Shown: piece after piece, positions 1-64,000 of the stretch | Layout of the letters: each line of letters begins with the position of its first letter | Numbering within the stretch: position 1 is the stretch's first letter | From: Chitinophagales bacterium | GTDB lineage: Bacteria > Bacteroidota > Bacteroidia > Chitinophagales > JADIYW01 | Length of the DNA: 64,000 bases | NCBI GenBank assembly: GCA_023957245.1 | Contig: JAMLHJ010000015.1 | Span: 4,542-68,541 of the forward strand | Direction of reading: 5' to 3' | The notes under the pieces: model-generated | What the model saw: the letters and a program-made list of their open reading frames with translations, nothing else | What the model was told of the DNA's origin: nothing | Database searches by the model: none | Position numbers and translations under genes: made by a program

Positions 1-2609
1 AACAGCGCAAAGGTATTGGGACTTAGCTTTTTCAGAATTTCTACCACCGTGCTTCTTTTCAAATTGGTAAGTGCTTCTATTTCGCCCACCATATCGTAAG
101 CTACTTGGGTGTATAAATCTGAACTAAGTTTTTTAGAATCGGTTTTGGTGATGCTGATGGCAGTACCTTCTTTCAATTCTTCTTTAGAGATTTCCTCTTT
201 CTGTCCACCGGTTTTTATTTCGTAACGGCGTTCGGAAATATGCAAATCGGCATTCAATCTAATCGTACTTTCATTAATTAATTTTTCGGTATCAAAGTTG
301 ACTTCATAGACGGTTTTTAGACTGATTTTTTTCCAGAGTTCTTGAAATTCTTTTTTGGCAAAATTTTTATTGACGACAAGGTTCATGGTTTTCCTTTCGT
401 CTTCGGCTTTGATGCCATCGCCATTGTACACTGATTGCAGCAACTGGGCTACCGCAGTGGCATAAGCAGTAAGGGTTTCGGGTACAGGCACTTCATTTTT
501 TTCGATAAGGATTTTGCCATCGGCGGTGATTTTATCGTCCTCATCTAGGATGTCGTGTTTGTACAAAAATTTATTGAGTTTTTTGGCTTCGTCATCGGTC
601 AAACGCAGGGTTTCGCCCAATTCGTTGGTCAGCACTTTGCCCAGGAAGAATTTGGTATCGGCTTTCACCGGTCTTTCTTTCAGCGATTTGGCAATTTCGG
701 TTTGTAGGCCTTTGGCAAAATCTTCATAACTTTCGGAAGCGATGACGGTGAGCACATTCACTTGATGCACTTGCTCGCCCAGGAGTTCAAAATCTTGACG
801 AACGCCGTGTTTATCCACACACAAACGCATACCACGCCCTACCTCTTGTCGGCGGCGGGTTTGGCTACCAGCATCTATATTTTTGAGTGCACAGATTTGG
901 AAAACATTGGGATTGTCCCAACCTTCTTTGAGTGCCGAGTGGGAAAAGATAAAACGGGTAGGCTCTTCAAAACTCAAAAGCCTTTCTTTGTCTTTCATGA
1001 TTAAATCATAAGCCGATACATCATCCGAATCTTCGCTACCTCTTTTGATGGTAGAATCTACAGGGCGGCCTTTTTTGTCGATGGAGAAATATCCGTTGTG
1101 TACTCTGTCGGCATCATCGCGTTGTAAATAACCCAAATAAGAACCGGGAGCATAAGCTTTGTGCGCTTTATGGGCATCGGTTTCTAATACAAAATCGTTG
1201 TAGTCTTGAGAGAAAAGATCCATAAATTCATGAACAACTTTTCGGTATTCTTCTTCAAAGATCTGAGCGTATTCGCCTAATTCTTCTTCGCCCATCTCGT
1301 TATAGCGTCTGTATTTTTCTACCGAATCGATAAAAAATAAGGACAATACTTTGATGCCTTTATCAAAAAGCGCTTTTTCTTTGTGCAAATGGGAGAGTAT
1401 GGTTTCGCGAATCTGAATGCGACGAAAAACCAATTCGTCATTATCATTCAACACATCACCGGGGTAAATATCTTGTCCATTGATGACGATTTTATTTTTA
1501 TAACCATCAATTTCAGTAATCAAACAGTTTTGATACGCTGGAATGCCACCAGAAATTTCGAACAAATCGGTACCCTGAGCTAGTTTTTCACGCACCCTTT
1601 TCACCCCGTTGCCACTTCGTTTTTCATATTCCAAATACGCCAATGGCGGCTTGTTGGCAGAAAGTACAATTTGCTCTAGGTACAGGTAACCGGTAGTTCC
1701 AGAAGAGCCTTTGAGGTTGATGCCTTTGACTTGGATTTTCTTTACCAGCTTTTTGTTGTAGGCATCGAGTGCATCTAAACGGAAAATTTTATTGTATTCT
1801 TCCACATGGGTGGCAGAATAACGAAGGGTGAAAAGTGGTCTGAAATCTGCCATGCTCGTAAGGGTTGCAGAACCTTCACGCCCGGCAGATTGTGGCTCAT
1901 CTATGATGATGATGGGATTGGTTTGTGCTATAATATCAATGGGTTTACGCGAACCAAACTGATCTAACTCTTGGTAAATTCTTCGGGCATCGGCACCACG
2001 AGCAGCGAAAGCTTGGGTATTGATGACCATCACAGAAATACGGCTATCACTGGCAAAAGTTTCAATATCTTGCGGACGGGAAGAGTTGTAAATAAACGGC
2101 GTAATCTTATGACCATAAATCTCTTGAAAATGCTCTTGTGTCAATTCAAAAGATTTGAAAACCCCTTCACGAATGGCGATGCTTGGCACGATGATGATGA
2201 ACTTGCTCCAGCCGTATTTTTTATGCAAATCGTACATGGTACGGATATAGGTATAAGTTTTCCCGGTACCGGTTTCCATTTCTATGGTGAAATTAGGTCC
2301 GATATTTGCACCTTTTACCGTATCTAATTTTTGATTTTCTATGAGATAATGTGCTCTTTGAGTACCTACAATATTTTCAAGTAATTGGGTTTCGGTAATC
2401 TGAATGGCCGTATTTCGGTAACCAATCAATTCATCTACACCAAAATCTAGGGTGCTTATTCCGCTAGCTTGCTCTTTGGCCTTTCTGAGAATATCACTTG
2501 CTTTTTCAAGTGTAAAATGATTGGTTTTCAAGGTTTGTCCTTCAAAACATTTCTGTACGGCTTCTACAGCTTGTAATTGAAAATTTTGTTCTTTAAATTG
2601 AAGTTTCAT
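1..2609 (-). CDS. res: Type III restriction enzyme Res subunit (partial, runs off window start)
   Basis: Absent from the ORF track; manual minus-strand translation from ATG at 2609 gives MKLQFKEQNFQLQAV...IEMETGTGKTYTY...IIIVPSIAIREG...IIDEPQ...LRYSATH, the typical type III Res helicase motifs. Confidence 0.9.
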   Translation of the reverse strand, partial: MKLQFKEQNFQLQAVEAVQKCFEGQTLKTNHFTLEKASDILRKAKEQASGISTLDFGVDELIGYRNTAIQITETQLLENIVGTQRAHYLIENQKLDTVKGANIGPNFTIEMETGTGKTYTYIRTMYDLHKKYGWSKFIIIVPSIAIREGVFKSFELTQEHFQEIYGHKITPFIYNSSRPQDIETFASDSRISVMVINTQAFAARGADARRIYQELDQFGSRKPIDIIAQTNPIIIIDEPQSAGREGSATLTSMADFRPLFTLRYSATHVEEYNKIFRLDALDAYNKKLVKKIQVKGINLKGSSGTTGYLYLEQIVLSANKPPLAYLEYEKRSGNGVKRVREKLAQGTDLFEISGGIPAYQNCLITEIDGYKNKIVINGQDIYPGDVLNDNDELVFRRIQIRETILSHLHKEKALFDKGIKVLSLFFIDSVEKYRRYNEMGEEELGEYAQIFEEEYRKVVHEFMDLFSQDYNDFVLETDAHKAHKAYAPGSYLGYLQRDDADRVHNGYFSIDKKGRPVDSTIKRGSEDSDDVSAYDLIMKDKERLLSFEEPTRFIFSHSALKEGWDNPNVFQICALKNIDAGSQTRRRQEVGRGMRLCVDKHGVRQDFELLGEQVHQVNVLTVIASESYEDFAKGLQTEIAKSLKERPVKADTKFFLGKVLTNELGETLRLTDDEAKKLNKFLYKHDILDEDDKITADGKILIEKNEVPVPETLTAYATAVAQLLQSVYNGDGIKAEDERKTMNLVVNKNFAKKEFQELWKKISLKTVYEVNFDTEKLINESTIRLNADLHISERRYEIKTGGQKEEISKEELKEGTAISITKTDSKKLSSDLYTQVAYDMVGEIEALTNLKRSTVVEILKKLSPNTFAL

Positions 2610-2616
2610 GAATGTT

Positions 2617-2814
2617 TTACTTACTCGAGTTAATCAATTCTTTTACATCTACATCCAACAGTTTGGCAATGGCTAAAAATGTTTCTATTGACGGTTGGAT
2701 TTCATTGGTTACCCAACGGGAAACAGAAACTTCACTTTTCCCCAATTGCTCCGCTAACCACTTGTTGGTTTTACTTTTTTCGGTAAGAATAACTTTTAAC
2801 CTATTGATTTTCAT
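2617..2814 (-). CDS. XRE-family helix-turn-helix regulator directly upstream of res
   Basis: 65 aa, NRLKVIL...WLAEQLGKSEVSVSRWVTNEIQPS Cro/C1 HTH pattern. Confidence 0.85.
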   Translation of the reverse strand: MKINRLKVILTEKSKTNKWLAEQLGKSEVSVSRWVTNEIQPSIETFLAIAKLLDVDVKELINSSK

Positions 2815-2988
2815 AGATTGTTATTTGATTAACATAAAACGATAAATATAAAAATAAAAGTTATCCTATTTATACGAGTTTTGGATGCGATTAATGCTAA
2901 ACTAAAAATTGTCTAAATTAGTTTGAAGATATATTGTATCAGTATTTTTTTGCACTAATGTTGTACTTGCTGCATATAAAAAATCCCC

Positions 2989-3261
2989 TTACTCATTAAG
3001 CAATTCATTTATCGCCTTAGCCAAGTCAATATCTTTCTCAGTTATCTGATTGTGTTGATCATGAGTCTGTAGCCAAATTTCTACAGTATGATAAGTATTT
3101 TTCCATGTCGGATGATGGTCTGACTTTTCTGCCAAAATAGCTACTTGAGTCATGAACCCAAATGCTTGAACAAAATCTTTAAAAACAATCTTTCTGTAAA
3201 GGCCATTCTCTGTAACCTGCCAATTATTCTCAATATCCACTTCCATAAAACTTCCATTCAT
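2989..3261 (-). CDS. phhB: Pterin-4-alpha-carbinolamine dehydratase
   Basis: [11 protein letters not shown]...AEKSDHHP...THD...ITEKDIDLA signature. Confidence 0.9.
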
Positions 3262-3285
3262 TAATATTCTACTAAAAAATACTCC

Positions 3286-4170
3286 TTATTTATTGCTCGA
3301 ACGATGAGGATAAGGGCATTTTGCAACTATTTTCTCAGGGCCAATTTCTTCCATCTGATAACCATCTTTATAATACTTACGTTTTGCCATGGTACTTCGA
3401 TAGAATGGCTGACTCCTAGGCACTAGACTTTCTAAAAAACTCCTAGTTCTTAATGCGTTCATTACAAAATCACGTATAGGTTTGGCTGGTTCAGGATGAT
3501 GAAATGCCGCTAATAAATGAGGTTCCATTAACGCATGAATAAATGGGCGGAAAGTGTCAAATAAATTTTCAGGGAGATACCAACCAAGATACATATTCTC
3601 GGTAGCATTAGCCAAGAGAACATTATGCTCGCTATATCTGAAATTATTTTTCTCGTAATCAATATGAAATTTCTCTAAAGCTTCGTAAGTATCAGGTATA
3701 TTTTGAATACCCATTGCTTCTCCAATCTCTAACCAAACATAATATAATGCCAACTCTTCACTACGTATTAATTTCCTATATCCAAATTTATTAATCCACC
3801 TCCTACTATCGAAAACAAATGTTGTCAACACATAAATATATTCATCATTAGAAATTTTAAATTGCTGATGAATCCAATTCATTCTATCTAAGGCTTCTTT
3901 CCCCTTGCCTTCTTTTAATCCATGTTCTATTATAAGACTTAATAGTATATCTGTATCATCATAACGTTTCTCTGTATTCCTCTCTAACTCTCTAGTCTGA
4001 TGCAAAACCTTAGATATAGATGGAACGGCATAAGTTTTATATAAAGCCAATTCTAATGCCCGCTCCGCATCCCAAGGAAATTCATAAAACAAAGCAAGAC
4101 GAACGATTTCCCAATAATCTTTTTTAGGATCAAGTTTTTTTATCTTTTTAAATACCTTACTTTCAAACAT
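3286..4170 (-). CDS. MpaB/DUF2236-family oxygenase-like protein
   Basis: LYKTYAVPSIS...KRYDDT...RMNWIH...ISNDEYIYVL pattern. Confidence 0.75.
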   Translation of the reverse strand: MFESKVFKKIKKLDPKKDYWEIVRLALFYEFPWDAERALELALYKTYAVPSISKVLHQTRELERNTEKRYDDTDILLSLIIEHGLKEGKGKEALDRMNWIHQQFKISNDEYIYVLTTFVFDSRRWINKFGYRKLIRSEELALYYVWLEIGEAMGIQNIPDTYEALEKFHIDYEKNNFRYSEHNVLLANATENMYLGWYLPENLFDTFRPFIHALMEPHLLAAFHHPEPAKPIRDFVMNALRTRSFLESLVPRSQPFYRSTMAKRKYYKDGYQMEEIGPEKIVAKCPYPHRSSNK

Positions 4171-4284
4171 TTACTAAAGTTATTCAATAAAAACAACAAT
4201 GTAAATAGTTCTACTTTCTATAAGCTCTTTAAAATTTTAATGAACACAATTCCTTTTTTTGAAGTTATCTTTTTAAATCACAAC

Positions 4285-4317
4285 AAAAAAGGGTATCAGA
4301 TTGCTCTAATACCCTTA
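4285..4317 (-). terminator. Probable intrinsic terminator of glyA
   Basis: AAGGGTAT...ATACCCTT hairpin next to an A-run, just past the glyA stop. Confidence 0.6.
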
Positions 4318-4337
4318 CTATCATTTATCTATAAAAT

Positions 4338-5609
4338 TTATGAATACAATGGATAAGATTGCATTTTTGCATGTATTTTACTACGAATATCTGCAATTAA
4401 TGCATCATTAGTAGGGTTCATCATCGCAGCATCCATCCACTCTACAACTTCAACACAATCCGCTTCATTAAATCCTCTGGTTGTAATAGCAGGAGTCCCC
4501 ACTCTAAGACCAGAAGTGATAAAAGGAGATCGAGTATCATAAGGAACCATATTTTTATTCACAGTAATATCTGCTAACCCCAACACTCTTTCTGCGTCTT
4601 TACCTGTAATATCTTTATTTCTTAAATCTATTAACATCAAGTGATTATCTGTTCCTCCAGAAATCACATGATAACCTTTTGCCATAAATGTATTGGCCAT
4701 CGCTTGAGCATTAGCAATCACTTGATTGGTATAAGAATCAAAATCATCTGTCAATGCCTCTCCAAATGCAACCGCTTTAGCAGCAATCACATGTTCCAAA
4801 GGACCGCCTTGCATACCTGGGAAAACACCCGAATTTAAAATTTGTGACATCATTTTCAATTCGCCCTTAGGTGTTTTTTCACCCATTGGGTTTTCAAAAT
4901 CTTTACCCATCATGATAACACCTCCACGTGGACCTCTCAATGTTTTATGAGTAGTAGAAGTAATAATATGACAATGAGGCAATGGATTATTCAATTTGCC
5001 TTTTGCAATCAAAGCAGCAGGGTGAGCAATATCAGCAAGTAATAAAGCACCTATACTATCAGCTATCTCTCTGAAACGTGCATAATCCCAATCTCTAGCA
5101 TAAGCAGATGCTCCACAAACTATCAGCTTAGGACGATGCTCCTCAGCAAGTGCTTGAACCTTGTCCATATCTATCAAGCCTGTTTCTCTTTCTACACCAT
5201 AGAATACAGGACGATAAACTTTACCAGAAAAGTTTACTGAAGAACCATGTGAAAGATGTCCACCATGTGATAAATCAAATCCCAATACTGTATCTCCAGG
5301 ATTCAATACTGATAAGAAAACCGATGCATTGGCTTGCGCTCCAGAATGGGGTTGAACGTTGGCATACTCAGCACCAAAAAGTTGACATAACCTATCAATA
5401 GCCAATTGCTCAATCTGATCTACAATCTCACAACCACCATAATATCTCTTACCTGGGTATCCTTCTGCGTATTTATTAGTTAAGCAACTTCCCATTGCAT
5501 CTATCACTTGTTGGCTGGTAAAGTTTTCAGAAGCTATCAATTCAATACCATTTCTTTGGCGATGTAGTTCTTGTTGAATCAAATCAAAAATTATATTATC
5601 CCTTTTCAT
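4338..5609 (-). CDS. glyA: Serine hydroxymethyltransferase
   Basis: [35 protein letters not shown]; start placed at MKRDNIIF (5609). Confidence 0.97.
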
Positions 5610-5723
5610 GCTTAGTTCAATTGGCACAAAGATAAGTTTTTGTGATTTCTTAAAAGATTTAAATCTCAATTATCTCTTTAAATCCAATAATTTTATATTT
5701 TCACATCAAACACAACAAACCTT

Positions 5724-6719
5724 ATGGTAGCTATAATTCCGGTTGCGGGTGCAGGAACCAAGCTGAGGCCGCATACCTACACTCAACCTAAATCATTGAT
5801 ACCCATTGCTGGCAAACCTCTGATTGGTTATATTATCGATCAATTATTAGAGGCAGAAGTAGATAAATTTGTTTTCGTTATAGGATATCTTGGTGACAAA
5901 ATCAGAGAATATATCGATGAATCTTATCCTCATATCAAAAAGCATTATGTCGTCCAGCAATTAAGAGAGGGATTGGGTCATGCTGTATGGCTCACTAAAG
6001 ATGTCATTAAGCAGAAGGAAAAGGTAATCATCGTTCTTGGCGATACGATAATGGATATCGATTTGAAAAAAATCATTAAATCACCTCAATCTGTTATCGG
6101 TGTCAAAAAAGTAGATGACCCTAGATTATTTGGAGTAGCAGAATTTGGCGATAACAATATTATTACCAAACTATCTGAAAAGCCCACTATCCCAATGTCA
6201 AACATGGCAATGGTAGGTTTATATATGGTTAAAAATTTTGGGAAGCTTTACCAAGCTATAGATTATAATATAACAAACAATATCAGAACACACAATGAGT
6301 TTTTCCTCACCGATGGTCTTCAAAAAATGATTGAGGAAGGTGAAATATTTATTGCTGAAAAAATTGAACATTGGTATGATTGCGGCCAGAAAAACATTCT
6401 CTTGAAAACCAACAAAATAATGCTTCAGAGAGATAAAAATGACTATTCTAATCATGAAGGACTTAAGAATACAATAATTATCAACCCAGTTTATATAGGC
6501 AAAAATGCCATTATCAAAAATAGCATTATTGGACCCAACGTTACTATCGGAGATAATGCTGTTGTAGAATATACCATTTTAAGAGATAGTATTATCGGTA
6601 ATTATACTAGGCTTCAAGATGTCGTTTTGGACAGTTCTTTGATAGGCAGTGATTCCGAGATTTATGGTTCTACTCAAAGTTTGAGTATCGGCGACAACAC
6701 TGAATTAGATTTGAGATAG
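5724..6719 (+). CDS. Sugar-phosphate nucleotidyltransferase (glucose-1-phosphate thymidylyltransferase-like)
   Basis: IPVAGAGTKLRPHT...PKSL N-terminus, EKP motif, C-terminal hexapeptide repeats. Confidence 0.88.
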   Translation: MVAIIPVAGAGTKLRPHTYTQPKSLIPIAGKPLIGYIIDQLLEAEVDKFVFVIGYLGDKIREYIDESYPHIKKHYVVQQLREGLGHAVWLTKDVIKQKEKVIIVLGDTIMDIDLKKIIKSPQSVIGVKKVDDPRLFGVAEFGDNNIITKLSEKPTIPMSNMAMVGLYMVKNFGKLYQAIDYNITNNIRTHNEFFLTDGLQKMIEEGEIFIAEKIEHWYDCGQKNILLKTNKIMLQRDKNDYSNHEGLKNTIIINPVYIGKNAIIKNSIIGPNVTIGDNAVVEYTILRDSIIGNYTRLQDVVLDSSLIGSDSEIYGSTQSLSIGDNTELDLR

Positions 6720-6879
6720 GTTTTTATTTGAAACATAAACGATACTTCAATATCTGTAGTTTTAGTATTGGACGGATTACAATTTGCCCTTACAAAATCT
6801 CTTTCTTCTTTCTCACATTTCTAAATTACTTCATTATTTAATTTCCTAATTATCAAGCTATTACACAAAAGACACTAAG

Positions 6880-7800
6880 AAGGCACAAAAGACTCAAAGC
6901 AAATTCTTTGTGAAACTCAGTGCTTCTTTGTGAAACTTTGTGGAATGACTTAGCGTTCTTTGCGGTTAAATTGTATTTCTTAGAGCAAAATGTACAAAAA
7001 GAGCAATGTCATTCCTGCGGAAGCAGGAATCTCATGAAAGGGAAATTAGGTTGGAGATTCCCATTTTCATGGGAATGACAAAATAAGGAGATAGGGCTTC
7101 GACAACCACCAGCATGTTCCACACCTCCACATTACTTCATTAAACTCCGTGTACTTGGTGTAGAAACTTGGTGAGCTTTGTGGTTAAATTTTGGACTACG
7201 ATATTCTTGAAATCAATAAAAGGGTAGCTCCTACGGAGCAATAGTTGGTTGATTATTAATTTTTACCAAGAGGTAGCCTCTAACGAGGCAAACTCATACT
7301 CCACAATTTTCATTCGTACTTCGTACTTTTAACTTCTAATTTTTCAATCTTCCCCATGGTTTCGGCAGGTTGTTGCTGTGTCTTGTCGAAGCACTCAACC
7401 GCCAGCATATCTCACATCTCCACATCTTCAAATTTCCACATCTCCACATTATTTCATTAAACTCCGTGTACTTGGCGTAGAAACTTGGTGAGCTTTGCGG
7501 TTAAATTGTATTTCTTAGAGCAAAATGTACAAAAAGAGCAATGTCATTCCTGCGGAAGCAGGAATCTCATGAAAGGGAAATTAGGTTGGAGATTCCCATT
7601 TTCATGGGAATGACAAAATAAGGAGATAGGGCTTCGACAACCACCAGCATGTTCCAAATCTCCACATCTTCAAATTTCCACACCTCCACATTACTTCATT
7701 AAACTCCGTGAACTTTGCGTAAAACTTAGCGTCCTTTGTGGTTGGCATCGACAGGCTCAGCCACCAGCAAATTTCATCTTACATTTTTCTTCTCACCTTT
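6880..7800. repeat. Mosaic cluster of short palindromic/REP-like repeats with a 164-bp direct duplication (6958-7121 and 7493-7656)
   Basis: GTCATTCCTGCGGAAGCAGGAATCTC...GAGATTCCCATTTTCATGGGAATGAC at 7008-7079 and 7543-7614; GTAG-type hairpins at 7223 and 7272; repeated TTCATTAAACTCCGTG...CTTTGYGGTT modules. Confidence 0.85.
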
Positions 7801-7831
7801 CACTAAATCTTCACATTTCCAAATCTCCTCT

Positions 7832-8602
7832 TTAACCCAATTCTAACTTTGCCATCGTCCACCATTCTTCTAATACTTCCAATTTTGTTTCAGATAGATT
7901 GTATTGGTGACTCAGGGCATACTTTTCCATCCATTGAAAACGGCGGATAAATTTTTTATTGGTCAATTCTAAAGATTTTTCAGCGTCTAAATTCAGCAAT
8001 CTCGCATAATTAATCATGGCAAATAGTACATCTCCCATTTCATTCTCTATCTGAGTTGCATCTTGTTGATGAACAGCTTCTTTTAATTCATTGAGTTCTT
8101 CAAATATTTTATCTACAACCTGATGGGCATTTTCCCAATCAAAGCCTACTTGGCTGACTTTATCTTGTATTCGCTGAGCTTTTACCATGGAAGGCAAACC
8201 TGAAGGCACTCCCTCTAAAATAGATTTTTTACCTTCCTTTAGTTTCAATTTTTCCCAATTGCGCTTCACATCTTCCTCATTTTCAGCTACCACATCACCA
8301 TAAATATGAGGGTGTCTATAAATCAATTTATCACAAACACTATTTAAAACATCAGAAATATCAAAACGATTGGTCTCAGAAGCAATTTTGCTGTAAAAAA
8401 CGAGATGCAACATGATATCTCCAATCTCTTCTTTGATATTATCATCATCCTCATTTATAATAGCATCAGAAAGCTCATAAGTCTCTTCGATGGTCAATTT
8501 TCTTAAAGATTGTATAGTCTGTTTCTTATCCCAAGGACATTTCTCACGCAAATCATCCATTACATTTAATAAACGTTCAAATGCTACTAATCTCTTATCC
8601 AT
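7832..8602 (-). CDS. mazG: Nucleoside triphosphate pyrophosphohydrolase MazG
   Basis: LREKCPWDKKQT, EETYEL, EEIGD, KLIYRHPHIYG, VGFDW. Confidence 0.95.
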   Translation of the reverse strand: MDKRLVAFERLLNVMDDLREKCPWDKKQTIQSLRKLTIEETYELSDAIINEDDDNIKEEIGDIMLHLVFYSKIASETNRFDISDVLNSVCDKLIYRHPHIYGDVVAENEEDVKRNWEKLKLKEGKKSILEGVPSGLPSMVKAQRIQDKVSQVGFDWENAHQVVDKIFEELNELKEAVHQQDATQIENEMGDVLFAMINYARLLNLDAEKSLELTNKKFIRRFQWMEKYALSHQYNLSETKLEVLEEWWTMAKLELG

Positions 8603-8637
8603 CTTATTTTTTGGTATAAAAATACTACATTAGTACT

Positions 8638-9051
8638 ATGAATAAGAACTTACTTCAACAACTTTACATAGGAAAATTTAGCCCTATAAAAATACTAGGG
8701 TTATTTCTATTGTTCCATATCCTATTTGCTATTTCGATATTAGTTTTCAAAATAGAACCTGTCGGAGTATGGATAGGATTTCAGACAATTTTATTATTCT
8801 ATTCTTCTTCAAGTCTTATCATTGGAGCAGTTTCAGAGATAAAAGCCTATTTATACTATCCTCTTATCATTTTGGGCTTTATTGTTTTTTATTTTTTGGG
8901 AAAAAATTTGGCTCAAATATTGTCGAAGACTAGTATCGATGACTTTGAATATCTTAAAAACTTTATAGTCCTTAACTTTTTATATTTTTTTATATTAACC
9001 CTCCTCTCTAATATTTATAGAAAAGCCAAAAAAGCTTTAGAAACTATGTAA
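8638..9051 (+). CDS. Hypothetical membrane protein
   Basis: 137 aa with about four hydrophobic segments. Confidence 0.65.
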   Translation: MNKNLLQQLYIGKFSPIKILGLFLLFHILFAISILVFKIEPVGVWIGFQTILLFYSSSSLIIGAVSEIKAYLYYPLIILGFIVFYFLGKNLAQILSKTSIDDFEYLKNFIVLNFLYFFILTLLSNIYRKAKKALETM

Positions 9052-9094
9052 CAAATTTTCAGCTTTAAATCCACTTTGATTATATCCCCAAAAA

Positions 9095-10357
9095 ATGAAT
9101 AGAGTAGCTCTCAGAACCCTTATTATACTGGCATTTTTGTCAGTAAGTGGTATCATTGCAACTCAATTGTATTGGGTGAGAAAATCTTTGGATTTGCAAG
9201 ATGACCAATTTAATCATAGAGTACATGTTGCTCTCAATAATGTTTCCCAAAAACTCATCGCTAATACCAACAAAAAAATTGAGATTGAAACCTTAAATAG
9301 GATAAGTAATAATTACTATACTATTGATTTTACAGCTCCTGTCAAAGTGCGAAACATTGAAGAATATTTGGTGACGGAATTCAGAAATCAAAGCCTATTA
9401 GAGCCATTTGAATATGCATTATTTGACTGTACTACTGATACCCTCATTTTTGGAAAATATATTTATTCACTTGATATTCAGAATATTGAACACATAAAAA
9501 TTCAATTTCCGCAAGATGAAAACTATTATTTAGGGATTTTATTCCCACGCAAAAAATCATATTTCACGGATGACTGGACAATTTTGGCCGTATTTTCAAT
9601 TGTATTCATCATAGTACTTCTGTTTTTTGCATATTCTATCCTCACCATTTTAAAACAGAAACAAGTTGGGGAAATCAAAAATGATTTTGTCAACAATATG
9701 ACGCATGAATTCAAAACGCCTATTGCAACTATAGGATTGGCTTCAGATGTTTTGATGAGAAAAGATATTTCAAAATTTCCTGAAAAAATATTTCATTACG
9801 CCAAAATTATTTCAGAAGAAAATAAAAGACTCAAAGGGCAGGTAGAAACAGTATTACAAGTAGCACTTACTGATGCTAAAAAAATACAATTAAAAATTGA
9901 GGAACTTGACATTCATGATATTATAATGCAAAATGTCAATAATTTTGAAGTCAGAGCTCAAGAAAGACAAGGTCATATATCCACAAATTTAAATGCCCAA
10001 TCCACCCATATCATGGGAGATAAGATACACATTACCAATATTTTACACAATTTACTAGACAATGCATTAAAATACTGTGATAAGACACCCCAAATATTAA
10101 TAGAAACCAAAAACAAAGGAAATTATATCGAAATTGCTATCCAGGATAATGGAAAAGGAATTGCTGATAATAACCTCCATCAGATTTTTGAAAAGTTCTA
10201 TAGAGTCAGCAGCGGTAACCGTCATGACGTAAAAGGATTTGGTATAGGGTTGTTTTATGTTAAAAATATGATTATAATGCATAAAGGTTCTATTTCCTTG
10301 AAAAGTAAACTTGGGCAAGGAACTACATTTTTTATTAATTTACCTATCAAAAAATAA
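9095..10357 (+). CDS. Sensor histidine kinase (RprX-like)
   Basis: NNMTHEFKTPI H-box, NLLDNALKY, DNGKGI, GFGIGL; two TM segments. Confidence 0.92.
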   Translation: MNRVALRTLIILAFLSVSGIIATQLYWVRKSLDLQDDQFNHRVHVALNNVSQKLIANTNKKIEIETLNRISNNYYTIDFTAPVKVRNIEEYLVTEFRNQSLLEPFEYALFDCTTDTLIFGKYIYSLDIQNIEHIKIQFPQDENYYLGILFPRKKSYFTDDWTILAVFSIVFIIVLLFFAYSILTILKQKQVGEIKNDFVNNMTHEFKTPIATIGLASDVLMRKDISKFPEKIFHYAKIISEENKRLKGQVETVLQVALTDAKKIQLKIEELDIHDIIMQNVNNFEVRAQERQGHISTNLNAQSTHIMGDKIHITNILHNLLDNALKYCDKTPQILIETKNKGNYIEIAIQDNGKGIADNNLHQIFEKFYRVSSGNRHDVKGFGIGLFYVKNMIIMHKGSISLKSKLGQGTTFFINLPIKK

Positions 10358-10362
10358 GCGTT

Positions 10363-11061
10363 ATGGCAAAAAGAATTTTGTTAGTCGAAGATGACCCCAA
10401 TTTGGGTTTTATAGTCAAAGACAATTTAGAAGATAGAGGATATCTTGTCACGCATTGTGAGGATGGCAAAATCGCTGATGAGGTATTGAGTAGAGAGACA
10501 TTTGACCTTCTTTTATTTGATGTCATGATGCCCAAAAAAGATGGCTTTACCTTGGCAGAAGATATTAGGAACAGAAATATTCATACGCCTATTATTTTTA
10601 TGACGGCAAGAGAAATGCTTGAAGATAAAATAAGAGGTTTCAAGGCTGGCGCTGATGATTACATCACTAAGCCATTTGATTTTGAAGAACTTTTCATGAG
10701 AATTGAAGCGGTGTTGAAGAGAAAAAATGTTCAAGAAAGCATTGCTCCTCCACTCAGCAACGAATATACAATTGGACAATTTAAGCTGATAGCACCTGAA
10801 CTCAAATTGGTGGACGGACAAAATAATGTTATCACCATGACTAAAAAAGAAGCTGGATTACTTGAATATTTGGCTAGATATGCCAACCAACCTGTCAAAC
10901 GGGAAGATATTTTACTTTCAATTTGGAAAGATGATAGCTATTTTGCTGGAAGAAGTATGGACGTGTACATCACCAAACTCCGAAAATATTTAAAATCAGA
11001 CCCGAATTTGGAAATTCAAAATGTTCATGGAGTAGGTTTTAAGCTACATATTCAATCTTAA
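10363..11061 (+). CDS. OmpR-family response regulator (RprY-like)
   Basis: ILLVEDD, DVMMPKKDG, GADDYITKPF, RSMDVYITKLRKYL. Confidence 0.93.
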   Translation: MAKRILLVEDDPNLGFIVKDNLEDRGYLVTHCEDGKIADEVLSRETFDLLLFDVMMPKKDGFTLAEDIRNRNIHTPIIFMTAREMLEDKIRGFKAGADDYITKPFDFEELFMRIEAVLKRKNVQESIAPPLSNEYTIGQFKLIAPELKLVDGQNNVITMTKKEAGLLEYLARYANQPVKREDILLSIWKDDSYFAGRSMDVYITKLRKYLKSDPNLEIQNVHGVGFKLHIQS

Positions 11062-11147
11062 TTGACAATAAACAGTGAAAATAACATTGAGCTAATTTTG
11101 ATTGCATTTATTATATCTAACTTAGCTTCTTCATTGAGTATAACATC

Positions 11148-12116
11148 ATGAAAGTTTCTGAACTAAAAGCCCCAATCGATGAGGAGCTGCGTATTTTTGA
11201 AAAAAAATTTCGAGAAGCAATGCGTAGTGATGTGGCGCTATTAGACAAAGTCACTTATTATATATATCAGAGAAAAGGCAAACAGATACGTCCAATGTTT
11301 GTATTCCTAGCTGCAAAAATGTGTGGTGGAGTTACAGAAGCTACTTACACAGGAGCATCTCTTATCGAGCTACTGCATACAGCTACCTTAGTACATGATG
11401 ATGTGGTAGATGATGCCAATGAACGGAGAGGATTTTTCTCCATCAATGCTTTGTGGAAAAACAAAATTGCTGTATTAGTAGGTGATTATTTATTATCCAA
11501 AGGCTTATTATTATCGTTAGAACATCAACAATTTAGATTACTGCAAATCGTCACTTCGGCAGTTAAAGCTATGAGTGAAGGTGAGCTTTTACAAATTGAA
11601 AAAGCCAGAAAATTAGATATTACCGAAGAAGTATATTTTCAAATTATTACTGGAAAAACAGCTTCATTGATGGCTTCGGCATGTGCCACAGGAGCAGCAT
11701 CTTCAACAAATGACGAAGAATTAATAGAAAAAATGCGCCTGATAGGCGAATACATCGGTATATCTTTTCAGATTAAAGATGATTTATTTGACTATGGGGA
11801 AGCAGACATTGGCAAGCCAAGAGGTATAGATATCAAAGAAAGGAAAATGACACTCCCTTTGATATACACCCTTAACAATTGCACTCCAAAAGAGAAGAAA
11901 TGGATTATCAATATCGTAAAAAATCACAATGAAGACAAAGCTCGTGTGAATGAATTAATTCTTTTTGTTAATCAAAAAGGAGGGATACAATACACCATCC
12001 AGATGATGAACCAATACAAACAAAAAGCATTTGATGTCATTGCAACTATACCTGATTCAGAAGCCAAAGAAGGCTTAATTGAATTGGTCAATTATATTAC
12101 TGAAAGAAATTATTAG
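11148..12116 (+). CDS. ispB: Polyprenyl diphosphate synthase
   Basis: GKQIRP, LVHDDVVD, FQIKDDLFD motifs. Confidence 0.9.
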   Translation: MKVSELKAPIDEELRIFEKKFREAMRSDVALLDKVTYYIYQRKGKQIRPMFVFLAAKMCGGVTEATYTGASLIELLHTATLVHDDVVDDANERRGFFSINALWKNKIAVLVGDYLLSKGLLLSLEHQQFRLLQIVTSAVKAMSEGELLQIEKARKLDITEEVYFQIITGKTASLMASACATGAASSTNDEELIEKMRLIGEYIGISFQIKDDLFDYGEADIGKPRGIDIKERKMTLPLIYTLNNCTPKEKKWIINIVKNHNEDKARVNELILFVNQKGGIQYTIQMMNQYKQKAFDVIATIPDSEAKEGLIELVNYITERNY

Positions 12117-12117
12117 C

Positions 12118-13122
12118 ATGAAATTTCAATTTCATAAGAATGACAAGATAAACACCCAATGGTACATTCTCCTGCTAGGTATTATCTTGATGATTTTGAA
12201 ATTTATCGCTTATTTCCATACACATTCCAATGCTATTTTATCTGACGCTTTAGAAAGCATTGTCAATATTATTGCTGGAGCATTCGGTCTGTATAGTTTA
12301 TATCTTTCTGCCAAACCAAGAGATTTTGACCATCCTTATGGTCATGGGAAAATTGAATTCATATCATCTTCTTTAGAAGGTGGAATGATTTTATTTGCAG
12401 GATTATCAATAGGACTAAAAGCCATCTATGGTATCATACATCCATCACCAATTTACAAACTGGATATAGGTATTTTGCTAATTGCCATTTCGGGAGCACT
12501 CAACTATTTAATGGGTGCTTTTGCAGTAAAAAAAGGAAGAAAAAAACATTCTCTTGCATTGGAAGCGAGTGGAGTCCATCTCAAAACAGATGCATATACG
12601 ACCATAGGTGTTTTAGTTGGACTTGCTATTATCCACATTACTGGATTTGTCATTTTAGACAATATCATCGCATTACTAATGAGTTTCCTTATTATTTTCA
12701 ATGGCTATTTCATCCTCAAGAAATCGATGTCTGGTATCATGGATGAAGCTGATTTCGAACTCAATAAAAAAGTCATTCAACATATCAATTCCAATAGAGT
12801 TCCTGAATGGATAGACGTACATAATTTTAGAATTATAAAATATGGAGAAATCATACACATAGATTGTCATATGACTATGCCATGGTATTTTTCTTTACAA
12901 CAAGCACACGATCAAATGAAAGATTTTGAAAAATGCTTACAAAATTCAGTTCTTAATCCAGTTGAAACTTTTATACATATTGACCCATGTATTCCCAAAT
13001 CTTGCTCTATTTGTTCAGTTGAAAATTGTGCATACCGAACTGCTCCTTTTAAAGAAAAGATTGAATGGACTTTGGATAATATAACAAAGAACCAAAAGCA
13101 TCAGTACAGTCAAAATAAATAG
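12118..13122 (+). CDS. Cation diffusion facilitator transporter
   Basis: SDALES, PRDFDHPYGHGKIE, HLKTD; start placed at ATG 12118. Confidence 0.9.
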   Translation: MKFQFHKNDKINTQWYILLLGIILMILKFIAYFHTHSNAILSDALESIVNIIAGAFGLYSLYLSAKPRDFDHPYGHGKIEFISSSLEGGMILFAGLSIGLKAIYGIIHPSPIYKLDIGILLIAISGALNYLMGAFAVKKGRKKHSLALEASGVHLKTDAYTTIGVLVGLAIIHITGFVILDNIIALLMSFLIIFNGYFILKKSMSGIMDEADFELNKKVIQHINSNRVPEWIDVHNFRIIKYGEIIHIDCHMTMPWYFSLQQAHDQMKDFEKCLQNSVLNPVETFIHIDPCIPKSCSICSVENCAYRTAPFKEKIEWTLDNITKNQKHQYSQNK

Positions 13123-13162
13123 AAAAAAATTCTACACTATCAATATTACTTGTAGCTATTCC

Positions 13163-13912
13163 TTATGGCTCAACAGTATTTTTATTTTTGTGTAAGTGAG
13201 GCACTAAAATACCCACTGTTGCACCTACAATATACCCAGTAAGAATATCTGTCCAAAAATGCTTACCACCACTATATCTCAACATTCCCACTCCTAAAGG
13301 AAACATAGCCGCTCCTGTCCAAACCAAAGGCTTCCAACGGCTATTGGGATTCATATCAGCATAAATTTTAGCAGTAAAAAAAGTACTTGCAGCTGTCATG
13401 GAAGTATGTCCTGAGAAAAAAGAAGCACGAGCCTCTTTCTTCATTTTTTTCTCCAAAGGAACATCATCATAATACACATAAGGCCTTGTTCTTCTAACCA
13501 ATTCTTTTGTCATACCTGTTAAAGCATAAGTCAAAGCAAAAGTTTCAGCCCACATCGGTGCTATATATCTTAATTCAGTCTTATTTCGTACTTTGCTATC
13601 TATCAATAAAAGAAGTGGAGTTGCAACCGCAGTCATCATTCCTATATCACTCACCAAATGAATCTTCTTATTATATGAGCGGTTGATAGAAGAATGATCA
13701 AATTTATTGACATTGAACTGCAATTGTTGTATTTCACTTTCTGTAAACCCTTGATTCTTCTTTTGTTTTATCAAAGCAGTAGTTCCTGCACCCACAGTAA
13801 TTGTCCCCAATGAAATATCCACACCTATTCTATGCTTATAGGTCTGTGCAAATGAAAAATGTGTTGAAAATAAAAGACAAAGTGTTATTAAAGCAAAAAG
13901 ATTCTTATTCAT
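13163..13912 (-). CDS. PAP2-family phosphatase
   Basis: K...RTRP, SFFSGHT, R...KHFWTD motifs; signal peptide. Confidence 0.85.
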   Translation of the reverse strand: MNKNLFALITLCLLFSTHFSFAQTYKHRIGVDISLGTITVGAGTTALIKQKKNQGFTESEIQQLQFNVNKFDHSSINRSYNKKIHLVSDIGMMTAVATPLLLLIDSKVRNKTELRYIAPMWAETFALTYALTGMTKELVRRTRPYVYYDDVPLEKKMKKEARASFFSGHTSMTAASTFFTAKIYADMNPNSRWKPLVWTGAAMFPLGVGMLRYSGGKHFWTDILTGYIVGATVGILVPHLHKNKNTVEP

Positions 13913-13983
13913 ATTTCAAAAATAGACATTAATGTATTTACTTTACACTGACTCGTAGGAATATATTCTACAAATTAAATTAA

Positions 13984-14925
13984 ATGGTTGTGAGAAGAGT
14001 TCTGTCCTTGATTTTTTTTCTGTGTGCTTTCAAAAGTTATGCTATTACTTTTAATGGACACATATATGATATGGATACAAAAGCTCCAATTCAATATGCT
14101 TATTTATCTGTTTTTATAAAAGGCACTAATGAAATTTTCAATGCTGTTTCAGATAGTAATGGATATTACTCGATAACAGTTCCAGATACATGGATAGAAG
14201 CTGAATATGGCATGAGGTTAGAGCATGGGCTATATTATTTAGTCAATGGAATTGTATTGGTCAAAAATGAAGCTGTTAGAGATTTTTACATGAAGCTCAA
14301 AAACATCGAAACAGTTGAGAATCTGCAAGAAGAAAAAGTAGTAGAAGAAGCTCCAATGCCTACTAGCAATATTGTTTTCCTCATTGATGTTTCCAAATCT
14401 ATGAATGAAGACCATAAAATAGATATGCTAAAAGTAGCAATGAAAAAATTGGCTTCATTATTAAGAGATACAGACAAAATCAGTATTGTCACCTATTCTA
14501 CAGATGCTCAAATCTATATGAAAACGACTACTGGAAAAGAAATTGATAAGATTAACGCAGCCATAGATGCTCTTAAATGCAATGGAATAACAATGAGTGG
14601 ATTGGGCTTAGAACTTGCCTTTTCAGTTGCAAAAAAGAATTATATCAAAGGTCAAAATAATAAAGTGATTCTCAATACAGATGGAATTTTCACTAGCACA
14701 CAGAGTAAGCAGTACAAAACCATGGAAAAATTGATTGAGAAAATGCGTTCCAAAAAAATTGCACTCACTGTATTTTCTTATGGAGATTTAATGCCTAGAA
14801 CAAAAGACAACCTTAGAAAAATGTCTGAATTGGGTGGTGGCACTTATGCACATATTGAAAGCAACCAAATGGCAATCGAAGAAGTTGTTGATGAAGCAAA
14901 AAATATCGGAGTTTTCGGTAAATAG
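13984..14925 (+). CDS. Secreted von Willebrand factor A domain protein
   Basis: NIVFLIDVSKSM MIDAS motif, TDG; N-terminal signal peptide. Confidence 0.85.
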   Translation: MVVRRVLSLIFFLCAFKSYAITFNGHIYDMDTKAPIQYAYLSVFIKGTNEIFNAVSDSNGYYSITVPDTWIEAEYGMRLEHGLYYLVNGIVLVKNEAVRDFYMKLKNIETVENLQEEKVVEEAPMPTSNIVFLIDVSKSMNEDHKIDMLKVAMKKLASLLRDTDKISIVTYSTDAQIYMKTTTGKEIDKINAAIDALKCNGITMSGLGLELAFSVAKKNYIKGQNNKVILNTDGIFTSTQSKQYKTMEKLIEKMRSKKIALTVFSYGDLMPRTKDNLRKMSELGGGTYAHIESNQMAIEEVVDEAKNIGVFGK

Positions 14926-14990
14926 TTATTTTATTGCAATTTCATTTCCTTTTCAACTTGAAATCAAGCATTTTTTTATAATTTCAAGTA

Positions 14991-16079
14991 ATGAAAAATA
15001 TTTTACTCACTATTATAGCATGTCTGAATGTCTTTTTAGTATTTGCTCAAGGCACTTACTATAACGATTTAGATAGCAATAAAAGATGCCAAGAACTCAA
15101 AAACGAGCTAAGTCAGAAATTAAATAAAAATGTATCTACATTATCATACGATATGGTATATAATTTTATGTCTAATTATGACCTCATCAATATCAATGGC
15201 AAAGATTACATTTGGGACGTTTACACATATATTCCTAGTGGTGCACAGCAAACTTTATTTTTTCCTGGCGACAAATGTTCCAATGACAATGCTGGAAGTC
15301 AAGTAGGAAAATGTTGGAACAGAGAACACGTTATGCCTGCATCTTGGTTCAGCAATGCTACACCTATGTACAGTGATTTTCACAATTTGCTACCGACCGA
15401 TGCTTATATAAATAGCAAACGTAGCAATATGCCTCACGCAACTACCAATAGTACAAAAACATTATTTCCTAATGGCAGTATTATTGGTAATAGTAATATT
15501 CCATTGGTTGTTGGAGATGTTTTTGAACCTATAGACGAATTCAAAGGAGATATAGCTAGAATTCTTCTCTATATGTCAGTCCGTTATCAAACTCAATTTA
15601 AAGAATGGATCGGCACTGATTTTAATAAAGTCAAAGGGACAGACGATTTGAAAGGTTATAGAGAAGATTACCTCAATATGCTTATCAGTTGGCACAATCA
15701 AGATCCACCTTCTCAAAAAGAAAAAGATAGAAATAATAGAATCTTTTCACAACAAGGCAACCGAAATCCATTTGTTGACTTTCCTCAATTTGTAGAATAT
15801 ATTTGGCAAACTTCTAATTGTAAAGCCGTAGGGATACATAATTTTGAGCAACTAGAAGTGAATTTATTTCCCAATCCTGCCAAATCGCAAATTACTTTAA
15901 GCAGTATTTTTCCTACAGGTCAAGATTATTACATATCTGATATTGCAGGAAAAACAGTACAATCTGGAAAATTTTCACAAAGCAGTATCAATATTTCTAA
16001 TCTCAACAATGGCACATATTTCCTTATATTAAATGAAAATGGTGTCAATATGTATGGTAAGTTTCTGATTACTCAGTAG
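14991..16079 (+). CDS. Endonuclease I-family nuclease with T9SS C-terminal domain
   Basis: WNREHVMPASW, DFHNL, KGDIAR, QGNRNPFVD; C-terminal LFPNPA...GTYFL. Confidence 0.88.
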   Translation: MKNILLTIIACLNVFLVFAQGTYYNDLDSNKRCQELKNELSQKLNKNVSTLSYDMVYNFMSNYDLININGKDYIWDVYTYIPSGAQQTLFFPGDKCSNDNAGSQVGKCWNREHVMPASWFSNATPMYSDFHNLLPTDAYINSKRSNMPHATTNSTKTLFPNGSIIGNSNIPLVVGDVFEPIDEFKGDIARILLYMSVRYQTQFKEWIGTDFNKVKGTDDLKGYREDYLNMLISWHNQDPPSQKEKDRNNRIFSQQGNRNPFVDFPQFVEYIWQTSNCKAVGIHNFEQLEVNLFPNPAKSQITLSSIFPTGQDYYISDIAGKTVQSGKFSQSSINISNLNNGTYFLILNENGVNMYGKFLITQ

Positions 16080-16157
16080 AAATTAATATATTTAGTCTAA
16101 CTTTGAAAATTTCAACAAAGGGTTTATGCTCTTTGTTTCAACATAAATTATAATAAA

Positions 16158-17426
16158 ATGGGATGTAGTGGTTGTGGAACAACTCCTGGAGGCTGTAAAA
16201 GTAAAGGAAGATGTAGCTCAGGGGGTTGCTCGAAAATGCATGTTTATGACTGGCTATCAGATATAGCCATTTCTCCATACGATGATTTCAATATTTTTGA
16301 AGTCAGTTTTAAAGATGGCGCAAGAAAAGGATTTTTTATCAACGAAGAAAATCTTGACATATATACTGGCGACCAAGTGGTCGTAGAAGCTTCAATGGGA
16401 TATGATATTGGAACGATTTCGCTAGGTGGCGAATTGGTGAAAATCCAGATGAAGAAAAGAAAAGTGAAAGAAACTGATGAGTTTGCTAAAATCTTAAGAA
16501 TTGCCAATGAAAAAGAATTAGCTCTTGTTGAAGAAGCAAGGTCTAGAGAAAAAGAAACCATGCTCAAAGCTAGAATAATGGCAAGAAGTCTAGGTTTGGA
16601 TATGAAATTAGGCGATGTAGAGTTTCAGGCTGACTGCAAAAAGGCAACTTTTTATTATACTGCTACTCATAGGGTCGATTTCAGAGAATTGATAAAAGAG
16701 CTTGCAAAAGAATTTAAGGTGAAGATAGAAATGCGTCAAATCGGTGCACGTCAAGAAGCCGCAAGAGTTGGAGGTATTGGTAGTTGTGGGAGAGAACTTT
16801 GTTGCTCTACTTGGATGAACACCTTCAAGTCTGTCAATACTTCAGCAGCTAGATATCAAAATCTTTCTATCAATCAGACTAAATTATCTGGACAGTGTGG
16901 TAGATTGAAATGTTGTCTCAATTTTGAACTTGATACCTACCTTGACGCTTTAAAAGATTTCCCTGAAAAAGCAGATTTCTTAGAAACAGAAGCAGGAACT
17001 GCAAAGTTAATGAAAACAGATATTCTTAAAGGTTTAATGTTTTACGCATATCCTAAGCAAGGCATCTTCTACCCTATTCCAATTGCGAAAGTAAAAGACA
17101 TTCTTAAAATGAATCAAGAAGGTAAAAAACCTGCTGATTTGTTAGAAATGGCTGATGTACAAGAAAAAGAAGAAAGCATTGAATTTGTTGATGTTGTAGG
17201 TCAAGTATCTTTAAAAAGTCTTGAAAAAACCGAGAAGCGCACTAAAAAGAAAAAACAATCTGGAAACAATGCTCCTCAAAATAGAGAAGTAGCTCAGAAC
17301 AAATCAAATGATAATGCCTCGCCTTCTTCTGAAAAAACGGACAATCCTTCAACAGGAAATCCGCAAAAGAAGAATTTCAAAAAATGGAAAAACAACGGTC
17401 AAAATAAAAACAAAACTGGAGAATAG
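16158..17426 (+). CDS. PSP1-domain / RicT(YaaT)-like Fe-S protein
   Basis: FYYTA..RVDFRELIK, IEMRQIGARQEA, GIGSCGRELCCS, GQCGRLKCCLNFE. Confidence 0.9.
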   Translation: MGCSGCGTTPGGCKSKGRCSSGGCSKMHVYDWLSDIAISPYDDFNIFEVSFKDGARKGFFINEENLDIYTGDQVVVEASMGYDIGTISLGGELVKIQMKKRKVKETDEFAKILRIANEKELALVEEARSREKETMLKARIMARSLGLDMKLGDVEFQADCKKATFYYTATHRVDFRELIKELAKEFKVKIEMRQIGARQEAARVGGIGSCGRELCCSTWMNTFKSVNTSAARYQNLSINQTKLSGQCGRLKCCLNFELDTYLDALKDFPEKADFLETEAGTAKLMKTDILKGLMFYAYPKQGIFYPIPIAKVKDILKMNQEGKKPADLLEMADVQEKEESIEFVDVVGQVSLKSLEKTEKRTKKKKQSGNNAPQNREVAQNKSNDNASPSSEKTDNPSTGNPQKKNFKKWKNNGQNKNKTGE

Positions 17427-17528
17427 ATTTTTAGGGGAAGTTTTAAAAGACTATAGCTTAGTTTGTATTGTATTTTATATTATTTATAGAACATCTTCTA
17501 ACTAATTGGTGGATTGAATAATTAAGTA

Positions 17529-19160
17529 TTACCCTCCAGATTGTTTGGCATATTGGACGATATCATTCATAATATTCTTACCCAAAATTGAAGAAGCTGT
17601 CAAAACACCACTCATTAATGCACCTGCAATACCTACTGTAACAATATCTTGTCCAGTAATAAATAAATTTTTGATAGGTGTTTTAGGTTGAAGGAAGTCT
17701 GCATCAAATCGCTGAGGATCATGAGATAATCCATATATTTCCCCTTTCTGATAGTTGCAAAAGTTTTTGGTAGAAAGAGGTGTTGACAGTTCATAAGTAT
17801 CAATTTTACCCTCCAATTGAGGTTCCATCTTGTATAAATGAGCTAGCAAACGCTGAGAGATTTCTTCTTTAAAAGCATCGTAATCTTCTCCCCTTTTCTT
17901 CCAACGAGAACCTTCCCACTCCTTGAACCAATCATAATTGGCTACAGAAATAATTTCTATCGTTGACCTTCCAGGGTATTTTTCCAAAAATTTAGGATTC
18001 TTGGCAGACGGAAACGAAATATAAACTACAGGAAATTCTTGTTTGTAGTCATTCAAATATTTCTCTACTGCTTCATCATGATTATTGCCACAAGGGTAAA
18101 TCCAATAATTGGCTTTGGGGAGATTCAATTCCTCTGCCGTCTGCTTCAATCCAATATATAAACTAAAATGTGCATTAGACGGTTCTACTTTTTTCAATGT
18201 CTTAAGAAATTTTATTTTTTTCTGATTTTCTTCATTCAATAACTTCTCAAAAGTAAGATGTACTCCCGCTCCACTCACTACTATATCAGAAGTAATTTTC
18301 TTGCCATCAGCCATTAACACACCTATTGCTTTCCCTCCTTCTACTATAATTTCTTTCACTTCTGCACTGATAACTGTTTTTCCTCCTGCATTAATCACAC
18401 TAGGCATTATGGTATTGAAAATTTCTTCAGAGCCACCGATTGGATAGAAACCACCATTCATGTAATGCAAAGCAACTGCTGCGTGAATCACAATGCTACT
18501 TTGTGCTGGAGGCATTCCATAATCACCAAACTGAGCTGAAAGAACAGCTTTAAGCTCATCGTTATCCGAAATACTATCTAAAATTTCTTTTGTTGTTCTA
18601 CTGGAAAATTTCTGATAAGCTTTAGATAAAAATGGACTAGAAAAGAATTGAGCCAACTTTGGCAATGCCTTCAACATATAAAAATTCTTAGCAGCCGCAT
18701 TGACAGCAAATAACAACTCTACATACTTATCTATTGCCCTTGCATCATCTGCAGTAGGGAAATAGAATTTCATTCTTTCCTTCCAATTATTCAAACCTTT
18801 GACATAATCAAATACTTTACCATTGATAACTACTCGGTCATACACTTCGCCCATGTCTGCCCATTTCAAATTTTTATCTGTAATGTATTCAAAGATAATT
18901 CTGAGTGCAGAACCCTTCCGATCCATATCTCCCACATAATGCAATCCCACATCCCACTCATAATCATTCCTTGTAAAAACATGAGTATATCCTCCAGGCG
19001 TATAATGTCGCTCACAAATCAATACTTTTTTGCCATTTCTAGCCAATAATGATGCAGCACATAATGAACCTAATCCAGAACCAATAAATATAGCATCATA
19101 ATGCTCATCTAATTGAGGTCTCTTTTTATAGGAATAAAATAAAGGAGTGGCGTGTTCCAT
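17529..19160 (-). CDS. Phytoene desaturase-family FAD oxidoreductase (retinol saturase-like)
   Basis: IGSGLGSL FAD motif, GGYTHVF, WDVGLHYVG, TPIKNLFITGQD. Confidence 0.8.
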   Translation of the reverse strand: MEHATPLFYSYKKRPQLDEHYDAIFIGSGLGSLCAASLLARNGKKVLICERHYTPGGYTHVFTRNDYEWDVGLHYVGDMDRKGSALRIIFEYITDKNLKWADMGEVYDRVVINGKVFDYVKGLNNWKERMKFYFPTADDARAIDKYVELLFAVNAAAKNFYMLKALPKLAQFFSSPFLSKAYQKFSSRTTKEILDSISDNDELKAVLSAQFGDYGMPPAQSSIVIHAAVALHYMNGGFYPIGGSEEIFNTIMPSVINAGGKTVISAEVKEIIVEGGKAIGVLMADGKKITSDIVVSGAGVHLTFEKLLNEENQKKIKFLKTLKKVEPSNAHFSLYIGLKQTAEELNLPKANYWIYPCGNNHDEAVEKYLNDYKQEFPVVYISFPSAKNPKFLEKYPGRSTIEIISVANYDWFKEWEGSRWKKRGEDYDAFKEEISQRLLAHLYKMEPQLEGKIDTYELSTPLSTKNFCNYQKGEIYGLSHDPQRFDADFLQPKTPIKNLFITGQDIVTVGIAGALMSGVLTASSILGKNIMNDIVQYAKQSGG

Positions 19161-19351
19161 AATTTTCTTTTTACCAAATATAGAGAATCAGACCTTAAAT
19201 ATTTACGAATAGTAAGGAAATAAAACAACAGATATAAATCATTATTAATTAAGGCATAATACTGGAAAATGGTAAGTAAAATCCCCCTATTAGGCTTAGG
19301 TATAAAGGGACAAAATAAGGCTTTATGAGTCTATTTCATAAAACTTTTACC

Positions 19352-22300
19352 CTATGATTTAACTGTTTTCAGTTGAACAAAAAATGTCGAACCTTCATTT
19401 TCAGCTCCAGATTCAGCCCATATTTTGCCATCAACAGATTCAATAATATTTCTGCTAATAGCCAAGCCAAGCCCTGTACCTGATGATTTGGTCGTGAAAT
19501 TTGGTTCAAAAATAATATCTATACGTTCGGGTGGAATACCTATTCCATTATCCTTAATAGAAACTATGCAATAACCATTATACTCTTCCACTTTAATGAA
19601 AATAATCACTTGTTGTTCTTCTGGAATGGACTGAATAGCATTTTTAATCAAATTGGTAAATACTCTGACTATCTGATCTTTATCAACAAAAACATTTATC
19701 GTATGTTCTGGAATTGATGTAAAAATATTAACATGTTCAGATGTCTTAAACAAGTCAACCAAACTCAAAAGAATAGGAACAATATTTTCATTTTTCGGCT
19801 GACCAATAGGCATTTTAGCAAAATTGGAAAATGCAGTTGCGATGCCTGACAAAGTATCTATCTGTTCAATTAATCGAGACGCAATCTGTTTAGTCAATTC
19901 TTCTTTATCATCTCGGTTTTCATCTATTGCTCTCTGCATATATTGAATACTCAATTTCATTGGAGTCAAAGGATTTTTAATCTCATGAGCTACCTGTTTT
20001 GCCATTTCTCGCCATGCACCTTCCCTTTCAGACTTTGCCAACAATCCCACACTTTCTTCCAACTCATCAATCATTCGATTGTATTCATTGACTAGATGTC
20101 CAATCTCATCTTTATTCTTCCAAATAATATGGCTATTCTTCTTTCCCAACTGTACATCTTTGATGTTTTCTGTTATGATACTCAAAGGTTTTACTATTGC
20201 TCTAGATACCCAAATCGAAATAAATACAGCTCCAATAATCAAAAGTGCGTAGATATTAATCAATGACATCAAGAAAAAAGAAATATCATTCTTGATATTC
20301 ATTTCTTTGCCATAATAAGGAAAATTAATATAAGCCACTAATTTTCCATTGGGATCTGTTACTGGCAAATATGCCGCCATATACTTCAATTTCCCAATTG
20401 ATTCTTCATGGATAAAACTAGAATACTCTTTAATTTTCAAAGCTTTGTAAGCAGCAATATTCATCAAATTTGACAATAAACCACCTTTGAAAATTTCTGA
20501 TTGCGAGGAATACAATAACTTACCATTCAAGTCATAAGCATTCATATCAATAGCAAATATTTCCGACAGTTGCTTCATCTTATTTTTAAGAATATTATTA
20601 AAAATCTCATCATGATTTTCAACAAAACTTTCTGCATATAATGCTTCTAATGCATCTACGACTGAATGCCCCCTCTGTTTCAAACTTTCGTTATGCATGT
20701 GATTATACTGCACATTGAAGAAAAATACAGTCATAGAACCAATCAGTACCAAGGATATTAATACCTGACTGACCATAGAAATCTGTATCTGTTTTTGTAG
20801 AGAATTCAACTTAAATTTTCTTTTCAATTGCCTACCCAATACCCAAAAATTACCATAATCTGTAGATAGACTCAATAGATAAAAAAACAATATTTGGATA
20901 ATTAACAAATAAGAGAAATAGGAAAATGAACTCAATATGCCAATATCTTTATAACTGACCACCACTTGCTTTTCATCCATTCTATATATCACATGATGAT
21001 AATCACCCTCTTTCTTATAAAGATATTTACCAGAGATAGGTATTGAAAACTTAAAATTAATAGGATAACTATAGTTGCCATTTACACTCATTAATCGTTT
21101 ATTACGATAAATAGCATAAGACAGATTCGAAATCTTTCTATCCATTGAAAACTCTTGACTTGTCTTGAGTAATTCTGGATAGGCACTATAAGATGTGAAA
21201 GTTTTAGGCGTAAATACAGTCACTAAATATCCTATCAATTTATCTTCATTATAATATTCGATAAACGCCATATACTTTTCACCTCTCGGTTTCACAGATA
21301 AATAATAGATATATGGAGAGATTTTTTGAACACCCTTCTCATTTCTATTCGTTTTTAATGCATAAAAAGTTTTGCTTCCCTCGCCTTTCAACTGCATCCC
21401 TTCATTGTTAAATGTATGGATAGAGATATTATATTTACCTTGATATTTACTAAAATACCTTTGCAAAACTCTTCTATTAATATCGAAAGACGACAAATAA
21501 GGATTTTCAAAATAGGTTTTAATGAAGTTATCTACCTTGATTTCTTCAACAATATTGGCAATATCATATTCTTCCGCATAGTCTCGTTCAGAAGCCAATT
21601 CAACTGCATAATGTTGAACTAAGTCTTTCTTGCGTTCATTTGTAAAAAATAATATACAATAAGCACCTAGCAATGCATATATAGATAAGAGAATAACACT
21701 CATTGAGAAACCTTCTCTAGTTCCTTTCTCCTTGTCAGAATTTATCCATTTCAATACTCTAACATAAACTAGGTATATTATTAATGAACCTATAACAAAT
21801 TGAATATTTTCAAAAAAATGTAATAAATAACCTAAATAAATAAGTGAAATATGGAAAGGTATTTGAAATAGAATAAATCGTTTATCGAAATCTGAAGGTT
21901 GAAGATATCTAACTGGAATAAACATTATTCCAAAAGAGAAATTGATAATCAAAATACCAATAAATGTGCTTAAATCAATTTGGTCAAATCTATATAAATC
22001 AAAGGAAACTATTGAGTTATGTAGTAAACTACCAATAATAAAAATGAGAAAATAAAAAGTAAAAGGTAGATAAAAGGAAAAGAATACAGTTCTCCAAAAT
22101 TGTTTACTTAGCTTTCTCTTCACAAATAAATACCTTATCCAATGTCTTAATCCCCAATGTAATAAGTGAACTCTAAAAAGCAATTCTCCTAATGAATCTG
22201 ACCAATCAGAAGCATAGCTATCATATTGAAAAATATTTCCAATCGCAGTGAAAGAAGGTATTTGAAGCCAATTGACATATACTTCAATCCACAAAAAGTA

Positions 22301-23059
22301 AATTGCCGTAACAAGCACTCCACTCCAGATATGGTTATTGAACAGAAAATATCGCAACCATCGATTGACTATCATAAATATCATAGCCATCATGAGTATT
22401 TCAATAATAGCTATAGGAATAATCACCAATCTTTTAGCTATCGGATTGTACTTTACATAAAAAAGAACTTTTCCTGACTGCGAATAAACAGGCAAAGTCA
22501 ATTTGCCATGAACATCTTGCCTTCCTGTGATAATCGTTCTTTTTAGTTCAGAATTCTGCAGTAAATAACCAGATTCAAGATTGCTATTTTCTACTGGATA
22601 AGTCTGATAAATAGTCAATAAAGAAATAAAGCTATATCCATTCTGCAAAGGAGCGACCTTCATCAAATGGTACGCATTATTAATTTTTATCAACTTCTCT
22701 TCATTCCCAAAAGTAGATATATTGGATACATTAGGAATGACTTTATTGGATGACCAATATATCAATTGTTGGTCTGGATTGGCTATATAAATCTTAGTCT
22801 GAGTACTACTTATATTTGAATCAATAATATCAAACAGATTTGAGGTAGAACTTAACTGCTTATCTTTTTTTAAGATTTGATAAATTTTATCAGCACTAGC
22901 TTCTTCTTGTTGAATCCATCTTGAAATAATTTTGACCGATTTACGGACAGCAAAATTTTCATTGTGATATTGATTAAAAGCATAAGAAAATATTAAAAAA
23001 AACACTCCTATCCCAAATAAAATATAATAATAGGACTGTCTCTTATTTAAAATCTTCAT
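19352..23059 (-). CDS. Large multi-TM sensor histidine kinase (HAMP-HisKA-HATPase)
   Basis: AWREMAKQVAHEIKNPLTPM, NLIKNA, DNGIGI, FTTKSSGTGLGL. Confidence 0.9.
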   Translation of the reverse strand: MKILNKRQSYYYILFGIGVFFLIFSYAFNQYHNENFAVRKSVKIISRWIQQEEASADKIYQILKKDKQLSSTSNLFDIIDSNISSTQTKIYIANPDQQLIYWSSNKVIPNVSNISTFGNEEKLIKINNAYHLMKVAPLQNGYSFISLLTIYQTYPVENSNLESGYLLQNSELKRTIITGRQDVHGKLTLPVYSQSGKVLFYVKYNPIAKRLVIIPIAIIEILMMAMIFMIVNRWLRYFLFNNHIWSGVLVTAIYFLWIEVYVNWLQIPSFTAIGNIFQYDSYASDWSDSLGELLFRVHLLHWGLRHWIRYLFVKRKLSKQFWRTVFFSFYLPFTFYFLIFIIGSLLHNSIVSFDLYRFDQIDLSTFIGILIINFSFGIMFIPVRYLQPSDFDKRFILFQIPFHISLIYLGYLLHFFENIQFVIGSLIIYLVYVRVLKWINSDKEKGTREGFSMSVILLSIYALLGAYCILFFTNERKKDLVQHYAVELASERDYAEEYDIANIVEEIKVDNFIKTYFENPYLSSFDINRRVLQRYFSKYQGKYNISIHTFNNEGMQLKGEGSKTFYALKTNRNEKGVQKISPYIYYLSVKPRGEKYMAFIEYYNEDKLIGYLVTVFTPKTFTSYSAYPELLKTSQEFSMDRKISNLSYAIYRNKRLMSVNGNYSYPINFKFSIPISGKYLYKKEGDYHHVIYRMDEKQVVVSYKDIGILSSFSYFSYLLIIQILFFYLLSLSTDYGNFWVLGRQLKRKFKLNSLQKQIQISMVSQVLISLVLIGSMTVFFFNVQYNHMHNESLKQRGHSVVDALEALYAESFVENHDEIFNNILKNKMKQLSEIFAIDMNAYDLNGKLLYSSQSEIFKGGLLSNLMNIAAYKALKIKEYSSFIHEESIGKLKYMAAYLPVTDPNGKLVAYINFPYYGKEMNIKNDISFFLMSLINIYALLIIGAVFISIWVSRAIVKPLSIITENIKDVQLGKKNSHIIWKNKDEIGHLVNEYNRMIDELEESVGLLAKSEREGAWREMAKQVAHEIKNPLTPMKLSIQYMQRAIDENRDDKEELTKQIASRLIEQIDTLSGIATAFSNFAKMPIGQPKNENIVPILLSLVDLFKTSEHVNIFTSIPEHTINVFVDKDQIVRVFTNLIKNAIQSIPEEQQVIIFIKVEEYNGYCIVSIKDNGIGIPPERIDIIFEPNFTTKSSGTGLGLAISRNIIESVDGKIWAESGAENEGSTFFVQLKTVKS

Positions 23060-23174
23060 TACAATTATCCATCTAATTCTACAAAACTAAATTAATATAA
23101 AAAATCTAAAGCATGCTATTCTTTACCCTGTACTAATAAAAGAAGTGTTCCTCATTCAAAAAATGATGAAAAAC

Positions 23175-23207
23175 AAAAAAACCCTAAGTAAAAACTTAGG
23201 GCATTTT
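23175..23207 (-). terminator. Intrinsic terminator after tRNA-Cys
   Basis: CCCTAAG...CTTAGGG hairpin followed by a T-run on the minus strand. Confidence 0.65.
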
Positions 23208-23210
23208 AAG

Positions 23211-23281
23211 AGGTCGATGGCGGATTCGAACCGCCGTACAAGCTTTTGCAGAGCTCTGCCTAGCCACTCGGCCAACCGACC
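23211..23281 (-). tRNA. tRNA-Cys (GCA)
   Basis: Minus strand GGTCGGTTGGCCGAGTGGCTAGGCAGAGCTCTGCAAAAGCTTGTACGGCGGTTCGAATCCGCCATCGACCT: cloverleaf, GCA anticodon, GTTCGAATC T-loop, U discriminator, CCA not encoded. Confidence 0.95.
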
Positions 23282-23339
23282 CTTTCAAGACTGCAAAGAT
23301 ATACATTTATTGAAATTAAAAAATCTAAGACCGAAAAAT

Positions 23340-23696
23340 TTAAATAAAAACTTCAACAGAGCTTGATTTTATCTCTCCTTCCAATGGTGGATTCAACTTG
23401 GATAGCTTCAATTTAACACTTTTCAATCTATTATCTGTAGATTTAATCGCATTGGCAATAATGATTGCTTTTTTCTCCAACAATGCACATGGTATCTTCA
23501 TTTCTGAATGAACAATATTTGCAATCCATTCATAATTATATACAGATTCTAATTTATCTTCCAATATTTCTGCTTCAGACAAATCTGCTACAACTTCTAC
23601 ATCTATTGTAAAATAACGACCTTGAACTTGCTCATCATGATAAACTCCAATATATGCCCACACTTTGATAGCTTCCACTCTGATGACAACATTCAT
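23340..23696 (-). CDS. folB: Dihydroneopterin aldolase
   Basis: AYIGVYHDEQ..G..F..DV, LLE, KLNPPL. Confidence 0.85.
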   Translation of the reverse strand: MNVVIRVEAIKVWAYIGVYHDEQVQGRYFTIDVEVVADLSEAEILEDKLESVYNYEWIANIVHSEMKIPCALLEKKAIIIANAIKSTDNRLKSVKLKLSKLNPPLEGEIKSSSVEVFI

Positions 23697-23743
23697 TTTT
23701 AAAATTTTAAAACACTAATTTAGCAAATCTTAAAACTATATCT

Positions 23744-24928
23744 ATGCTTAACATATATGCTCAGACTTATTCAGGATTTGATTATGCAATGATTGATGAA
23801 TTATTAACCGAAGAGCAAATCAATATCAGGCAATCTATTCGTGCTTGGATCAATAGAGATATCATTTCTCATATTGAGGACTGGGCACAAAATGCAACAT
23901 TCCATCCTGAAATTATGCAACAACTGGGACAGATGGGTTGTCTAGGACCACATATCCCTAAAGAATATGGAGGAGGAGGACTTGATACTATTACCTATGG
24001 TATTATCATGCAAGAATTGGAAAGAGCAGATTCTGGTATCAGAAGTTGTGCAAGTGTACAAAGCTCATTAGTTATGTACCCTATTTGGAAATTCGGTTCA
24101 GAACAACAGAAACAAAAATTTTTACCCTTACTCAGCACAGGAGAATATATTGGTTCATTTGGACTGACAGAACCCAATCATGGTAGTAATCCCAACGGAA
24201 TGGAGTGTCGTGTCAAAAAAGTACAAGGAGGATATCTTCTAAATGGCAACAAAATGTGGATCACCAATAGCCCTATTTGTCACCTAGCAGTAGTATGGGC
24301 AAAAGATGAAAACAATTATGTAATAGGCCTGATTGTCGAAAGAGCAATGCAAGGATTTTCAACCCCAACTATTCATGAAAAGTGGTCTTTAAGAACATCT
24401 ATCACAGGAGAATTGGTATTTCAAGATGTATTTATCCCTGAAGAAAATATCCTTCCAAACGCAAAAGGGTTAAAAGCTCCTTTAAGTTGCTTATCATCAG
24501 CTAGATATGGAATATCATGGGGCGCAATAGGCGCAGCAATGGATTGTTTACATTCAGCTCTTGAATACAGCAAAGATCGCTATCAGTTTGATAAACCATT
24601 AGCTGCATTTCAATTGACTCAAAAAAGATTGGCAGAATTTATTACAGAAATCACTCAAGCTCAACTCTTATCTTTCAGAATTGGACAATTAATTAATTCT
24701 GGAAAAGCAACTCCTGCACAAATCTCAATGGCAAAACGCAACAATGTGGAAATGGCATTACGCATTGCTCGTGAATCAAGACAAATATGTGGCGCAATGG
24801 GTATCACTGGAGCTTTTCCAATGATGCGACATGCCATGAACTTAGAATCTGTAATTACTTATGAAGGCACACACGAAGTTCATTTATTGATAACTGGAAT
24901 GGACATTACAGGTATAAATGCATTTTAA
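23744..24928 (+). CDS. Acyl-CoA dehydrogenase (glutaryl-CoA dehydrogenase-like)
   Basis: FGLTEPNHGSNP, KMWITNSP, ARYGISWG, TYEGTHEVH. Confidence 0.9.
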   Translation: MLNIYAQTYSGFDYAMIDELLTEEQINIRQSIRAWINRDIISHIEDWAQNATFHPEIMQQLGQMGCLGPHIPKEYGGGGLDTITYGIIMQELERADSGIRSCASVQSSLVMYPIWKFGSEQQKQKFLPLLSTGEYIGSFGLTEPNHGSNPNGMECRVKKVQGGYLLNGNKMWITNSPICHLAVVWAKDENNYVIGLIVERAMQGFSTPTIHEKWSLRTSITGELVFQDVFIPEENILPNAKGLKAPLSCLSSARYGISWGAIGAAMDCLHSALEYSKDRYQFDKPLAAFQLTQKRLAEFITEITQAQLLSFRIGQLINSGKATPAQISMAKRNNVEMALRIARESRQICGAMGITGAFPMMRHAMNLESVITYEGTHEVHLLITGMDITGINAF

Positions 24929-24967
24929 TTATTGACTAACAATGCATTACAAAAAACCTACCGACAC

Positions 24968-27900
24968 CTATAACTTAACAACTCTTTTAATATAATTCCC
25001 ATTTTTCGTAATAAACTCTAATAGATATACTCCTTGAGAATAATTATCAAGGTGAATATTTATATTATAGTTACTATGATGGTCGAATTTCTGAAGCACC
25101 CTTCCGTTAATATCTCTTAATAACAAATTTTGAACACCCAAGCCTTCAGTGTTTTCAATCTTAATATAATTGCTCGATGGGTTTGGATAAATAAGTATTG
25201 CAGAAAAATTTATATCTTCTAAACCTGTAGCTATAAATGGAATACATTCACTAGTAAATGACACTTGAGGGCAGATTGTCGAAGTAATAATAACTTTATA
25301 ATGCCCATTCTTTTCAGGTGAATAGCCAGAAGTCGTTACACCATCTATAACTTGGTTATTCTCACAATCTATCCAGATATATGTTGCATTTTGTTCGTTT
25401 ACAATCAATGAATTGCTATCAATAGATATGATTGTATCTATTACTATTCTATTCACCGTAACTGTCATTGTAGCCGAGTTCGCACATTGTCCAGCATTGG
25501 GAGTAAATGTATAAGTTGTGGTAGCGTTGGTATTCACTACTGGTGACCATGTACCTGAAATTTGTTCATTTGAGTAAGTAGGTAAATTAATATTTTCACC
25601 TTGGCAGATAGGTTGTATTTGGGTAAATGTTGGAGTTGTCTTGCTATTTACTGTAACTGTCATTGTAGCCGAGTTCGCACATTGTCCAGCATTGGGAGTA
25701 AATGTATAAGTTGTGGTAGCGTTGCTATTCACTGCTGGCGACCATGTACCTGAAATCTGTTCATTGGAATAGGTAGGTAAATTGATATTTTCACCTTGGC
25801 AGATAGGTTGTATTTGGGTAAAGGTTGGAGTTGTCTTGCTATTTACTGTAACTGTCATTGTAGCCGAGTTCGCACATTGTCCAGCATTGGGAGTAAATAT
25901 ATAAGTTGTGGTAGCGTTGCTATTCACTGCTGGTGACCATGTACCTGAAATTTGTTCATTGGAGTAGGTCGGCAAATTGATATTTTCACCTTGGCAGACA
26001 GGTTGTATTTGGGTAAAGGTTGGAGTTGTCTTGCCATTCACAATAACTGTCATTGTCGCTGTATTGGCACATTGTCCAGCATTCGGAGTAAATGTATAAG
26101 TTGTGGTAGCATTGGTATTCACCGCTGGCGACCATGTACCTGATATTTGTTCATTGGAGTAGGTAGGTAAATTGATATTTTCTCCTTGGCAGATAGGTTG
26201 TATTTGGGTAAATGTTGGAGTTATCTTGCCATTTACTGTAACAGTCATTGTTGTCGAGTTCGCACATTGTCCAGCATTTGGAGTAAATGTATAAGTTGTG
26301 GTGGCGTTGCTATTCACAGCTGGTGACCATGTACCTGAAATTTGTTCATTGGAATATGTAGGTAAATTGATATTTTCTCCTTGGCAGATAGGTTGTATTT
26401 GGGTAAATGTTGGAGTTGTCTTGCTATTTACTGTAACTGTCATTGTCGCTGTATTGGCACATTGTCCAGCGTTCGGAGTAAATGTATAAGTTGTGGTAGC
26501 ATTGGTATTCACCGCTGGTGACCATGTACCTGAAATTTGTTCATTGGAATAGGTAGGTAAATTGATATTTTCTCCTTGGCAGATAGGTTGTATTTGGGTA
26601 AATGTTGGGATTGTCTTGCCATTTACCGTAACTGTCATTGTTGTCGAGTTCGCACATTGTCCAGCATTGGGAGTAAATGTATAAGTTGTGGTAGCGTTGG
26701 AATTCACGGCTGGCGACCATGTACCTGAAATTTGTTCATTGGAGTAGGTAGGTAAATTGATATTTTCTCCTTGGCAGATAGGTTGTATTTGGGTAAATGT
26801 TGGAGTTGTCTTGCTATTTACTGTAACTGTCATTGTAGCCGAGTTCGCACATTGTCCAGCGTTTGGGGTGAATGTATAAGTTGTGGTAGCGTTGCTATTC
26901 ACTGCTGGCGACCATGTACCAGAAATCTGTTCATTAGAATAGGTAGGTAAATTGATATTTTCACCTTGGCAGATAGGTTGTATTTGGGTAAACGTAGGTG
27001 TTGTCTTGCTATTTACTATAACTGTCATTGTAGCCGAGTTGGCACATTGTCCAGCATTGGGAGTAAATGTATAAGTTGTGGTGGCGTTGCTATTCACTGC
27101 TGGTGACCATGTACCTGAAATTTGCTCATTGGAATAGGTCGGCAAATTAATATTTTCACCTTGGCAGATAGGTTGTATTTGGGTAAACGTAGGTGTTGTC
27201 TTGCCATTGACCGTAACTGTCATTGTCGCTGTATTGGCACATTGTCCAGCATTGGGAGTGAATGTATAAGTTGTGGTGGCGTTGCTATTCACAGCTGGTG
27301 ACCATGTACCTAAAATCTGTTCATTAGAATAGGTAGGTAAATTGATATTTTCTCCTTGGCAGATAGGTTGTATTTGGGTAAATGTTGGAGTTATCTTGCC
27401 ATTTACTGTAACAGTCATTGTTGTCGAGTTCGCACATTGTCCAGCATTTGGAGTAAATGTATAAGTTGTGGTAGCGTTGCTATTCACTGCTGGTGACCAT
27501 GTACCTGAAACCTGTTCATTTGAATAGGTAAGTAAATTAATATTTTCTCCTTGACAGATAGGTTGTAATTGGGTAAATGTTGGGGTTGTTTTTCCATTGA
27601 CCGTAACTGTCATTGTCGCTGTATTGGCACATTGTCCAGCATTGGGAGTAAATGTATAAGTTGTGGTAGCGTTGCTATTCACTTCTGGTGACCATGTACC
27701 TGAAATCTGTTCATTGGAGTTGGTCGGCAAATTGATATTTTCTCCTTGGCAGATAGGTTGTATTTGGGTAAATGTTGGAGTTATCTTGCCATTTACCGTA
27801 ACTGTCATTGTAGCCGAGTTCGCACATTGTCCGGCATTTGGAGTGAATGTATAAGTTGTGGTAGCGTTGGCATTCACTGCTGGTGACCATGTACCTGAAA

Positions 27901-29989
27901 TCTGTTCATTGGAGTAGGCAGGTAAATTGATATTTTCTCCTTGGCAGATAGGTTGTATTTGGGTAAATGTTGGAGTTGTCTTGCTATTTACTGTAACTGT
28001 CATTGTAGCCGAGTTCGCACATTGTCCAGCATTGGGAGTAAATGTATAAGTTGTGGTAGCGTTGGTATTCACGGCTGGCGACCATGTACCTGAAATCTGT
28101 TCATTCGAGTAGGCAGGTAAATTAATATTTTCACCTTGGCAGATAGGTTGTATTTGGGTAAATGTTGGTGTTGTAACAGTAGGGCAATCGTCAGCCAATA
28201 TATAAATACCATAATCTTCAACGTCACCGATTAAAAAATTGCTACTGCATGACCTTTTACCTGCTGTAATAGCTTGAGCATCACCTATCACCCTCATCCT
28301 CAAGACTCTATTTGTCATTGCTCCACTCGTAGGTATCGTCACATTTCCTGAAATCGTTGCTGTTTTATTTGCAGTCCCTACTCCAGAAAAGACCAATTCA
28401 TTACTTTCAAAATTTCCGTTATTATTATAGTCAATATACACTTCACATTGTTCAATATTAGTTCCATAAGACATCATAGAGATTTGTATAGGATATGTTA
28501 GGCCAGGTTTCACTATCGTACTCAATGAACAAGAATAATCAGTATATCCTTCATTCGAATACACACCAGTTGCGTTATTTATAGTATTGAATTTTACCTG
28601 ACTTACACATCTACCATAATTTCCAATATTGTTAGTAGAAGGAATACAAGCACTAATAGGACTATTAGCAACATAAATATAATCATTCACTGTACGAGCA
28701 TGAGTTCCAAATGCATTAGTTACCTGAAGTGTAACATCATAAGATCCAGGTGAATTGAATGTAAAAACGGGATTTTGTAAAGTAGAATTCAAAGTTTCAA
28801 TCCCATTTGTTAGTGTCCATTGGAAGGATATATTACTCCATTCTCCATCAGCAAGCATAGTATTGGGAATACACGATGAATTATCAAAAAATTGTACACT
28901 ATTTCCTAAACATGCAGAAGATGAAGGAGAATAAAAGTCTGCTTGAGCAATGGCAGGAGGAGTTAGAGATAAATTTCCTTGAGAAGCTAAAAATGATTTT
29001 CTAGTAGTATTCATTGCAGAAATCACTCTATCTTTTTGACCTTGAGTAAATAAGGTCGTATTGGCATCGCTACAATAGCTCATGTAGTTGTTGAGTGAAT
29101 TATTAATATCTGGAGATGAAGAACAAGTCGTCGAGCTACAATCATCCATTTTGTGAGGAGGTGTATCACAGACTCTATCTCCTTGAGTACTACAATTACC
29201 ATTTGCAGGGCAAGAACTCCCATTACCATCTCCTTCAAATGTATGATAAAGATTAAAAGCATGTCCTAATTCATGAGCCAAAGTATTAGAACGAGTATTT
29301 TTAACTGTATTGACTAGCATCACAGCACCATCAAGATTTGATCCATGCGATGAGGCAAAATAAGCATACCCTAAAATTCCTAAGCCTCCTTCATTATTAT
29401 CAATTTCTGAAACCAACCATAAATTATAATAGAGATTGGGATTCCATCTAATTGTATTTTTGAGTTGCAAATCAGTTATCCCTACATTCCCCTCTAATCT
29501 GACACCATTATTCATATAAGCAGTATTAGATGACATATTGGTATAAGTGATACCATTCGTACAATTTCCATTAGGATCTCTCACAGCTAAAGCAAACTCA
29601 ATACCAATATCCACACCATTACCATCTCCAATGGAACCAGGAACTTTACGGTATCTTTGATTCAGCACTTTTATTGCTTCTTGTATTTGTTCTACAGAGA
29701 TATCTGTCAAATGGTTTCCAGTGGACATCACATGAACAACTACTGGAATAACAATTGTTGACGCACTCTTTGAATAAATTGATGATTCAGATGATTGAAC
29801 CAATTCTTCAAAAGCCTGCATCTTTTTTCGATAATCATTATTCTCAAGCATCATCCGATTATGTATGATATCTGTTCCACATCTAGTCGCATGACTTAAA
29901 TTTGACATTGATTGGGGAGAAGAATTTTGAGCTTTAATAAAAGTTGAAAAGCATACAAAAGCTATAATAAAAATGACCCATCTTTTCAT
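24968..29989 (-). CDS. T9SS-secreted M43 (pappalysin-like) zinc metalloprotease with PKD, GEVED and tandem repeat domains
   Basis: IPVVVHV, AHELGHAFNLYHTF, NYMSY, GDVEDY, C-terminal IYPNPS...GVYLL. Confidence 0.9.
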   Translation of the reverse strand: MKRWVIFIIAFVCFSTFIKAQNSSPQSMSNLSHATRCGTDIIHNRMMLENNDYRKKMQAFEELVQSSESSIYSKSASTIVIPVVVHVMSTGNHLTDISVEQIQEAIKVLNQRYRKVPGSIGDGNGVDIGIEFALAVRDPNGNCTNGITYTNMSSNTAYMNNGVRLEGNVGITDLQLKNTIRWNPNLYYNLWLVSEIDNNEGGLGILGYAYFASSHGSNLDGAVMLVNTVKNTRSNTLAHELGHAFNLYHTFEGDGNGSSCPANGNCSTQGDRVCDTPPHKMDDCSSTTCSSSPDINNSLNNYMSYCSDANTTLFTQGQKDRVISAMNTTRKSFLASQGNLSLTPPAIAQADFYSPSSSACLGNSVQFFDNSSCIPNTMLADGEWSNISFQWTLTNGIETLNSTLQNPVFTFNSPGSYDVTLQVTNAFGTHARTVNDYIYVANSPISACIPSTNNIGNYGRCVSQVKFNTINNATGVYSNEGYTDYSCSLSTIVKPGLTYPIQISMMSYGTNIEQCEVYIDYNNNGNFESNELVFSGVGTANKTATISGNVTIPTSGAMTNRVLRMRVIGDAQAITAGKRSCSSNFLIGDVEDYGIYILADDCPTVTTPTFTQIQPICQGENINLPAYSNEQISGTWSPAVNTNATTTYTFTPNAGQCANSATMTVTVNSKTTPTFTQIQPICQGENINLPAYSNEQISGTWSPAVNANATTTYTFTPNAGQCANSATMTVTVNGKITPTFTQIQPICQGENINLPTNSNEQISGTWSPEVNSNATTTYTFTPNAGQCANTATMTVTVNGKTTPTFTQLQPICQGENINLLTYSNEQVSGTWSPAVNSNATTTYTFTPNAGQCANSTTMTVTVNGKITPTFTQIQPICQGENINLPTYSNEQILGTWSPAVNSNATTTYTFTPNAGQCANTATMTVTVNGKTTPTFTQIQPICQGENINLPTYSNEQISGTWSPAVNSNATTTYTFTPNAGQCANSATMTVIVNSKTTPTFTQIQPICQGENINLPTYSNEQISGTWSPAVNSNATTTYTFTPNAGQCANSATMTVTVNSKTTPTFTQIQPICQGENINLPTYSNEQISGTWSPAVNSNATTTYTFTPNAGQCANSTTMTVTVNGKTIPTFTQIQPICQGENINLPTYSNEQISGTWSPAVNTNATTTYTFTPNAGQCANTATMTVTVNSKTTPTFTQIQPICQGENINLPTYSNEQISGTWSPAVNSNATTTYTFTPNAGQCANSTTMTVTVNGKITPTFTQIQPICQGENINLPTYSNEQISGTWSPAVNTNATTTYTFTPNAGQCANTATMTVIVNGKTTPTFTQIQPVCQGENINLPTYSNEQISGTWSPAVNSNATTTYIFTPNAGQCANSATMTVTVNSKTTPTFTQIQPICQGENINLPTYSNEQISGTWSPAVNSNATTTYTFTPNAGQCANSATMTVTVNSKTTPTFTQIQPICQGENINLPTYSNEQISGTWSPVVNTNATTTYTFTPNAGQCANSATMTVTVNRIVIDTIISIDSNSLIVNEQNATYIWIDCENNQVIDGVTTSGYSPEKNGHYKVIITSTICPQVSFTSECIPFIATGLEDINFSAILIYPNPSSNYIKIENTEGLGVQNLLLRDINGRVLQKFDHHSNYNINIHLDNYSQGVYLLEFITKNGNYIKRVVKL
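25446..28175 (-). repeat. 14 tandem 195-bp (65-aa) intragenic repeats
   Basis: Unit TTPTFTQIQPICQGENINLPTYSNEQISGTWSPAVNSNATTTYTFTPNAGQCANSATMTVTVNSK counted 14 times. Confidence 0.95.
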
Positions 29990-30171
29990 TATAAAGAATT
30001 TTAAAGAAAATTAACTAAATTTTAAATAATTGGAAAATATTTTTATTTGATAGTTAATTTTATCTCCTAAGCTCAATTTTCAAAAGAAAGCTTTTCCCAT
30101 TTTTCTGAATAAATTCAAAATAAATATTATGCTAAATGAAATAGCAGAATTAGAAATAAAACTAAAAATCA

Positions 30172-32196
30172 TTAGTCAAAATTCATTCTCTGTATCCTTA
30201 TTGCATTTAATATTGCCAATAAAGCCACTCCTACATCTGCAAATACAGCTTCCCACATTGTAGCAACACCTCCTGCGCCAAGTATCAAAACAATCGCCTT
30301 CACACCAAATGCTAATGCAATATTTTGCCATACAACTTGCCTAGTACTTTTCCCAATCTTTATTGCCAACGGAATTTTTGATGGTCGATCATCTTGTATA
30401 ACAATATCAGCCACCTCTATTGTCCCATCACTACCCAAACCTCCCATGGCGATTCCAACATCACTCAATGCAACAACTGGTGCATCGTTTATACCATCAC
30501 CAACGAAAGCAACACTTTCACCAGATATCTTTATCTCTTTGACTTTCTTAACTTTATCATCTGGAAGTAAATCTCCATAATAATAATCAATTCCTAAAGT
30601 TTCACCTACAAGTTTGACAACAGTAGATTTGTCACCGCTCAACATTGTCGTTTTGACACCCATTGTATGCAATTTCTGAATTGTCGAAAGTGCATCTTCT
30701 TTAATCTGATCTGCTATTGTAATATAACCCACAAATTTACTATCATAAGCAACAGCAATAGTAGTATTCACGATTTCAGATGGCTGAATAGGATACAAAA
30801 TTCCAAACTTATCCATAAGCTTAAAATTTCCAGCCAAAATCTCTTTTTCATCTACAATTGCACGCAGACCATGACCAGAAATTTCTTCAATATCTTTAAG
30901 TGCTATTGAAATATCTAATTCTCCTATATACTCATGAATAGCAGTAGCAATGGGATGAGTACTATGATGTTCTAAAATATTGACAATCTTTAAAATGTAA
31001 TCTTGATCAAAATCACTATTAAAAACCACTTCTTGCACTTTAAAAACACCTTCTGTCATAGTGCCTGTCTTATCCATGACGACATGTTGTGTTTGGGCAA
31101 TAATGTCTAAAAAGTTACTCCCCTTAACGAGGATACCATGCCTACTTGCTGCACCAATCCCTCCAAAATAACCCAAAGGAATAGATATTACCAATGCACA
31201 AGGACAGGATATTACCAGAAATATCAGCGCACGATAAAGCCATTCATCAAATACATAATTGGCTACAAAAAAATAAGGTAATAAACACAAAGCTACTGCT
31301 AAAGCAACAACAATAGGAGTATATATTTTTGCAAATTTGCGTACAAATAATTCAGTCGGAGCCTTCTGCTTAGTGGCATCTTGAACTAATTCTAATATTT
31401 TGCTCAATTTACTATCAGAATAAATTTTACTCACCTTTACTAATGTAACTTTATTCAGATTCAGCATGCCCGCAAGTACTTCTTCTCCTTTATATTTGGT
31501 ATCAGGACGGCTTTCTCCAGTCAAAGATGATGTATTAAAAGCTCCTGAATCTGACAGTACAATACCATCTAAAGCTAATTTCTCTCCTGGTTTTAATTGT
31601 ATAGTCTCACCAATTTGAACATGCTTAGCTTCCACATTTACTGCCTGTCCATCTCTAATAACGGTAGCCACATCAGGTCGCTGATCCAATAATGATTTAA
31701 TATTTCTTTTGGCTTTGGAAACAGCCATCGTCTGAAAAACTTCACCTATCGAATAAAACAACATCACCGCAACAGCTTCTGGATATTCTCCAATAAAAAA
31801 AGCTCCTAATGTAGCTATTGTCATCAGCGTGAATTCTGAAAACCACTCTCCTACTTTGATACTTTGCCATGCATCTTTAATTACTGGAATGCCAACAGGT
31901 ACAAAAGCCAGTAAATATCCCGATAGTTTTATTGGAAAAGTGAACCATGAAGGTTGATAAATATGTTGCAAAAACAATACAGTAATTAGAACCACAAAAG
32001 AAACTATCGCTGGGAAAAATAATCGAACAACACTCCCATCTTCATCATGATGATGACTATGATCATGATCATGATGATGACTATGATTGTGTTGTTGAAG
32101 TTTATGATTGTGCGCTTCTGCTTGCGCCAAAATCTTTTCTTCTCTCAAGCAACACATTTGCTTACCATTACTATCATATAAATGTTGATGAGCCAT
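30172..32196 (-). CDS. Heavy-metal P1B-type ATPase (CadA/ZntA-like) with His-rich N-terminus
   Basis: SCPCAL, DKTGT, HP, GDGINDAP. Confidence 0.93.
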   Translation of the reverse strand: MAHQHLYDSNGKQMCCLREEKILAQAEAHNHKLQQHNHSHHHDHDHSHHHDEDGSVVRLFFPAIVSFVVLITVLFLQHIYQPSWFTFPIKLSGYLLAFVPVGIPVIKDAWQSIKVGEWFSEFTLMTIATLGAFFIGEYPEAVAVMLFYSIGEVFQTMAVSKAKRNIKSLLDQRPDVATVIRDGQAVNVEAKHVQIGETIQLKPGEKLALDGIVLSDSGAFNTSSLTGESRPDTKYKGEEVLAGMLNLNKVTLVKVSKIYSDSKLSKILELVQDATKQKAPTELFVRKFAKIYTPIVVALAVALCLLPYFFVANYVFDEWLYRALIFLVISCPCALVISIPLGYFGGIGAASRHGILVKGSNFLDIIAQTQHVVMDKTGTMTEGVFKVQEVVFNSDFDQDYILKIVNILEHHSTHPIATAIHEYIGELDISIALKDIEEISGHGLRAIVDEKEILAGNFKLMDKFGILYPIQPSEIVNTTIAVAYDSKFVGYITIADQIKEDALSTIQKLHTMGVKTTMLSGDKSTVVKLVGETLGIDYYYGDLLPDDKVKKVKEIKISGESVAFVGDGINDAPVVALSDVGIAMGGLGSDGTIEVADIVIQDDRPSKIPLAIKIGKSTRQVVWQNIALAFGVKAIVLILGAGGVATMWEAVFADVGVALLAILNAIRIQRMNFD

Positions 32197-32358
32197 ATTT
32201 CCCTTCTAATAATATTTACAAAATACAATTTTGAACACTAATAATCTCCGCAAATTTGAATCTTCAAATCATTGTTAATCAAAACTTCAAATTGAAAACA
32301 ATATAATAAAACTGACTTTAAAACTGTTTTTTTTAGATTTACAGCCTTAAATATTTCA

Positions 32359-33510
32359 ATGGAATCTAATTCAACATCAGCATTTACTGAAGAAAAGAAT
32401 ACTTCAAAAAAGAAATACATATTTATCGCATTGATACTAGTTATTTTAACAGCTGGAATTTATTACGGATATAGCAAATACCAATTTGGTCAATCTCATC
32501 AAGAAACAGACAATGCACAAATCAATGGAGACATAGTGCCCGTTGTATCAAGAATACCTGGATTTGTAGATAATATATTAATCGAAGAAAACACTCCTAT
32601 ACGTCAAGGAGAAATTATTGTCAGGTTAGATGATAGAGAAATGCAAATCCGCCTAAAACAAGCTCAAGCAGGTTTGAATTCTACACAAAAAAATGTGGAT
32701 GTCACTAAATCTAGTTTAGGAATTTCTCAAGCAGGAGCCAAAGCTTCAAATGCAAATTTTAGTGCTATCAAACAAAATCTTCTTTCTGCAAAAGCTCAAA
32801 TTGATGGAGCTAAAATAAAGGTAGATGCAACTGAAAAAGAATTTAAAAGGTTTGCAAACCTTCTAGAACAAGGTGCTACAACTCAACAAGTTTATGATAG
32901 AATCAAAGCTGAAAGAGATGGTGCATTAGTTCAATATGAAGTAGCTAAAAACCAATATGAAGTACTATTAAAGCAAGTGGCTGCTGCTCAAGATCAGTTG
33001 TCTGTCAATCAAGAACAAGTCATTACAAGTTCAAGTCAAGTCAGTGCTGCTAATTCTGGTTTATCTCTAAGAGAATTAGATATTGAATTAATTCAATTAA
33101 ATCTTGCACATACTATAATTACTGCTCCTGTCAGTGGTATTATTTCTAAAAAGAATGTGCAATTAGGTCAGTTTATCCAACCAGGACAATCTTTATTTGC
33201 CATTATTAGTGATTCATCTTTATACATCACTGCCAATTTTAAAGAAACACAAATAGAAAATATGGAAATCGGACAATCTGCAACTATTACTTTAGATGCA
33301 TATCCAGATATTCCACTTGAAGGAAAAGTGGTTTCATTCTCTCCTGCTACTGGAGCCAAATTTTCATTGCTCCCTCCTGATAATGCAACAGGAAATTTTA
33401 CAAAAATTGTACAAAGAGTGCCTGTGAAAATATCAATCAACATACCTGAGTCATTGAAAAATAAACTCAAACCAGGATTGAGTGCAAAAGTGACTGTTCG
33501 CACTAAATAA
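32359..33510 (+). CDS. HlyD/EmrA-family membrane fusion protein
   Basis: ETDNAQ, ANFKETQ, FSLLPPDNATGNFTKIVQRVPV. Confidence 0.92.
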   Translation: MESNSTSAFTEEKNTSKKKYIFIALILVILTAGIYYGYSKYQFGQSHQETDNAQINGDIVPVVSRIPGFVDNILIEENTPIRQGEIIVRLDDREMQIRLKQAQAGLNSTQKNVDVTKSSLGISQAGAKASNANFSAIKQNLLSAKAQIDGAKIKVDATEKEFKRFANLLEQGATTQQVYDRIKAERDGALVQYEVAKNQYEVLLKQVAAAQDQLSVNQEQVITSSSQVSAANSGLSLRELDIELIQLNLAHTIITAPVSGIISKKNVQLGQFIQPGQSLFAIISDSSLYITANFKETQIENMEIGQSATITLDAYPDIPLEGKVVSFSPATGAKFSLLPPDNATGNFTKIVQRVPVKISINIPESLKNKLKPGLSAKVTVRTK

Positions 33511-33537
33511 TTTATTTTACAACAACACTTTAAAGCT

Positions 33538-35082
33538 GTGGAAACCAACCCTTTAAAAAGATGGATGATTACAATCACTGTAATAATGGCAACATTATTA
33601 GAGTTGATAGATACCACAATTGTCAATGTTTCACTACCTCAAATAATGGGTAATCTCGGTGCAACACTCAGCGAAGTGGGTTGGATTGTAACTGGATATG
33701 CAGTTGCCAACGTAATTATTCTCCCTATGTCAGCATGGTTGAGTTTAAGGTTTGGGAGAAAAAATTATTTCATGGCATCCATCACCGTATTCACAATTTC
33801 TTCTTTTTTCTGTGGAGAAGCATCATCAATAGAAATGCTTGTCTTTTTTAGAATTATTCAAGGATTAGCTGGTGGAGGATTGTTATCTACATCGCAAACA
33901 ATACTTGTAGAAACATGGCCTAAAGAACAAATAGGAATGGCTACTGCCTTATTTGGATTGGGTGTTGTCGTAGGCCCCACTATTGGTCCCACTATTGGAG
34001 GTTATATTACCTATCACCTCAATTGGTCTTGGATATTTTTTGTCAATATACCATTAGGAATTTTAGCACTTGCTATGTCCTATTATTTTATCAAAGCTAC
34101 TCCTGGCGAAAAGGAAAAAAGTATCGATTGGTGGGGAATTTTATTTCTTGCAATAGGTATCGGTAGTCTTCAGGTATTACTTGAAAAAGGAGAAGAGGAA
34201 AGCTGGTTAGAAAGCAATTTTATATTGACCTTAATCATGACTTCCACATTGGGTATCATCATTTTCATTTGGCGGGAATTGAGTATTGACAATCCTATCG
34301 TTAATTTTAAGGTATTGAAAGATAGAGATTTAGCAATTGGAATGGTCACCTCATTTATTTTGGGAGTAGGTCTATATGCTTCGGTATTTATTTATCCAAT
34401 ATTTGCACAAAATCTTTTAGGATTTACTTCATTGAAAACAGGAGAACTTTTATTCCCTGGAGGTTTGGCAACAATATTTATGATGCCTATAGTAGGTATA
34501 TTACTGAAAAGAAGATTTCCGCCACAAATATTAGCGACAATAGGATTTATCTTATTTTTTGTCTTTACCGAAATGCTGGCAAAGTCCACTTTACAAACAG
34601 GTGAAAATGACTTTTTCCTTCCTTTAATCATCAGAGGGATAGGTATGAGTCTATGTTTCGTACCTTTAACAAGCCTTGCATTATCTGGATTAGAGGGAAA
34701 AGATATAGCACAAGGTGCAGGTATCAATAATATGATGCGACAATTGGGTGGTTCTTTTGGAATAGCCATCATCACCACAATGATTAATAAGAGAGTAGCT
34801 TTTCATCGTGGGCATTTAGTAGAAAATATCAGTGATTATAATCCAGTTTCTGTAGAAAGATTTCAAATGCTATGGCAAGGAATAGTATCACGAGGTATTG
34901 ATGGTATTACAGCAAAAAGTATGACTTTAAAATCTTTAGATGGTATCGTTACACAACAAAGCTATCTTTTGGCATATATGGATGGATTTTATATAGTAGG
35001 CTTTTTTATGTTAATGGCTATTCCATTTATTTTCCTACATAGATTCAATAAAGAAATTAGGCTTCCGATGGATGCACACTAA
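33538..35082 (+). CDS. DHA2/EmrB-family MFS efflux permease
   Basis: IDTTIVNVSLP, WIVTGY, GPTIGPTIGG; many TM segments. Confidence 0.92.
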   Translation: METNPLKRWMITITVIMATLLELIDTTIVNVSLPQIMGNLGATLSEVGWIVTGYAVANVIILPMSAWLSLRFGRKNYFMASITVFTISSFFCGEASSIEMLVFFRIIQGLAGGGLLSTSQTILVETWPKEQIGMATALFGLGVVVGPTIGPTIGGYITYHLNWSWIFFVNIPLGILALAMSYYFIKATPGEKEKSIDWWGILFLAIGIGSLQVLLEKGEEESWLESNFILTLIMTSTLGIIIFIWRELSIDNPIVNFKVLKDRDLAIGMVTSFILGVGLYASVFIYPIFAQNLLGFTSLKTGELLFPGGLATIFMMPIVGILLKRRFPPQILATIGFILFFVFTEMLAKSTLQTGENDFFLPLIIRGIGMSLCFVPLTSLALSGLEGKDIAQGAGINNMMRQLGGSFGIAIITTMINKRVAFHRGHLVENISDYNPVSVERFQMLWQGIVSRGIDGITAKSMTLKSLDGIVTQQSYLLAYMDGFYIVGFFMLMAIPFIFLHRFNKEIRLPMDAH

Positions 35083-35089
35083 TTTCATC

Positions 35090-35821
35090 CTATTTATCTT
35101 TCTTAAAAGATTTCACATGCCATAAGTAGGCAAATTGAAGTTGGAAAGTAAATTGATGTTGATTTTGATTGATATACCCTATCCTATCTAATTTATAAAT
35201 ATCAAACAATCCAATATTTGTCCTAAATCCTGCATGTAAAAGACCAGGACCCAATGACACACTCATTCCTGCTCCTATTAATACACTCATATCAAATCTG
35301 GAAGTAGGCAATGGCAATGGTCGGTTATATATCAATTGTTCTGAGCTGGTAGCCACTACTTCTTTATTAACAAATTGAGTAGTCTGATCATAAATACCTG
35401 ATACATAAGAAGGTGCTATTCCTATTTCAAAAAACTCATTAAATTTTTGTGTTCCTAAAGATGTATGGAGCAATACTGGAAATTCTAAATAATGTAACCT
35501 TCTCTGATAGATGGTCAATGTATCTTTATACTCATTATTAAATCTTATACCTTTCAAGGAATAATTGGCTTCTATCATCAATCCTATATGTTGCCTAAAC
35601 CTTACCCATAGTGAAGTTCCAATATTGGGATTGAGTGCAAATTTTCCATCTTTACCATTAATAACAGTATTTCTTTGTTTAGCCCCTCCAAACCCAAATC
35701 TAAAACCTGAGTATAAGCGTATATTATCAGACCGAGTAGTACTATCTGCACTTTCTCCAAATACCATTATACATGGCAATAAAAACAAGAATGTAACAAT
35801 CCATTTTTTCATCAATTCCAA
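35090..35821 (-). CDS. Outer-membrane beta-barrel protein (PorT-like)
   Basis: Signal peptide, EANYSLKG, LHYLEFPVL, aromatic C-terminal strand. Confidence 0.65.
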   Translation of the reverse strand: MELMKKWIVTFLFLLPCIMVFGESADSTTRSDNIRLYSGFRFGFGGAKQRNTVINGKDGKFALNPNIGTSLWVRFRQHIGLMIEANYSLKGIRFNNEYKDTLTIYQRRLHYLEFPVLLHTSLGTQKFNEFFEIGIAPSYVSGIYDQTTQFVNKEVVATSSEQLIYNRPLPLPTSRFDMSVLIGAGMSVSLGPGLLHAGFRTNIGLFDIYKLDRIGYINQNQHQFTFQLQFAYLWHVKSFKKDK

Positions 35822-35954
35822 AGATACATTTAGTAATTGAGTAACAAAACTCTAATTTTATGTTAAATTCAAAAAAATAAATCAAAAAAATGAGTGCAAA
35901 TATTCAATCAGGCATTAGATTTGAATAGACTCAATAAAACTAAAAGTATTTTAT

Positions 35955-36356
35955 ATGAAAAAGCTAATGTTATCATTAACCCTGCTATTGTCAGTATTTG
36001 TAGTTGCTAACGCACAAACTGAGGCAGGTCCTTCTATTAAATGGGAAGCGACTACTATTGATTACGGTACTATCAACCAAGGTGCTGACGGAAGTAGAGA
36101 ATTTACCTTGACCAACACAGGTAATGCTCCATTAATTATTTCAAAAGCTACAGGATCTTGTGGATGTACTGTTCCTCAATGGCCGAAAGAACCTATCCTA
36201 CCTGGTCAAAAATCTTCTATCAAAGTTCATTATGACACTAACAGAATCGGTTCTTTTACTAAAACTGTAACTGTAGTTAGCAATGCAACTAACAATACTG
36301 ATGTATTACAAATCAAAGGTAATGTATTAGCTAAAGAAGGTGCTGCTGGTCAATAA
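35955..36356 (+). CDS. DUF1573-domain secreted protein
   Basis: FTLTNTGNAPLIIS...SCGCTVP..PKEPILPG. Confidence 0.88.
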   Translation: MKKLMLSLTLLLSVFVVANAQTEAGPSIKWEATTIDYGTINQGADGSREFTLTNTGNAPLIISKATGSCGCTVPQWPKEPILPGQKSSIKVHYDTNRIGSFTKTVTVVSNATNNTDVLQIKGNVLAKEGAAGQ

Positions 36357-36378
36357 TTTCTACACTTACATTATTCAT

Positions 36379-36409
36379 AAAAGCTACTCCTCAAAGGGTA
36401 GCTTTTTTT
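36379..36409. terminator. Bidirectional terminator between convergent genes
   Basis: AAAAGCTAC...GTAGCTTTT hairpin. Confidence 0.7.
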
Positions 36410-36824
36410 ATTGGCTATCTGGCTTGGAACTGGAATCAGGAAAAAGAAGTTCCATTAGCCATAGATAAATAACTCTCGATACTCTAAAAACTATAGGCCA
36501 TAATCCTACTAAAATAATCGAATTGGCTATCAAATAAGGAACAATCGGATCAAACCCGAAAAATAATAAATAGATAAGAAAATTCACTCCTGACAATGCC
36601 ACTCCTAGCCCATAACTCACATACATAGCTCCAAAATAAAAACCTGTTTCATTTTCAAAGTCTAGATGGCATCCACTACAATATCTATTCATCTTATCGT
36701 AATTATATAGATGATATGGATTGGGATCTTTAAACATTTCACCTTGCCCACATTGCGGACATCTCGCATGCCAGAGTATCTTAAAAATATTTCTTTGGGG
36801 AAATTTTTTATCTTTTTCTTCCAT
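36408..36824 (-). CDS. DUF983-family protein
   Basis: RCPQCGQG, CSGC, ETGFYFGAMYVSY. Confidence 0.8.
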   Translation of the reverse strand: MEEKDKKFPQRNIFKILWHARCPQCGQGEMFKDPNPYHLYNYDKMNRYCSGCHLDFENETGFYFGAMYVSYGLGVALSGVNFLIYLLFFGFDPIVPYLIANSIILVGLWPIVFRVSRVIYLWLMELLFPDSSSKPDSQ

Positions 36825-36863
36825 TAGTCATTTATACTTGCAATCAATAAAATAAGGCTTATT

Positions 36864-37835
36864 CTATGATTTTCTCAATTTAGCAAAATCTTTTGCGCCA
36901 TAAGAAATAACAATATCAGCACCAGCTCGCTTTATAGAAATCAATGTTTCTTCTAGGCTTTGATGATAATCCAACCAACCATTCTGAGCAGCAGCTTTCA
37001 ACATGGCATATTCTCCACTGACATGAAATGCTGCCAATGGAAGATTAGTCTGTTCTTTAATTCTGTGTATCACATCTAAATAGTGTAATGCAGGTGTAAC
37101 CATCAAAAAATCTACATCTTCTGCAATATCCAATTGGGCTTCTCTAATTGCCTCACGAATATTTGCTGGGTTTAATTGATAACATTTCTTAGAATTATTG
37201 TCAATATTAGATTCCATCAAATTTCTAAATGGTTGATAAAATGATGAAGCATATTTTACAGAATGTGCCATTATAGAAATATCTGAAAATCCTTGATCTT
37301 CAAGCACTTCACGAATATACCCCACACGCCCATCCATCATGTCTGAAGGAGCCAAAATGTCAATTCCTGCATCACATTGTGCCAATGAGATAGCCGCCAA
37401 TATAGGAAGTGTCCTATCATTATCAACTTTATTGTCAATGATGATACCATCAGCGCCAGTAGGATGATAAGTATTCAATGATACATCTCCAATCAAACAA
37501 GTTTCTGGAAACTCTTGCTTAATCATCCTTATTGCATGAAAGAAAAAATTTCTAGGATGATGACTATAAGAAGCATCATCATCTTTCAGGCTTTGTTCTA
37601 TAATAGGGAAAAGAATAAAATTTGTTAGATTCAACTTCAAACATTCTTCTACCTCACGCAGGATATTATCTAGACTGTATTGAAAAATTCCTGGAATAGC
37701 AGAAATAGATTTTTGAACATTATTAGCATCTGCTACAAAAAGAGGCTGCACCAATTGTTGCACAGAAAGCGATGTTTCGGCAACCATACTTCTTATTGAA
37801 GGAGTCAATCTATTTCTCCTAGGTCTAATAGGCAT
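36864..37835 (-). CDS. hemB: Porphobilinogen synthase homolog with an altered active site
   Basis: RPRRNR, APSDMMDGRVG, KYASSFY.PFR, HVSGEYAMLKAAA, IKRAGAD; MVKP is replaced by MVTP. Confidence 0.85.
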   Translation of the reverse strand: MPIRPRRNRLTPSIRSMVAETSLSVQQLVQPLFVADANNVQKSISAIPGIFQYSLDNILREVEECLKLNLTNFILFPIIEQSLKDDDASYSHHPRNFFFHAIRMIKQEFPETCLIGDVSLNTYHPTGADGIIIDNKVDNDRTLPILAAISLAQCDAGIDILAPSDMMDGRVGYIREVLEDQGFSDISIMAHSVKYASSFYQPFRNLMESNIDNNSKKCYQLNPANIREAIREAQLDIAEDVDFLMVTPALHYLDVIHRIKEQTNLPLAAFHVSGEYAMLKAAAQNGWLDYHQSLEETLISIKRAGADIVISYGAKDFAKLRKS

Positions 37836-38133
37836 AAAAAATCTTTCTTGTGCAAAGCTACATATAGATATGGAAAGAAAAAAAGAGCACCACACTTTTA
37901 AGGCTAACTAAACCTAAGAACATCAATATCCTCAATAAGAAATTGCTTATTAAAACATAAACATCTTAAAATTTGAGAAATAGGGTTCCATTTTATCAAT
38001 ACTCAATAAAAAATACGTCAAATGACGTATGAAAATTAATCAAAAAAGATTGAGCTTTAAATAATGAAAAAAACGAGTATCCCATTTCCCCACAATAGCC
38101 AAACCAATAAAAAAGTTTGCATGATTACAAAAG

Positions 38134-38262
38134 CTTTTTACTGATATCTCCTTCTACAATATAACAGATTATATTCTTTCATCACACTGTAGAGCAATAT
38201 CTAGAAAAGGAGAAAAAGTATCGTAAAAAGTAAAAGGAAGTTCCAAAAGAGCTTCCTTTTTT
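38134..38262 (+). ncRNA. Candidate structured non-coding RNA followed by a terminator hairpin
   Basis: Nested complementary segments and an AAAAGGAAG...CTTCCTTTTTT hairpin between divergent genes; family not recognised, strand uncertain. Confidence 0.35.
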
Positions 38263-38405
38263 CGTTATATCAATATAATATTCAGTTTATAAATGCAGGT
38301 AAAATAGCTTTAAGGAAGTAGTAAAATTTGTTTTCATAGAACTATTATAAAGTTTTAAAATTTTAATGGTATTAAACTTTATATTTGCCTTACAGAAAAT
38401 TTTAC

Positions 38406-39401
38406 ATGGAGAAGTTAATCACTTTAGACGAATTCATTATACAAAGTCAAAAAGAAGCCAAAGAAGCTACTGGCGAACTTTCAAGATTGCTTAGAGATAT
38501 CAGTGTAGCAGCAAAAATCATTAATAGAGATTTGAGTAAAGCAGGATTGGTAGAAAATATTTTAGGCGAGACGGGAGCGACAAACATACAAGGTGAGGAA
38601 GTCAAAAAGTTAGATGAATTTGCCAATACTATCTTCATTAAATATCTCAAAACCAGTGGAGAATGTTGCGGAATAGCTTCTGAGGAAGAAGATTCTTTTG
38701 TATCTTTTCATGATGAGCCTCAATGTCAAAATGCGAAGTACTTAGTATTATTTGACCCATTGGATGGTTCTTCAAATATTGATTGCAATGCATCTGTTGG
38801 TACAATTTTCTCAATTTATAGAAGAATATCTCCAATAGGAACACCATGTACAAATGCAGATTTCCTTCAAGAAGGCAACAAACAAGTAGCTTCTGGATAT
38901 GTCATTTATGGTTCATCTACTATGCTTGTTTACACTACAGGCAATGGAGTCAATGGCTTCACTTTAGATACAGCGATTGGAGAATTTTGCTTATCTCATC
39001 CCAACATCAAAACGCCATCAAAAGGAAAGATTTATTCAATTAATCAAGGCAATTATCATGACTTTAATAAAAATGTTCAAGATTATATTGATTTTTGCAT
39101 ATCCACTGATGAAGACAAAAAACCTTTGTCATTAAGATATATTGGTTCAATGGTTGCTGATTTTCATAGAAATTTATTGAAAGGAGGAATATTTATTTAC
39201 CCACTTAGTAAAAAATCAGGTAAAGGCAAATTGCGCTTGATGTATGAATGTAATCCAATGGCATTTATCCAAGAACAAGCTGGAGGAAGTGCTAGCACAG
39301 GAGAGATTCGCATTTTGGATGTTGTCCCCACTAAACTTCATCAAAGAGTACCGATATTTATTGGCTCCAAATCCAATGTAGAAAAAGCATTGAGTTATTA
39401 A
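38406..39401 (+). CDS. fbp: Fructose-1,6-bisphosphatase class 1
   Basis: [38 protein letters not shown]. Confidence 0.96.
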
Positions 39402-39499
39402 GATTTTAGAATAGCTTTTACACTTCCATAAACTCTTTATCCTAAACTAGATTAGGGTATTCGTTTAGTTATGTATTTTAATGAATTTAGAGATGCTTA

Positions 39500-39880
39500 T
39501 CAGCATGAGCCAAGATAATCATTTTTGCGAGGAACGAAGCAATCTATATCTACTCATTACTTCATTAAACTCCGTGAACTTTGCGTAAAACTTAGCGTTC
39601 TTTGCGGTTAAATTTTGGATAGTATCAGCTATTTCTTCAAAACTCGACTTCGTCTCAAACAGTTGAAGAAATCACGCTTTCTTCGTATGCTGGGTACCCA
39701 GCATCAAAATCTATGGTGCAGGGCGCATACGCAATGTGTAATACTATCTATCACTTCGTGAACTTTGCGTAAAACTTAGCGTCCTTTGTAGTTGGTTTCG
39801 GCAGGTGGTTGCTGAGTCTTGTCGAAGCACTCAACCACCAGCATTTTTTATTCGTACTTCGTACCTCGAACTTTTTAATT
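39500..39880. repeat. Second mosaic cluster of palindromic repeats sharing modules with 6.9-7.8 kb
   Basis: TTCATTAAACTCCGTGAACTTTGCGTAAAACTTAGCG, GGTTTCGGCAGG...CTTGTCGAAGCACTCAACC.CCAGCA and TTCGTACTTCGTAC recur; lies between convergent genes. Confidence 0.8.
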
Positions 39881-39900
39881 TATATTTCACTTTTCACCTC

Positions 39901-40449
39901 TCACTTCTTCTGTGGAAAAGTACCTAAATGCGTCTTCTCTACACCATTCCTTTTGTCTTCAAAATATCTTTTCAGAGCAAAATAAGAAGAAGTGAATGCC
40001 ATATCATTCCAAGGAATTTGTTCTTCAGTAAATAAAGCTGTTTCTATACTTTCAGGTCCATTGGCATATTTGCCGTCTTTCAATTCGCCTAAAAAATGAA
40101 TATACACTTGGTTGGCTTGTGGAAGATTATATACAGCATGTACACCTTTCAAAATAAACTCAGCTCCTGCCTCCTCCATGACTTCACGAGCCGCTCCTTC
40201 TTCCGAAGTTTCACCATCTTCAAGATAACCTGCTGGCAAATTCCAATATCCAAAACGGGGTTCAATAGCTCGTTTACACAGAAGCACTTTATCTTCCCAG
40301 TAAACTAAAGCACCTGCTACTACTTTCGGATTGGTATAATGAATTGTTTTACAATTATCACAAACAAATCTTTTTCTATTATCACCTTCTACATCAATAA
40401 AGTGGACATCGGCGCCACAATTACAACAGTACTTCATCAATTGCATCAT
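39901..40449 (-). CDS. NUDIX hydrolase with N-terminal zinc ribbon
   Basis: CCNCG...CDNC; PAGYLEDGETSEEGAAREVMEEAG Nudix box. Confidence 0.9.
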   Translation of the reverse strand: MMQLMKYCCNCGADVHFIDVEGDNRKRFVCDNCKTIHYTNPKVVAGALVYWEDKVLLCKRAIEPRFGYWNLPAGYLEDGETSEEGAAREVMEEAGAEFILKGVHAVYNLPQANQVYIHFLGELKDGKYANGPESIETALFTEEQIPWNDMAFTSSYFALKRYFEDKRNGVEKTHLGTFPQKK

Positions 40450-40492
40450 CTCTTCTAAAATTAAGAAGAGACGATGACTTTTAATAATTTTA

Positions 40493-41581
40493 TCAGTATT
40501 TTAAAACAATATTACTAGGGAAATATCCCACGTTATATACGCCTTTAACTGTTTTATTCTTGAGATCAACTCTCAACATCTCCCCTTTCTGAGTACCATC
40601 AATAGCATCTAATACAATCAATTCATCTTTAAGCTCATCAATATGAAATCCATAAATATATCTTTTAGCACCACTAAACAATGCTTCTGTTGGTAATTCA
40701 GTAGCATTAATCGGCATTTGAAAAATATCAAATTGCGTATATGAACCAACAGCAGCCAAAGCGAAATAAATAGTGTTCTTAGATGAATTTAATCTTAACG
40801 GAGCACCAAAATAAGCTAAGCGACCAAAATCAAAAGTATTCTTAACTTTATAGTTTGCCCCATCAATTTTATACAATTTACCAGGAGCATTATTGCCCCA
40901 AAAGCCTGTGCAATACACCCAAATATCATTGTTATAATCTGTTTCTACGTCCACAGCACCTTCAGATAATTTAATGTATTTCTCAATTTTTTCTGTTTCC
41001 GGATCTATAATTAAAATACCTTGTTGATTATCAGCTGTATATTCAACAGATTGATTGACAGCCACTATCAACTTACCATTACTCAATAAAATATCTTCAG
41101 TAGAACCATTCACTTCAATAGTAGATTTTTTCTCGAATGTTTCTGAATTGATAATAGTAATCACATTGCTATACAAATCTGTAACAAATGCTTTATTCTT
41201 ATAAAATTCAATATTCTTAGGAGATACAAACCCTTCTATCGTCTTGATACTCTTCATAGAAGCACTATCTACCACTTCAATTTTTGCTGAATTATTGACA
41301 ACCAAATAGCCTTTGCCATTATTAAATTTCAAATTTTGAAACACATCACCTATCGGTCTAGTATTGATACGCTCAAATAAATCATTTGTAACTTCATTTT
41401 TGTCAAAATCAAAAAAGCTCAAACTAGAATTACCCATAGTAAAAGCACCTTCATTGATAATATAAAATCCTTTTGCAGATTTCAAACCATCTTCTTCATA
41501 GAAAACCTCTGTTTTCTTACAACTGGATAATAGGACAAAAAAGCCTAATACCCAAACTAAAATTGGACTATTTTTTTTCAT
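40493..41581 (-). CDS. BtuG-like beta-propeller surface lipoprotein (probable B12 capture)
   Basis: Lipobox LLSSC, INEGAF..GNSSLSF, GYLVVNNSAKIEV; follows a TonB receptor under a cobalamin riboswitch. Confidence 0.8.
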   Translation of the reverse strand: MKKNSPILVWVLGFFVLLSSCKKTEVFYEEDGLKSAKGFYIINEGAFTMGNSSLSFFDFDKNEVTNDLFERINTRPIGDVFQNLKFNNGKGYLVVNNSAKIEVVDSASMKSIKTIEGFVSPKNIEFYKNKAFVTDLYSNVITIINSETFEKKSTIEVNGSTEDILLSNGKLIVAVNQSVEYTADNQQGILIIDPETEKIEKYIKLSEGAVDVETDYNNDIWVYCTGFWGNNAPGKLYKIDGANYKVKNTFDFGRLAYFGAPLRLNSSKNTIYFALAAVGSYTQFDIFQMPINATELPTEALFSGAKRYIYGFHIDELKDELIVLDAIDGTQKGEMLRVDLKNKTVKGVYNVGYFPSNIVLKY

Positions 41582-43442
41582 GTTTCCACGTTATTAATAA
41601 TGTAAATAAATAATTTGTTCCTGGCATCGGGCGATACTTCACTTCCTCATAATTACTATTCAGTATATTATGAAATGTCATCCGCCCTTCTAATTCTATT
41701 TTCTTAATTTTCTGCAAATAAGCTATTGATGCATTGAGTATAGTGTATGCAGGAATATACACACCTGCATCTCTAGTTACAAATCGTTGAGAATAACTTT
41801 GCCCATCAATATCGAATGTCAAATTCTTCCAATTGTATATCATTGCCAACTTACCTGAATGTATCGGATAATAAGGCAATTGCACCCATTGAGTTTTATC
41901 GTTATTTTGCTTCTTTTCAATATTACCTGATCTATTAAAAGAGTAATCTGCTTTAAAAATAATTTTATGAAATCCACTTAACCAATTGATAGACTGTCCA
42001 ACATTAAAACCATAAGCAAATACTTTGCCCTCATTTTGAGGTTGAAAATACCCTCTATTGGTTGGCAGCCAAAGAATCATATTGCTAATCTTATTGGCAA
42101 AAAAATCTATTTGATGATTCCATTCCCATTTTTCTTTAATAACATGACGAAATGAAACTCCAGTAGAAACGTTGATACTCGTTTCTGTTTTCAAATCTTC
42201 TTTACCACCAGGAGCCCAATACCTATCATTGAGCGTAGGAAATCTTGCATCTTTGCCAATCCTTCCCCAAATTTTCCAGTTTTGATTTTTTCCTTTAAAA
42301 GTGTTGGCTTCTATAAAAAATGGCAATACCCATTGCAATTGACTTCTATGGGATGTTTTCAACAAAGCTTTAATTTGGGAATTTTTATTGGGAGAAAATG
42401 TGGTAGATACAAAAGCATCCCAAGCCCATTCTTTAACTCCAGATTGATAATTTTTAGTATTGACAGCAGTTAATTTAATATCATTTCCGTAAGAAAATTT
42501 CCATTTGGGATGAACATTAACTTCTCCTTGATATCTCAAAAACCCTTGATTTTCTTTATTATCTCTTTCTCTATTAAGAACAAAATCTTTATAGTACAAA
42601 TTCTGATATAAATACATACCACTAAAAAGATGTTCAACTTTATTTTTCTTCATACTCCATTTCAACATCTGCCTAGCCACCATATCATCTTGGTTCAACA
42701 AATTATTGGGCGACACCAAGTAAGGCGGTATCTCACGATGGATAGATAAAATCTCCTGATACCAATACAAATGGCTACCATTTTTGAGCGTCATACTCCA
42801 TTGAGGGTAAATATTCCATTTGTAATAAGCACCATGCTGTTGATTCCTTTTCACATTTGGGAAAACGGTATAATCTGTATATGAAAAATTATTTTTTGCT
42901 TTTTCATAGTTGACCATAATTGACCAAGAATGTCGCTTTTTCATTCCTTCATAATAGATTCCACTTGACAACAGTCCAAAAGAACCAATAGATTGTTTAA
43001 ATCTTAAAAGATTGTCATTATCACTTCCAGACCCATCTTTAATATTAACAATACCTGCCAATCCTCCTGTTACAAATTCCTGACCCTGAATAGAATAATT
43101 GACCTCTTGCCTATATCCTATTGAAAATAATGACAAATCTGCCACTCCCAACATACCAGAACTCACAGGTACATCATTCCATAAAACTTGCACGTACTGA
43201 GAAGTCAATCCTTGAGCTGAAACAGACTGTACACCACCCAAGGTACTTGTTCGAACAAATACACCTGGTTCAGATTTAAGCACATCTCCTACTGTACTTT
43301 TTGAACTATTTTCAGCTGAAAGAGTTTTTTTCACTACTAAGGTATCCAACTCAATAGAATAAGCAATACTATCCTGAGGATTTGCCGATACCCAAGTCGC
43401 ACTCATAAACAATAAACCTATCAACCAATTGATGTTCTGCAT
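41568..43442 (-). CDS. btuB: TonB-dependent receptor, probable cobalamin transporter
   Basis: Plug motifs, RFPTLNDRYW.PGG, C-terminal RPMPGTNY; riboswitch upstream. Confidence 0.8.
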   Translation of the reverse strand: MQNINWLIGLLFMSATWVSANPQDSIAYSIELDTLVVKKTLSAENSSKSTVGDVLKSEPGVFVRTSTLGGVQSVSAQGLTSQYVQVLWNDVPVSSGMLGVADLSLFSIGYRQEVNYSIQGQEFVTGGLAGIVNIKDGSGSDNDNLLRFKQSIGSFGLLSSGIYYEGMKKRHSWSIMVNYEKAKNNFSYTDYTVFPNVKRNQQHGAYYKWNIYPQWSMTLKNGSHLYWYQEILSIHREIPPYLVSPNNLLNQDDMVARQMLKWSMKKNKVEHLFSGMYLYQNLYYKDFVLNRERDNKENQGFLRYQGEVNVHPKWKFSYGNDIKLTAVNTKNYQSGVKEWAWDAFVSTTFSPNKNSQIKALLKTSHRSQLQWVLPFFIEANTFKGKNQNWKIWGRIGKDARFPTLNDRYWAPGGKEDLKTETSINVSTGVSFRHVIKEKWEWNHQIDFFANKISNMILWLPTNRGYFQPQNEGKVFAYGFNVGQSINWLSGFHKIIFKADYSFNRSGNIEKKQNNDKTQWVQLPYYPIHSGKLAMIYNWKNLTFDIDGQSYSQRFVTRDAGVYIPAYTILNASIAYLQKIKKIELEGRMTFHNILNSNYEEVKYRPMPGTNYLFTLLITWKHEKK

Positions 43443-43540
43443 TTCTATTTTTTGTCTCAACAAAAAGGAATGTAGCAGATATACAGCGAGTGCAACCACT
43501 TCATCCCCTTTGCCTCGAAAGTTCCGAATTTATTGTGCTC

Positions 43541-43700
43541 ATGGCAGGTCTTCTGACTTGTTTCCTTCTTGACACCTTCCCGCAAAAAGCAGTGGTATAT
43601 CGTCAAAAAGTATAAAAACTTACAGCAGCGAGGACTGTCCCGGACTTGCACCGGAGTTCCCTTTTAATTTTCTATTTTTTACAAATAGAATAACCATTTT
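43541..43700 (-). promoter_or_regulatory. Cobalamin riboswitch
   Basis: Minus strand GGTT...AAAAGGGAACTCCGGTGCAAGTCCGGGACAGTCCTCGCTGCTGTAA...CCACTG...GGGAAGG...AAGTCAGAAGACCTGCC (B12 box). Confidence 0.95.
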
Positions 43701-43991
43701 GCATGGCAAAGATATACTTTATTCTACAATACTTTTCTTTAAAATGGAAAATAAATTTTATTGCAATAAGCAATTGACAATTAAATATATATACAAATTA
43801 AATCAAAAGGTAAATAATAAAAAATACAAATAACTTAATAATAAGCTTGCGCAATTCAAATAACTATTCTACTGCGTAATACAAATAAACTTTTCAAACC
43901 TCACAATAAGTCAATGCATTTTTTTATAATTTTTACTTCATTACATAGATTGGCAATAGTTTATAATCTTTCAAAAATAGTTATAGAAATT

Positions 43992-44022
43992 TTTGACTTT
44001 TTAATTGAACTGCGTATATTTG
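43992..44022 (+). promoter_or_regulatory. Bacteroidetes sigma70-type promoter facing the cassette array (Pc-like)
   Basis: TTTG (43992-43995), 19-nt spacer, TATATTTG (44015-44022) matching TTTG-N19-21-TAnnTTTG. Confidence 0.6.
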
Positions 44023-44040
44023 AGAGTTACAAGCAAGCCT
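44011..44040 (+). mobile_element. attI-like recombination half-site at the head of the array
   Basis: TGCGTATATTTGAGA-GTTACAAGCAAGCCT; GTTACAAGC..GCCT is complementary to the left arm AGGC..GCTTGTAAC of the site at 57046; no partner hairpin arm upstream. Confidence 0.65.
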
Positions 44041-44244
44041 AAAAGACGACACAACGACCTTCAACAAGACATCCAAAAAATCGACTTTTGAAATCCTTAC
44101 CAGAATTTTCAGTCGACCTTAACTCGACAGACAATTTCGCTGTACCTTGACACAGTACAACAGACCAACTTGGCGACACACAAGCTGACCCAAGAAAAAA
44201 TAAAACACCCCACCGCACAAAAAAATGAATTTCTGCCACCTCAT

Positions 44245-44309
44245 AAGTGGCACATTTGGCTTTGCCCTGCCCACAATCCGACCCTTCTGCAATGCCAAAA
44301 GAGCCACTT
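44245..44309. repeat. Hairpin with ACATTTG/CAAAAGAG core, left of the R-M/CBASS operon
   Basis: AAGTGGC-ACATTTG-GC...GC-CAAAAGA-GCCACTT. Confidence 0.6.
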
Positions 44310-44389
44310 TTACCCTACGCACAAAAGGCAGTACAGACGAAGCAACTTCAATTTGTAGAACCCCTACTTAAAATTATTTTAATAAAAAG

Positions 44390-44420
44390 TTTGGTAATAA
44401 GAAAACTTTACCTACTTTTG
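44390..44420 (+). promoter_or_regulatory. Promoter of the R-M/CBASS operon
   Basis: TTTG (44390-44393), 19-nt spacer, TACTTTTG (44413-44420), ending 24 nt before the first gene. Confidence 0.65.
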
Positions 44421-44444
44421 TAGCATCATTACAAAGGAATAAAT

Positions 44445-45002
44445 TTGAACACACTAATAAAAGATATCACAAACATCCAAACCGGACTCTTTGCAAAGCC
44501 CGCTGGCTTTGGCGAATTGGTGTATCTACAGTCTAAGCATTTTGACGAATTCGGACAGTTACATTCAATTCTTCACCCCGATTTGCCGACTGAGGGGATT
44601 TCTGAAAAGCACTTGCTAAAAGACGGTGATGTGCTTTTTGCGGCTAAAGGAACCAAAAACTTTGCAGCCGTTTTTGAAAACCACAACGAACCATCTGTGG
44701 CCTCCACTTCATTTTTTGTTATCAGACCAACAGACAACAAAGTGTTGCCTCAGTTTCTGGCTTGGTTTCTAAATAGCCATACCACACAAACCCTTTTAAA
44801 AGGACAAGCCATTGGCACTTCTATCCCTTCTATCTCAAAACAGGTTTTAGAGAATTTGGAAATACCAGTTCCAGATATTAAAACGCAAATGGCAATTGTA
44901 GAAATTTCAAAACTCCGCAACAAAGAAAAATCCTTGAAGCAGAAAATTGAAGCACTCAGAGAAAAACAAATTCAACAACAAATAATCAACGCAATAAAAT
45001 AA
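44445..45002 (+). CDS. hsdS: Half-size type I R-M specificity subunit (single TRD)
   Basis: LKDGDVLFAAKG, FLAWFLNS, GTSIPSISKQVLENLEIPVP..Q and a C-terminal helix; TTG start. Confidence 0.8.
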   Translation: MNTLIKDITNIQTGLFAKPAGFGELVYLQSKHFDEFGQLHSILHPDLPTEGISEKHLLKDGDVLFAAKGTKNFAAVFENHNEPSVASTSFFVIRPTDNKVLPQFLAWFLNSHTTQTLLKGQAIGTSIPSISKQVLENLEIPVPDIKTQMAIVEISKLRNKEKSLKQKIEALREKQIQQQIINAIK

Positions 45003-45007
45003 ATATC

Positions 45008-46570
45008 ATGGCTAAAATAACTCAGAAAGACATCAACGATGCAGTTTGGAAAGCTTGCGACACCTTTAGAGGCAGCATTGACCCAAGCGTTTACAAAGAC
45101 TATGTGCTTACTATGCTGTTCCTAAAATATCTCAGCGATGTGCATGACGATAAAATGGAAGGCTACTTAGCCAAATACAACGGTGATGTGGAACGTGCCA
45201 AACGTGCCATGCAACACGAACGCTTTATTGTGCCGGAGCATAGCCATTTTAAATATTTATACGACCACCGCAATGAAGCCAATATTGGTGAACTTATCAA
45301 TATTGCTTTGACTGATTTGGAAGAAGCAAACCGTGAGAAACTATACAGCGAAGACGGTGCAGGGATATTCCAAAATATAGACTTTAACAGCAGTAAGTTG
45401 GGTGAGCCAAAGGATAAAAACACCCGATTGAAAACCTTGCTGATTGACTTCAAATCCGACAAGCTGGATTTACGACCTTCTCATTTAGATGGTAATGACA
45501 TTATTGGCGGGGCTTACATGTTCCTGATTGAAAATTTTGCCAGTGATGCCGGAAAAAAAGCAGGTGAATTTTTTACGCCAAAAGAAGTTTCTACGCTTAT
45601 TGCTAAACTCACCAAAAGCAAACCCGGTTCACGTATTAGTGATCCAACTTGTGGTTCTGCTTCTCTTTTAATTAAAGCAGGTGAAGAAGTGGGTTCAGAT
45701 AATTTTTCATTGTACGGACAAGAAGCCAACGGTAGTACCTGGGCTTTGGCAGTAATGAATATGTTTTTGCATGGTTTCGATAATGCTACTATCCGCTGGG
45801 GCGATACTATCCGCAATCCCAAACTGAAAGAAGGTGATACCTTGATGAAGTTTGATACCGTTGTGGCAAACCCGCCATTCTCTTTAGACAAATGGGGAAA
45901 GGTAGAAGACAAGGATGGTGAAAAAACTACTGTGAGCTACGACCCTGAAAGCGATAAATACAACCGCTTTTGGAGAGGTGTGCCACCCAAAAGTAAAGGC
46001 GACTGGGCATTTATAAGCCACATGATAGAAACGCTGAACGAACATGGCAAAGCAGGTGTGGTTGTGCCGCATGGCGTATTGTTCCGTGGTAGCAGCGAAG
46101 GTCGCATACGCCAACGCACCATAGAAGAAAACCTGCTCGAAGCAGTAATTGGCTTGCCTGCAAATCTGTTTTTTGGTACAGGTATTCCGGCTGCTATTCT
46201 CATTTTCAACAAGCAAAAAAACAGCAACAATGTATTGTTTATTGATGCCAGCAAACACTACGAAAGTGCCAAAAACCAAAACAAGCTGCGTGAAAGCGAT
46301 ATTGAACACATTGTAACAACCTATCGTGATTTTGCAGCCGGCAAACTGCAACCCGGTGTGGTGGAAGACAAATACAGCTATGTAGCCACTCCCGAAGAAA
46401 TACAGGAAAACGACTTTAACCTGAACATCCCCCGCTATGTGGACACCTTTGAAGAAGAAGCAGAAGTGGACATTGCTGCAGTGCAGAAGGAGATTGAAAA
46501 ATTAGAAGATGAATTAAAAACGGTGCAGGCTGAAATGGATAAATACCTAAAACAATTAAATGCTATTTAA
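45008..46570 (+). CDS. hsdM: Type I R-M methyltransferase
   Basis: VWKACDTFRG, GEFFTP, DPTCGS, VANPPF, NLNIPRYVD. Confidence 0.96.
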   Translation: MAKITQKDINDAVWKACDTFRGSIDPSVYKDYVLTMLFLKYLSDVHDDKMEGYLAKYNGDVERAKRAMQHERFIVPEHSHFKYLYDHRNEANIGELINIALTDLEEANREKLYSEDGAGIFQNIDFNSSKLGEPKDKNTRLKTLLIDFKSDKLDLRPSHLDGNDIIGGAYMFLIENFASDAGKKAGEFFTPKEVSTLIAKLTKSKPGSRISDPTCGSASLLIKAGEEVGSDNFSLYGQEANGSTWALAVMNMFLHGFDNATIRWGDTIRNPKLKEGDTLMKFDTVVANPPFSLDKWGKVEDKDGEKTTVSYDPESDKYNRFWRGVPPKSKGDWAFISHMIETLNEHGKAGVVVPHGVLFRGSSEGRIRQRTIEENLLEAVIGLPANLFFGTGIPAAILIFNKQKNSNNVLFIDASKHYESAKNQNKLRESDIEHIVTTYRDFAAGKLQPGVVEDKYSYVATPEEIQENDFNLNIPRYVDTFEEEAEVDIAAVQKEIEKLEDELKTVQAEMDKYLKQLNAI

Positions 46571-46572
46571 TT

Positions 46573-47802
46573 ATGCTTACAAAAGAACAAAAACAACAAT
46601 TCAGCGATATTCTGGAAGAGTTAGGAAAGACGCTTGACATTCCAGAAACGCAATACGAAGCAGCCGTTAAAAGCTACGAAGCTGTTGGCAATTGGCTTGC
46701 AAAAGAGGATTCCACACTTGCACCTTACTCGCCTGAAATATTGCCACAAGGCTCATTCATGTTGGGTACAATGGTTAAGCCAATCAATGATAAGGACGAT
46801 TTAGATATTGATCTTGTATGCCAATTGAAAGGTAAAAATCCTGACTGGACACAGGAGGATTTAAAACATAAAGTAGGCGACCGATTAAAAGCACACGGAA
46901 CCTATAAAGAGATGCTTGATGAAGAAGGAAGGCGATGCTGGACTTTGGTTTATTCTGATGATGCAAATTATCACATGGACATTCTCCCTTCCATTGTTGA
47001 CAAAGGCTACAGAATGATTTTAGAAAAGGCCTTCTCTGATACTGAACTAAAGGATATTGAGAAACTTGGCATTCGCATAACCGATAATCAAACAGACAAC
47101 TATGAATGGGAAACCGATCATTTAGAATGGCTAAAGAGTAACCCTTTCGGTTATGGTCGTTGGTTTTTTCAGCAAGCAACTCTTGATTTCAAGAAATCAT
47201 TTTCTCTGAATGAATCAATAGCACCTGTGCCTAAATACAAAAAGGAAAAACTTCCCTTACAACGAGTAGTTCAAATTCTAAAAAGGCACAGAGATATGCT
47301 ATTTAATGGAAATGAGCACAAGCCAATATCCATTATCATCACAACCCTTGCTTCAAAAGCCTACAACAAGGAAACAGATATTATAGAGGCACTAATTAAT
47401 GTGGTTAACACCATGGAAAACTACATTGAAGAACGCTGGTCAGATGAACATGGTAAAAGGATAAAGTGGATTTCAAACCCTGTTAATGATGAAGAAAATT
47501 TTGCTGATAAATGGCAGGAATATCCGCAACGTGAAAAGAATTTTTACCACTGGCTTAGTGAAGTAAAGAAAGACCTGAACAACATAATTGGTCAAAGCGG
47601 AAAGGGTTTACAGTTCATCAATGAATCAATGATGAAGCGATTTGGTAAAGATGCAGTTACCAAAGCATTCAGTAGTTATGGTGAAAAATATTTAAAGCAA
47701 CGTGAAAGTGGTGCAATGAAAATGGCAGCAGGAACAGGAATGCTTGGTGAAACCGGAAGAACTTCTGTCCCCCAACACAAACCTTTTGGTAAGAATGAGT
47801 AG
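46573..47802 (+). CDS. cGAS/DncV-like nucleotidyltransferase (CBASS CD-NTase)
   Basis: PQGSFMLGT...DDLDIDLV, HMDILP, SNPFGY, VQILKRHRD, KPISIIITTL, NPVNDEENFADKW; tail HKPFGKNE. Confidence 0.92.
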   Translation: MLTKEQKQQFSDILEELGKTLDIPETQYEAAVKSYEAVGNWLAKEDSTLAPYSPEILPQGSFMLGTMVKPINDKDDLDIDLVCQLKGKNPDWTQEDLKHKVGDRLKAHGTYKEMLDEEGRRCWTLVYSDDANYHMDILPSIVDKGYRMILEKAFSDTELKDIEKLGIRITDNQTDNYEWETDHLEWLKSNPFGYGRWFFQQATLDFKKSFSLNESIAPVPKYKKEKLPLQRVVQILKRHRDMLFNGNEHKPISIIITTLASKAYNKETDIIEALINVVNTMENYIEERWSDEHGKRIKWISNPVNDEENFADKWQEYPQREKNFYHWLSEVKKDLNNIIGQSGKGLQFINESMMKRFGKDAVTKAFSSYGEKYLKQRESGAMKMAAGTGMLGETGRTSVPQHKPFGKNE

Positions 47803-48268
47803 AAAGTCGCTTTTAATACAAGAAGGTACTCTAAAGTCTTATTTCCCAGGAAGTCAAATAAAACGAAAAGGGGAATCGGAACTCACATGGATTGGAGTTG
47901 TTACTCCATCTCCTCTGAGTGCTACCTATCAATTAAAGCTGCACTACAAATATAATGAGGGAGCTAAGGTATATGTAATTGACCCAAAGCCATTGAAACT
48001 GGCAGAAGGGCAAGTTGTTTTACCACACGTTTATAGTACACCAGAACAACGCCTATGTCTGTATTATCCTAAAGACAAAGAGTGGAACACAGGCATGCTT
48101 TACGTACATACATTAATCCCATGGGCTTGTGAATGGCTTTGCCATTATGAATTATGGGTGGCAACGGGGACTTGGCATGGTGGAGGAGTACATCATCCAA
48201 ATGAGGCTGAAAAACAAGCCAACAAACAAAAAGAAAAAACTAATGAAGCAAGCAGCAGCAATAAATAA
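47795..48268 (+). CDS. CBASS-associated ubiquitin E2-like protein
   Basis: LPHVY...LCLYYP...EW...IPWACEWL.HYELW..TGTWHGGG; start overlaps the CD-NTase stop. Confidence 0.8.
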   Translation: MSRKSLLIQEGTLKSYFPGSQIKRKGESELTWIGVVTPSPLSATYQLKLHYKYNEGAKVYVIDPKPLKLAEGQVVLPHVYSTPEQRLCLYYPKDKEWNTGMLYVHTLIPWACEWLCHYELWVATGTWHGGGVHHPNEAEKQANKQKEKTNEASSSNK

Positions 48269-49496
48269 AGTTAGTGGAAATAAAAAGGTTTTATTCCAGA
48301 CTGAAATCCCAAGTGAATGGGATGTTTTTGAATTGGGTCAATTGTTTGAATTCAAAAATGGAATTAATGCCGGAAAGGAAAGCTACGGAAAAGGTGTCAA
48401 GTTTATTAACGTAATGGAAGTCATTTACCATGATTTTATTACTCCTGATATGATACCCGGGACAGTCCAAATATCAGATGAGCAGAAAGAGCTATATCTT
48501 GTTAAAGACGGTGATGTTCTTTTTAACAGAACATCTGAAACAATTGAAGAAATAGGAATGTCTGCCGTTTACAATGGTAACGAAGATGTTGTATTTGGAG
48601 GCTTTGTAATTAGGGGTAGACCTATTTTAAATGCAATTGACCCTGTTTATAAAAGATATTGTCTTCGTTCAAACTTAGTAAGAAATCAAATTATTAAAGG
48701 TGGACAGGGAGCAGTGCGTACAAATATTGGTCAGGGTGATTTATCACTCGTTAAAATAGCACTCCCCCCAATTGCCGAGCAAAAAAGCATAGGCCAGATA
48801 TTGTGTACAATTGATTTGACTATACAAAAGGTAGAACAGCTTGTAAATCAAAAAGAACTCCGCAAAAAATGGCTCATGCAGGAGTTGCTTTCGGGAAAAA
48901 GAAGACTGAATAGCTTTAATGGTGAAGTAAAACCAAAAGTTGTAGGACAGTTTATTAAAGAAGTTTCTGAAAGAAATAAGGAATTTAAGGTTACCAGAGT
49001 TCTCTCTGTTACCAATTCAAGAGGATTTATAAACCAGTCTGATCAGTTTGACAGGTCGGTTGCGAGTGAAGATGCATCAAATTATAAAATTGTGCGGAAA
49101 GGGCAATTTGCATATAACCCTTCAAGGGTTAATGTTGGCTCACTTGATTTACTAAGGAATTTTGATGAAGGGATTTTGAGTCCAATGTATGTTGTTTTTT
49201 CAACAGACGAAAAACATCTACTTGCTGACTTCCTATACTTTCATCTAAAAACACAATGGTTTTATGGTCATATTCCAATGTTCGTTCAAGGGAGCGTTAG
49301 AGATAGTTTATCATTTGAAGGACTTTGCTCAATGAAGTTTTTTATTCCAACCACAGAAGAGCAAAAAGCCATTGTTAAAGTGCTGCAAGCCGCAGATAAA
49401 GAAATATCACTTCTGAAATTGAAAGCTGAAAAACTGCGAGAAAAGAAAAAAGGCTTAATGCAGCAATTATTAACAGGAAAAATTAGGGTCAAATGA
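48243..49496 (+). CDS. hsdS: Type I R-M specificity subunit (two TRDs)
   Basis: EIPSEW, ALPPIAEQ, KKWLMQELLSGK, PTTEEQKAI, KKGLMQQLLTGK. Confidence 0.93.
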   Translation: MKQAAAINKVSGNKKVLFQTEIPSEWDVFELGQLFEFKNGINAGKESYGKGVKFINVMEVIYHDFITPDMIPGTVQISDEQKELYLVKDGDVLFNRTSETIEEIGMSAVYNGNEDVVFGGFVIRGRPILNAIDPVYKRYCLRSNLVRNQIIKGGQGAVRTNIGQGDLSLVKIALPPIAEQKSIGQILCTIDLTIQKVEQLVNQKELRKKWLMQELLSGKRRLNSFNGEVKPKVVGQFIKEVSERNKEFKVTRVLSVTNSRGFINQSDQFDRSVASEDASNYKIVRKGQFAYNPSRVNVGSLDLLRNFDEGILSPMYVVFSTDEKHLLADFLYFHLKTQWFYGHIPMFVQGSVRDSLSFEGLCSMKFFIPTTEEQKAIVKVLQAADKEISLLKLKAEKLREKKKGLMQQLLTGKIRVK

Positions 49497-50620
49497 GTGT
49501 AACAAATATTTCATCAGCAAATAGATACATTTTATGGGGTAAAGCTGCAGGAAGGTGCCAATACAGAGGATGTAACAAACCTTTGTTCGTGGATGCACTT
49601 ACAAAGAGTGAATTTAACCAAGCATATATAGCTCATATTGTTGCAGACGTGCCTGGTGGCCCTAGAGGAGATTCGGTTAGATCTGAATTGTTAAAAGACG
49701 ACATTTCTAATCTTATGCTTCTATGTGATGAACATCATAGACTAATTGATAAAAAGGATGTTGCAGGTCATCCTGAATCATTACTGTTAGTAATGAAAAA
49801 GGAACATGAAGATAGAATTGAAAAAGTAGCTTCAATCAATCCAAACATGCAAAGCCACATTGTTACTTACAAGGCAAATGTTGGCATTCATACTCCTGCT
49901 ATCTCCTACGAATCGGTTCGTGAATTCCTGTTGCCTTCACATTATCCGGCACAGTCACAGGCAATAGATTTAAGTTTGAGCAATAGCCCTCAGCGTGACA
50001 AAGACGCAAGCTTTTGGGCAACAGAATTAGAGAATCTTGAGAGTCAGTTTAATGAACAATTAAGGATAAAGTTTAGGAAAGGAGAAATCAATCATCTTTC
50101 CGTGTTTGCATTTGCCCCAATGCCTTTGCTCATAAGGCTTGGCACGCTTATAAATGATATTCAGCATGCTGAGATTCACCAGCCTGTAAGAGATCCAAAA
50201 ACATGGAATTTAGATGATGATGCAACTGAAACACTGTATAAAGTCATTGAGCCGACTGAAACGTTTCCAATAGTTGCCTTAAACATCTCATTAAGCGCTA
50301 CAATCAACAATGATCGAATCACTTCAGTTTTAGGAAGCGATTGTTCCATTTACACCCTAACTATTGATGCACCGTTCAATGACTTTTTAAAGTCTAAAAA
50401 ACAGCTTCAGGATTTTAGTATGGAAATGAGAAAGCTGCTGAATTATATTAAATCAAAGTGCGATGCTCAAACCCCACTGCACGTTTTTCCGGCCATGCCC
50501 ATTGCTACAGCAATTGAATTTGGCAGGGTTTGGATGCCAAAAGCAGATATGACTTTGCACATCTATGATGAGAACACAGCCAATAGTGGTTTTTTCAAAG
50601 CATTAGAAATAACAAATTAG
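49493..50620 (+). CDS. cap5: HNH-SAVED nuclease effector (Cap5-like)
   Basis: AAGRCQYRGC, AHIVA..GPRG, NLMLLCDEHHRLID HNH; SAVED motifs HLSVFAFAPMPLLIRLG and HVFPAMP. Confidence 0.88.
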   Translation: MSVTNISSANRYILWGKAAGRCQYRGCNKPLFVDALTKSEFNQAYIAHIVADVPGGPRGDSVRSELLKDDISNLMLLCDEHHRLIDKKDVAGHPESLLLVMKKEHEDRIEKVASINPNMQSHIVTYKANVGIHTPAISYESVREFLLPSHYPAQSQAIDLSLSNSPQRDKDASFWATELENLESQFNEQLRIKFRKGEINHLSVFAFAPMPLLIRLGTLINDIQHAEIHQPVRDPKTWNLDDDATETLYKVIEPTETFPIVALNISLSATINNDRITSVLGSDCSIYTLTIDAPFNDFLKSKKQLQDFSMEMRKLLNYIKSKCDAQTPLHVFPAMPIATAIEFGRVWMPKADMTLHIYDENTANSGFFKALEITN

Positions 50621-50625
50621 AAAAT

Positions 50626-50865
50626 ATGGCACGAAAAGAAAGACATGTAGTTCCCAATTCTGAAAAAGGCGGTTGGGATTCGAAACGAGAAAATGCAGAA
50701 AGGGTTTCCAAGCATTTTGAAACCAAAAAGGAAGCTATGGACTGGAGCCGAGAAAAATCAAAACAGGAAAAGTCTGAATTGATTCCACATGGAAAAGATG
50801 GAAAGATTCAGAATCCAAACAGTTATGGAAATGATCCCAATCCGCCAAAAGATAAAAAGAGATAA
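50626..50865 (+). CDS. DUF2188-family small protein
   Basis: HVVPN..GGW, F.TKKEA, ELIPHGKDGKIQ..NSYGNDP.PPKD. Confidence 0.85.
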   Translation: MARKERHVVPNSEKGGWDSKRENAERVSKHFETKKEAMDWSREKSKQEKSELIPHGKDGKIQNPNSYGNDPNPPKDKKR

Positions 50866-50923
50866 TAAAGCAAAATCCGCACAATAAAGTGGATGGCTTT
50901 ATTGTGCAAAAACAGAATATAAA

Positions 50924-52615
50924 ATGCTTATGACCATAGCAGAACTAAAACAGCTTAAAGAAAGCGAAGATAAAGTAGAGTTTAAAGAGGCAAAAAATCA
51001 ATACGCCTACAACAGCAGCCGCAAGAGTGTGCTGGGCTACACCGTAGCATTTGCCAATGAAAAAGGTGGTTATTTGGTATTTGGGTTGGAAGATGCACAC
51101 CCACACACGGTTTGTGGCTCAAAAGCTTATGAAGGTAGAGAAGGTCAATTGGAGCAAGATGTTTACCGTGATACCGGAGTAAGAATACAAACAGAAGTTT
51201 TGTTTGAGGGAACGAATCGGGTGTTGGTTATAAAAATTCCATCTCGTCCCGTAGGTAAACCACTTTATTTTAATGATGTGCCATTGATGAGGGTTGGTGA
51301 TGGTTTGGATAGAATGTCGGAAGAAATGTATCTCTCCATCATCCAGGAACAAGAACCCGACTTCTCTGCCAAATTTTGCGAAGGCATCAGCATTGCTGAT
51401 TTGGATGAAATGGCCATCAAAAAAATGAAAGAGAGCTATGCCCGCAAACAAAAGAATCCGGGCTTTTTGCAACTTAGCACCGAGCAGGTTTTAACAGATT
51501 TAAAATTACAAGACAATGGTAAGCTCACCTATGCCGCCTTGGTTTTATTGGCTAAAAAAGAAGTAATTCATGCTAAACTACCCCAAAGCAAAACTATTTG
51601 GGAATTTCGCAACAGCGAAGCACAAATACACCACGATAGCCGTGAGGTAATTGATGAACCTTTATTTATTGCCATTGACAGCATTTGGAAACTCATCAAT
51701 CAACCGACACTCAATAAAAAATATCCGATACAGTCGGGAGCTTACATTTTCGATTTGTATGATTTTAACGAAGAGGTAATTCGTGAAGCCGTTCTCAATG
51801 CCATTGCTCACAGGGATTATACCATTACCAGCGAAGCGGTTATAAAACAATATCCCAACAAAATTATCATTACCAACCCGGGTGGTTTCCCTAAAGGCGT
51901 AACAATAGAAAATATTCTTACAGTGAGCAGCACACCCAGAAGCCGCTTAATGACAGAAATTTTGGAAAAGACCGGGTTGGTGGAACGCAGTGGTCAGGGT
52001 GTAGATAAGATATTCTCCATCACCCTATCCGAAGGCAAAGCCGAACCTGACTATAAAAATTCAGATATGTTTCAAGTTTCGCTAATTCTGAAGACTGAAA
52101 TTATTGACAAGGCATTTCACGTATTCATAAGCCAATACCAAAACAGCGAGAAAGAGCCAAAATTGGGTGTAGAGCAAATCATTACGCTTTGCAAAATACG
52201 GAACGGCATATTCCAAAACCTTAAAACCGAAATTGCAAGTCAGTTAGAAAAATCAGGTTTAATTGAAAAAATTTCTGGACATACCAACCGATATACATTG
52301 TCGCAAGAATACCATGCACTGGTAAATGACGGTTTAAAAATTGGTAAAAGGTATTTGGTAAAAGAGATAGAACTCATACTTCTGGCATTGCAAGGAAATG
52401 CTTTGAAGATTGGCGATTTAGAAGATTTATTGAAAGAATCCCTATCAAGAAATCAGATAAACTATTTAAAGATGAAATTGATGGAAGATGAAGTGCTGAA
52501 AGTAGAAGGAAAAATTAAAGGAGCCAGGTATTCTATTGCTGATAAGTATGCTGATTTGAGAGGTGATGTTTTACTAAGTGCAGTTATTGCAGAACTAAGA
52601 GGTAAATATGAATAA
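50924..52615 (+). CDS. AlbA_2/Schlafen-like domain + HATPase-like putative regulator
   Basis: ESEDKVEFKEA, AFANEKGG.LVFG, REAVLNAIAHRDY, NPGGFP, VERSGQGVDKI. Confidence 0.85.
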   Translation: MLMTIAELKQLKESEDKVEFKEAKNQYAYNSSRKSVLGYTVAFANEKGGYLVFGLEDAHPHTVCGSKAYEGREGQLEQDVYRDTGVRIQTEVLFEGTNRVLVIKIPSRPVGKPLYFNDVPLMRVGDGLDRMSEEMYLSIIQEQEPDFSAKFCEGISIADLDEMAIKKMKESYARKQKNPGFLQLSTEQVLTDLKLQDNGKLTYAALVLLAKKEVIHAKLPQSKTIWEFRNSEAQIHHDSREVIDEPLFIAIDSIWKLINQPTLNKKYPIQSGAYIFDLYDFNEEVIREAVLNAIAHRDYTITSEAVIKQYPNKIIITNPGGFPKGVTIENILTVSSTPRSRLMTEILEKTGLVERSGQGVDKIFSITLSEGKAEPDYKNSDMFQVSLILKTEIIDKAFHVFISQYQNSEKEPKLGVEQIITLCKIRNGIFQNLKTEIASQLEKSGLIEKISGHTNRYTLSQEYHALVNDGLKIGKRYLVKEIELILLALQGNALKIGDLEDLLKESLSRNQINYLKMKLMEDEVLKVEGKIKGARYSIADKYADLRGDVLLSAVIAELRGKYE

Positions 52616-52892
52616 GCAGCTAATTGTTTATATGCCGTTAATGATTCTCTGTATGCTAAAGATAAAAGAGCTAAAGAAGATGATGAAAGGGATGGTACTA
52701 TTCTTTGTATTGCAGCTACTAGAGATAGTGCTAGCAACATACAAATGTTTAAACGTGCTGTATATCAACACTTTAGAGTGTTATTTGCCTGAGCTTCAAT
52801 TCTCTGTATCGGGCTCCGGATTCTTTGTATTGGCTCCGGAACCGGGCAAATTCAATTCTCTGTATCGGGCATCCGGTTCTCTAAAAAAGTAG
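52608..52892 (+). other. Doubtful short ORF containing five ATTCTYTGTAT motifs
   Basis: Motif at 52644, 52700, 52799, 52820 and 52855; no recognisable protein. Confidence 0.35.
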
Positions 52893-52898
52893 AAAATA

Positions 52899-55800
52899 AT
52901 GGACACACCAAGTTTTAAAGAAGACCATATCAGCCAGATTCCGGCATTACAAATGTTGGTGAATTTGGGTTATACCTATTTAAGTCCGGCAGAATCCGAC
53001 AGGCAAAGAGGTGGCAAAACTACCAATGTATTGCTGGAAGACGTATTGCGGAAACAGTTGAAGGAAATCAATAGCATACGGGTAAGTGCTACCAAAACCA
53101 GCATTTTTACAGATGAGAATATTGAGCGGGGAATTTTGGCTTTGAAAAACCTACCCATGAATGAAGGCTACATTGCAGCCAGTGAAAAAGCATACAACCT
53201 GCTCACCTTGGGTCAGGCATTGGAGCAAAGTGTAGATGGCGACAAAAAGAGTTTCACCCTTCAATACATAGACTGGAAAAACATCAACAACAATGTATTT
53301 CACGTAACAGAAGAATACAGCGTAATGCGAAGCACCAGCAAAGAGCATTACCGCCCCGATTTGGTGTTGTTTGTAAATGGTATTCCACTTTGCATCATCG
53401 AGTGCAAGCGACCTGACATGAAGGAGCCGTTGAAACAGGCTATCAGTCAGCATTTGCGTAATCAGCAAGAAGATGGCATCCGTAGTTTGTATGTTTATTC
53501 GCAACTCACATTAAGCATCGCTACACAAGAAGCCGCTTATGCAACCAACGCCACACCCGAAAAGTTTTGGGCAAAGTGGAAAGAGAAATTCGGAAATGAT
53601 GAAGAAGAACGCAGCTACAAAAACAAATTACAGGAACTGAAAAACAAACCGCTTCCGATTTCTATAAAAGAACAATTGTTTTCTGACCGTTTCAAATATG
53701 TTCGGCAATATTTTGACGCTTTAGAACAGGAAGAAATTCTGCCAACCGAGCAGGACAATTATTTGTTTGGTTTGTGTCGCCCGGAGCGATTGATGGACAT
53801 TGTTTTCAATTACGTTTTGTTTGACAATGGAGAAAAGAAAGTAGCCCGCTACCAGCAGTTTTTTGCCATCAAAAAATCCATGCAACGCATCAAAAATGTA
53901 GAGAATGGAAAACGAAAAGGAGGCGTAATCTGGCATACACAAGGAAGCGGAAAATCGTTGACAATGGTGATGTTGGCACAAGCCATTGCCATGGAACCAA
54001 GTATTCGCAATCCCAAAATTGTTTTGGTAACAGATAGAACCGATTTAGATAATCAAATTACCAGCACGTTCAGAAAGTGTGGCAAGTTTGTAGAAAACGC
54101 TACTACTGGGCAACGCTTGGTAGAATTACTGGAAAGCAAAAGCGATGCAGTGGTTACCACCATCATCAACAAGTTTGTGGCAGCAGTAAAGAAAATCAAT
54201 CAACCCTTAGAAAGCCACGACATTTTTGTTCTGGTAGATGAAGGTCACCGAACACAACACGGAACTTTCAATGTGGACATGCAGAAAACATTGCCAAATG
54301 CCTGTTTCATTGCCATGACCGGTACACCCCTTTTCAAGAAAGACAAAAGCACAGCAGCAAAATTTGGTGGTGTTATTGATGCTTACACCGTTGACCAGGC
54401 AGTAAAAGACAAAGCAGTTGTTCCATTGTTGTATGAAGGTCGTTTGGCATTGCAAGATGTAAATGCCAGTCCGATCGATACATTCTTTGGAATGGTTTCA
54501 GAACCATTAACCGAATATCAAAAAGCAGACATCAAGAAAAAGTTTGCCCGATACGACCATTTGAATTCTGCCGAGCAAAAAATGAGAATGATTGCATGGG
54601 ACATCAGCTATCATTTCCGTGACAACTGGCAAGGCAAAACACCATTTAAAGGTCAGTTGGTTTGCGATAAAAAGGTGAATGCGATTAAATACAAAGAGTA
54701 TTTGGATGAAATAGGCATTGTAAGCAGCGAAGTTTTGATATCATCCATTGATGAACTAGAGGGTGAAGAAAGTGCTTATGAAAAGTCACTTGAAAAGGTG
54801 AATCAGTTTTGGAAAAAGATGATGGACGAACATGGCAATTCAAAAAGCTATGAAAAGAACATCATCAGCCGTTTTAAAAACCAAAAAGACCCGGAAATAA
54901 TTATTGTAGTTGACAAATTGCTTACAGGCTTTGACGAACCCAAAAACACAGTTCTATACCTCACAAGAAATTTACAAAGTCACAAACTCTTACAAGCCAT
55001 TGCAAGGGTAAACCGAATTTATCCTGATAAGGAGTTCGGGTACATCATTGACTATTATGGTGTGATTGAAAATTTGGATGATGCTTTGCAGATGTATTCT
55101 TCATTTGAAGATTTTGATGAAGAAGATTTGGCAGGAACACTTACCAATATTTCGGAAGAAATTAAAAAACTACCGCAAAAGCACTCAGACCTTTGGGATA
55201 TTTTCAAAACCATAGCCAACAAACGAGATGCAGAAGCCTATCAGCAATTATTGAAAGATGAAGCAATAAGAGTTTTGTTTTACGATAAACTGGCTGCATT
55301 TGCTAAGGGATTAAAACTGGCACTATCCTCAATTCAATTTCATAAGGAAGTAGAAGAAAAAGTAATTAATCGTTACAAAGAAGATTTGACGATGTTTTTA
55401 AAATTGCGTTTGGCTGTTGTTGAACGCTACAGCGATGAGATTGACTACAAACAATACGAAGGGCAAATTCAAAAACTAATTGACACACACATTACCACAG
55501 AGAAAATTGAAACCATCACAGAATTGGTAAACATTTTCGACAAGGACAAATTTCAGCAAGAAGTAGAAAATACAACGGGAAAAGCAGCAAAAGCGGACAA
55601 GATTGCCAGCAGAACAGCCAAGCATATTACCGAGAAAATGGATGAAGACCCTGCTTTTTACAAGAAGTTTTCGCAAATGCTTAGAGAGACGATTGCTGAC
55701 TATGAAGCAAAACGAATCAGTGAAGCACAATACTTGAGCAGAGTTCAAGACATCATGAACAATGTACTAGCTCATACCGTCAATGACATTCCTGAGCAAT

Positions 55801-56126
55801 TGAAAGACAGAGATGTTGCCAAAGCTTTTTATGGTTTGACAGTGGAGGCATTATCTGAAAAAATTCAAGACAATATTATTCGTAAAGAAGTCGCAACACA
55901 TACGGCTTTGCAAATTGACGACCTGATTCAAGATTCTGTTTTAGACAACGGCAAAGCCATTATTGACTGGCAATACAAAACAAACATCACCGGAAAGTTA
56001 CTGATTGAAATTGGCGACTATCTGATTGATGAAGTTCGGGACAAATACAATGTGGACTTGTCATTTAAAGACATGGACAAGATTGCCGAAGATTGTATTG
56101 AAGTAGCTAAAATCCGTTACAAGTGA
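52899..56126 (+). CDS. hsdR: Type I R-M restriction subunit
   Basis: RPDLVLFVNGIPL.IIECK, WHTQGSGKS, DEGHR, TGTP, LLTGFD, QAIARVNR. Confidence 0.96.
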   Translation: MDTPSFKEDHISQIPALQMLVNLGYTYLSPAESDRQRGGKTTNVLLEDVLRKQLKEINSIRVSATKTSIFTDENIERGILALKNLPMNEGYIAASEKAYNLLTLGQALEQSVDGDKKSFTLQYIDWKNINNNVFHVTEEYSVMRSTSKEHYRPDLVLFVNGIPLCIIECKRPDMKEPLKQAISQHLRNQQEDGIRSLYVYSQLTLSIATQEAAYATNATPEKFWAKWKEKFGNDEEERSYKNKLQELKNKPLPISIKEQLFSDRFKYVRQYFDALEQEEILPTEQDNYLFGLCRPERLMDIVFNYVLFDNGEKKVARYQQFFAIKKSMQRIKNVENGKRKGGVIWHTQGSGKSLTMVMLAQAIAMEPSIRNPKIVLVTDRTDLDNQITSTFRKCGKFVENATTGQRLVELLESKSDAVVTTIINKFVAAVKKINQPLESHDIFVLVDEGHRTQHGTFNVDMQKTLPNACFIAMTGTPLFKKDKSTAAKFGGVIDAYTVDQAVKDKAVVPLLYEGRLALQDVNASPIDTFFGMVSEPLTEYQKADIKKKFARYDHLNSAEQKMRMIAWDISYHFRDNWQGKTPFKGQLVCDKKVNAIKYKEYLDEIGIVSSEVLISSIDELEGEESAYEKSLEKVNQFWKKMMDEHGNSKSYEKNIISRFKNQKDPEIIIVVDKLLTGFDEPKNTVLYLTRNLQSHKLLQAIARVNRIYPDKEFGYIIDYYGVIENLDDALQMYSSFEDFDEEDLAGTLTNISEEIKKLPQKHSDLWDIFKTIANKRDAEAYQQLLKDEAIRVLFYDKLAAFAKGLKLALSSIQFHKEVEEKVINRYKEDLTMFLKLRLAVVERYSDEIDYKQYEGQIQKLIDTHITTEKIETITELVNIFDKDKFQQEVENTTGKAAKADKIASRTAKHITEKMDEDPAFYKKFSQMLRETIADYEAKRISEAQYLSRVQDIMNNVLAHTVNDIPEQLKDRDVAKAFYGLTVEALSEKIQDNIIRKEVATHTALQIDDLIQDSVLDNGKAIIDWQYKTNITGKLLIEIGDYLIDEVRDKYNVDLSFKDMDKIAEDCIEVAKIRYK

Positions 56127-56821
56127 TGACAGCAGCTATACAATTTGGAAGCAGAACAATAGATTTTCGTTTGGAGTATTCAGACAGAAAATCGCTTGGC
56201 ATTACAGTAACACCCGAAATGGAAGTTTTGGTAAAAGCACCGACAGACACGACCATAGAAAAAGTGAAAGAGAAAATTAGAAAAAAAGCAACTTGGATTA
56301 TTAAACAGCAAAGCTTCTTTCTGTCCTTTCAACCAAAGACACCAAAACGAAAATACATAAGCGGGGAAACACATTTGTATTTAGGCAGACAGTACCGTTT
56401 ACTAATAGTAATAGGTAAAGAAGAATCCGTAAAATTAAAAGGCAAATTCATTGAAGTAACAGCCCATAATAAATCAAGAGCAAAGGACTTATTAGATAAT
56501 TGGTATTTGCAACATGCACGGACAAAGTTTCATGCAATTGCAGCACCCCTAATTGACAAATTCAAAAAGCATAAAGTTGAACCAAGTTCTATTGTGTTGC
56601 GTGACATGCCGACACGTTGGGGAAGTTGCACACCAAAAGGAAAAATCATTTTAAATCCGGAATTAATAAAAGCACCAAAAGGATGCATTGAATATGTGAT
56701 TATACATGAACTTTGCCATTTAATACATCACGACCACACTCAGAAATTTATAGATTTACAGACTAAGGAAATGAAAGACTGGGAAAAGTGGAAAATGAAA
56801 TTGGAGAAATTATTAGCATGA
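56123..56821 (+). CDS. M48/YgjP(DUF45)-family metal-dependent hydrolase
   Basis: RWGSC, YVIIHELCHL...H; commonly follows hsdR. Confidence 0.88.
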   Translation: MMTAAIQFGSRTIDFRLEYSDRKSLGITVTPEMEVLVKAPTDTTIEKVKEKIRKKATWIIKQQSFFLSFQPKTPKRKYISGETHLYLGRQYRLLIVIGKEESVKLKGKFIEVTAHNKSRAKDLLDNWYLQHARTKFHAIAAPLIDKFKKHKVEPSSIVLRDMPTRWGSCTPKGKIILNPELIKAPKGCIEYVIIHELCHLIHHDHTQKFIDLQTKEMKDWEKWKMKLEKLLA

Positions 56822-56834
56822 GAAGCCTACACAC

Positions 56835-56903
56835 AAAAGCACACACATTTGCAAGCCGCACAAGCCCAAGCACAGACCAAAGCTTGCAAAAGAGTGTGCT
56901 TTT
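56835..56903. repeat. Hairpin with ACATTTG/CAAAAGAG core, right of the R-M/CBASS operon
   Basis: AAAAGCACAC-ACATTTG-CAAGC...GCTTG-CAAAAGA-GTGTGCTTTT. Confidence 0.6.
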
Positions 56904-57045
56904 CACCAACCCAAAAAGAAATTCATTTTTTTCTTCCCACCCTTCGGTGTTTTATTTTTTCGCCACCCACAACCGACACAAAAACAGTTGGACGGAGACA
57001 GCGAAAACCTTTACTGAGCAAGGCTTGACAATGACGGAAGACAGA

Positions 57046-57196
57046 AGGCCAGCTTGTAACATGGGTTTGGCGTCATGCGGGGTGAAGTGCTTAAATTCAA
57101 GTGTAGTTTTTCAAATCAACTTTAGTGCAAGGTTGACAATTTTTTGCCCTGAAATCCCGCACGAACGCCAAGCCCAAAAACGTTGTGCCTCATGCT
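57046..57196 (+). mobile_element. attC-like site 1
   Basis: Left GCTTGTAAC; inner arms GGGTTTGGCGT.ATGCGGG / CCCGCA..AACGCCAAGCCC; right GTTGTGCCT at 57182. Confidence 0.8.
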
Positions 57197-57232
57197 AAAA
57201 AACAACCAGACACCTAATAGAAATTGAAAGAA

Positions 57233-58468
57233 ATGGAAAAAATATGTTTTGTGATTATGGGTTATGGTAAAAAGACCGACCCGACACTAGGGAAAACCTA
57301 CGACCTTGACGCAACATATCATCGTATAATTAAGCCTGCGGTTGTAAAGGCAGGCTATACTTGCATAAGAGGTGATGAAATTCTAGAATCGGGAATTATT
57401 GACAAAAGCATGTATGCTCTGCTTATTAGAGCAGATTTAGTTATTGCAGACATAACTACATTTAACCCAAATGCAATTTACGAACTTGGCATTCGACACG
57501 CTGCAAGACCCTACTCTACAATTGTAATGAAAGAAAAAGATGGCAATATACCATTTGACATAAATCATAATAAAACGTTTACATACGCTCATATGGGGGA
57601 AGACATAGGGGCATCAGAAGCTGAAAGATGTGTAACACACTTAAGCAGTTTAATTCTCGAAATAGATAAAGCTAAAGAAACAGACAGCCCGCTTTTTCAC
57701 CATATTAGAGGTGTTGAACCATATACATTACCCGAAGATGAGTATGTTCAAATTATAAAAGATTTAGCATCTAAAGAGAAAAGCATTTTCGCCCTTGTTG
57801 AGAAAGCCAAGATAGAAATGAAAAATGGAAACTTTGCAGAGGCGTCTAAAATGTGGAGAAAGCTAACAGAGAAAGTCGAAAGTGATACTTATTTTATCCA
57901 ACAATGGGCTCTATGTACATATAAAGACAAAACTGTCAATCCAAAAGTGGCATTGAATGATGCACTTACTATCATAAGTAGATTAGAACCCGAGAACCGA
58001 AACACTACAGACCCTGAAACTTTGGGTATAACAGGAGCTATTTATAAGCGACTTTGGCAAAATGACATAGAAGTAATTGAATATCTTGATAGAGCAATCG
58101 AATATTATAAAAGAGGATTCTCAATAAATCAAGATTATTATACAGGAGAAAACTATGCACTTTGCCTAGACTTCAAATCAGAAATTACATCTGATTCAGA
58201 TGAAAAAATATATTTAAAAGTAGAGGCTAAAAAGACCAGAAAAGAAATCATAAACATTATTGAAAAACTCAGTGATGACGAGGATTTTGAGATAAGAAGT
58301 GATTTAAAATGGATTTTTGCAACATTAGCGAATTGTCATCTTGCCCTAGACAATGTTGACCTGTTTGAGAAGTATAAATCCTTATTTGAAAACTGTCACC
58401 CTGAGGCATGGGAAATGGAAACTTTTCAAGATTCCGTGAAACACATTAATCAATTAAATTCAAAATAA
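57233..58468 (+). CDS. Deoxyribosyltransferase-like N-terminal domain + TPR protein (DUF4071/ASK1 N-terminus-like)
   Basis: CFVIMGYG, RGDE, ADLVIADITTFNPNAIYELGIRHA, IPFDI; TPR region with DPETLGITGAIYKR and YYTGENYA. Confidence 0.75.
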   Translation: MEKICFVIMGYGKKTDPTLGKTYDLDATYHRIIKPAVVKAGYTCIRGDEILESGIIDKSMYALLIRADLVIADITTFNPNAIYELGIRHAARPYSTIVMKEKDGNIPFDINHNKTFTYAHMGEDIGASEAERCVTHLSSLILEIDKAKETDSPLFHHIRGVEPYTLPEDEYVQIIKDLASKEKSIFALVEKAKIEMKNGNFAEASKMWRKLTEKVESDTYFIQQWALCTYKDKTVNPKVALNDALTIISRLEPENRNTTDPETLGITGAIYKRLWQNDIEVIEYLDRAIEYYKRGFSINQDYYTGENYALCLDFKSEITSDSDEKIYLKVEAKKTRKEIINIIEKLSDDEDFEIRSDLKWIFATLANCHLALDNVDLFEKYKSLFENCHPEAWEMETFQDSVKHINQLNSK

Positions 58469-58469
58469 A

Positions 58470-58874
58470 ATGGCAAAAGAGTTTAAAATTTTCATTAGCC
58501 ATTCATGGGCACATAGTGATGACCTTGAAGCTTTACAAAACTTACTTAACGCACGCGGCTACTTTAATGTAGAATTTCTAGAAGCGTCAAAGAAAGTTCC
58601 AATCAACTCTGAGAATGCAACTTATGTGAAATCAGTACTTAGAGATAGAATTCGAAATTCCAATATCATTTTGGCACTAGCAGGCATTTACGCATCACAT
58701 AGCGAATGGATGATTTGGGAACTTGAAACTGCACAATCTTATGGAATCCCGATTGTAGGAGTAATTCCCAGAGGACAAGAAAGAATTTCGACAGAAGTTT
58801 ATTCAAGGTCTAAAATTGATGTCCGTTGGAATACTGAAAGCATTGTACAAGCAATTAGAACATATGCTATATAA
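58470..58874 (+). CDS. TIR-domain protein (ThsB/DUF1863-like)
   Basis: IFISHSW, SEWMIWELETA (catalytic Glu), PIVGVIP.G, VRWNTESIV.AI. Confidence 0.85.
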   Translation: MAKEFKIFISHSWAHSDDLEALQNLLNARGYFNVEFLEASKKVPINSENATYVKSVLRDRIRNSNIILALAGIYASHSEWMIWELETAQSYGIPIVGVIPRGQERISTEVYSRSKIDVRWNTESIVQAIRTYAI

Positions 58875-59025
58875 AGCACGAAGGCACAACATCACCTATA
58901 CGCAAGCAGGGGTTTCGTGCTTCGTAGGACAGGAAAGTGCTAAATTTGAAGTTCAGTTCTTCGTAGGTAGTTCAGTGGTTAAAATCCCTGCCTGCGTATA
59001 GCTGAGAACCGTTATGGGCAAGTTT
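58875..59025 (+). mobile_element. attC-like site 2
   Basis: Left AGGCACAAC; inner arms CTATACGCAAGCAGGG / CCCTGCCTGCGTATAG; right GTTATGGGC at 59011; begins immediately after the TIR stop codon. Confidence 0.85.
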
Positions 59026-59183
59026 ATGAAACATAGCGGTCAGACAAGAGAACCACCAAAGACAAGTATTCTCGACAGTTCTTAACGGACTTCGACATAT
59101 TATTATCGTGGAGACCAGCGACCACAAAAAAACGGGGCGGACACCGAAAAGCCAAACGAGTAGGAAACAAAATTTTATATATA

Positions 59184-59495
59184 ATGAAACTTCTAATTAA
59201 CCAAATAATCCTGCTGATTTTAGTTTTTATTTTCAATTCATGCTCAAAATCAAATAATATAGTTGGGTGCTGGAAAGACCAACATTCCCAAACGATTATT
59301 ATGAAAGATGATGGGACTCTAACTAGGGCTTCTCATGAAGGAACTTGGAAATTAATAGATAATGACAGATTAAATTTTATGTGGTCAGATGGTAGTACCG
59401 ACACTCATACAATAGTAAAAATAAATAATAATTTAATGGTAATTAAATATAACGGTTTTCTTGAATTTACTTGGTACAAAGAAGATTGCAATTAA
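59184..59495 (+). CDS. Small lipoprotein, unknown function
   Basis: Lipobox FNSC, IVGCW, GTWKL pattern. Confidence 0.7.
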   Translation: MKLLINQIILLILVFIFNSCSKSNNIVGCWKDQHSQTIIMKDDGTLTRASHEGTWKLIDNDRLNFMWSDGSTDTHTIVKINNNLMVIKYNGFLEFTWYKEDCN

Positions 59496-59518
59496 AAACA
59501 TTAACCTAATAAATTTAT

Positions 59519-60097
59519 ATGACTGACGAAGAAACAAAATTGGATAGTGCATACAAAGTAACGATTGCCGCAAGAAATTTTCATTTAGACCACTTTAACA
59601 AATGGATGACATATTATTATGTTGCGGTAGCGGCCATTTTTGTTGGATTTTATAATATCAAGGACGAAAATTTTACGATGAAAATTGGTCTGCTTGCATT
59701 AGGTTTATTCGTAAGCGTTCTTTGGCATTTATCGTGTAAGGGCTATTATTTTTGGGTGAAAAATTGGACTTATCAAGTGTTACGTTTAGAAAAGGAAATA
59801 GACGACAAAATCAAAGTTTATTCTGTATTTTCAAAATCAGTTAAAGAAAAGGACGACAAAATTTTTATACCAACACAATCAGCAAATATTTCTACTTCTA
59901 AAGTTACTTTATTTCTATCTTTTATTATTTCCCTTACCTGGACATACTTGCTAATAGACAAATTGACAAGTTGTTTTTGCATTTGTGGTTTCAACATAAT
60001 ACTCAATTTAGTTTTATCATTAGTATCTACATTTGCGTTGACACTTTTATTAGGAGTATTTTTCAAGACGGACATTAAAAACCATCTACTAAACTGA
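59519..60097 (+). CDS. Four-TM membrane protein, possible defence effector
   Basis: ARNFHLDHFNKWMTYY, WHLSCKGYYFWVKNW, STSK; four hydrophobic segments. Confidence 0.65.
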   Translation: MTDEETKLDSAYKVTIAARNFHLDHFNKWMTYYYVAVAAIFVGFYNIKDENFTMKIGLLALGLFVSVLWHLSCKGYYFWVKNWTYQVLRLEKEIDDKIKVYSVFSKSVKEKDDKIFIPTQSANISTSKVTLFLSFIISLTWTYLLIDKLTSCFCICGFNIILNLVLSLVSTFALTLLLGVFFKTDIKNHLLN

Positions 60098-60114
60098 CAA
60101 TGAAGAACGAAAGA

Positions 60115-60262
60115 AAACCAGCCCATAACAGCACCTACCCAAAAGTGGCGGTTCAGTGGTTAAATCAAGCTTTATGCTTCTATCAAAGTTTGTGCTTGGT
60201 TGACAGTAAAATGCTTCGAATTCGCCACCTTCGGGTAGCTGCGAACCGTTATAGCCAATAGC
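60115..60262 (+). mobile_element. attC-like site 3
   Basis: Left GCCCATAAC; inner arms GCACCTACCC..AAGTGGCG / CGCCACCTTCGGGTAGCTGC; right GTTATAGCC at 60248. Confidence 0.85.
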
Positions 60263-60297
60263 TGGACAAACGCACCGCAAAAATACTATCGACAGAA

Positions 60298-63159
60298 ATG
60301 TTTGAAATCAGAAAAGGAACAGCGACTAAAAATTACGAAAATACTTTTTTCAGGGAATTTGCAGACAATCTGAAAAAGATGTTTGACAAGTATTCGCTTG
60401 ACGGGTTACTTATTGCCAATTCTGAATGTGAAGCAGAAAGCAGACTTCAAATTGACGCTTTACTGATTACACCAAAAGCAGTTTGTATAATTGACTTCAA
60501 AAACTTTGGTGGTAAAATTACATTACCCAAAAATGCAAAATCAGAATTTGACTTTGGTGTTTGGACAAATGAAAATGGCGAACAAATAAAAGGCGGTAGT
60601 TCTATAAATCCGTTTATACAACTAAAAACACAAAAAGAACGCTTTATCAAAGTAGTAGAAAAGCACATACAACCAAAACTGCCACTTCGTGGCAGTTCGT
60701 TTAATGCGTTTCATACTGTTAGAGCCGTTTGTTTTCAGAAACCAATTGAATTGAATGGCAAAATTCCATCAAATGAAGAATTGAACTTTTTCATTTTTGA
60801 CAAGAACAATTATCTTGAAACCATCAAAGATATAATTGACATCAATGACAAAGATGTTACTCTAACAATAGAGGCTTTTGACCTTTTTAAAGAAGTTTTC
60901 AGAGCCGACATTTTTGACACTTCCGAAAAATATGACCAAACAAACGATTTTACTTCTTATCATACCGAATTAGATTTTGAAAATCTTTATCCTGACCAAA
61001 AATCGGCTCTCAATGAAATTGAAAATTTCATTAAATCTGAAGAAGAAAAGATTTTTGTTTTGCAAGGAACTTCATTAAGTGGAAAAACACATTTAATTCC
61101 ATTCATTCAAGAAGTTGCGTTTAATAATCAAATTACGGAAGTGAAATTATTTGCTTCATCAAGTCGAATTTCTAATAATCTTTTAAAAAGTTCAAATTTA
61201 GAATTTGAAAGCATTTACTCATACATCTACGGGGGAAACTCAACAATCGTAAACGAAGAAGAAAGTGAAGAAGAAAACGAAAATTCTTTGAATTTGGAAG
61301 TCGTTCCGCTTTTAAAATCTGACGATACGGAAGAAGCAATTTTTATCGTTGATGAAGCTCATTTAATTTCGGACAATTATCATCAATCCGTTGATTTAAG
61401 GTTTGGTTCAGGTAAATTACTAAAAGATTTTTTGGAATTTTCAGACTTGAAAAATACCAAAAGAAAAGTAATTTTCATTGGAGATAGTTTTCAACTATCA
61501 TTAGGCAAAAAAGAAGAAGCGTCATTAAATCCTGAATATTTGAATGAAGAATACGGTTTTAAAAACAAAGCATTTCAACTAATTGACAAAGAAAACAAAT
61601 CGGTCATCGTTTCAGAAGCACTCAAAGCCGTTAATTGTATTCGTCAACAATCATTTAACAATCTTTCATTCAGCTTTTCAGAGAATATAAGAACATTAGC
61701 AAAAGAAGATTTGAAGACTGAAATTGAAAGTTCGTTAAATGCAAACTCTCACATTCTTTGTTATTCAAATTCTGATGCTCAAAAAGTAAATTATTGGATT
61801 AAAAATTCCATTCTAAAAAATGGAAATGATTTGACAAAAGGCGATTTTGTCATTTTTGGCAACAATATCCGTGTCGAGGATGAAAACGACCCATTTGCAG
61901 AACCAAAGAAAATTTACAATGGACAGTTTGGAACTATTTTGAACGTTTCGGATTTAATCACAAAAGATGTAAAACTTCTTACGCCTTTGTATTTTCGTGA
62001 AACCAAAATTCAACTTAAAGAAACAAATCATATTCTTACGTTTTTGAGCTTTGAAAATTTCCGTTTGAGCGATAAAGGAGAATTATCTAAAGAAGAAATA
62101 ATTTCATTCAATATTTTACTCAATCAACTTGCCGAAAAGGAAATTTCCAACTTTAAAAGTGGTAAATATCACGCTGATGAAGATTTAAAAAGTTTATTGG
62201 AAAAATACGACCCAAAAACAAGAAAAGGAATAACTAAACTGCAAAAAGCACTTCAAAAGCATTTGAGAAACGTTCCATCATCAGAATATTACAAATACAA
62301 AAACTCGGCACAAATTCGTTTTGGTTGGGCTTTGACCGTTCACAAATCAATGTCTTACAAATGGAATGAAATATATTTCAATGTTGAAACAGGTGGCGGA
62401 AAAACAAATGAAACTTATTTCAAATGGATTTATACTGGTTTAATCAGAGCAAATCAAAAAGTTAACTTAATCAATTACGAGCCGATAAGTCCATTTTTCA
62501 AATTGACGATAAATCCAGCCGTTCCGAAAATTGACAAAGGAAAAGAGTTATTTTATGTAGCAGACATAACGACTGACTTATCAAATTTCAATAAAACAAT
62601 ATCAGAAAAATACAAGTTTCCAGATATTGAAAATAAATCTTCGTTATTACAGTTGTTTCAGTTTGTTGAAAACAAAATTTCACAAAACAACTTATCAATA
62701 AATCTAATTAATCACCCAAATTATCAGGAATTATACGAAATAAAAGGAAATTCGGGCGAAGTAGCAACAATTTCGATTTATTATAATAACAGGGGACAAT
62801 TTAGAATGCCTACTTTGATGAAATCAACACCAAAAGAATTTGGCGAAGAACTTATCAATCTTTTGAAATCAGAAAATCAGATTTCCGCCTTTGCTTTTAT
62901 CCAAAGTAATTGGAGAAAATCGGCTTATGAACAATTATATCAAAATTTAAAATCAAAAGAAATTGGTTTTGGTTACATCATTCAAGTTCCGTACAAAGAC
63001 ACAATACAATTCAATAACGGAACGGAAGCCCTTGTTGCAGATTTGTATTATGACGGAGACGGATTTTTTACATCAATGATTGCAACATCTTGCACTAACA
63101 TTGACTTTTGGGCTGAAATTCAAAATGTTTTTAACGACCTTAAAAATAACTTAACTTAA
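60298..63159 (+). CDS. NERD nuclease + SF1 (RecD-like) helicase fusion
   Basis: QIDALLI...IIDFKN NERD; GTSLSGKT, IVDEAH, FIGDSFQL, ALTVHKSMS, WIYTG. Confidence 0.85.
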   Translation: MFEIRKGTATKNYENTFFREFADNLKKMFDKYSLDGLLIANSECEAESRLQIDALLITPKAVCIIDFKNFGGKITLPKNAKSEFDFGVWTNENGEQIKGGSSINPFIQLKTQKERFIKVVEKHIQPKLPLRGSSFNAFHTVRAVCFQKPIELNGKIPSNEELNFFIFDKNNYLETIKDIIDINDKDVTLTIEAFDLFKEVFRADIFDTSEKYDQTNDFTSYHTELDFENLYPDQKSALNEIENFIKSEEEKIFVLQGTSLSGKTHLIPFIQEVAFNNQITEVKLFASSSRISNNLLKSSNLEFESIYSYIYGGNSTIVNEEESEEENENSLNLEVVPLLKSDDTEEAIFIVDEAHLISDNYHQSVDLRFGSGKLLKDFLEFSDLKNTKRKVIFIGDSFQLSLGKKEEASLNPEYLNEEYGFKNKAFQLIDKENKSVIVSEALKAVNCIRQQSFNNLSFSFSENIRTLAKEDLKTEIESSLNANSHILCYSNSDAQKVNYWIKNSILKNGNDLTKGDFVIFGNNIRVEDENDPFAEPKKIYNGQFGTILNVSDLITKDVKLLTPLYFRETKIQLKETNHILTFLSFENFRLSDKGELSKEEIISFNILLNQLAEKEISNFKSGKYHADEDLKSLLEKYDPKTRKGITKLQKALQKHLRNVPSSEYYKYKNSAQIRFGWALTVHKSMSYKWNEIYFNVETGGGKTNETYFKWIYTGLIRANQKVNLINYEPISPFFKLTINPAVPKIDKGKELFYVADITTDLSNFNKTISEKYKFPDIENKSSLLQLFQFVENKISQNNLSINLINHPNYQELYEIKGNSGEVATISIYYNNRGQFRMPTLMKSTPKEFGEELINLLKSENQISAFAFIQSNWRKSAYEQLYQNLKSKEIGFGYIIQVPYKDTIQFNNGTEALVADLYYDGDGFFTSMIATSCTNIDFWAEIQNVFNDLKNNLT

Positions 63160-64000
63160 TGGATAACCAAATTGAAACAAAGCAAGAACTTGATTCTAAA
63201 GCTAAAAGCAATTTGGAATCTAATCCAAATGAAGCAGTCAAGATTTATAAATCAATGTATGAGCAATATCCCGACCAATTTAATAGCTGGGACGCTTTTT
63301 ACTCAATTAAAGCGATGAGACTTTCTACTTCATTTGATATTTTTTGGGCAAGTGAATTGGCAGAAAAATATAAAGATGAAAAAGTATGTGGATTGTATGG
63401 TTGGCTTGTTTTTGATAAGTGTGTAAAGGGAAAAGAGCGTACAGAAATAATAAATAACGAACAACACATTTCATCACTTATAAATTTATCGTCACAGAAG
63501 AATTTAAAAGAAGATGACAAGTTTCCTTGTCCAACAACAATTTCAATTTTAAAACTATGCGATGCACACGCTGAAAATTTATTTAATGCTCGAAAAATAA
63601 ATGATTTATTGTCAGGGTTAGACTATAACTTGTTATCTGACAAAGCACAATCCATAGAAACACAGACAAGAGGCGAAGTTGAATTGTCTTCTGACCTTGA
63701 AAAATATTTTGCTCTCAAAACAAAAGCATTATTGAAACTAAACGAATTTGAATCTTGTAAAGAACTGTCTTCAATTGCACTTCAATCAATTCAAAAGTTT
63801 CATTACGATAATGATTTATGGTTTAAAATGAGAATTGCTTTATCAGAAGATGGTCTTGGTAATTCAGAAAAGAGCGAAGAATTATTTAAAGAGTTATTAA
63901 GCAGTAAAGCAGGTAGTGGCAAATGGTTTTTATATCGTGATATTTCGCAAATATATTTTGAGCAGGATAATTTTGAAAAGGCTTGGAAATATGCTGTTGA
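63159..64000 (+). CDS. TPR-like helical protein (partial, runs off window end)
   Basis: ATG overlaps the helicase stop (TAATG); open to window end: MDNQIETKQ...YGWLVFD...LWFKMRIA...KWFLYRDIS...AWKYAV. Confidence 0.75.
   Translation, partial: MDNQIETKQELDSKAKSNLESNPNEAVKIYKSMYEQYPDQFNSWDAFYSIKAMRLSTSFDIFWASELAEKYKDEKVCGLYGWLVFDKCVKGKERTEIINNEQHISSLINLSSQKNLKEDDKFPCPTTISILKLCDAHAENLFNARKINDLLSGLDYNLLSDKAQSIETQTRGEVELSSDLEKYFALKTKALLKLNEFESCKELSSIALQSIQKFHYDNDLWFKMRIALSEDGLGNSEKSEELFKELLSSKAGSGKWFLYRDISQIYFEQDNFEKAWKYAV

Follow-up and report, generated by a model that had tools for sequence, protein, structure and literature searches.

The window, a stretch of 64,000 nucleotides on contig C7 of a Chitinophagales bacterium genome, ends in a series of four plus-strand cassettes that begins at position 44026, with three imperfect hairpin sites between them (Table 1). 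The G+C content steps from 0.33 to 0.40 at 44000. A full-sensitivity scan with a model of the sites, filters off, found no further site in the window beyond these three and none within 44027-57047.

Table 1. Features of the cassette array and its start, in window coordinates (the arrow marks the crossover junction).
Feature	Position	Strand	Remarks
attI-like platform copy	43836..44026	+	no adjoining recombinase gene; ends ...CTGCGTATATTTGAGA↓GTT
Candidate outward promoter, TTTG-N19-TATATTTG	43992..44022	+	pattern match; ends 4 nt before G↓TT
Cassette 1	44027..57182	+	13,156 bp; begins GTTACAAGC, its site begins GCTTGTAAC; Pfam, PADLOC
Leader/trailer inverted repeat, left arm	44194..44234	+	two perfect 16-mers; unique in genome
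Truncated hsdS, cassette 1	44445-45002		extra to full hsdS
hsdM, cassette 1	45008-46570
CD-NTase, cassette 1	46573-47802		SMODS/DncV-like; PADLOC cyclase E 7e-142
hsdS, cassette 1	48129-49496
HNH-SAVED effector, cassette 1	49493-50620		E 5.5e-156
DUF2188, cassette 1	50626-50865
SLFN/AlbA_2 with HATPase_c_4, cassette 1	50924-52615
94-aa ORF, cassette 1	52608-52892
hsdR, cassette 1	52899-56126
YgjP-like peptidase, cassette 1	56123-56821
Leader/trailer inverted repeat, right arm	56917..56961	+
attC-like site 1	57048..57194	+	R'' GCTTGTAAC 57052-57060; R' GTTGTGCCT 57182-57190; model R1 131.5 bits, bottom strand
Cassette 2	57183..59011	+	1,829 bp; Pfam, PADLOC
TIR-like/TPR-S protein, cassette 2	57224-58468
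ThsB-like TIR protein, cassette 2	58470-58874
attC-like site 2	58878..59023	+	R'' AGGCACAAC 58882-58890; R' GTTATGGGC 59011-59019
Cassette 3	59012..60248	+	1,237 bp
DUF805 RNA motif, cassette 3	59103-59170		Rfam RF03081, 70.2 bits
103-aa ORF, cassette 3	59184-59495
8xMP membrane protein, cassette 3	59519-60097		Pfam
attC-like site 3	60117..60260	+	R'' GCCCATAAC 60121-60129; R' GTTATAGCC 60248-60256
Cassette 4	60249..64000	+	continues past window
NERD-helicase-TBP-TOTE protein, cassette 4	60298-63159		PADLOC PDC-M16A
TPR protein, cassette 4	start 63159		end at window-equivalent 64379
103-aa ORF, cassette 4			past window, before site 4
Site 4	window-equivalent 64748		past window; left arm GGCTATAAC

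Cassette 1 is predicted from its protein matches to encode a type I restriction-modification system (HsdM, HsdS and HsdR, by Pfam) interleaved with a two-gene CBASS, in which the CD-NTase is accompanied by an effector with a nucleotide sensor and hsdS sits between the two genes. Thoeris was considered for cassette 2 and rejected: a ThsB-like TIR protein is present, but its partner is a TIR-like/TPR-S protein and not ThsA. Defence genes occur in three of the four window cassettes, cassette 3 having no defence match in PADLOC. The description of the array as an anti-phage library, made in a sequence-only reading of the window, fits this array, where 7 of 10 tested proteins have PADLOC matches, but does not extend to the other arrays of the genome (0 of 10 proteins). 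Cargo of the Cass2 and GNAT types is found in sister arrays.

The 68 sites compared here, which come from many genomes and lean towards the form of the window's three sites from which the search model was built, have a median length of 144 nt (range 107-209) and arms ~125 nt apart, and are bounded by AAC in 63 cases and GTT in 66. In their common structure of 26 pairs, 90.4% of the cells are paired. Covariation scores 0.484, compared with 0.036-0.064 when the partners are slid, and double changes occur at 16 of 19 stem pairs. By the model built here, these are imperfect palindromes in which structure is conserved over sequence, as in the attC sites of classical integrons. A 4-nt one-sided bulge adjoins the R box; the comparison showed no single-base bulge or single extrahelical base conserved among the sites. 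GCAC is directly repeated in the loops (113 occurrences in 68 loops versus 13.5 expected). On the bottom strand, three positions keep G-U pairs. This strand folds more stably than the top strand in 48 of the 68 sites, a modest preference in energy; site 1 of the window itself favours the top strand (-23.4 versus -21.8 kcal/mol).

The arms of successive sites form a chain. The start of the array, GTTACAAGC at 44026-44034, pairs with the left arm of site 1, GCTTGTAAC; the right arm of site 1, GTTGTGCCT, pairs with AGGCACAAC of site 2, and GTTATGGGC of site 2 with GCCCATAAC of site 3. The positions and letters given for these three 9-bp matches in the sequence-only reading were all correct, and the left arm that it predicted for the next site, GGCTATAAC, occurs once in the contig, 748 bp beyond the window (C7:69289), where it starts a fourth hairpin site, truncated by the end of the contig. 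Counting this site, the rule holds in 4 of 4 cases on the window's contig, in 1 of 1 on C3, in 2 of 2 on C1, and in 22 of 30 adjacent site pairs in other genomes. When a left and a right arm are drawn at random from the 68 sites, all six variable positions agree in 4% of cases (200 of 5000), and the two arms of one site agree in 5 of 68; the chained match is beyond chance. A cassette opens with bases complementary to the left arm of the site that it carries. If this site contributes its right end to the start of the cassette on integration, the chained complementarity is accounted for.

The array begins at one of four copies of a 195-bp attI-like region in the genome. The window copy is 93% identical to C3:117521-117713, 90% to C1:460780-460972 and 75% to C19:230052-230240, and all four copies end GAGA↓GTTA. 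Only the C3 copy has an intact recombinase gene beside it, and there the first cassette is joined at G↓TT. Of 14 loci in other genera, 9 have the same junction, gcgtatatttgaga↓GTT, at 156-234 nt from the start of the recombinase and where the left arm of the first site predicts it. The window copy adjoins the promoter region of a TonB receptor gene controlled by a cobalamin riboswitch. It contains TTTG-N19-TATATTTG, which we take to be the Bacteroidetes -33/-7 type promoter consensus and regard as a candidate outward promoter. Such patterns are not above chance in the window (4 found, 3.83 expected), and support for this promoter therefore comes from its place and from the conservation of the motif in all four attI copies and in other genera.

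The window holds no recombinase gene. The single intact Xer-like tyrosine recombinase that adjoins an attI copy is a protein of 364 aa on C3, with conserved catalytic residues (R213, K238, H302, R305, H328, Y337) and an extra N-terminal part of 84 residues. Its top profile match is NF040815 (209.6 bits, just under the cut-off of 220) and its best structure-sequence match is PDB 4a8e (E 1.3e-35). Canonical IntI was considered and rejected: the cut-off of TIGR02249 is 265 bits, and its highest score in the genome, that of this recombinase, is 178.5 bits, with the match split in two. Both IntI insertions are absent from the C3 recombinase when it is aligned with IntI1 and a Vibrio-plasmid IntI, and residues 214-248 of VchIntIA (PDB 2a3v) have no counterpart in it. 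In IntI, the insertion binds the extrahelical bases of the folded attC. Given that this insertion is absent and the score lies under the IntI cut-off, the system is not a canonical integron; given also that the sites showed no conserved single-base bulge, the folded-strand mechanism is not simply transferable to it. The IntI-like tyrosine recombinase that had been expected thus has a counterpart beside an attI copy, but one that is not an IntI and lies outside the window.

Relatives of this recombinase adjoin such sites in 22 of the 27 loci that have 3 kb or more on each side, in a consistent strand relation. Among 35 loci with sites, 13 have them only downstream on the recombinase strand and 21 only upstream, divergent, so that both layouts occur, as they do in integrons. 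Enzyme and site do not pair one-to-one, since same-genus relatives have only a paralogue 39-42% identical to the recombinase and sites also occur in families where the search found no close relative of it. A remnant of a classical integron (CALIN), with its canonical IntI lost or in an assembly gap and the Xer-like gene a bystander, would agree with a window that lacks a recombinase and with an assembly of 23 contigs, several of which end inside sites. However, no IntI-model match reaches the cut-off anywhere in this genome, which is scored 100% complete, and the Xer-like family adjoins the sites in several orders, its distance from the conserved attI junction being fixed. The account of Bacteroidetes in IntegronFinder 2.0 also gives only In0 elements and one complete integron, and we consider a CALIN remnant highly improbable.

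The same enzyme bears on whether these could be double-stranded Xer/dif-type modules, like the pdif modules of Acinetobacter plasmids, whose palindromes would merely be two inverted binding sites with no folded single strand. Its best scores are with XerA-type models and it lacks the IntI insertion, both of which favour such modules. Yet in a tree with long branches and only 12 rows the family groups with two IntI proteins, apart from the genome's own two Xer-type proteins, which are encoded elsewhere, on C1 and C22 (100/99). Xer/dif-type sites are short and double-stranded, with two binding arms 6-8 bp apart, whereas the arms here are far more widely spaced and the sites are not pdif-like. 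Two protein-binding sites would have no need of a covarying 19-pair stem, and the G-U pairs kept on one strand only, the direct order of the sites and the attI-like entry point also argue against such modules, which we regard as unlikely.

Cassette 2 recurs at ~99.8% identity (3-4 differences in ~1,730 bp) in runs from four independent studies. These matches start at 57175-57181 and end at 59013, with unlike sequence beyond 57180, 59013, 59014 and 59016, and the neighbours differ at both ends; as the sequence-only reading had anticipated for cassettes compared across genomes, the breaks fall at the GTT junctions. Such identity among other neighbours indicates recent movement. This is difficult to reconcile with a fossil array, in which cassettes that were once mobile are now fixed and the hairpins serve today as terminators or as nothing. 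In its favour, two of the four attI copies have no recombinase sequence and one retains only a 56-residue fragment, and pseudogene pieces of the recombinase lie beside arrays in relatives; no circle or rearranged junction of the window array was seen in the assembled contigs, which break at repeats. Against this stand one intact recombinase gene with all its catalytic residues and a closest relative that has no array at this locus, and the G-T pairs of the bottom strand would be C-A mismatches in the top strand as RNA. We therefore hold a fossil array to be improbable.

Cassette 1 has a leader and a trailer that form an inverted repeat. Cassettes of two other genomes (G730 and G581) have inverted-repeat counterparts at the same place with different sequence. 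One leader/trailer frame holds three different cargos in three genomes, those elsewhere being an RND efflux pump and a nitric-oxide-stress operon. Together with the recurrence of cassette 2 among other neighbours, this is indirect evidence that a recombinase excises and inserts the cassettes.

Structured and covarying sites, a fixed crossover triplet with chained arms, a conserved attI-like start and the reuse of cassette 2 support the earlier view that the units are integron-type cassettes. We judge it quite probable that a Bacteroidota-type integron, with a recombinase of another kind, has at least four cassette arrays in this genome and that the window contains one of them. In this scenario, each unit would be a cassette ending in a ~144-nt imperfect palindrome, the analogue of attC, and recombination would occur within the invariant AAC/GTT triplet. 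The array starts at a platform copy of the attI-like site that has no recombinase gene of its own, and we assume that the Xer-like recombinase on C3, the likely enzyme, acts on it in trans. By analogy with integrons, the folded bottom strand of the site may be the substrate, and cassettes may be excised in circular form and inserted again at attI, from which the promoter-like motif could read into them.

Much of this anatomy is shared with classical integrons, both the mobile class 1 and the sedentary chromosomal ones of Vibrio: a platform of tyrosine recombinase gene, adjacent entry site and outward promoter-like motif; co-oriented cassettes, each with a terminal palindrome bounded by ...AAC and GTT...; crossover in a conserved triplet, with the first bases of the cassette complementing its own left arm; and Cass2 and GNAT-type cargo. 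In contrast to those integrons, the enzyme has an N-terminal extension in place of the two catalytic-domain insertions, the sites are uniformly ~144 nt with a one-sided bulge and GCAC-repeat loops and showed no conserved single extrahelical bases, several attI copies occur per genome, and cassettes reach 13 kb. Treponema-type integrons, in which the integrase gene is co-oriented with the cassettes, differ in enzyme family and site form. With the chromosome-dimer resolvases XerA, XerC and XerD the C3 protein shares its best profile matches and the two-domain core, but it differs in its place at an attI/cassette platform, its extra N-terminal part and a C-terminal SPLD motif that it has in common with the IntI proteins and that the genome's own Xer proteins lack.

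Chromosomal and mobile integrons are reportedly stores of anti-phage systems, as Getz and colleagues and Kieffer and colleagues are said to have described in 2025. The packaging of defence systems as cassettes is common to those integrons and this array, which differs in that a single 13-kb cassette carries a full type I restriction-modification system plus CBASS. In the passages concerned, Darracq et al. (bioRxiv 2024.07.02.601686) describe anti-phage systems stored in integrons of Vibrio and other Pseudomonadota, stress small streamlined systems, and count Bacteroidota among clades 'previously found without any integrons'. In the present survey the sites were found in 60 of 151 sampled Bacteroidota genomes and in 21 of 26 relatives; the cassette system is thus present in many members of a phylum thought to have almost no integrons. 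The literature searched contained no description of it.

A broader proposal, for and against which we see about equal weight, is that this is a widespread branch of integrons peculiar to Bacteroidota and missed by standard tools and definitions. It would combine an Xer-like enzyme that has a new N-terminal domain and no IntI insertion, ~144-nt hairpins with repeated loop motifs, platforms that multiply within a genome, and a leader/trailer frame that lengthens the hairpin in the excised circle to ~430 nt and mobilises whole operons of 10-13 kb. If so, the use of folded DNA for cassettes either evolved twice or is older than the IntI insertion.

Integrons are the textbook device for gene capture and shuffling, and their known range is mostly Pseudomonadota. 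If the system works as we infer, a device of this kind for gene capture exists in a major phylum whose bacteria live in soil, water and gut, and it manages without a protein domain considered necessary for the recognition of folded attC sites, so that the origin of integrons from Xer-like recombinases would become testable. The system shows that units as large as operons, an RND efflux pump among them, can be cassettes, and it offers a ready means of marking out the accessory and defence genes of these genomes, of the kind now in use for Vibrio.

The three attC-like hairpins of the window array, together with all six of the 9-mers at their arms, lie exactly where the sequence-only reading had placed them. 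The next left arm that it had predicted, ending GGCTATAAC, has a single occurrence in the contig, C7:69289 (window-equivalent 64748), and marks the start of a fourth hairpin, which the end of contig C7 interrupts. The source genome comprises 3.09 Mb in 23 contigs, the window being C7:4542-68541, and G+C content in the window steps from 0.33 to 0.40 at 44000. When aligned, the three sites have 72% mean column identity and are predicted to fold alike, with 26 pairs, 11 of which show compensatory changes. A covariance model (R1) trained only on the bottom strands of these three sites has 17 matches in the genome (E<=1), of which 12 reach E<1e-6 on one strand; several matches are located where contigs end (C1, C3, C7) or start (C1, C22). 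The site-model scan detected no site within the 13-kb cassette 1, and a search of Rfam found no family that covers the sites. Two lone sites, C12:288381-288523 and C12:63728-63873, are remote from any array found, and the right arm of the second is degenerate.

An alignment was made of 68 sites (E<=1e-6) taken from the window, from five further stretches of the source genome and from 32 loci in other genomes. Paired cells account for 90.4% of this alignment, whose fitting to R1 favours its own structure, and the covariation score is 0.484 versus 0.036-0.064 with the partners shifted by 1-3 columns. Double changes occur in 16 of the 19 long-stem pairs. In the R box, the outermost three pairs are frequently open (28/64, 23/57 and 17/66 cells unpaired), as expected from chimeric arms. 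G-U pairs are kept at three bottom-strand positions (63, 59 and 34 sites), which would be C-A mismatches on the top strand. The bottom strand gives the more stable fold in 48 of 68 sites, which are not independent of one another (mean difference -1.9 kcal/mol); window site 1 has the opposite preference in folding energy. We suspect that the bottom strand is the substrate. Sites have a median length of 144 nt (range 107-209). Bottom-strand GCAC occurs 113 times in the 68 loops versus 13.5 in shuffles, a count biased by the origin of the model, and its reverse complement occurs once.

Each cassette begins with the complement of the left arm of its own site, and this chain rule is obeyed in the source genome on C7 (4/4), C1 (2/2) and C3 (GTTAGTGGC at the attI-like region, GCCACTAAC at the site). 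Across all arrays of the 68-site set, adjacent sites match at all six variable positions in 22 of 30 pairs, compared with 5/68 for the two arms of one site and 200/5000 for random pairs. Two of the eight failures come from an alignment gap, and in at least two others a weaker intervening site was omitted at the E cut-off. At C19:230237 (locus L121) a cassette starts with GTTAGTGGC and has no site before the contig end; a site at C1:1882-2024 (L026) has GCCACTAAC as its left arm, and its right arm, GTCAGACTG, is degenerate. The end of C19 and the start of C1 may be joined at this GTTAGTGGC/GCCACTAAC cassette, which could be an array end.

Coordinates and content of sites, cassettes and attI-like copies (window positions unless a contig or locus is named)
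Feature	Location	Length or identity	Content or neighbourhood
Site 1	57048-57194
Site 2	58878-59023
Site 3	60117-60260
Cassette 1	44027-57182		Type I R-M (hsdM, hsdS, hsdR, truncated hsdS, YgjP-like peptidase), interleaved with CD-NTase, HNH-SAVED effector, DUF2188, SLFN/AlbA_2-HATPase_c_4 protein, 94-aa ORF
Cassette 2	57183-59011		TIR-like/TPR-S protein, ThsB-like TIR protein
Cassette 3	59012-60248		DUF805 RNA motif, small ORF, 8xMP membrane protein
Cassette 4	60249 onward		NERD-helicase-TBP-TOTE protein (PDC-M16A), TPR protein, 103-aa ORF
attI-like, window copy	43836-44026	195 bp before first G/TT	No recombinase sequence on C7
attI-like copy	C3:117521-117713	93% identity to window copy	Intact recombinase gene adjoining, divergent
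attI-like copy	C1:460780-460972	90% identity to window copy	Recombinase residues 1-56 only
attI-like copy	C19:230052-230240	75% identity to window copy	No recombinase sequence
G730 first cassette	L132 (G730:C3:1412000-1429000) 3553-14159	10,607 bp	Rrf2, COX1/FixO-type oxidase, hemerythrin/ScdA, MarR, others
G581 cassette	L135 (G581:C1:650800-670799) 576-10279	9,704 bp	Between two sites; ferritin-like, TetR, OEP-HlyD-AcrB

The attI-like region of the platform is present in four copies in this genome, all ending in CTGCGTATATTTGAGA followed by GTTA, with CTGTG in the C19 copy. Only the copy on C3 has an intact recombinase gene, and a stray piece of the recombinase (residues 76-122) lies at C21:6882-7022. 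The array on C3 consists of the attI-like copy, a first cassette encoding a pentapeptide-repeat protein and Cass2 (an 'integron-associated effector binding protein'), and a site at the contig end. For 14 divergently arranged loci from other genera, the left arm of the recombinase-proximal site was used to predict the 9-mer at the cassette start. This 9-mer was found 156-234 nt from the recombinase start in 9/14, immediately following 'gcgtatatttgaga' or a form differing by one or two letters; in 2/14 it comes just behind a site that had gone undetected, and in 3/14 it was not found. This junction motif contains TATATTTG, and the window form, TTTG-N19-TATATTTG, fits the Bacteroidetes promoter consensus. 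The platform may have promoter activity. The pattern is not enriched in the window (4 matches versus 3.83 expected from shuffles). A cobalamin riboswitch (43526-43713, minus strand; Rfam, 99.9 bits) lies ahead of a TonB-dependent receptor gene (41568-43499). The attI-like copy begins about 120 nt past the riboswitch, which places the array directly beside a btuB-like gene's promoter region.

An IntI-like tyrosine recombinase had been proposed as the enzyme to look for, and in that form it was not found: the IntI model has nothing above its cut-off anywhere in the genome (completeness score 100%), but an intact Xer-like tyrosine recombinase of 364 aa is encoded at the C3 platform. It scores 209.6 bits with the XerA-type model (cut-off 220), 170.3 with XerC, 161.6 with XerD, and 178.5 with IntI (cut-off 265), the last in two pieces. 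Its best match among PDB sequences is the XerA-like 4a8e (E 1.3e-35), and VchIntIA (2a3v) also aligns in two pieces, with VchIntIA residues 214-248 skipped. Aligned with IntI1 and a Vibrio-plasmid IntI, both from annotated records, the recombinase family is missing both of their catalytic-domain insertions and retains R213, K238, H302, R305, H328 and Y337. Smyshlyaev et al. 2021 describe the insertion as essential for integron function, yet incompletely conserved in an 'integron-like' subgroup. A C-terminal SPLD motif is common to the recombinase and the two IntI proteins and absent from the genome's two own Xer-type proteins. A 12-row tree, with long branches and thin sampling, sets the genome's two Xer proteins apart from the recombinase family and the IntI proteins (100/99). 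Pfam has no match for residues 1-84, and a protein-atlas search with the N-terminal 88 residues returned only nameless Bacteroidota clusters at scores of 0.82-0.84, below the meaningful level. Judged by its sequence, the recombinase is not an IntI; we infer that it is the acting enzyme. In a Hymenobacter volaticus plasmid (L125; NZ_CP095066.1, 6478-9202), two tandem copies of a related recombinase gene, each apparently split in two annotated ORFs, are surrounded by small hypothetical genes; the region may represent a decayed platform.

Relatives of the recombinase are encoded by 505 of 568 candidate stretches in a species-representative genome collection. The best 80 of the 505 have 57-68% identity, and their record titles name Chitinophagaceae, Flavobacteriales, Sphingobacteriales, Cytophagales, Saprospiraceae, Bacteroidales and others. 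At least one site (E<=0.01) is present at 35 of these 80 loci, and at 22 of the 27 where both flanks reach at least 3 kb; 29 of the 80 have under 1.5 kb of contig left on the upstream side of the recombinase gene. Upstream sites are always on the strand opposite the recombinase gene, and downstream sites are on the same strand, with locus L091 the only exception. Sites also occur in 21/26 relatives, including 15/15 of the same family (36 sites in one same-genus genome), and in 60/151 genomes drawn evenly from the phylum (E<=1e-8). Close recombinase relatives are rarer than sites: 89 of 401 genomes, a sample that overlaps the 151 only in part, match at E<=1e-60, and only seven besides the source reach at least 55% identity over the whole length. 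The five same-genus genomes have a recombinase paralogue at 39-42% identity and pseudogene pieces adjoining arrays.

In the full-text literature, with subscription journals and supplements outside the search, no description was found of such cassette arrays in Bacteroidota. For Bacteroidetes, the IntegronFinder 2.0 paper adds a single complete integron, from Salinibacter, to what had earlier been In0 only; a passage of Darracq et al. (bioRxiv 2024.07.02.601686) places Bacteroidota among the clades earlier found without integrons.

Evidence for cassette reuse comes from public sequencing runs. Roughly half the sequence words in 56900-60400 are present in 20 runs from 12 studies, and contigs from four of the runs, each of a different study, were compared with the array; these are assembled contigs, in which breaks at repeats are expected. 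Cassette 2 is in the contigs of all four studies with 3-4 differences over about 1,730 bp, and cassettes 1, 3 and 4 are essentially missing, their patchy low-identity cover in the runs having been set aside as evidence. Matches to cassette 2 begin at 57175-57181 and stop within site 2 or at 59013, and unlike flanking sequence lies before 57180 and after 59013, 59014, 59016 and 57184. The loose contig ends show different neighbours of cassette 2 at GTT, as expected if gene blocks elsewhere break at the GTT positions. Jumps within these contigs, for example from 57127 to 60228 across 13 other letters, were considered as a deletion of cassettes 2-3 and rejected; they resemble the sites of other cassettes with similar arms. 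The closest relative (G001, 78% identity) has the TonB-receptor locus and lacks the attI-like region and array there. Exact words from the contig end match no other contig. Synteny with this relative leads into the middle of C23, beside an ordinary gene, which indicates that the array locus was rearranged. A 13.5-kb stretch, C23:68929-82428, is missing from the syntenic region of the same relative and may be another island.

The proposal of an anti-phage library holds for the window array and not for the genome's other arrays. PADLOC matches 7/10 tested proteins of the window array but 0/10 from the genome's other arrays, and cassette 3 has no defence match. Proteins of the other arrays include SnoaL, GNAT, OGG-like, ADP-ribosylglycohydrolase, pentapeptide-repeat and Cass2 proteins and unknowns. 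Integrons as defence stores are treated in passages and references of a glycosylase preprint. The CBASS gene pair (46573-50620) is split by hsdS and lies between hsdM and hsdR. The DUF805 RNA motif (RF03081, 59103-59170, plus strand, 70.2 bits) is just ahead of the first ORF of cassette 3, so a cassette can carry its own cis-regulatory RNA.

The 12.8-kb gene block of cassette 1 is enclosed by an inverted repeat (44194-44234 / 56917-56961) that is unique in the genome. Its hsdS'-hsdM and hsdR-ygjP parts have 80-87% DNA identity to R-M loci in five genomes of other families, in which the middle genes differ from those of cassette 1. No site was found within the 17-18 kb examined around the homologues in two genomes (G142 and G777), and the R-M block thus exists outside cassettes too. 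A frame leader in G690 likewise has no site found within 20 kb. The leader (about 300 nt) and trailer (about 250 nt) of cassette 1 are homologous to those of large cassettes in two other genomes, G730 and G581, which have the frame alone in common, with homology from the G of GTT to GTTA. The chain rule holds in the two of them as well (GTTATAAGC / GCTTATAAC). The G730 cassette looks like a nitric-oxide stress operon; it is preceded by a mere 14-nt attI-like remnant, with an acyl-ACP thioesterase gene adjoining, and no recombinase gene was found near it in its locus. In G581, a single cassette holds an RND efflux operon in its entirety, with outer-membrane factor, membrane-fusion protein and AcrB-type pump.

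The leader and trailer repeats of G730 and G581 are unlike the window's in sequence and keep their complementarity; these two are nearly identical, which leaves only two independent versions. When trailer, site and leader were joined in a script as in an excised form, the bottom strand of this modelled circle was predicted to fold into one interrupted hairpin, about 430 nt long, whose tip is the site. The pairing may act in DNA or in RNA. The three modelled circles have energies of -110.6, -100.0 and -108.3 kcal/mol versus -83.9, -73.1 and -72.9 for the integrated neighbour arrangement, and 25 mononucleotide shuffles gave means of -58 to -66 kcal/mol. Cassettes would be excised as circles. Cassette 1 lies in a reusable frame.

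Follow-up and report, generated by a model that had tools for sequence, protein, structure and literature searches.

A 13.2-kb restriction-modification and CBASS locus with the ends of a single gene cassette in a Bacteroidota integron-like array

The window analyzed in this study, that is, the whole stretch of 64,000 nucleotides, belongs to the 3.09-Mb genome of a Chitinophagales bacterium (assembly GCA_023957245.1, contig JAMLHJ010000015.1). It contains a block of 13,156 nt, T44027-G57182, which is bounded on the left by the crossover of an attI-like site and on the right by that of the first attC-like hairpin. The features of the block and of its surroundings are as follows.

43848-44026, plus strand: attI-like site with three direct repeats of the TGCG(T/C)A(A/T)(T/A)T type
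43992-44022, plus: Pc-like promoter motif inside the attI-like site (TTTG, 19 nt, TATATTTG; read from the sequence)
44026-44040, plus: crossover G44026|T44027 and the first 15 nt of the cassette, GTTACAAGCAAGCCT
44027-44330, plus: conserved 5' leader module (from the leader alignment)
44194-44234, plus: A/T-rich segment, inverted repeat of 56917-56961 (two perfect 16-mers)
44245-44309, plus: leader hairpin TGGCACATTTGG...CCAAAAGAGCCA, then CTTTT (folding z -2.77)
44390-44420, plus: cargo promoter motif, TTTG (44390-44393), 19 nt, TACTTTTG (44413-44420); read from the sequence
44445-45002, plus: half-size HsdS with one target-recognition domain
45008-46570, plus: HsdM, type I methyltransferase (N6_Mtase, 1.4e-100)
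46573-47802, plus: CBASS CD-NTase, the cyclase (PDLC00780, 7e-142)
47744-48268, plus: CBASS E2-like protein, start codon uncertain (PDLC00863, 4e-51)
48129-49496, plus: full-length HsdS between the CBASS genes, start codon uncertain
49493-50620, plus: CBASS effector, HNH endonuclease fused to SAVED, Cap4-like (PDLC00739, 5.5e-156)
50626-50865, plus: DUF2188 small protein
50875-50910, either strand: terminator-like hairpin, readable on both strands
50924-52615, plus: Schlafen AlbA_2 + HATPase_c_4 protein
52608-52892, plus: 94-aa ORF
52899-56126, plus: HsdR, type I restriction subunit (PDLC03041, 1e-219)
56123-56821, plus: YgjP-like metallopeptidase
56822-57045, plus: conserved 3' trailer module
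56835-56903, plus: trailer hairpin, then TTTT (z -5.17)
57046-57189, plus: attC of the cassette, with R'' flank AGGCCAGCTTGTAAC (57046-57060), imperfect hairpin, R' core and crossover G57182|T57183 (135 bits)
57183-59011, plus: second cassette, 1.83 kb, with a TIR/TPR-S protein, a ThsB-like TIR protein and its own attC
59012-60248, plus: third cassette, 1.24 kb, with a DUF805 RNA motif, a 103-aa ORF, an 8xMP membrane protein and an attC
60249-64000, plus: start of the fourth cassette, about 4.6 kb, extending past the window, with a TOTE / PDC-M16 conflict system

The cargo of the block amounts to 11 ORFs, slightly more than the "about ten genes" of an earlier note made from the sequence. HsdR, HsdM and HsdS are all present and make up a type I restriction-modification (RM) system. 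The CD-NTase, the E2-like protein and the HNH-SAVED effector correspond in PADLOC to CBASS type II of the E2-only form, and their gene order is interrupted by hsdS. The E2-like protein had no Pfam match, and the 94-aa ORF (52608-52892) had no family match. The sole non-coding gap within the cargo, in which the terminator-like hairpin lies, is 58 nt long (50866-50923), which is below the size of an attC. The G+C content of the block is 0.36-0.42 versus 0.30-0.35 on the btuB side, which we count in favor of a foreign origin.

The promoter consensus of Bacteroidetes is TTTG/TAnnTTTG, and a motif of this type was found at 44390-44420, where the operon had been said to carry its own promoter. We regard it as a putative promoter. 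A sigma-70 scan gave promoter-like matches at or below the shuffle expectation. Since homology to copies of the operon that lack the surrounding modules (L055, L106) starts at 44350-44352, the putative promoter appears to travel with the cargo. A cassette of a canonical integron is small and mostly a single promoterless ORF; the present block has 13,156 nt, 11 ORFs and a promoter motif of its own.

The attI-like site on the left of the block is located beside the btuB riboswitch, and the 13-kb cassette occupies the first position after it. The genome possesses four attI copies, and the other three are 94% (C3), 91% (C1) and 74% (C19) identical to this one. The alignments of all copies end at window position 44026, and the DNA beyond G|TTA is different in every copy. 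The Pc-like motif, which is kept in the other copies, stops 4 nt short of the crossover and points into the array. The recombinase gene is absent beside the attI copy of the window, and the copy on C1 retains a 57-aa recombinase remnant. The sole intact recombinase gene of the system, encoding a tyrosine recombinase of 364 aa, is on another contig:

Contig C3, 116419-117510, minus strand: recombinase gene, abutting the attI at 117531-117710, with a cassette next to it

At C3, as in a canonical integron, an attI stands beside the recombinase gene and cassette insertion is at G|TT. The enzyme itself is different. The IntI family is defined by an additional domain around patch III, according to the available text of one study (10.1101/2022.02.06.479319). 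The C3 recombinase scored 178.5 bits against TIGR02249 (cut-off 265) and aligned in two parts, leaving out model positions 180-255; in the alignment with IntI4 (2a3v), chain residues 214-248 were likewise skipped. That is, the recombinase is Xer-like and carries no IntI insert. Its best family was NF040815 (209.6 bits, below the cut-off of 220), its closest solved structure was the XerC-like protein 4a8e, and it bears an N-terminal extension of about 85 aa. Because the IntI-specific domain is lacking, an integron-type mechanism stays putative. The system resembles an integron without being a canonical one.

The earlier note had claimed that the ends of the block match at 13 of 15 positions, and this is correct: GTTACAAGCAAGCCT (44026-44040) and AGGCCAGCTTGTAAC (57046-57060) are complementary at 13/15 positions, in the order of 9 matches, 2 mismatches and 4 matches. 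The limits given there, 44027-57182, do delimit the cassette, but the inverted match stops at 57060 and not at 57182. The attC hairpin, which starts at 57046, carries a G|TT core at its 3' end, the G of this core being position 57182, and thus the interval 44027-57182 is the cassette cut at G|TT on both sides. When the whole genome was searched for GTTACAAGCNNGCCT with at most 1 mismatch, these two sites were the only occurrences (one forward, one reverse), and the reversed control pattern had none on either strand. The same 9+2+4 pattern was present in five further cassettes that we checked; the 13-kb block, C3_1, w3 and a 6.1-kb cassette of genome G014 all have AA opposite CA in it, and the ends of the fourth cassette of the window match at 14/15. 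Comparing the start of each cassette with its own R'' flank, we found a perfect 9-nt match in 9/9 cassettes, and the mean match was 12.3/15 for self pairs versus 7.5/15 for non-self pairs. The neighbors of the 13-kb cassette are 1.1-1.8 kb long. Since its limits are of the same kind as those of the adjoining small cassettes, it seems that complete defence operons, far above the size expected of integron cassettes, are stored and moved by the integron-like system.

We built a covariance model (R1) from 8 attC sites of this one genome. With filters off, it scored the three attCs of the window at 133-139 bits, and it also detected 9 sites of this genome that were not part of the training set (25.7-90.2 bits), as well as numerous sites in other genomes. 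Within 44027-57040 its best match was 12.6 bits (E 0.38, 52266-52363), although sites of a class other than those used for training could escape it. The score of 12.6 bits is no better than those in housekeeping DNA, for example 13.7 bits at 2667-2706. The statement that no attC-like hairpin lies inside the block thus agrees with the scan, and the packing of the genes leaves no space for one. The inverted repeat I1 (48601-48630 / 48751-48780) was considered as an attC and rejected, because it lies inside hsdS, lacks the AAC/GTT frame and gave no match to the model.

The attC sites have the imperfect R''-L''...L'-R' structure of canonical integrons, in which AAC/GTT is kept and the structure is conserved with a variable sequence. 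In their alignment 90.7% of the cells are paired, compared with 69.5% in shuffles, and 13/23 pairs show compensatory change; the observed values were reached by 0/500 shuffles. In the consensus fold, two 1x1 mismatches stand in symmetric positions (columns 35/130 and 38/127), and no base is bulged. At gathering thresholds, Rfam matched only a cobalamin riboswitch, the DUF805 RNA and tRNA, and none of the three clear attCs fell in any of its families.

The two modules at the ends of the block, leader and trailer, each contain a hairpin. Seven leaders from 6 genomes were aligned, and every one of them starts at G|TT. In the leader hairpin two A.A mismatches flank a C-G pair, and the stem is kept between genomes with compensatory changes. 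The trailer hairpin is homologous to it and has the same orientation; this motif occurs twice in the genome, once in the leader and once in the trailer of this cassette. Both hairpins fall outside the scope of our terminator scan, the loop limit of which was 3-8 nt. Y1 transposases were considered as agents and rejected, as none of the 4 matches in the genome is near the block or could be linked to the hairpins.

We also compared the ends and the cargo of the block with other genomes and metagenomes. A DNA search with the whole block over 45 genomes recovered the end modules only, with no coding homologue at E <= 1e-20; the relatives of the cargo came from a protein-seeded scan. Leaders homologous to 44027-44330 start at G|TT in three genomes, with an attC before them in G008 and G028 and an attI-like site in G014, and an attC of G028, 90% identical, aligns to 57043-57184. 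The leader, hsdS' and hsdM found here stand behind two different attCs in metagenome contigs L127 and L146. The start motif directly follows a model-detected attC in 27/44 metagenome contigs. Among the metagenome cassettes with both ends, 11/13 match perfectly over the 9-mer, and the pair takes two forms that co-vary, GTTACAAGC/GCTTGTAAC (8 cassettes) and GTTGTAAGC/GCTTACAAC (3 cassettes). Such end-matched cassettes reach 12,452 and 12,479 nt, and those of 5.3-12.5 kb elsewhere hold other multi-gene defence loci: one of 12.5 kb carries a type IIG RM, a Snf2 helicase and a short pAgo, a Mokosh-like locus occupies one of 9.7 kb, and a type I RM one of 7.8 kb. Leader-bearing 10-kb units of G028 and G035 have starts that are not complementary to the next attC, meaning that some large units are rearranged or composite.

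It had been proposed to map the ends of the same block elsewhere, and we did so. The RM+CBASS block of L058, another MAG, has the same start nucleotide (homology from 44024) with unrelated DNA upstream, and in L056 the homologous block is followed by the trailer and an attC-like site of 36.7 bits; in L055, L098 and L106, on the other hand, homology stays within about 44350-56819. The proposed empty allele at the btuB-riboswitch locus was not obtained in a clean form. The nearest congener (G001) keeps the riboswitch without attI or array, and its homology ends after the riboswitch; the orthologue of its adjoining gene is on a different contig (C23) in this genome, so that G001 is no clean empty allele. 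None of the sequencing runs contained more than 0.29 of the sampled words. In the Logan contigs of 4 metagenome runs, X2 and X4 (two studies) gave one contig each in which 44054 or 44047 is joined to 57043. Their short sides, 29 and 22 nt, both start exactly at 44026; being under 30 nt at 90% likeness, they are a hint only.

Four independent lines, namely the self-complementary ends, the lack of attC sites inside the block, the stop of attI homology at G44026 and the homologous leaders at the same G|TT, agree with each other and support the earlier claim that 44027-57182 is a single cassette-type unit. The comparison across genomes and metagenomes also speaks for the claim that operon-size units move, and it suggests that the 13.2-kb block itself is mobile.

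These results can also be considered from other viewpoints. It is hardly credible that the 13-of-15 match is a coincidence and the block an ordinary defence island beside a cassette array. Such islands are frequent and the block brings a promoter motif with it, but the chance of at least 13/15 at a fixed position pair is about 1e-6 (binomial, equal base frequencies), the mismatch pattern is the same as in other cassettes, and the two 15-mers are found jointly in further genomes and metagenomes. A fusion of two or more ordinary cassettes, for example RM and CBASS, which lost the attC sites between them, is very improbable. In its favor, the terminator-like hairpin at 50875-50910 would divide the block into two transcription units, and L142 has the same leader, hsdS', hsdM, hsdS, DUF2188 and hsdR with other genes replacing CBASS and Schlafen. 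Against this, CBASS is interleaved with RM (cyclase-E2, hsdS, Cap4) with overlapping or abutting ORFs, and the block has no attC remnant. The interleaved order is the same in 7/7 related loci (L109 covering part of the block only), 4 of them without any attC, and we therefore think that the composite was formed outside the cassette system.

The weightiest alternative, which we still consider unlikely, is that the cargo was swapped into a cassette frame by another route and that the 13 kb never moved as an integron-type circle. The leader and trailer would then be homology arms, or their same-orientation hairpins would be ends for a hairpin-recognising single-strand transposase. Indeed, leader and trailer are 70-86% identical across unrelated cargo (RM, RND efflux, pAgo, Mokosh-like), no second cassette of the genome has the hairpin pair, and Y1_Tnp matches exist there. 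In addition, the RM+CBASS operon occurs without leader, trailer and attC in L055, L098 and L106, and a frameless copy in L057 covers 45016-56721; in G033 both 15-mers come after the trailer, separated by only 4 nt. Such a swap accounts for the entry of cargo into the frame, but leaves the position of the frame at G|TT junctions unexplained. Behind different attCs and an attI stand the same leader and first genes, as site-specific cassette movement predicts, and start and R'' co-vary over up to 12.5 kb. Moreover, a Y1 transposase gene is absent in and beside the block, and no cleavage motifs were identified.

Taken together, we think it quite probable that T44027-G57182 is one giant gene cassette of a Flavobacteriales integron-like site-specific recombination system, in first position at the attI copy by the btuB riboswitch and served in trans by the C3-encoded recombinase. 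That enzyme would act on the window attI, and recombination would take place at G|TT between the attI, or an upstream attC, and the attC of the cassette. Thereby a 13.2-kb circle would be released or inserted; excision, integration and the choice of strand are predictions. In the circle, the first 15 nt of the cassette could pair with the 15 nt before the attC hairpin, with 9 bp and 4 bp on the two sides of a 2-nt mismatch. The terminator-like hairpin of the leader may stop read-through from the attI promoter. The cassette would thus be a self-contained expression unit of leader, native promoter, 11 genes, trailer hairpin and attC; the promoter and terminator functions are suggested by the motifs.

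A broader proposal, about which our own judgment is evenly divided, is that Bacteroidota hold a distinct and widespread integron-like system with a Xer-like recombinase without the IntI domain, symmetric-mismatch attCs and several attI sites served in trans. Its dedicated frame (leader hairpin, trailer hairpin and 15-bp matched R stem) would capture whole defence operons with their native promoters and move them as single cassettes of at least 13 kb, free of the supposed size limit. If such cassettes move, entire immune loci come within reach of shuffling by integron-like platforms, the largest units escape surveys of cassette content in Bacteroidota, and the leader/trailer frame offers a concrete handle on how cassettes are made. 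A literature search found no relevant description of a Flavobacteriales or Bacteroidota integron-like system.

The prr locus is a type I RM with an embedded defence gene, PrrC. Like such loci, the present one has guest defence genes between hsd genes, and L142 fills the same guest slots with different genes; unlike them, the guests here make up a CBASS of three genes with hsdS in its midst, and the locus as a whole has the form of a cassette. The recombinase resembles XerA-type and archaeal integron integrases in its best family, NF040815, with the score below the cut-off as given above, and differs from them in its N-terminal extension. Archaeal IntIs carry the IntI additional domain, as far as the available text of the report describes them (10.1101/2022.02.06.479319), and the present recombinase is without it.

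Comparing the array with sedentary chromosomal integrons of the Vibrio type, we find in both an attI-like site with an outward promoter, same-strand cassette arrays, an imperfect AAC...GTT hairpin of conserved structure and varying sequence at the end of each cassette, a crossover at G|TT and a cassette start that matches its own R''. The Cass2 "integron-associated" protein is also among the cassette products here. In contrast to them, the recombinase lacks the IntI-specific domain, the end complementarity spans 15 nt, and four attI copies stand against one intact recombinase gene in this genome. In the classical folded attC, extrahelical bases set the strand choice; in the consensus fold obtained here, the stems carry two symmetric 1x1 mismatches.

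Cassettes have so far been held to be size-limited, and here single cassettes of 5-13 kb seem to contain whole defence loci. In the available text of a 2016 study, the largest known cassettes are of "~2 kb", compared with up to 13 kb here, and attC sites more than 4 kb apart are not joined by standard detection (10.1101/030866). For a canonical Vibrio integron, larger cassettes are captured less well, and one of 4 kb was not recovered, according to the accessible part of that work (10.64898/2026.03.17.712381). Integron anti-phage cassettes likewise store defence as cassettes, with the first position by the attI promoter, as the available texts describe (10.1101/2024.07.02.601686, 10.1101/2024.07.02.601719). 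They are called "streamlined" and "never exceed 2 components", with long loci (BREX and CRISPR-Cas, for example) absent, in the text of one of these studies (10.1101/2024.07.02.601686); the supplementary tables of the integron studies could hold larger cassettes than their texts give. Unlike those cassettes of at most two components, the one described here holds an 11-ORF RM+CBASS locus.

The sequence GTTACAAGCAAGCCT at positions 44026-44040 is complementary at 13 of 15 positions to AGGCCAGCTTGTAAC at 57046-57060, which is the 5' flank (R'') of an attC. A pattern search of the whole 3.09-Mb source genome (G000), allowing at most one mismatch, found this end-match pattern at these two places only. 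The interval 44027-57182 measures 13,156 nt. Position 57182 is the G of the G/TT core that closes the attC hairpin beginning at 57046, and thus 44027-57182 is the cassette as cut at G/TT on both sides. The interval proposed in the earlier note therefore stands as a cassette, but 57182 is not where the match ends, since the match ends at 57060.

The same kind of end match was observed in other cassettes. In 9 of 9 cassettes, the first 9 nt were perfectly complementary to R'' of the cassette's own attC. Over 15 nt, self pairs matched at 12.3 positions on average, against 7.5 in the 72 non-self pairs; among the latter the top value was 13, between two cassettes with a common R box. The block shows nine matches, a 2-nt mismatch (AA opposite CA) and four matches, and cassette C3_1, window cassette 3 and a cassette of 6.1 kb from the related genome G014 share this exact pattern. 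Window cassette 4, which carries a TOTE system and is about 4.6 kb long, has ends that match at 14 of 15 positions.

Three attC-like hairpins of about 145 nt lie downstream in the window. In an alignment of eight attC-like sites from G000, 90.7% of the cells were paired in a common fold versus 69.5% in shuffles, with compensatory change at 13 of 23 pairs; none of 500 shuffles attained the observed values, and pairing in slid controls was 45% or less. The covariance model built from this alignment (R1), whose eight training sites all come from this one genome, detected nine further G000 sites at 25.7-90.2 bits. With filters off, R1 gave the three window attCs 133-139 bits, and the best score within 44027-57040 was 12.6 bits (E 0.38), comparable to matches in housekeeping genes. 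In addition, the ORFs of the block overlap or abut throughout, and the sole non-coding gap in the cargo (58 nt, 50866-50923) is filled by a 35-nt terminator-like hairpin. That is, the block has the end-match signature of its neighbors, no internal attC, as the earlier note had claimed, and no room for one between its ORFs. These results support the view that the block forms one cassette-type unit, 13.2 kb long, of a system that resembles integrons but is not canonical. The end match and the block seen by the earlier reader are real, and that reader's interpretation is supported.

The ORFs of the block are as follows.

ORF 1: half-size HsdS
ORF 2: HsdM
ORF 3: CBASS CD-NTase
ORF 4: E2-like protein
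ORF 5: full HsdS
ORF 6: HNH-SAVED (Cap4-like) effector
ORF 7: DUF2188
ORF 8: Schlafen AlbA_2/HATPase_c_4 protein
ORF 9: 94-aa ORF without family match
ORF 10: HsdR
ORF 11: YgjP-like peptidase

As the list shows, the CBASS and RM genes are interleaved. The G+C content is 0.36-0.42 in the block versus 0.30-0.35 on the btuB side. One more ORF, of 136 aa with a GTG start (56788-57198), overlaps both trailer and attC, matches no family and is unlikely to be a true gene.

The 179 nt ahead of the block (43848-44026) are present at three further places in G000, with 94% (contig C3), 91% (C1) and 74% (C19) identity. All alignments stop at 44026, and the sequences that follow differ, each starting with GTTA. 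The four attI-like copies are as follows.

Window 43848-44026: no recombinase gene adjoining; cobalamin riboswitch and btuB on the other side
C3:117531-117710: abuts a divergently transcribed intact recombinase gene
C1:460790-460969: only a 57-aa N-terminal recombinase remnant left
C19:230058-230237: attI-like copy

Thus one genome holds four attI-like copies, each heading its own cassette array, versus a single intact recombinase gene (C3); a further recombinase fragment lies at C21:6882-7046. Four G000 contigs terminate within an attC, so the arrays are broken by assembly. A motif at 43992-44022 (TTTG, 19 nt, TATATTTG), ending 4 nt short of the crossover, fits the Bacteroidetes promoter consensus and would act like the Pc of integrons.

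The C3 gene encodes a 364-aa tyrosine recombinase, and the cassette after its attI encodes a pentapeptide-repeat protein and a Cass2 'integron-associated' protein. Full-length relatives with at least 55% identity were counted in 24 of 300 other genomes sampled from the order, many at contig ends. The gene adjoins attI or attC sites in all three genomes inspected (G000, G014 and G028), and from this adjacency we infer that the recombinase is linked to its sites. In G014 (C11:31470-32699) and G028 (C9:327435-329400) the gene and the cassettes share a strand, whereas it is divergent from them in G000 C3. The third window cassette contains a DUF805 RNA motif (Rfam RF03081, 70 bits) at 59103-59170, upstream of a 103-aa ORF; that is, a cis-regulatory RNA is placed inside a mobile cassette. 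Another repeat family, about 50 nt long (CTATATTTGAAAGAGTTTGGGAAAG...CACAGACTGGC, then GTT), has at least 15 copies in G000, spaced 1-3 kb apart and also found at contig ends, including C12:301499-320958 (eight copies), the starts of C5 and C9, and C6:91731-92938; no copy was found on the window's contig. The start of this repeat resembles the attI 3' end, including the TAnnTTTG motif, and the family may mark cassette boundaries of a second kind or be a promoter carried by cassettes.

The cargo is enclosed by a conserved frame. The leader, approximately the first 300 nt (44027-44330), aligns among seven cassettes from six genomes and always starts at G/TT. At its end is a hairpin (44245-44309; A.A / C-G / A.A motif, then CTTTT). 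The trailer of 224 nt (56822-57045) opens with a hairpin (56835-56903) that is homologous to that of the leader, has the same orientation and precedes TTTT. The hairpin motif occurs only at these two places in the whole G000 genome, and the hairpins are flanked by A/T-rich segments in inverted orientation, with two perfect 16-mers. By blastn, frameless copies of the operon share only about 44350 to about 56819. The promoter at 44390-44420, which the earlier note had assigned to the block, therefore belongs to the cargo and travels with it. We infer that the leader hairpin would block read-through from attI, that the cargo would be transcribed from its own promoter, and that the trailer hairpin would terminate this transcription, giving an insulated expression unit independent of position. 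In genome G033 (C8, about 98,070; L042/L035), the trailer is followed by AGGCCAGCTTGTAAC, ATGC and GTTACAAGCAAGCCT, so that both 15-mers abut with a 4-nt loop and lack the attC hairpin between them; the site could be an attC that is minimal or has undergone a deletion.

A protein-seeded scan gave 56 loci, and seven of these were compared by blastn. The interleaved RM and CBASS order was found in all seven, with 67-91% nucleotide identity. Homology began at 44024 in L058, with GTTACAAGCAAGCCC... after unrelated DNA, and extended over 44157-56985 in L056, after which came GGGCCAGCTTACAAC and an attC-like site (36.7 bits). L055, L057, L098 and L106 hold the cargo alone, with no attC found, and L109 is a partial locus.

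We scanned metagenome contigs for the cassette start motif. Among 44 contigs, the motif directly followed an R1-detected attC in 27. Two different attCs precede the same leader and first RM genes in L127 and L146 (86-90% identity). L142 and L143 share the leader and hsd genes and, in L142, where the sequence is long enough, other guest genes replace CBASS. The genes hsdS', hsdM, hsdS, DUF2188 and hsdR are conserved between the window and L142; the slots holding cyclase+E2 and Cap4 (and Schlafen) in the window (46573-50620) hold unrelated ORFs in L142. The type I RM operon acts as a scaffold with guest slots.

Both ends were present in 13 contigs, which are not independent, L116/L138 and L121/L147 clearly being the same element in different samples; their cassettes measure 12,479, 12,452, 9,748, 7,788, 6,844, 5,269, 2,952 (twice), 2,940, 2,457, 1,724, 1,712 and 460 nt. 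The start 9-mer was perfectly complementary to R'' in 11 of the 13, in two co-varying forms; the exceptions are L125, with a single mismatch, and L140, with no match. R1 with filters off found no additional attC inside L116, L138, L154 or L133. These large cassettes, too, carry defence genes: L116 encodes a Snf2/HKD helicase together with a type IIG RM and a short pAgo pair, L154 MkoA-like and IetA-like proteins, and L133 a type I RM. In isolate and MAG genomes, the leader also lies ahead of an MmeI-type RM and an ATPase (G014, 6.1 kb, ends matched), a type III RM (G012), HsdR (G008), and a TetR-RND efflux operon of about 10 kb (G028 and G035), the starts of the last two being mismatched to the next attC. 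The block is thus one of a recurring class of very large defence cassettes with matched ends, built on a common leader/trailer frame. In L037 (G028:C8), two successive attCs are preceded by nearly identical stretches of about 150 nt (830-990 and 11480-11640), which stop at the R'' position (GGCACACACA). This repeat could be an element inserted at attC sites, e.g., the end of a group II intron; a reverse transcriptase of this intron class is encoded in a G031 cassette.

No excision product of the block was seen, and the closest congener yielded no clean empty allele. Metagenome contigs joining 44047 or 44054 to 57043, with short sides of just 22-29 nt, are no more than a hint. The Xer-like recombinase may move such giant units.

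A full-text literature search found no earlier description of the Flavobacteriales system or of such cassette sizes, and supplementary tables may hold larger cassettes. IntegronFinder 2.0 lists one complete integron for Bacteroidetes proper, in Salinibacter ruber (10.1101/2022.02.28.482270); cassettes generally carry a single ORF, two or none in some cases, and certain cassettes have a promoter of their own (PMC8618304); defence systems in chromosomal-integron cassettes never exceed two components, long loci being absent (10.1101/2024.07.02.601686); and a canonical integron did not capture a 4-kb cassette, recovery dropping as size grew (10.64898/2026.03.17.712381).

The C3 recombinase scored 209.6 bits against NF040815 (XerA/integron-integrase; cut-off 220) and 178.5 bits against TIGR02249 (integron-integrase; cut-off 265), both below the cut-offs, and positions 180-255 of the latter model were skipped. 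The alignment with the solved IntI4 (2a3v) likewise skips chain residues 214-248, which are the IntI-specific additional domain, the defining feature of integron integrases (10.1101/2022.02.06.479319). That is, canonical integron integrases have this domain, whereas the C3 recombinase is without it. The sites differ as well: classical attC sites have bulged bases, whereas the consensus fold of the G000 attC stems holds two symmetric 1x1 mismatches instead. The system is therefore integron-like and not a canonical integron.

Follow-up and report, generated by a model that had tools for sequence, protein, structure and literature searches.

A type II-short CBASS divided by hsdS within a Bacteroidota type I restriction-modification unit with two cargo slots

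In the window, meaning the whole 64,000-nt stretch of Chitinophagales DNA that was analysed, we found an E2-type CBASS interleaved with type I restriction-modification (R-M) genes, with the full-length hsdS parting its two halves. The same order of cyclase-E2, hsdS and effector was encountered in 31 further loci, 28 of them labelled Bacteroidota. We consider it probable that an ordinary E2-type CBASS is here expressed together with a type I R-M system, and that separately exchangeable cassettes carry its sensor half and its effector half. Defence genes embedded in type I R-M operons have been published (Payne et al. 2024, bioRxiv 10.1101/2024.01.29.577857); no literature report of a CBASS split around hsdS was found.

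The CBASS and type I R-M genes form one run on the forward strand (window positions 44445-56821; Table 1), as determined from the list of open reading frames and from Pfam, PADLOC and NCBIfam scans. The gene order and identities given in an earlier note on this DNA were borne out, as were its tight or overlapping junctions, which we read from the sequence. The final gene, called M48 in that note, lies where it was placed; its name did not hold, as the Pfam match is to the YgjP-like family. It was also noted that orf94 is missing from that gene list. Junctions measure 2-6 nt or overlap, the gap between the DUF2188 and AlbA genes being the sole exception.

Table 1. Features of the interleaved unit in window coordinates, with the junction of each gene to the next.
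Feature	Position	Strand	Evidence	Junction to next gene
Conserved non-coding leader, left end of shared unit	44026-44444	+		
Half-size HsdS	44445-45002	+	185 aa, one TRD; Pfam Methylase_S 3.8e-12; PADLOC Specificity_I 2.5e-20	5-nt gap
HsdM, type I m6A DNA methyltransferase	45008-46570	+	Pfam N6_Mtase 1.4e-100 and HsdM_N; TIGR00497 274 bits (cut-off 242.75; NCBIfam); NPPF motif	2-nt gap
CD-NTase, clade G-like, E2-associated (slot A)	46573-47802	+	SMODS/DncV-like NTFase; PADLOC cyclase PDLC00780 7e-142	8-nt overlap
E2-like cyclase regulator, CBASS type II-short (slot A)	47795-48268	+	PADLOC E2 4e-51; frame open from TTG 47744, model match from near ATG 47795	26-nt overlap
Conserved E2-tail/hsdS-start junction element	48209-48273	+		
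Full-length HsdS, two variable TRDs	48243-49496	+	Pfam Methylase_S, two stretches; PADLOC Specificity_I 1.3e-81; frame open from GTG 48129, start kept in relatives ATG 48243	4-nt overlap (ATGA) at hsdS stop
Cap5, HNH-SAVED nuclease effector (first gene of slot B)	49493-50620	+	Pfam SAVED 5.9e-45 and HNH_2; PADLOC endonuclease effector model 5.5e-156	5-nt gap
DUF2188 protein (slot B)	50626-50865	+	Pfam 1.6e-20; PADLOC candidate PDC-S16 1.2e-31	58-nt gap with hairpin
AlbA_2/HATPase_c_4 protein (slot B cassette)	50924-52615	+	Pfam	8-nt overlap
orf94, small ORF (slot B cassette)	52608-52892	+		6-nt gap
HsdR, restriction and translocase subunit	52899-56126	+	Pfam HSDR_N, SWI2_SNF2, T1R_D3-like, T1RH-like_C; TIGR00348 461 bits (cut-off 284.55); PADLOC REase_I 1.3e-219	4-nt overlap
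YgjP-like metallopeptidase, fixed last backbone gene	56123-56821	+	Pfam YgjP-like (PF01863) 3.2e-52	
Conserved non-coding right flank of unit	56822-57187	+		

The CBASS proteins resemble those of E2-CBASS (type II-short; Serratia SmCdnG-SmE2, PDB 8hsb), the biochemistry of which has been described (PMC12948482). The long, clade G-like cyclase matched 9woo_A (1.7e-61) and SmCdnG (8hsb_A; 2.4e-39); its catalytic GS/DxD residues G60, S61, D78 and D80, together with D136, were invariant among 33 sequences, and a C-terminal H-x-[FP]-[FYH]-G motif ending in the conserved glycine is followed by 0-5 residues. The E2 matched its Serratia counterpart (8hsb_B; 2e-16), with RLCLYYP aligned to RLCLFLP, and possesses Cys88, invariant in the 33 sequences, and a Lys-rich C-tail. 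The SAVED-HNH effector is similar to solved Cap5 structures (7rwk_A; 3.7e-96). Unlike E2-CBASS, a full hsdS lies between E2 and effector, and the whole is found inside a type I R-M operon.

The locus is one copy of a type I R-M unit, some 13 kb long, that is widespread in Bacteroidota and moves horizontally. Its fixed parts are the leader, half-hsdS, hsdM, hsdS, hsdR, the YgjP-like peptidase gene and the right flank; cargo occupies slot A, from hsdM to hsdS, and slot B, from hsdS to hsdR. Across 80 loci picked by an hsdM search, hsdM was 83-97% identical, and slot contents were counted in the 60 that carry a full hsdS and hsdR (complete backbones). The half-hsdS was found 5' of hsdM in every backbone locus with that region visible (30-88% identity), and the peptidase gene follows hsdR in nearly all with a visible 3' end. 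The full hsdS is conserved as DNA only in its central (48848-48936) and C-terminal (49355-49496) parts, with 24-78% protein identity to relatives. Slot A was empty (-3 to +7 nt) in 20 of the complete backbones and otherwise held AlbA-ATPase, Fic, Metallophos plus two genes, cyclase-E2 or unnamed inserts, while the minimum for slot B was 1091 nt. Cargo of other members included Fic, AlbA-ATPase, Metallophos genes, DUF3800 and similar, with PADLOC matches to known or candidate defence genes (SoFic, PDC-S04, PDC-M04A/B, PDC-S06, PDC-S16, PDC-S31, PDC-S60 and Tin). DUF2188 recurs in slot B of many CBASS-free backbones; slot B holds the AlbA gene with orf94 in CBASS-carrying as well as CBASS-free backbones, and the AlbA gene was encountered in slot A too.

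The unit has defined ends and is set in unrelated flanks. In at least nine relatives, homology begins sharply at about 44024-44031 and reaches the half-hsdS start at 74-87% identity. The right flank was found 3' of the peptidase gene in 9 of 11 matched loci (L092, 366 nt at 88.5%; L082 and L094, 250 nt at 94%). It contains an inverted repeat (56835-56903), and an ORF at 56788-57198 had no family match in Pfam or PADLOC. Because only one of 40 relatives had any match, and a distant one, the locus was judged to be accessory.

The earlier note had proposed a survey of neighbouring genes, and from this examination the interleaving proved not to be a one-off. The 31 loci comprise 24 unique ones among 80 fetched with the cyclase, one more (L117) from the hsdM search and six more from a CDN2 search. 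They span at least four cyclase clades and include four cultured strains (L067, L079, L163 and L164) of Arcicella rigui, Flavobacterium luteum, Lacibacter cauensis and Flavobacterium psychraquaticum. In this sub-family the effector gene opens slot B or comes very near its start; it encodes Cap5 in the window and a patatin phospholipase in most relatives. A whole E2-type CBASS in one slot was noted in three backbones: in slot A of L071, with a cyclase of the window's family, and in slot B of L162 and L172, with a different cyclase. In L059, a contiguous cyclase-E2-Cap5 without upstream backbone was found, and its cyclase nests among the embedded ones.

Pairing across hsdS was absolute: a CBASS effector (Cap5 or patatin) was present in slot B of 9/9 backbones with cyclase-E2 in slot A and of 0/51 others (Fisher exact test; p = 6.8e-11; 60 complete backbones picked by hsdM), counts which are not phylogenetically independent. 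The arrangement is more than chance. Sequence comparison shows that cyclase, E2, effector and hsdS TRDs reassort independently of one another and of the backbone. L040 is 92% identical to the window in hsdM, Cap5 and hsdR and 93% in the AlbA protein, with 61% in the cyclase and 69% in E2; L006 has 88% identity in the cyclase and 54% in Cap5, and L034 has 97% in hsdM and hsdR and 62% in the cyclase. Effector type is scattered across the cyclase tree. Cyclases that are almost identical occur with Cap5 in some loci and with patatin in others, a further difference from E2-CBASS; this pairing suggests a signal that both effectors may read. Purifying selection acts on the cyclase, also at loci where Cap5 has been replaced (dN/dS 0.02-0.15 at dS 0.26-2.8, including pairs in which both loci are without Cap5).

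The E2/hsdS junction element was 86-100% identical as DNA in 27 matches, all of them at E2/hsdS junctions, with no matches in CBASS-free backbones. Third codon positions are free to vary upstream of the element, while the element and the hsdS ATG lack this freedom. The leader, argued to be non-coding from one-base indels among relatives, contains an extended imperfect palindrome at about 44245-44309 and, at 44390-44447, a promoter motif of the Bacteroidetes type; none of 66 predicted base pairs showed covariation. The motif TTTG..TAnnTTTG, which we take to be the promoter consensus, was found at 44390-44420 and 44417-44447, with no other match between 44.4 kb and 59721; it was not enriched window-wide (9 matches vs 6.5 expected). 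One contig from a relative's RNA library, which may contain DNA, spans hsdM, cyclase, E2 and hsdS. From the gene spacing with its overlaps, the single upstream motif fitting this consensus and the RNA-library contig, operon-wide co-expression of CBASS and R-M genes is plausible. The locus had been described in the earlier note as a co-translated hybrid in which CBASS may guard the R-M complex; of that proposal, we regard co-expression as the plausible part.

Under the reading we favor, the CdnG-like cyclase and E2 in slot A and the effector in slot B together make up a divided type II-short CBASS. A single promoter upstream of half-hsdS would drive all genes, with hsdS and Cap5 translationally coupled to the preceding gene. 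The R-M system would act first, against unmethylated DNA, and CBASS would operate as in stand-alone systems. The E2 would hold the cyclase via its C-terminal glycine; cleavage by a prohead protease, or another phage cue, would switch the cyclase on, and a cyclic dinucleotide would activate Cap5, leading to DNA degradation and aborted infection. Cleavage by a phage prohead protease is described as the trigger of a clade G cyclase in an E. coli Cap2/Cap3 operon (preprint PMC12991175). Cyclase clade and effector family match CdnG-Cap5 systems (Asticcacaulis, Lactococcus, E. coli), which use 3',2'-cGAMP, and activation of an HNH nuclease by a cyclic dinucleotide is the expected chemistry here (10.1101/2021.08.31.458341; PMC12991175). 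The split would have no mechanistic role in sensing. It would keep R-M and CBASS co-inherited and co-expressed, with both cassettes flanked by conserved hsd sequence and so independently exchangeable.

Similar to the loci of Payne et al. and to TgvAB, embedded in a type I R-M locus on Vibrio cholerae VPI-2 (PMC11411939), independent defence genes are nested here on the same strand between hsd genes, and R-M loci that are homologous apart from this differ in their cargo. Several cargo genes also match PADLOC candidates, the PDC models having been derived from such embedding (Payne et al., bioRxiv 10.1101/2024.01.29.577857). Unlike the published cargo, which these accounts describe as one nested block, the cargo here is divided by a backbone gene and its slots reassort separately. 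CBASS has no occurrence in the main text of the Payne et al. preprint.

PrrC, Ronin and EcoR22I are likewise suicide effectors whose genes lie within or next to type I hsd genes, as second lines of defence useful when restriction is blocked; restraint or silencing by Hsd proteins has been demonstrated or suggested for them, and they are described as released by anti-restriction proteins (bioRxiv 10.1101/2023.04.06.535777). The PrrC precedent drawn in the earlier note was sound, and Ronin serves likewise. By extension, HsdM/HsdS might restrain the cyclase-E2 pair or be its conjugation targets, such that Ocr or ArdA blocking R-M would fire the cyclase and Cap5 would abort the infection. The conserved, overlapping placement of cyclase-E2 directly before and effector directly after hsdS, the strict pairing, the conserved E2/hsdS junction and the persistence of the arrangement to synonymous saturation are consistent with such guarding. 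We nevertheless consider it improbable. Unlike those effectors, this CBASS type has its own sensor enzyme and is common as a stand-alone operon, whereas PrrC is reported as almost exclusively embedded. In 51 of 78 related cyclases there is no type I R-M backbone upstream; a single clade of embedded cyclases was rejected (AU test; p = 0.0003), with at least seven state changes needed, and embedded and stand-alone cyclases are alike in the variable central region. The Lys-rich tail has a reported E2-intrinsic role (isopeptide acceptor K159 in SmE2; PMC12948482). Since unrelated cargo occupies the same slots, stand-alone cyclases exist, the AU test rejects a single embedded clade and the protease trigger reported for clade G cyclases is R-M-independent (PMC12991175), guarding of R-M is unnecessary; that claim was not supported by any analysis here.

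Alternatively, one old rearrangement may have interleaved hsdS and CBASS, with the order persisting through block movement and the split bringing no benefit. The shared E2/hsdS junction sequence does point to a single origin, the whole unit has conserved ends in unrelated contexts, and L059 and L071 show that contiguous CBASS order works too. We regard this as rather unlikely, however, because modules were exchanged many times and yet the split order was kept in 31 loci and at least four cyclase clades, with divergence up to a dS of about 1-2, and for the pairing of the halves to be absolute, selection must still be acting, at the least on their co-occurrence. It was also noted that, if slots reassort freely as in the favored reading, selection is needed to account for the absolute pairing and for the prevalence of split loci (31 vs 3 whole), and that this reading explains such selection only in part. 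That the interleaving is a mis-assembly of chimeric contigs joined via hsd genes, or the product of wrongly called ORFs, is very unlikely given the isolates and deserves next to no weight: most related loci are metagenome bins, in which hsd genes this conserved (83-97%) could mislead assemblers and seed chimeras, but the four cultured strains have the same order. The genome assembly that contains the window consists of 23 contigs, with 100% completeness and 0.04% contamination. None of the ORFs is truncated and all have strong matches to protein families; independent metagenome contigs span hsdM, cyclase, E2 and hsdS.

A patatin with a second cyclase, expected to be self-sufficient, was found in slot B only where an E2-type cyclase is present, in slot A or adjoining in slot B; L033 carries cyclase-E2, hsdS and patatin without the second cyclase.

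The genes at 44445-56821 were called from the ORF list together with Pfam, PADLOC and NCBIfam scans, and they place a CBASS cyclase-E2 pair and its effector on either side of hsdS within a single type I R-M operon. HsdM, HsdS and HsdR each appear, from their predicted proteins, to have what is expected of a type I R-M component; HsdM carries an NPPF motif, read from the translation, and HsdR is predicted to combine a nuclease N-domain, an SF2 motor and a C-terminal domain. The tight junctions described in the earlier note were borne out, with a gap of 2 nt between hsdM and the cyclase gene, overlaps of 8 nt (cyclase/E2) and 26 nt (E2/hsdS), and an ATGA overlap between hsdS and Cap5. The sole sizeable gap, of 58 nt with a hairpin inside, lies between the DUF2188 and AlbA genes. 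A direct repeat of 30 nt (87% identical, 56 nt apart, at 52795-52824 and 52851-52880) was also noted within orf94, just 5' of hsdR.

Genes of the interleaved CBASS and type I R-M locus, in window positions
Feature	Position	Strand	Matches
Half-size HsdS	44445-45002	+	
HsdM	45008-46570	+	N6_Mtase Pfam 1.4e-100; HsdM_N 3.7e-24; TIGR00497 above cut-off
CD-NTase	46573-47802	+	PADLOC cyclase 7e-142
E2-like protein	47795-48268	+	PADLOC E2 4e-51
Full HsdS, two target-recognition domains	48243-49496	+	two Methylase_S stretches; PADLOC Specificity_I 1.3e-81, residues 57-455 of long frame
Cap5, HNH-SAVED effector	49493-50620	+	SAVED 5.9e-45; HNH_2
DUF2188 protein	50626-50865	+	
AlbA_2/HATPase_c_4 protein	50924-52615	+	
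orf94, 94-aa ORF	52608-52892	+	
HsdR	52899-56126	+	HSDR_N; SWI2_SNF2; T1R_D3-like; T1RH-like_C; TIGR00348 above cut-off
YgjP-like metallopeptidase	56123-56821	+	

In an alignment of 33 cyclase sequences, G60, S61, D78, D80 and D136 were invariant, which are presumably the catalytic GS and DxD...D residues of CD-NTases, and G406 was likewise invariant. All full-length rows among 78 cyclases end in H-x-[FP]-[FYH]-G followed by 0-5 residues, and Cys88 of the E2 is invariant in its alignment. Among solved structures, the cyclase resembles clade G enzymes (9woo_A, 1.7e-61; SmCdnG 8hsb_A, 2.4e-39), the E2 matches the Serratia E2 8hsb_B with the Cys motifs aligned, and Cap5 matches known Cap5 structures (7rwk, 3.7e-96). 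The Pfam and PADLOC scans gave no E1 or JAB family match among the locus proteins, only the single E2-like protein. The predicted composition is thus that of an E2-CBASS (type II-short) as in Serratia, where the E2 is reported to be covalently attached to the CdnG C-terminus, with ligation through the C-terminal Gly of the cyclase and a tail lysine of the E2 as the acceptor (PMC12948482). The genes of an E2-CBASS are expected to be contiguous; here, and in 31 other loci, hsdS stands between E2 and effector. Three related loci (L164 6159-7718, L168 6217-7752 and L050 4060-5601) were observed to carry cyclase ORFs of 511-519 aa that abut hsdS or lie at most 9 nt away, and a separate E2 is absent. 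They could be natural fusions of cyclase and E2, a form for which PADLOC has a model (PDLC00816), or else frameshift artefacts.

We surveyed the neighborhoods of related cyclases using one genome per species, which gave 264 relatives; the best 80 of these were fetched and the window proteins were mapped on all of their ORFs. The arrangement is not a one-off, the outcome that the earlier note had named as counting against it, and recurs in 31 further loci. The order half-hsdS, hsdM, cyclase(-E2), hsdS was found in 24 unique loci among the best 80 of 264 cyclase relatives, a search with hsdM added one split locus (L117), and a search with a second, shorter cyclase added six (L163, L164, L167, L168, L169 and L171). 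One locus, L071, holds Cap5-cyclase-E2 whole between hsdM and hsdS. The other fetched cyclase loci lacked an upstream backbone and were arranged as Cap5-cyclase-E2, as cyclase-E2-Cap5, or as cyclase-E2 with another neighbor. The 31 split loci are labelled as Bacteroidota (28, in four named classes), Chlorobiota, Gammaproteobacteria and Saccharimonadota (one each), with those of the Gammaproteobacteria- and Saccharimonadota-labelled bins lying on contigs 6 and 14 kb long. Four come from cultured strains, namely Flavobacterium luteum NBRC 112527, Lacibacter cauensis CGMCC 1.7271, Arcicella rigui KCTC 23307 and Flavobacterium psychraquaticum LB-N7. A plasmid search with the cyclase returned only relatives below 40% identity.

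The backbone was characterized from 80 loci fetched with HsdM (83-97% identity), all of which share the frame half-hsdS, hsdM, hsdS, hsdR, peptidase. Full hsdS and hsdR are in view in 60 of the 80, and across these 60 the cargo sits in two intervals, here called slot A (hsdM to hsdS) and slot B (hsdS to hsdR). In 20 of the 60, hsdM and hsdS lie -3 to +7 nt apart and slot A is closed; in the others it holds an AlbA-type ATPase, Fic, a Metallophos gene and its two partners, cyclase-E2 or unnamed inserts. Slot B is at least 1091 nt long. Identical kinds of cargo are able to occupy either slot. Known or candidate defense models are matched by the cargo (SoFic, PDC-S04, PDC-M04A/B, PDC-S06, PDC-S16, PDC-S31, PDC-S60 and Tin), as are CBASS phospholipase and cyclase models. 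We found a sharp left edge of homology near 44026, approximately 420 nt 5' of half-hsdS, with unrelated sequence beyond it in at least 9 loci; on the right, several loci remain homologous for 160-366 nt beyond the peptidase gene. A cyclase match was present in one of 40 relatives of the window genome, and that match was distant. These features mark the unit as an accessory, mobile chassis of approximately 13 kb. Short copies of approximately the first 80 nt of hsdR were noted 5' of slot-B cargo (L081 11739-11822, L099 16573-16654, and small hsdR-like ORFs in L091, L095, L126 and L144); they look like traces left by cassettes that inserted through recombination at the start of hsdR.

Half-size HsdS precedes hsdM in every backbone, in addition to the full HsdS, and there may therefore be two kinds of methylation site, one of them symmetric through a dimer of the half-size subunit. 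Phase variation of hsdS by inversion was considered and rejected: the two hsdS genes are on the same strand, and the sole repeat that they share is a 21-nt direct match within a conserved motif.

Identities to the window are uncoupled gene by gene. L040, for example, is 92% identical in hsdM, Cap5, DUF2188 and hsdR and 93% in AlbA, with a cyclase at 61% and an E2 at 69%, and L034 pairs hsdM and hsdR at 97% with a cyclase at 62%. L001 has cyclase, E2 and Cap5 at 93, 70 and 94%, and L006 has cyclase and Cap5 at 88 and 54%. The modules thus reassort. Conservation of hsdS is confined to central and terminal segments, and the tail type of the cyclase tracks the type of E2 rather than the cyclase body. 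In a quick maximum-likelihood tree of 78 cyclases, the embedded ones form at least four groups among stand-alone groups, and Cap5 and patatin alternate inside the window's own tight cyclase group. Forcing the 25 embedded rows together cost 210 log-likelihood units (p-AU 0.0003, for a single embedded clade chosen after the tree was seen), and at least seven state changes were needed. At the join itself, 27 matches to a stretch of 27-65 nt that covers the end of E2 and the start of hsdS are 86-100% identical; all are at E2/hsdS junctions and none in CBASS-free backbones, and third codon positions vary freely directly 5' of the stretch. We read this pattern as one original E2-hsdS join, after which alleles were exchanged with other loci, including stand-alone CBASS. 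An extra C-tail of the embedded E2s was weighed as a possible Hsd-docking peptide and set aside, as the SmE2 tail is reported to bear the acceptor lysine for the cyclase and the conservation of the tail DNA partly fits the hsdS start region.

The two CBASS halves are found together. In the hsdM-picked loci, all 9 whose slot A holds cyclase-E2 have Cap5 or a patatin phospholipase in slot B, and none of the 51 others has such an effector (Fisher p = 6.8e-11, for loci that are not independent). Of the 28 split loci in which one or more genes can be seen 3' of hsdS, 27 carry Cap5 or patatin in that place, in most cases directly at the hsdS stop or overlapping it; the exception, L080, has a Metallophos-STAND protein, and its contig ends. 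A second, shorter cyclase mostly comes after patatin, which stands alone in L033. Purifying selection on the slot-A cyclase is strong (dN/dS 0.02-0.15 at dS 0.26-2.8), including in pairs where both loci have patatin and no Cap5, and the gene therefore works without Cap5. Most simply, the slot-A cyclase serves whichever effector comes after hsdS. We also observed that the region after hsdS in relatives can hold patatin and a second short cyclase of approximately 319 aa, often with a GGDEF-domain protein of 253 aa (L003 13037-15774, L172 7541-11637, L162 2429-5851 and L166 7468-11734), with an unbroken patatin-cyclase-E2-cyclase(-GGDEF) block in L172, L162 and L166. All 17 loci found with the second cyclase have it beside an E2-type CBASS, and 16 of the 17 belong to this R-M backbone.

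We consider it most likely that the two systems are layered: R-M would cut unmethylated DNA, and CBASS, co-expressed from the R-M operon, would fire on its own cue and kill the cell via Cap5. A cue of this kind has been reported for an E. coli clade G cyclase from a Cap2/Cap3 operon, activated when a phage prohead protease cuts its central loop (PMC12991175), and the variable region corresponding to that loop is alike in embedded and stand-alone cyclases. The earlier note had proposed instead that CBASS guards the R-M complex. On a reading of this kind the split would be functional wiring and not a matter of packaging. HsdS or HsdM2S would then be a working part of CBASS, for example a platform holding or receiving the E2-linked cyclase, and blockade or loss of R-M by phage anti-restriction proteins, or DNA engagement by the complex, would control cyclic-nucleotide signaling to Cap5 or patatin, depending on which of them comes after hsdS. 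PrrC, Ronin and EcoR22I provide precedents, and if true, the locus would be the first known case of a CBASS that guards another immune system. However, stand-alone relatives exist, diverse cargo fills the same slots, and the conserved E2 tail has an E2-intrinsic explanation, so that such wiring is unnecessary and, in our view, quite improbable. Effector genes embedded among hsd genes are shared with guards of the PrrC/Ronin type. Unlike those guards, with their (almost) exclusive hsd association, 51 of the 78 related cyclases have no upstream backbone, and a single embedded cyclase clade was rejected. That the order is a frozen accident would account for the single E2/hsdS junction, but does not readily explain how it survived so much exchange, and we regard this as unlikely.

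Embedding of defense genes in type I R-M has been described as a general rule (Payne et al., bioRxiv 10.1101/2024.01.29.577857), and TgvAB is another published case (PMC11411939). The present loci share with the cargo of Payne et al. the same-strand nesting between R-M genes and cargo that differs among homologous R-M loci; the main text of that preprint makes no mention of CBASS, which its supplements may list. CBASS and type I R-M have been reported side by side on an Elizabethkingia ICE, in an account that does not describe interleaving (PMC13019914). Full-text literature searches turned up no account of a CBASS with hsdS between its halves, a point on which older comparative papers may bear. 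In the split loci, the sensor half and the killing half sit in different cassettes of one shared R-M chassis, each exchangeable on its own, such that cyclases, E2s, specificity domains and effectors could be mixed without loss of either system. Because four cultured strains carry the split arrangement, it offers a natural and widespread test bed for distinguishing R-M and CBASS that merely share a promoter from systems that really communicate. With near-identical cyclases paired with a nuclease or a phospholipase, it is also directly testable whether one signal serves both effectors.

Across 44.4-59.7 kb, the only matches to what we take to be the Bacteroidetes promoter consensus are at 44390-44447, immediately 5' of half-hsdS; the motif is not enriched window-wide. 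A sigma-70 scan, whose consensus is not valid for this phylum, was at background (44 versus 43.1 expected). Terminator-like sites numbered 21 versus 12.8 expected, and the scan found no clear + strand terminator inside the operon. A metatranscriptome contig of a relative (2387 nt, 96% identical, with a different first TRD in hsdS) runs from the hsdM end through cyclase and E2 into hsdS, which is only a weak hint of co-transcription because metatranscriptome libraries can contain DNA. The contig mapping drew only on relatives' contigs at 90-99% identity, with uncovered parts uninformative, and for runs with small word shares the habitat labels were not used.

Many backbones conserve the leader at 44026-44444 (74-87%), which has a sharp boundary on its left and holds a conserved imperfect palindrome of approximately 21 pairs near 44245-44309. 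Indels speak against a coding gene in these approximately 420 nt, and a structured RNA was rejected on covariation in 0 of 66 predicted pairs; the leader could be an operator or insulator. A weak inverted match was noted between leader 44194-44234 and right flank 56917-56961 (78% across 45 nt; within-window E = 5e-4), in which a differing middle separates two perfect blocks, one of 15 nt and one of 13 nt. The two sites may be the ends of the mobile unit, or they may bind a common factor. Downstream of the peptidase gene, the non-coding stretch 56822-57223 is conserved in other backbones and reached very high summed contig depth (up to approximately 718) in wastewater and sludge runs. It has many loose contig ends at 56840-56900, an inverted repeat at 56835-56903, and a variant without 56840-56984 in two RNA-library runs, and looks like a common repeated element.

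Immediately left of the R-M unit, a cobalamin riboswitch (RF00174, 99.9 bits, 43526-43713, - strand) lies 5' of a Plug-domain outer-membrane receptor gene (41568-43499, - strand) and marks native chromosome. To the right, 57224-58874 (+ strand) encodes a TPR-S protein, its N-terminus matching the PADLOC TIR-effector model, and then a ThsB-like TIR protein, which together form a separate candidate defense pair absent from related backbones. A DUF805 RNA motif (RF03081, 70 bits, 59103-59170, + strand) comes next. The defense island runs on to the window end, with an 8xMP membrane protein and then a 953-aa NERD and TBP-TOTE protein at 59519-63159 (+ strand).
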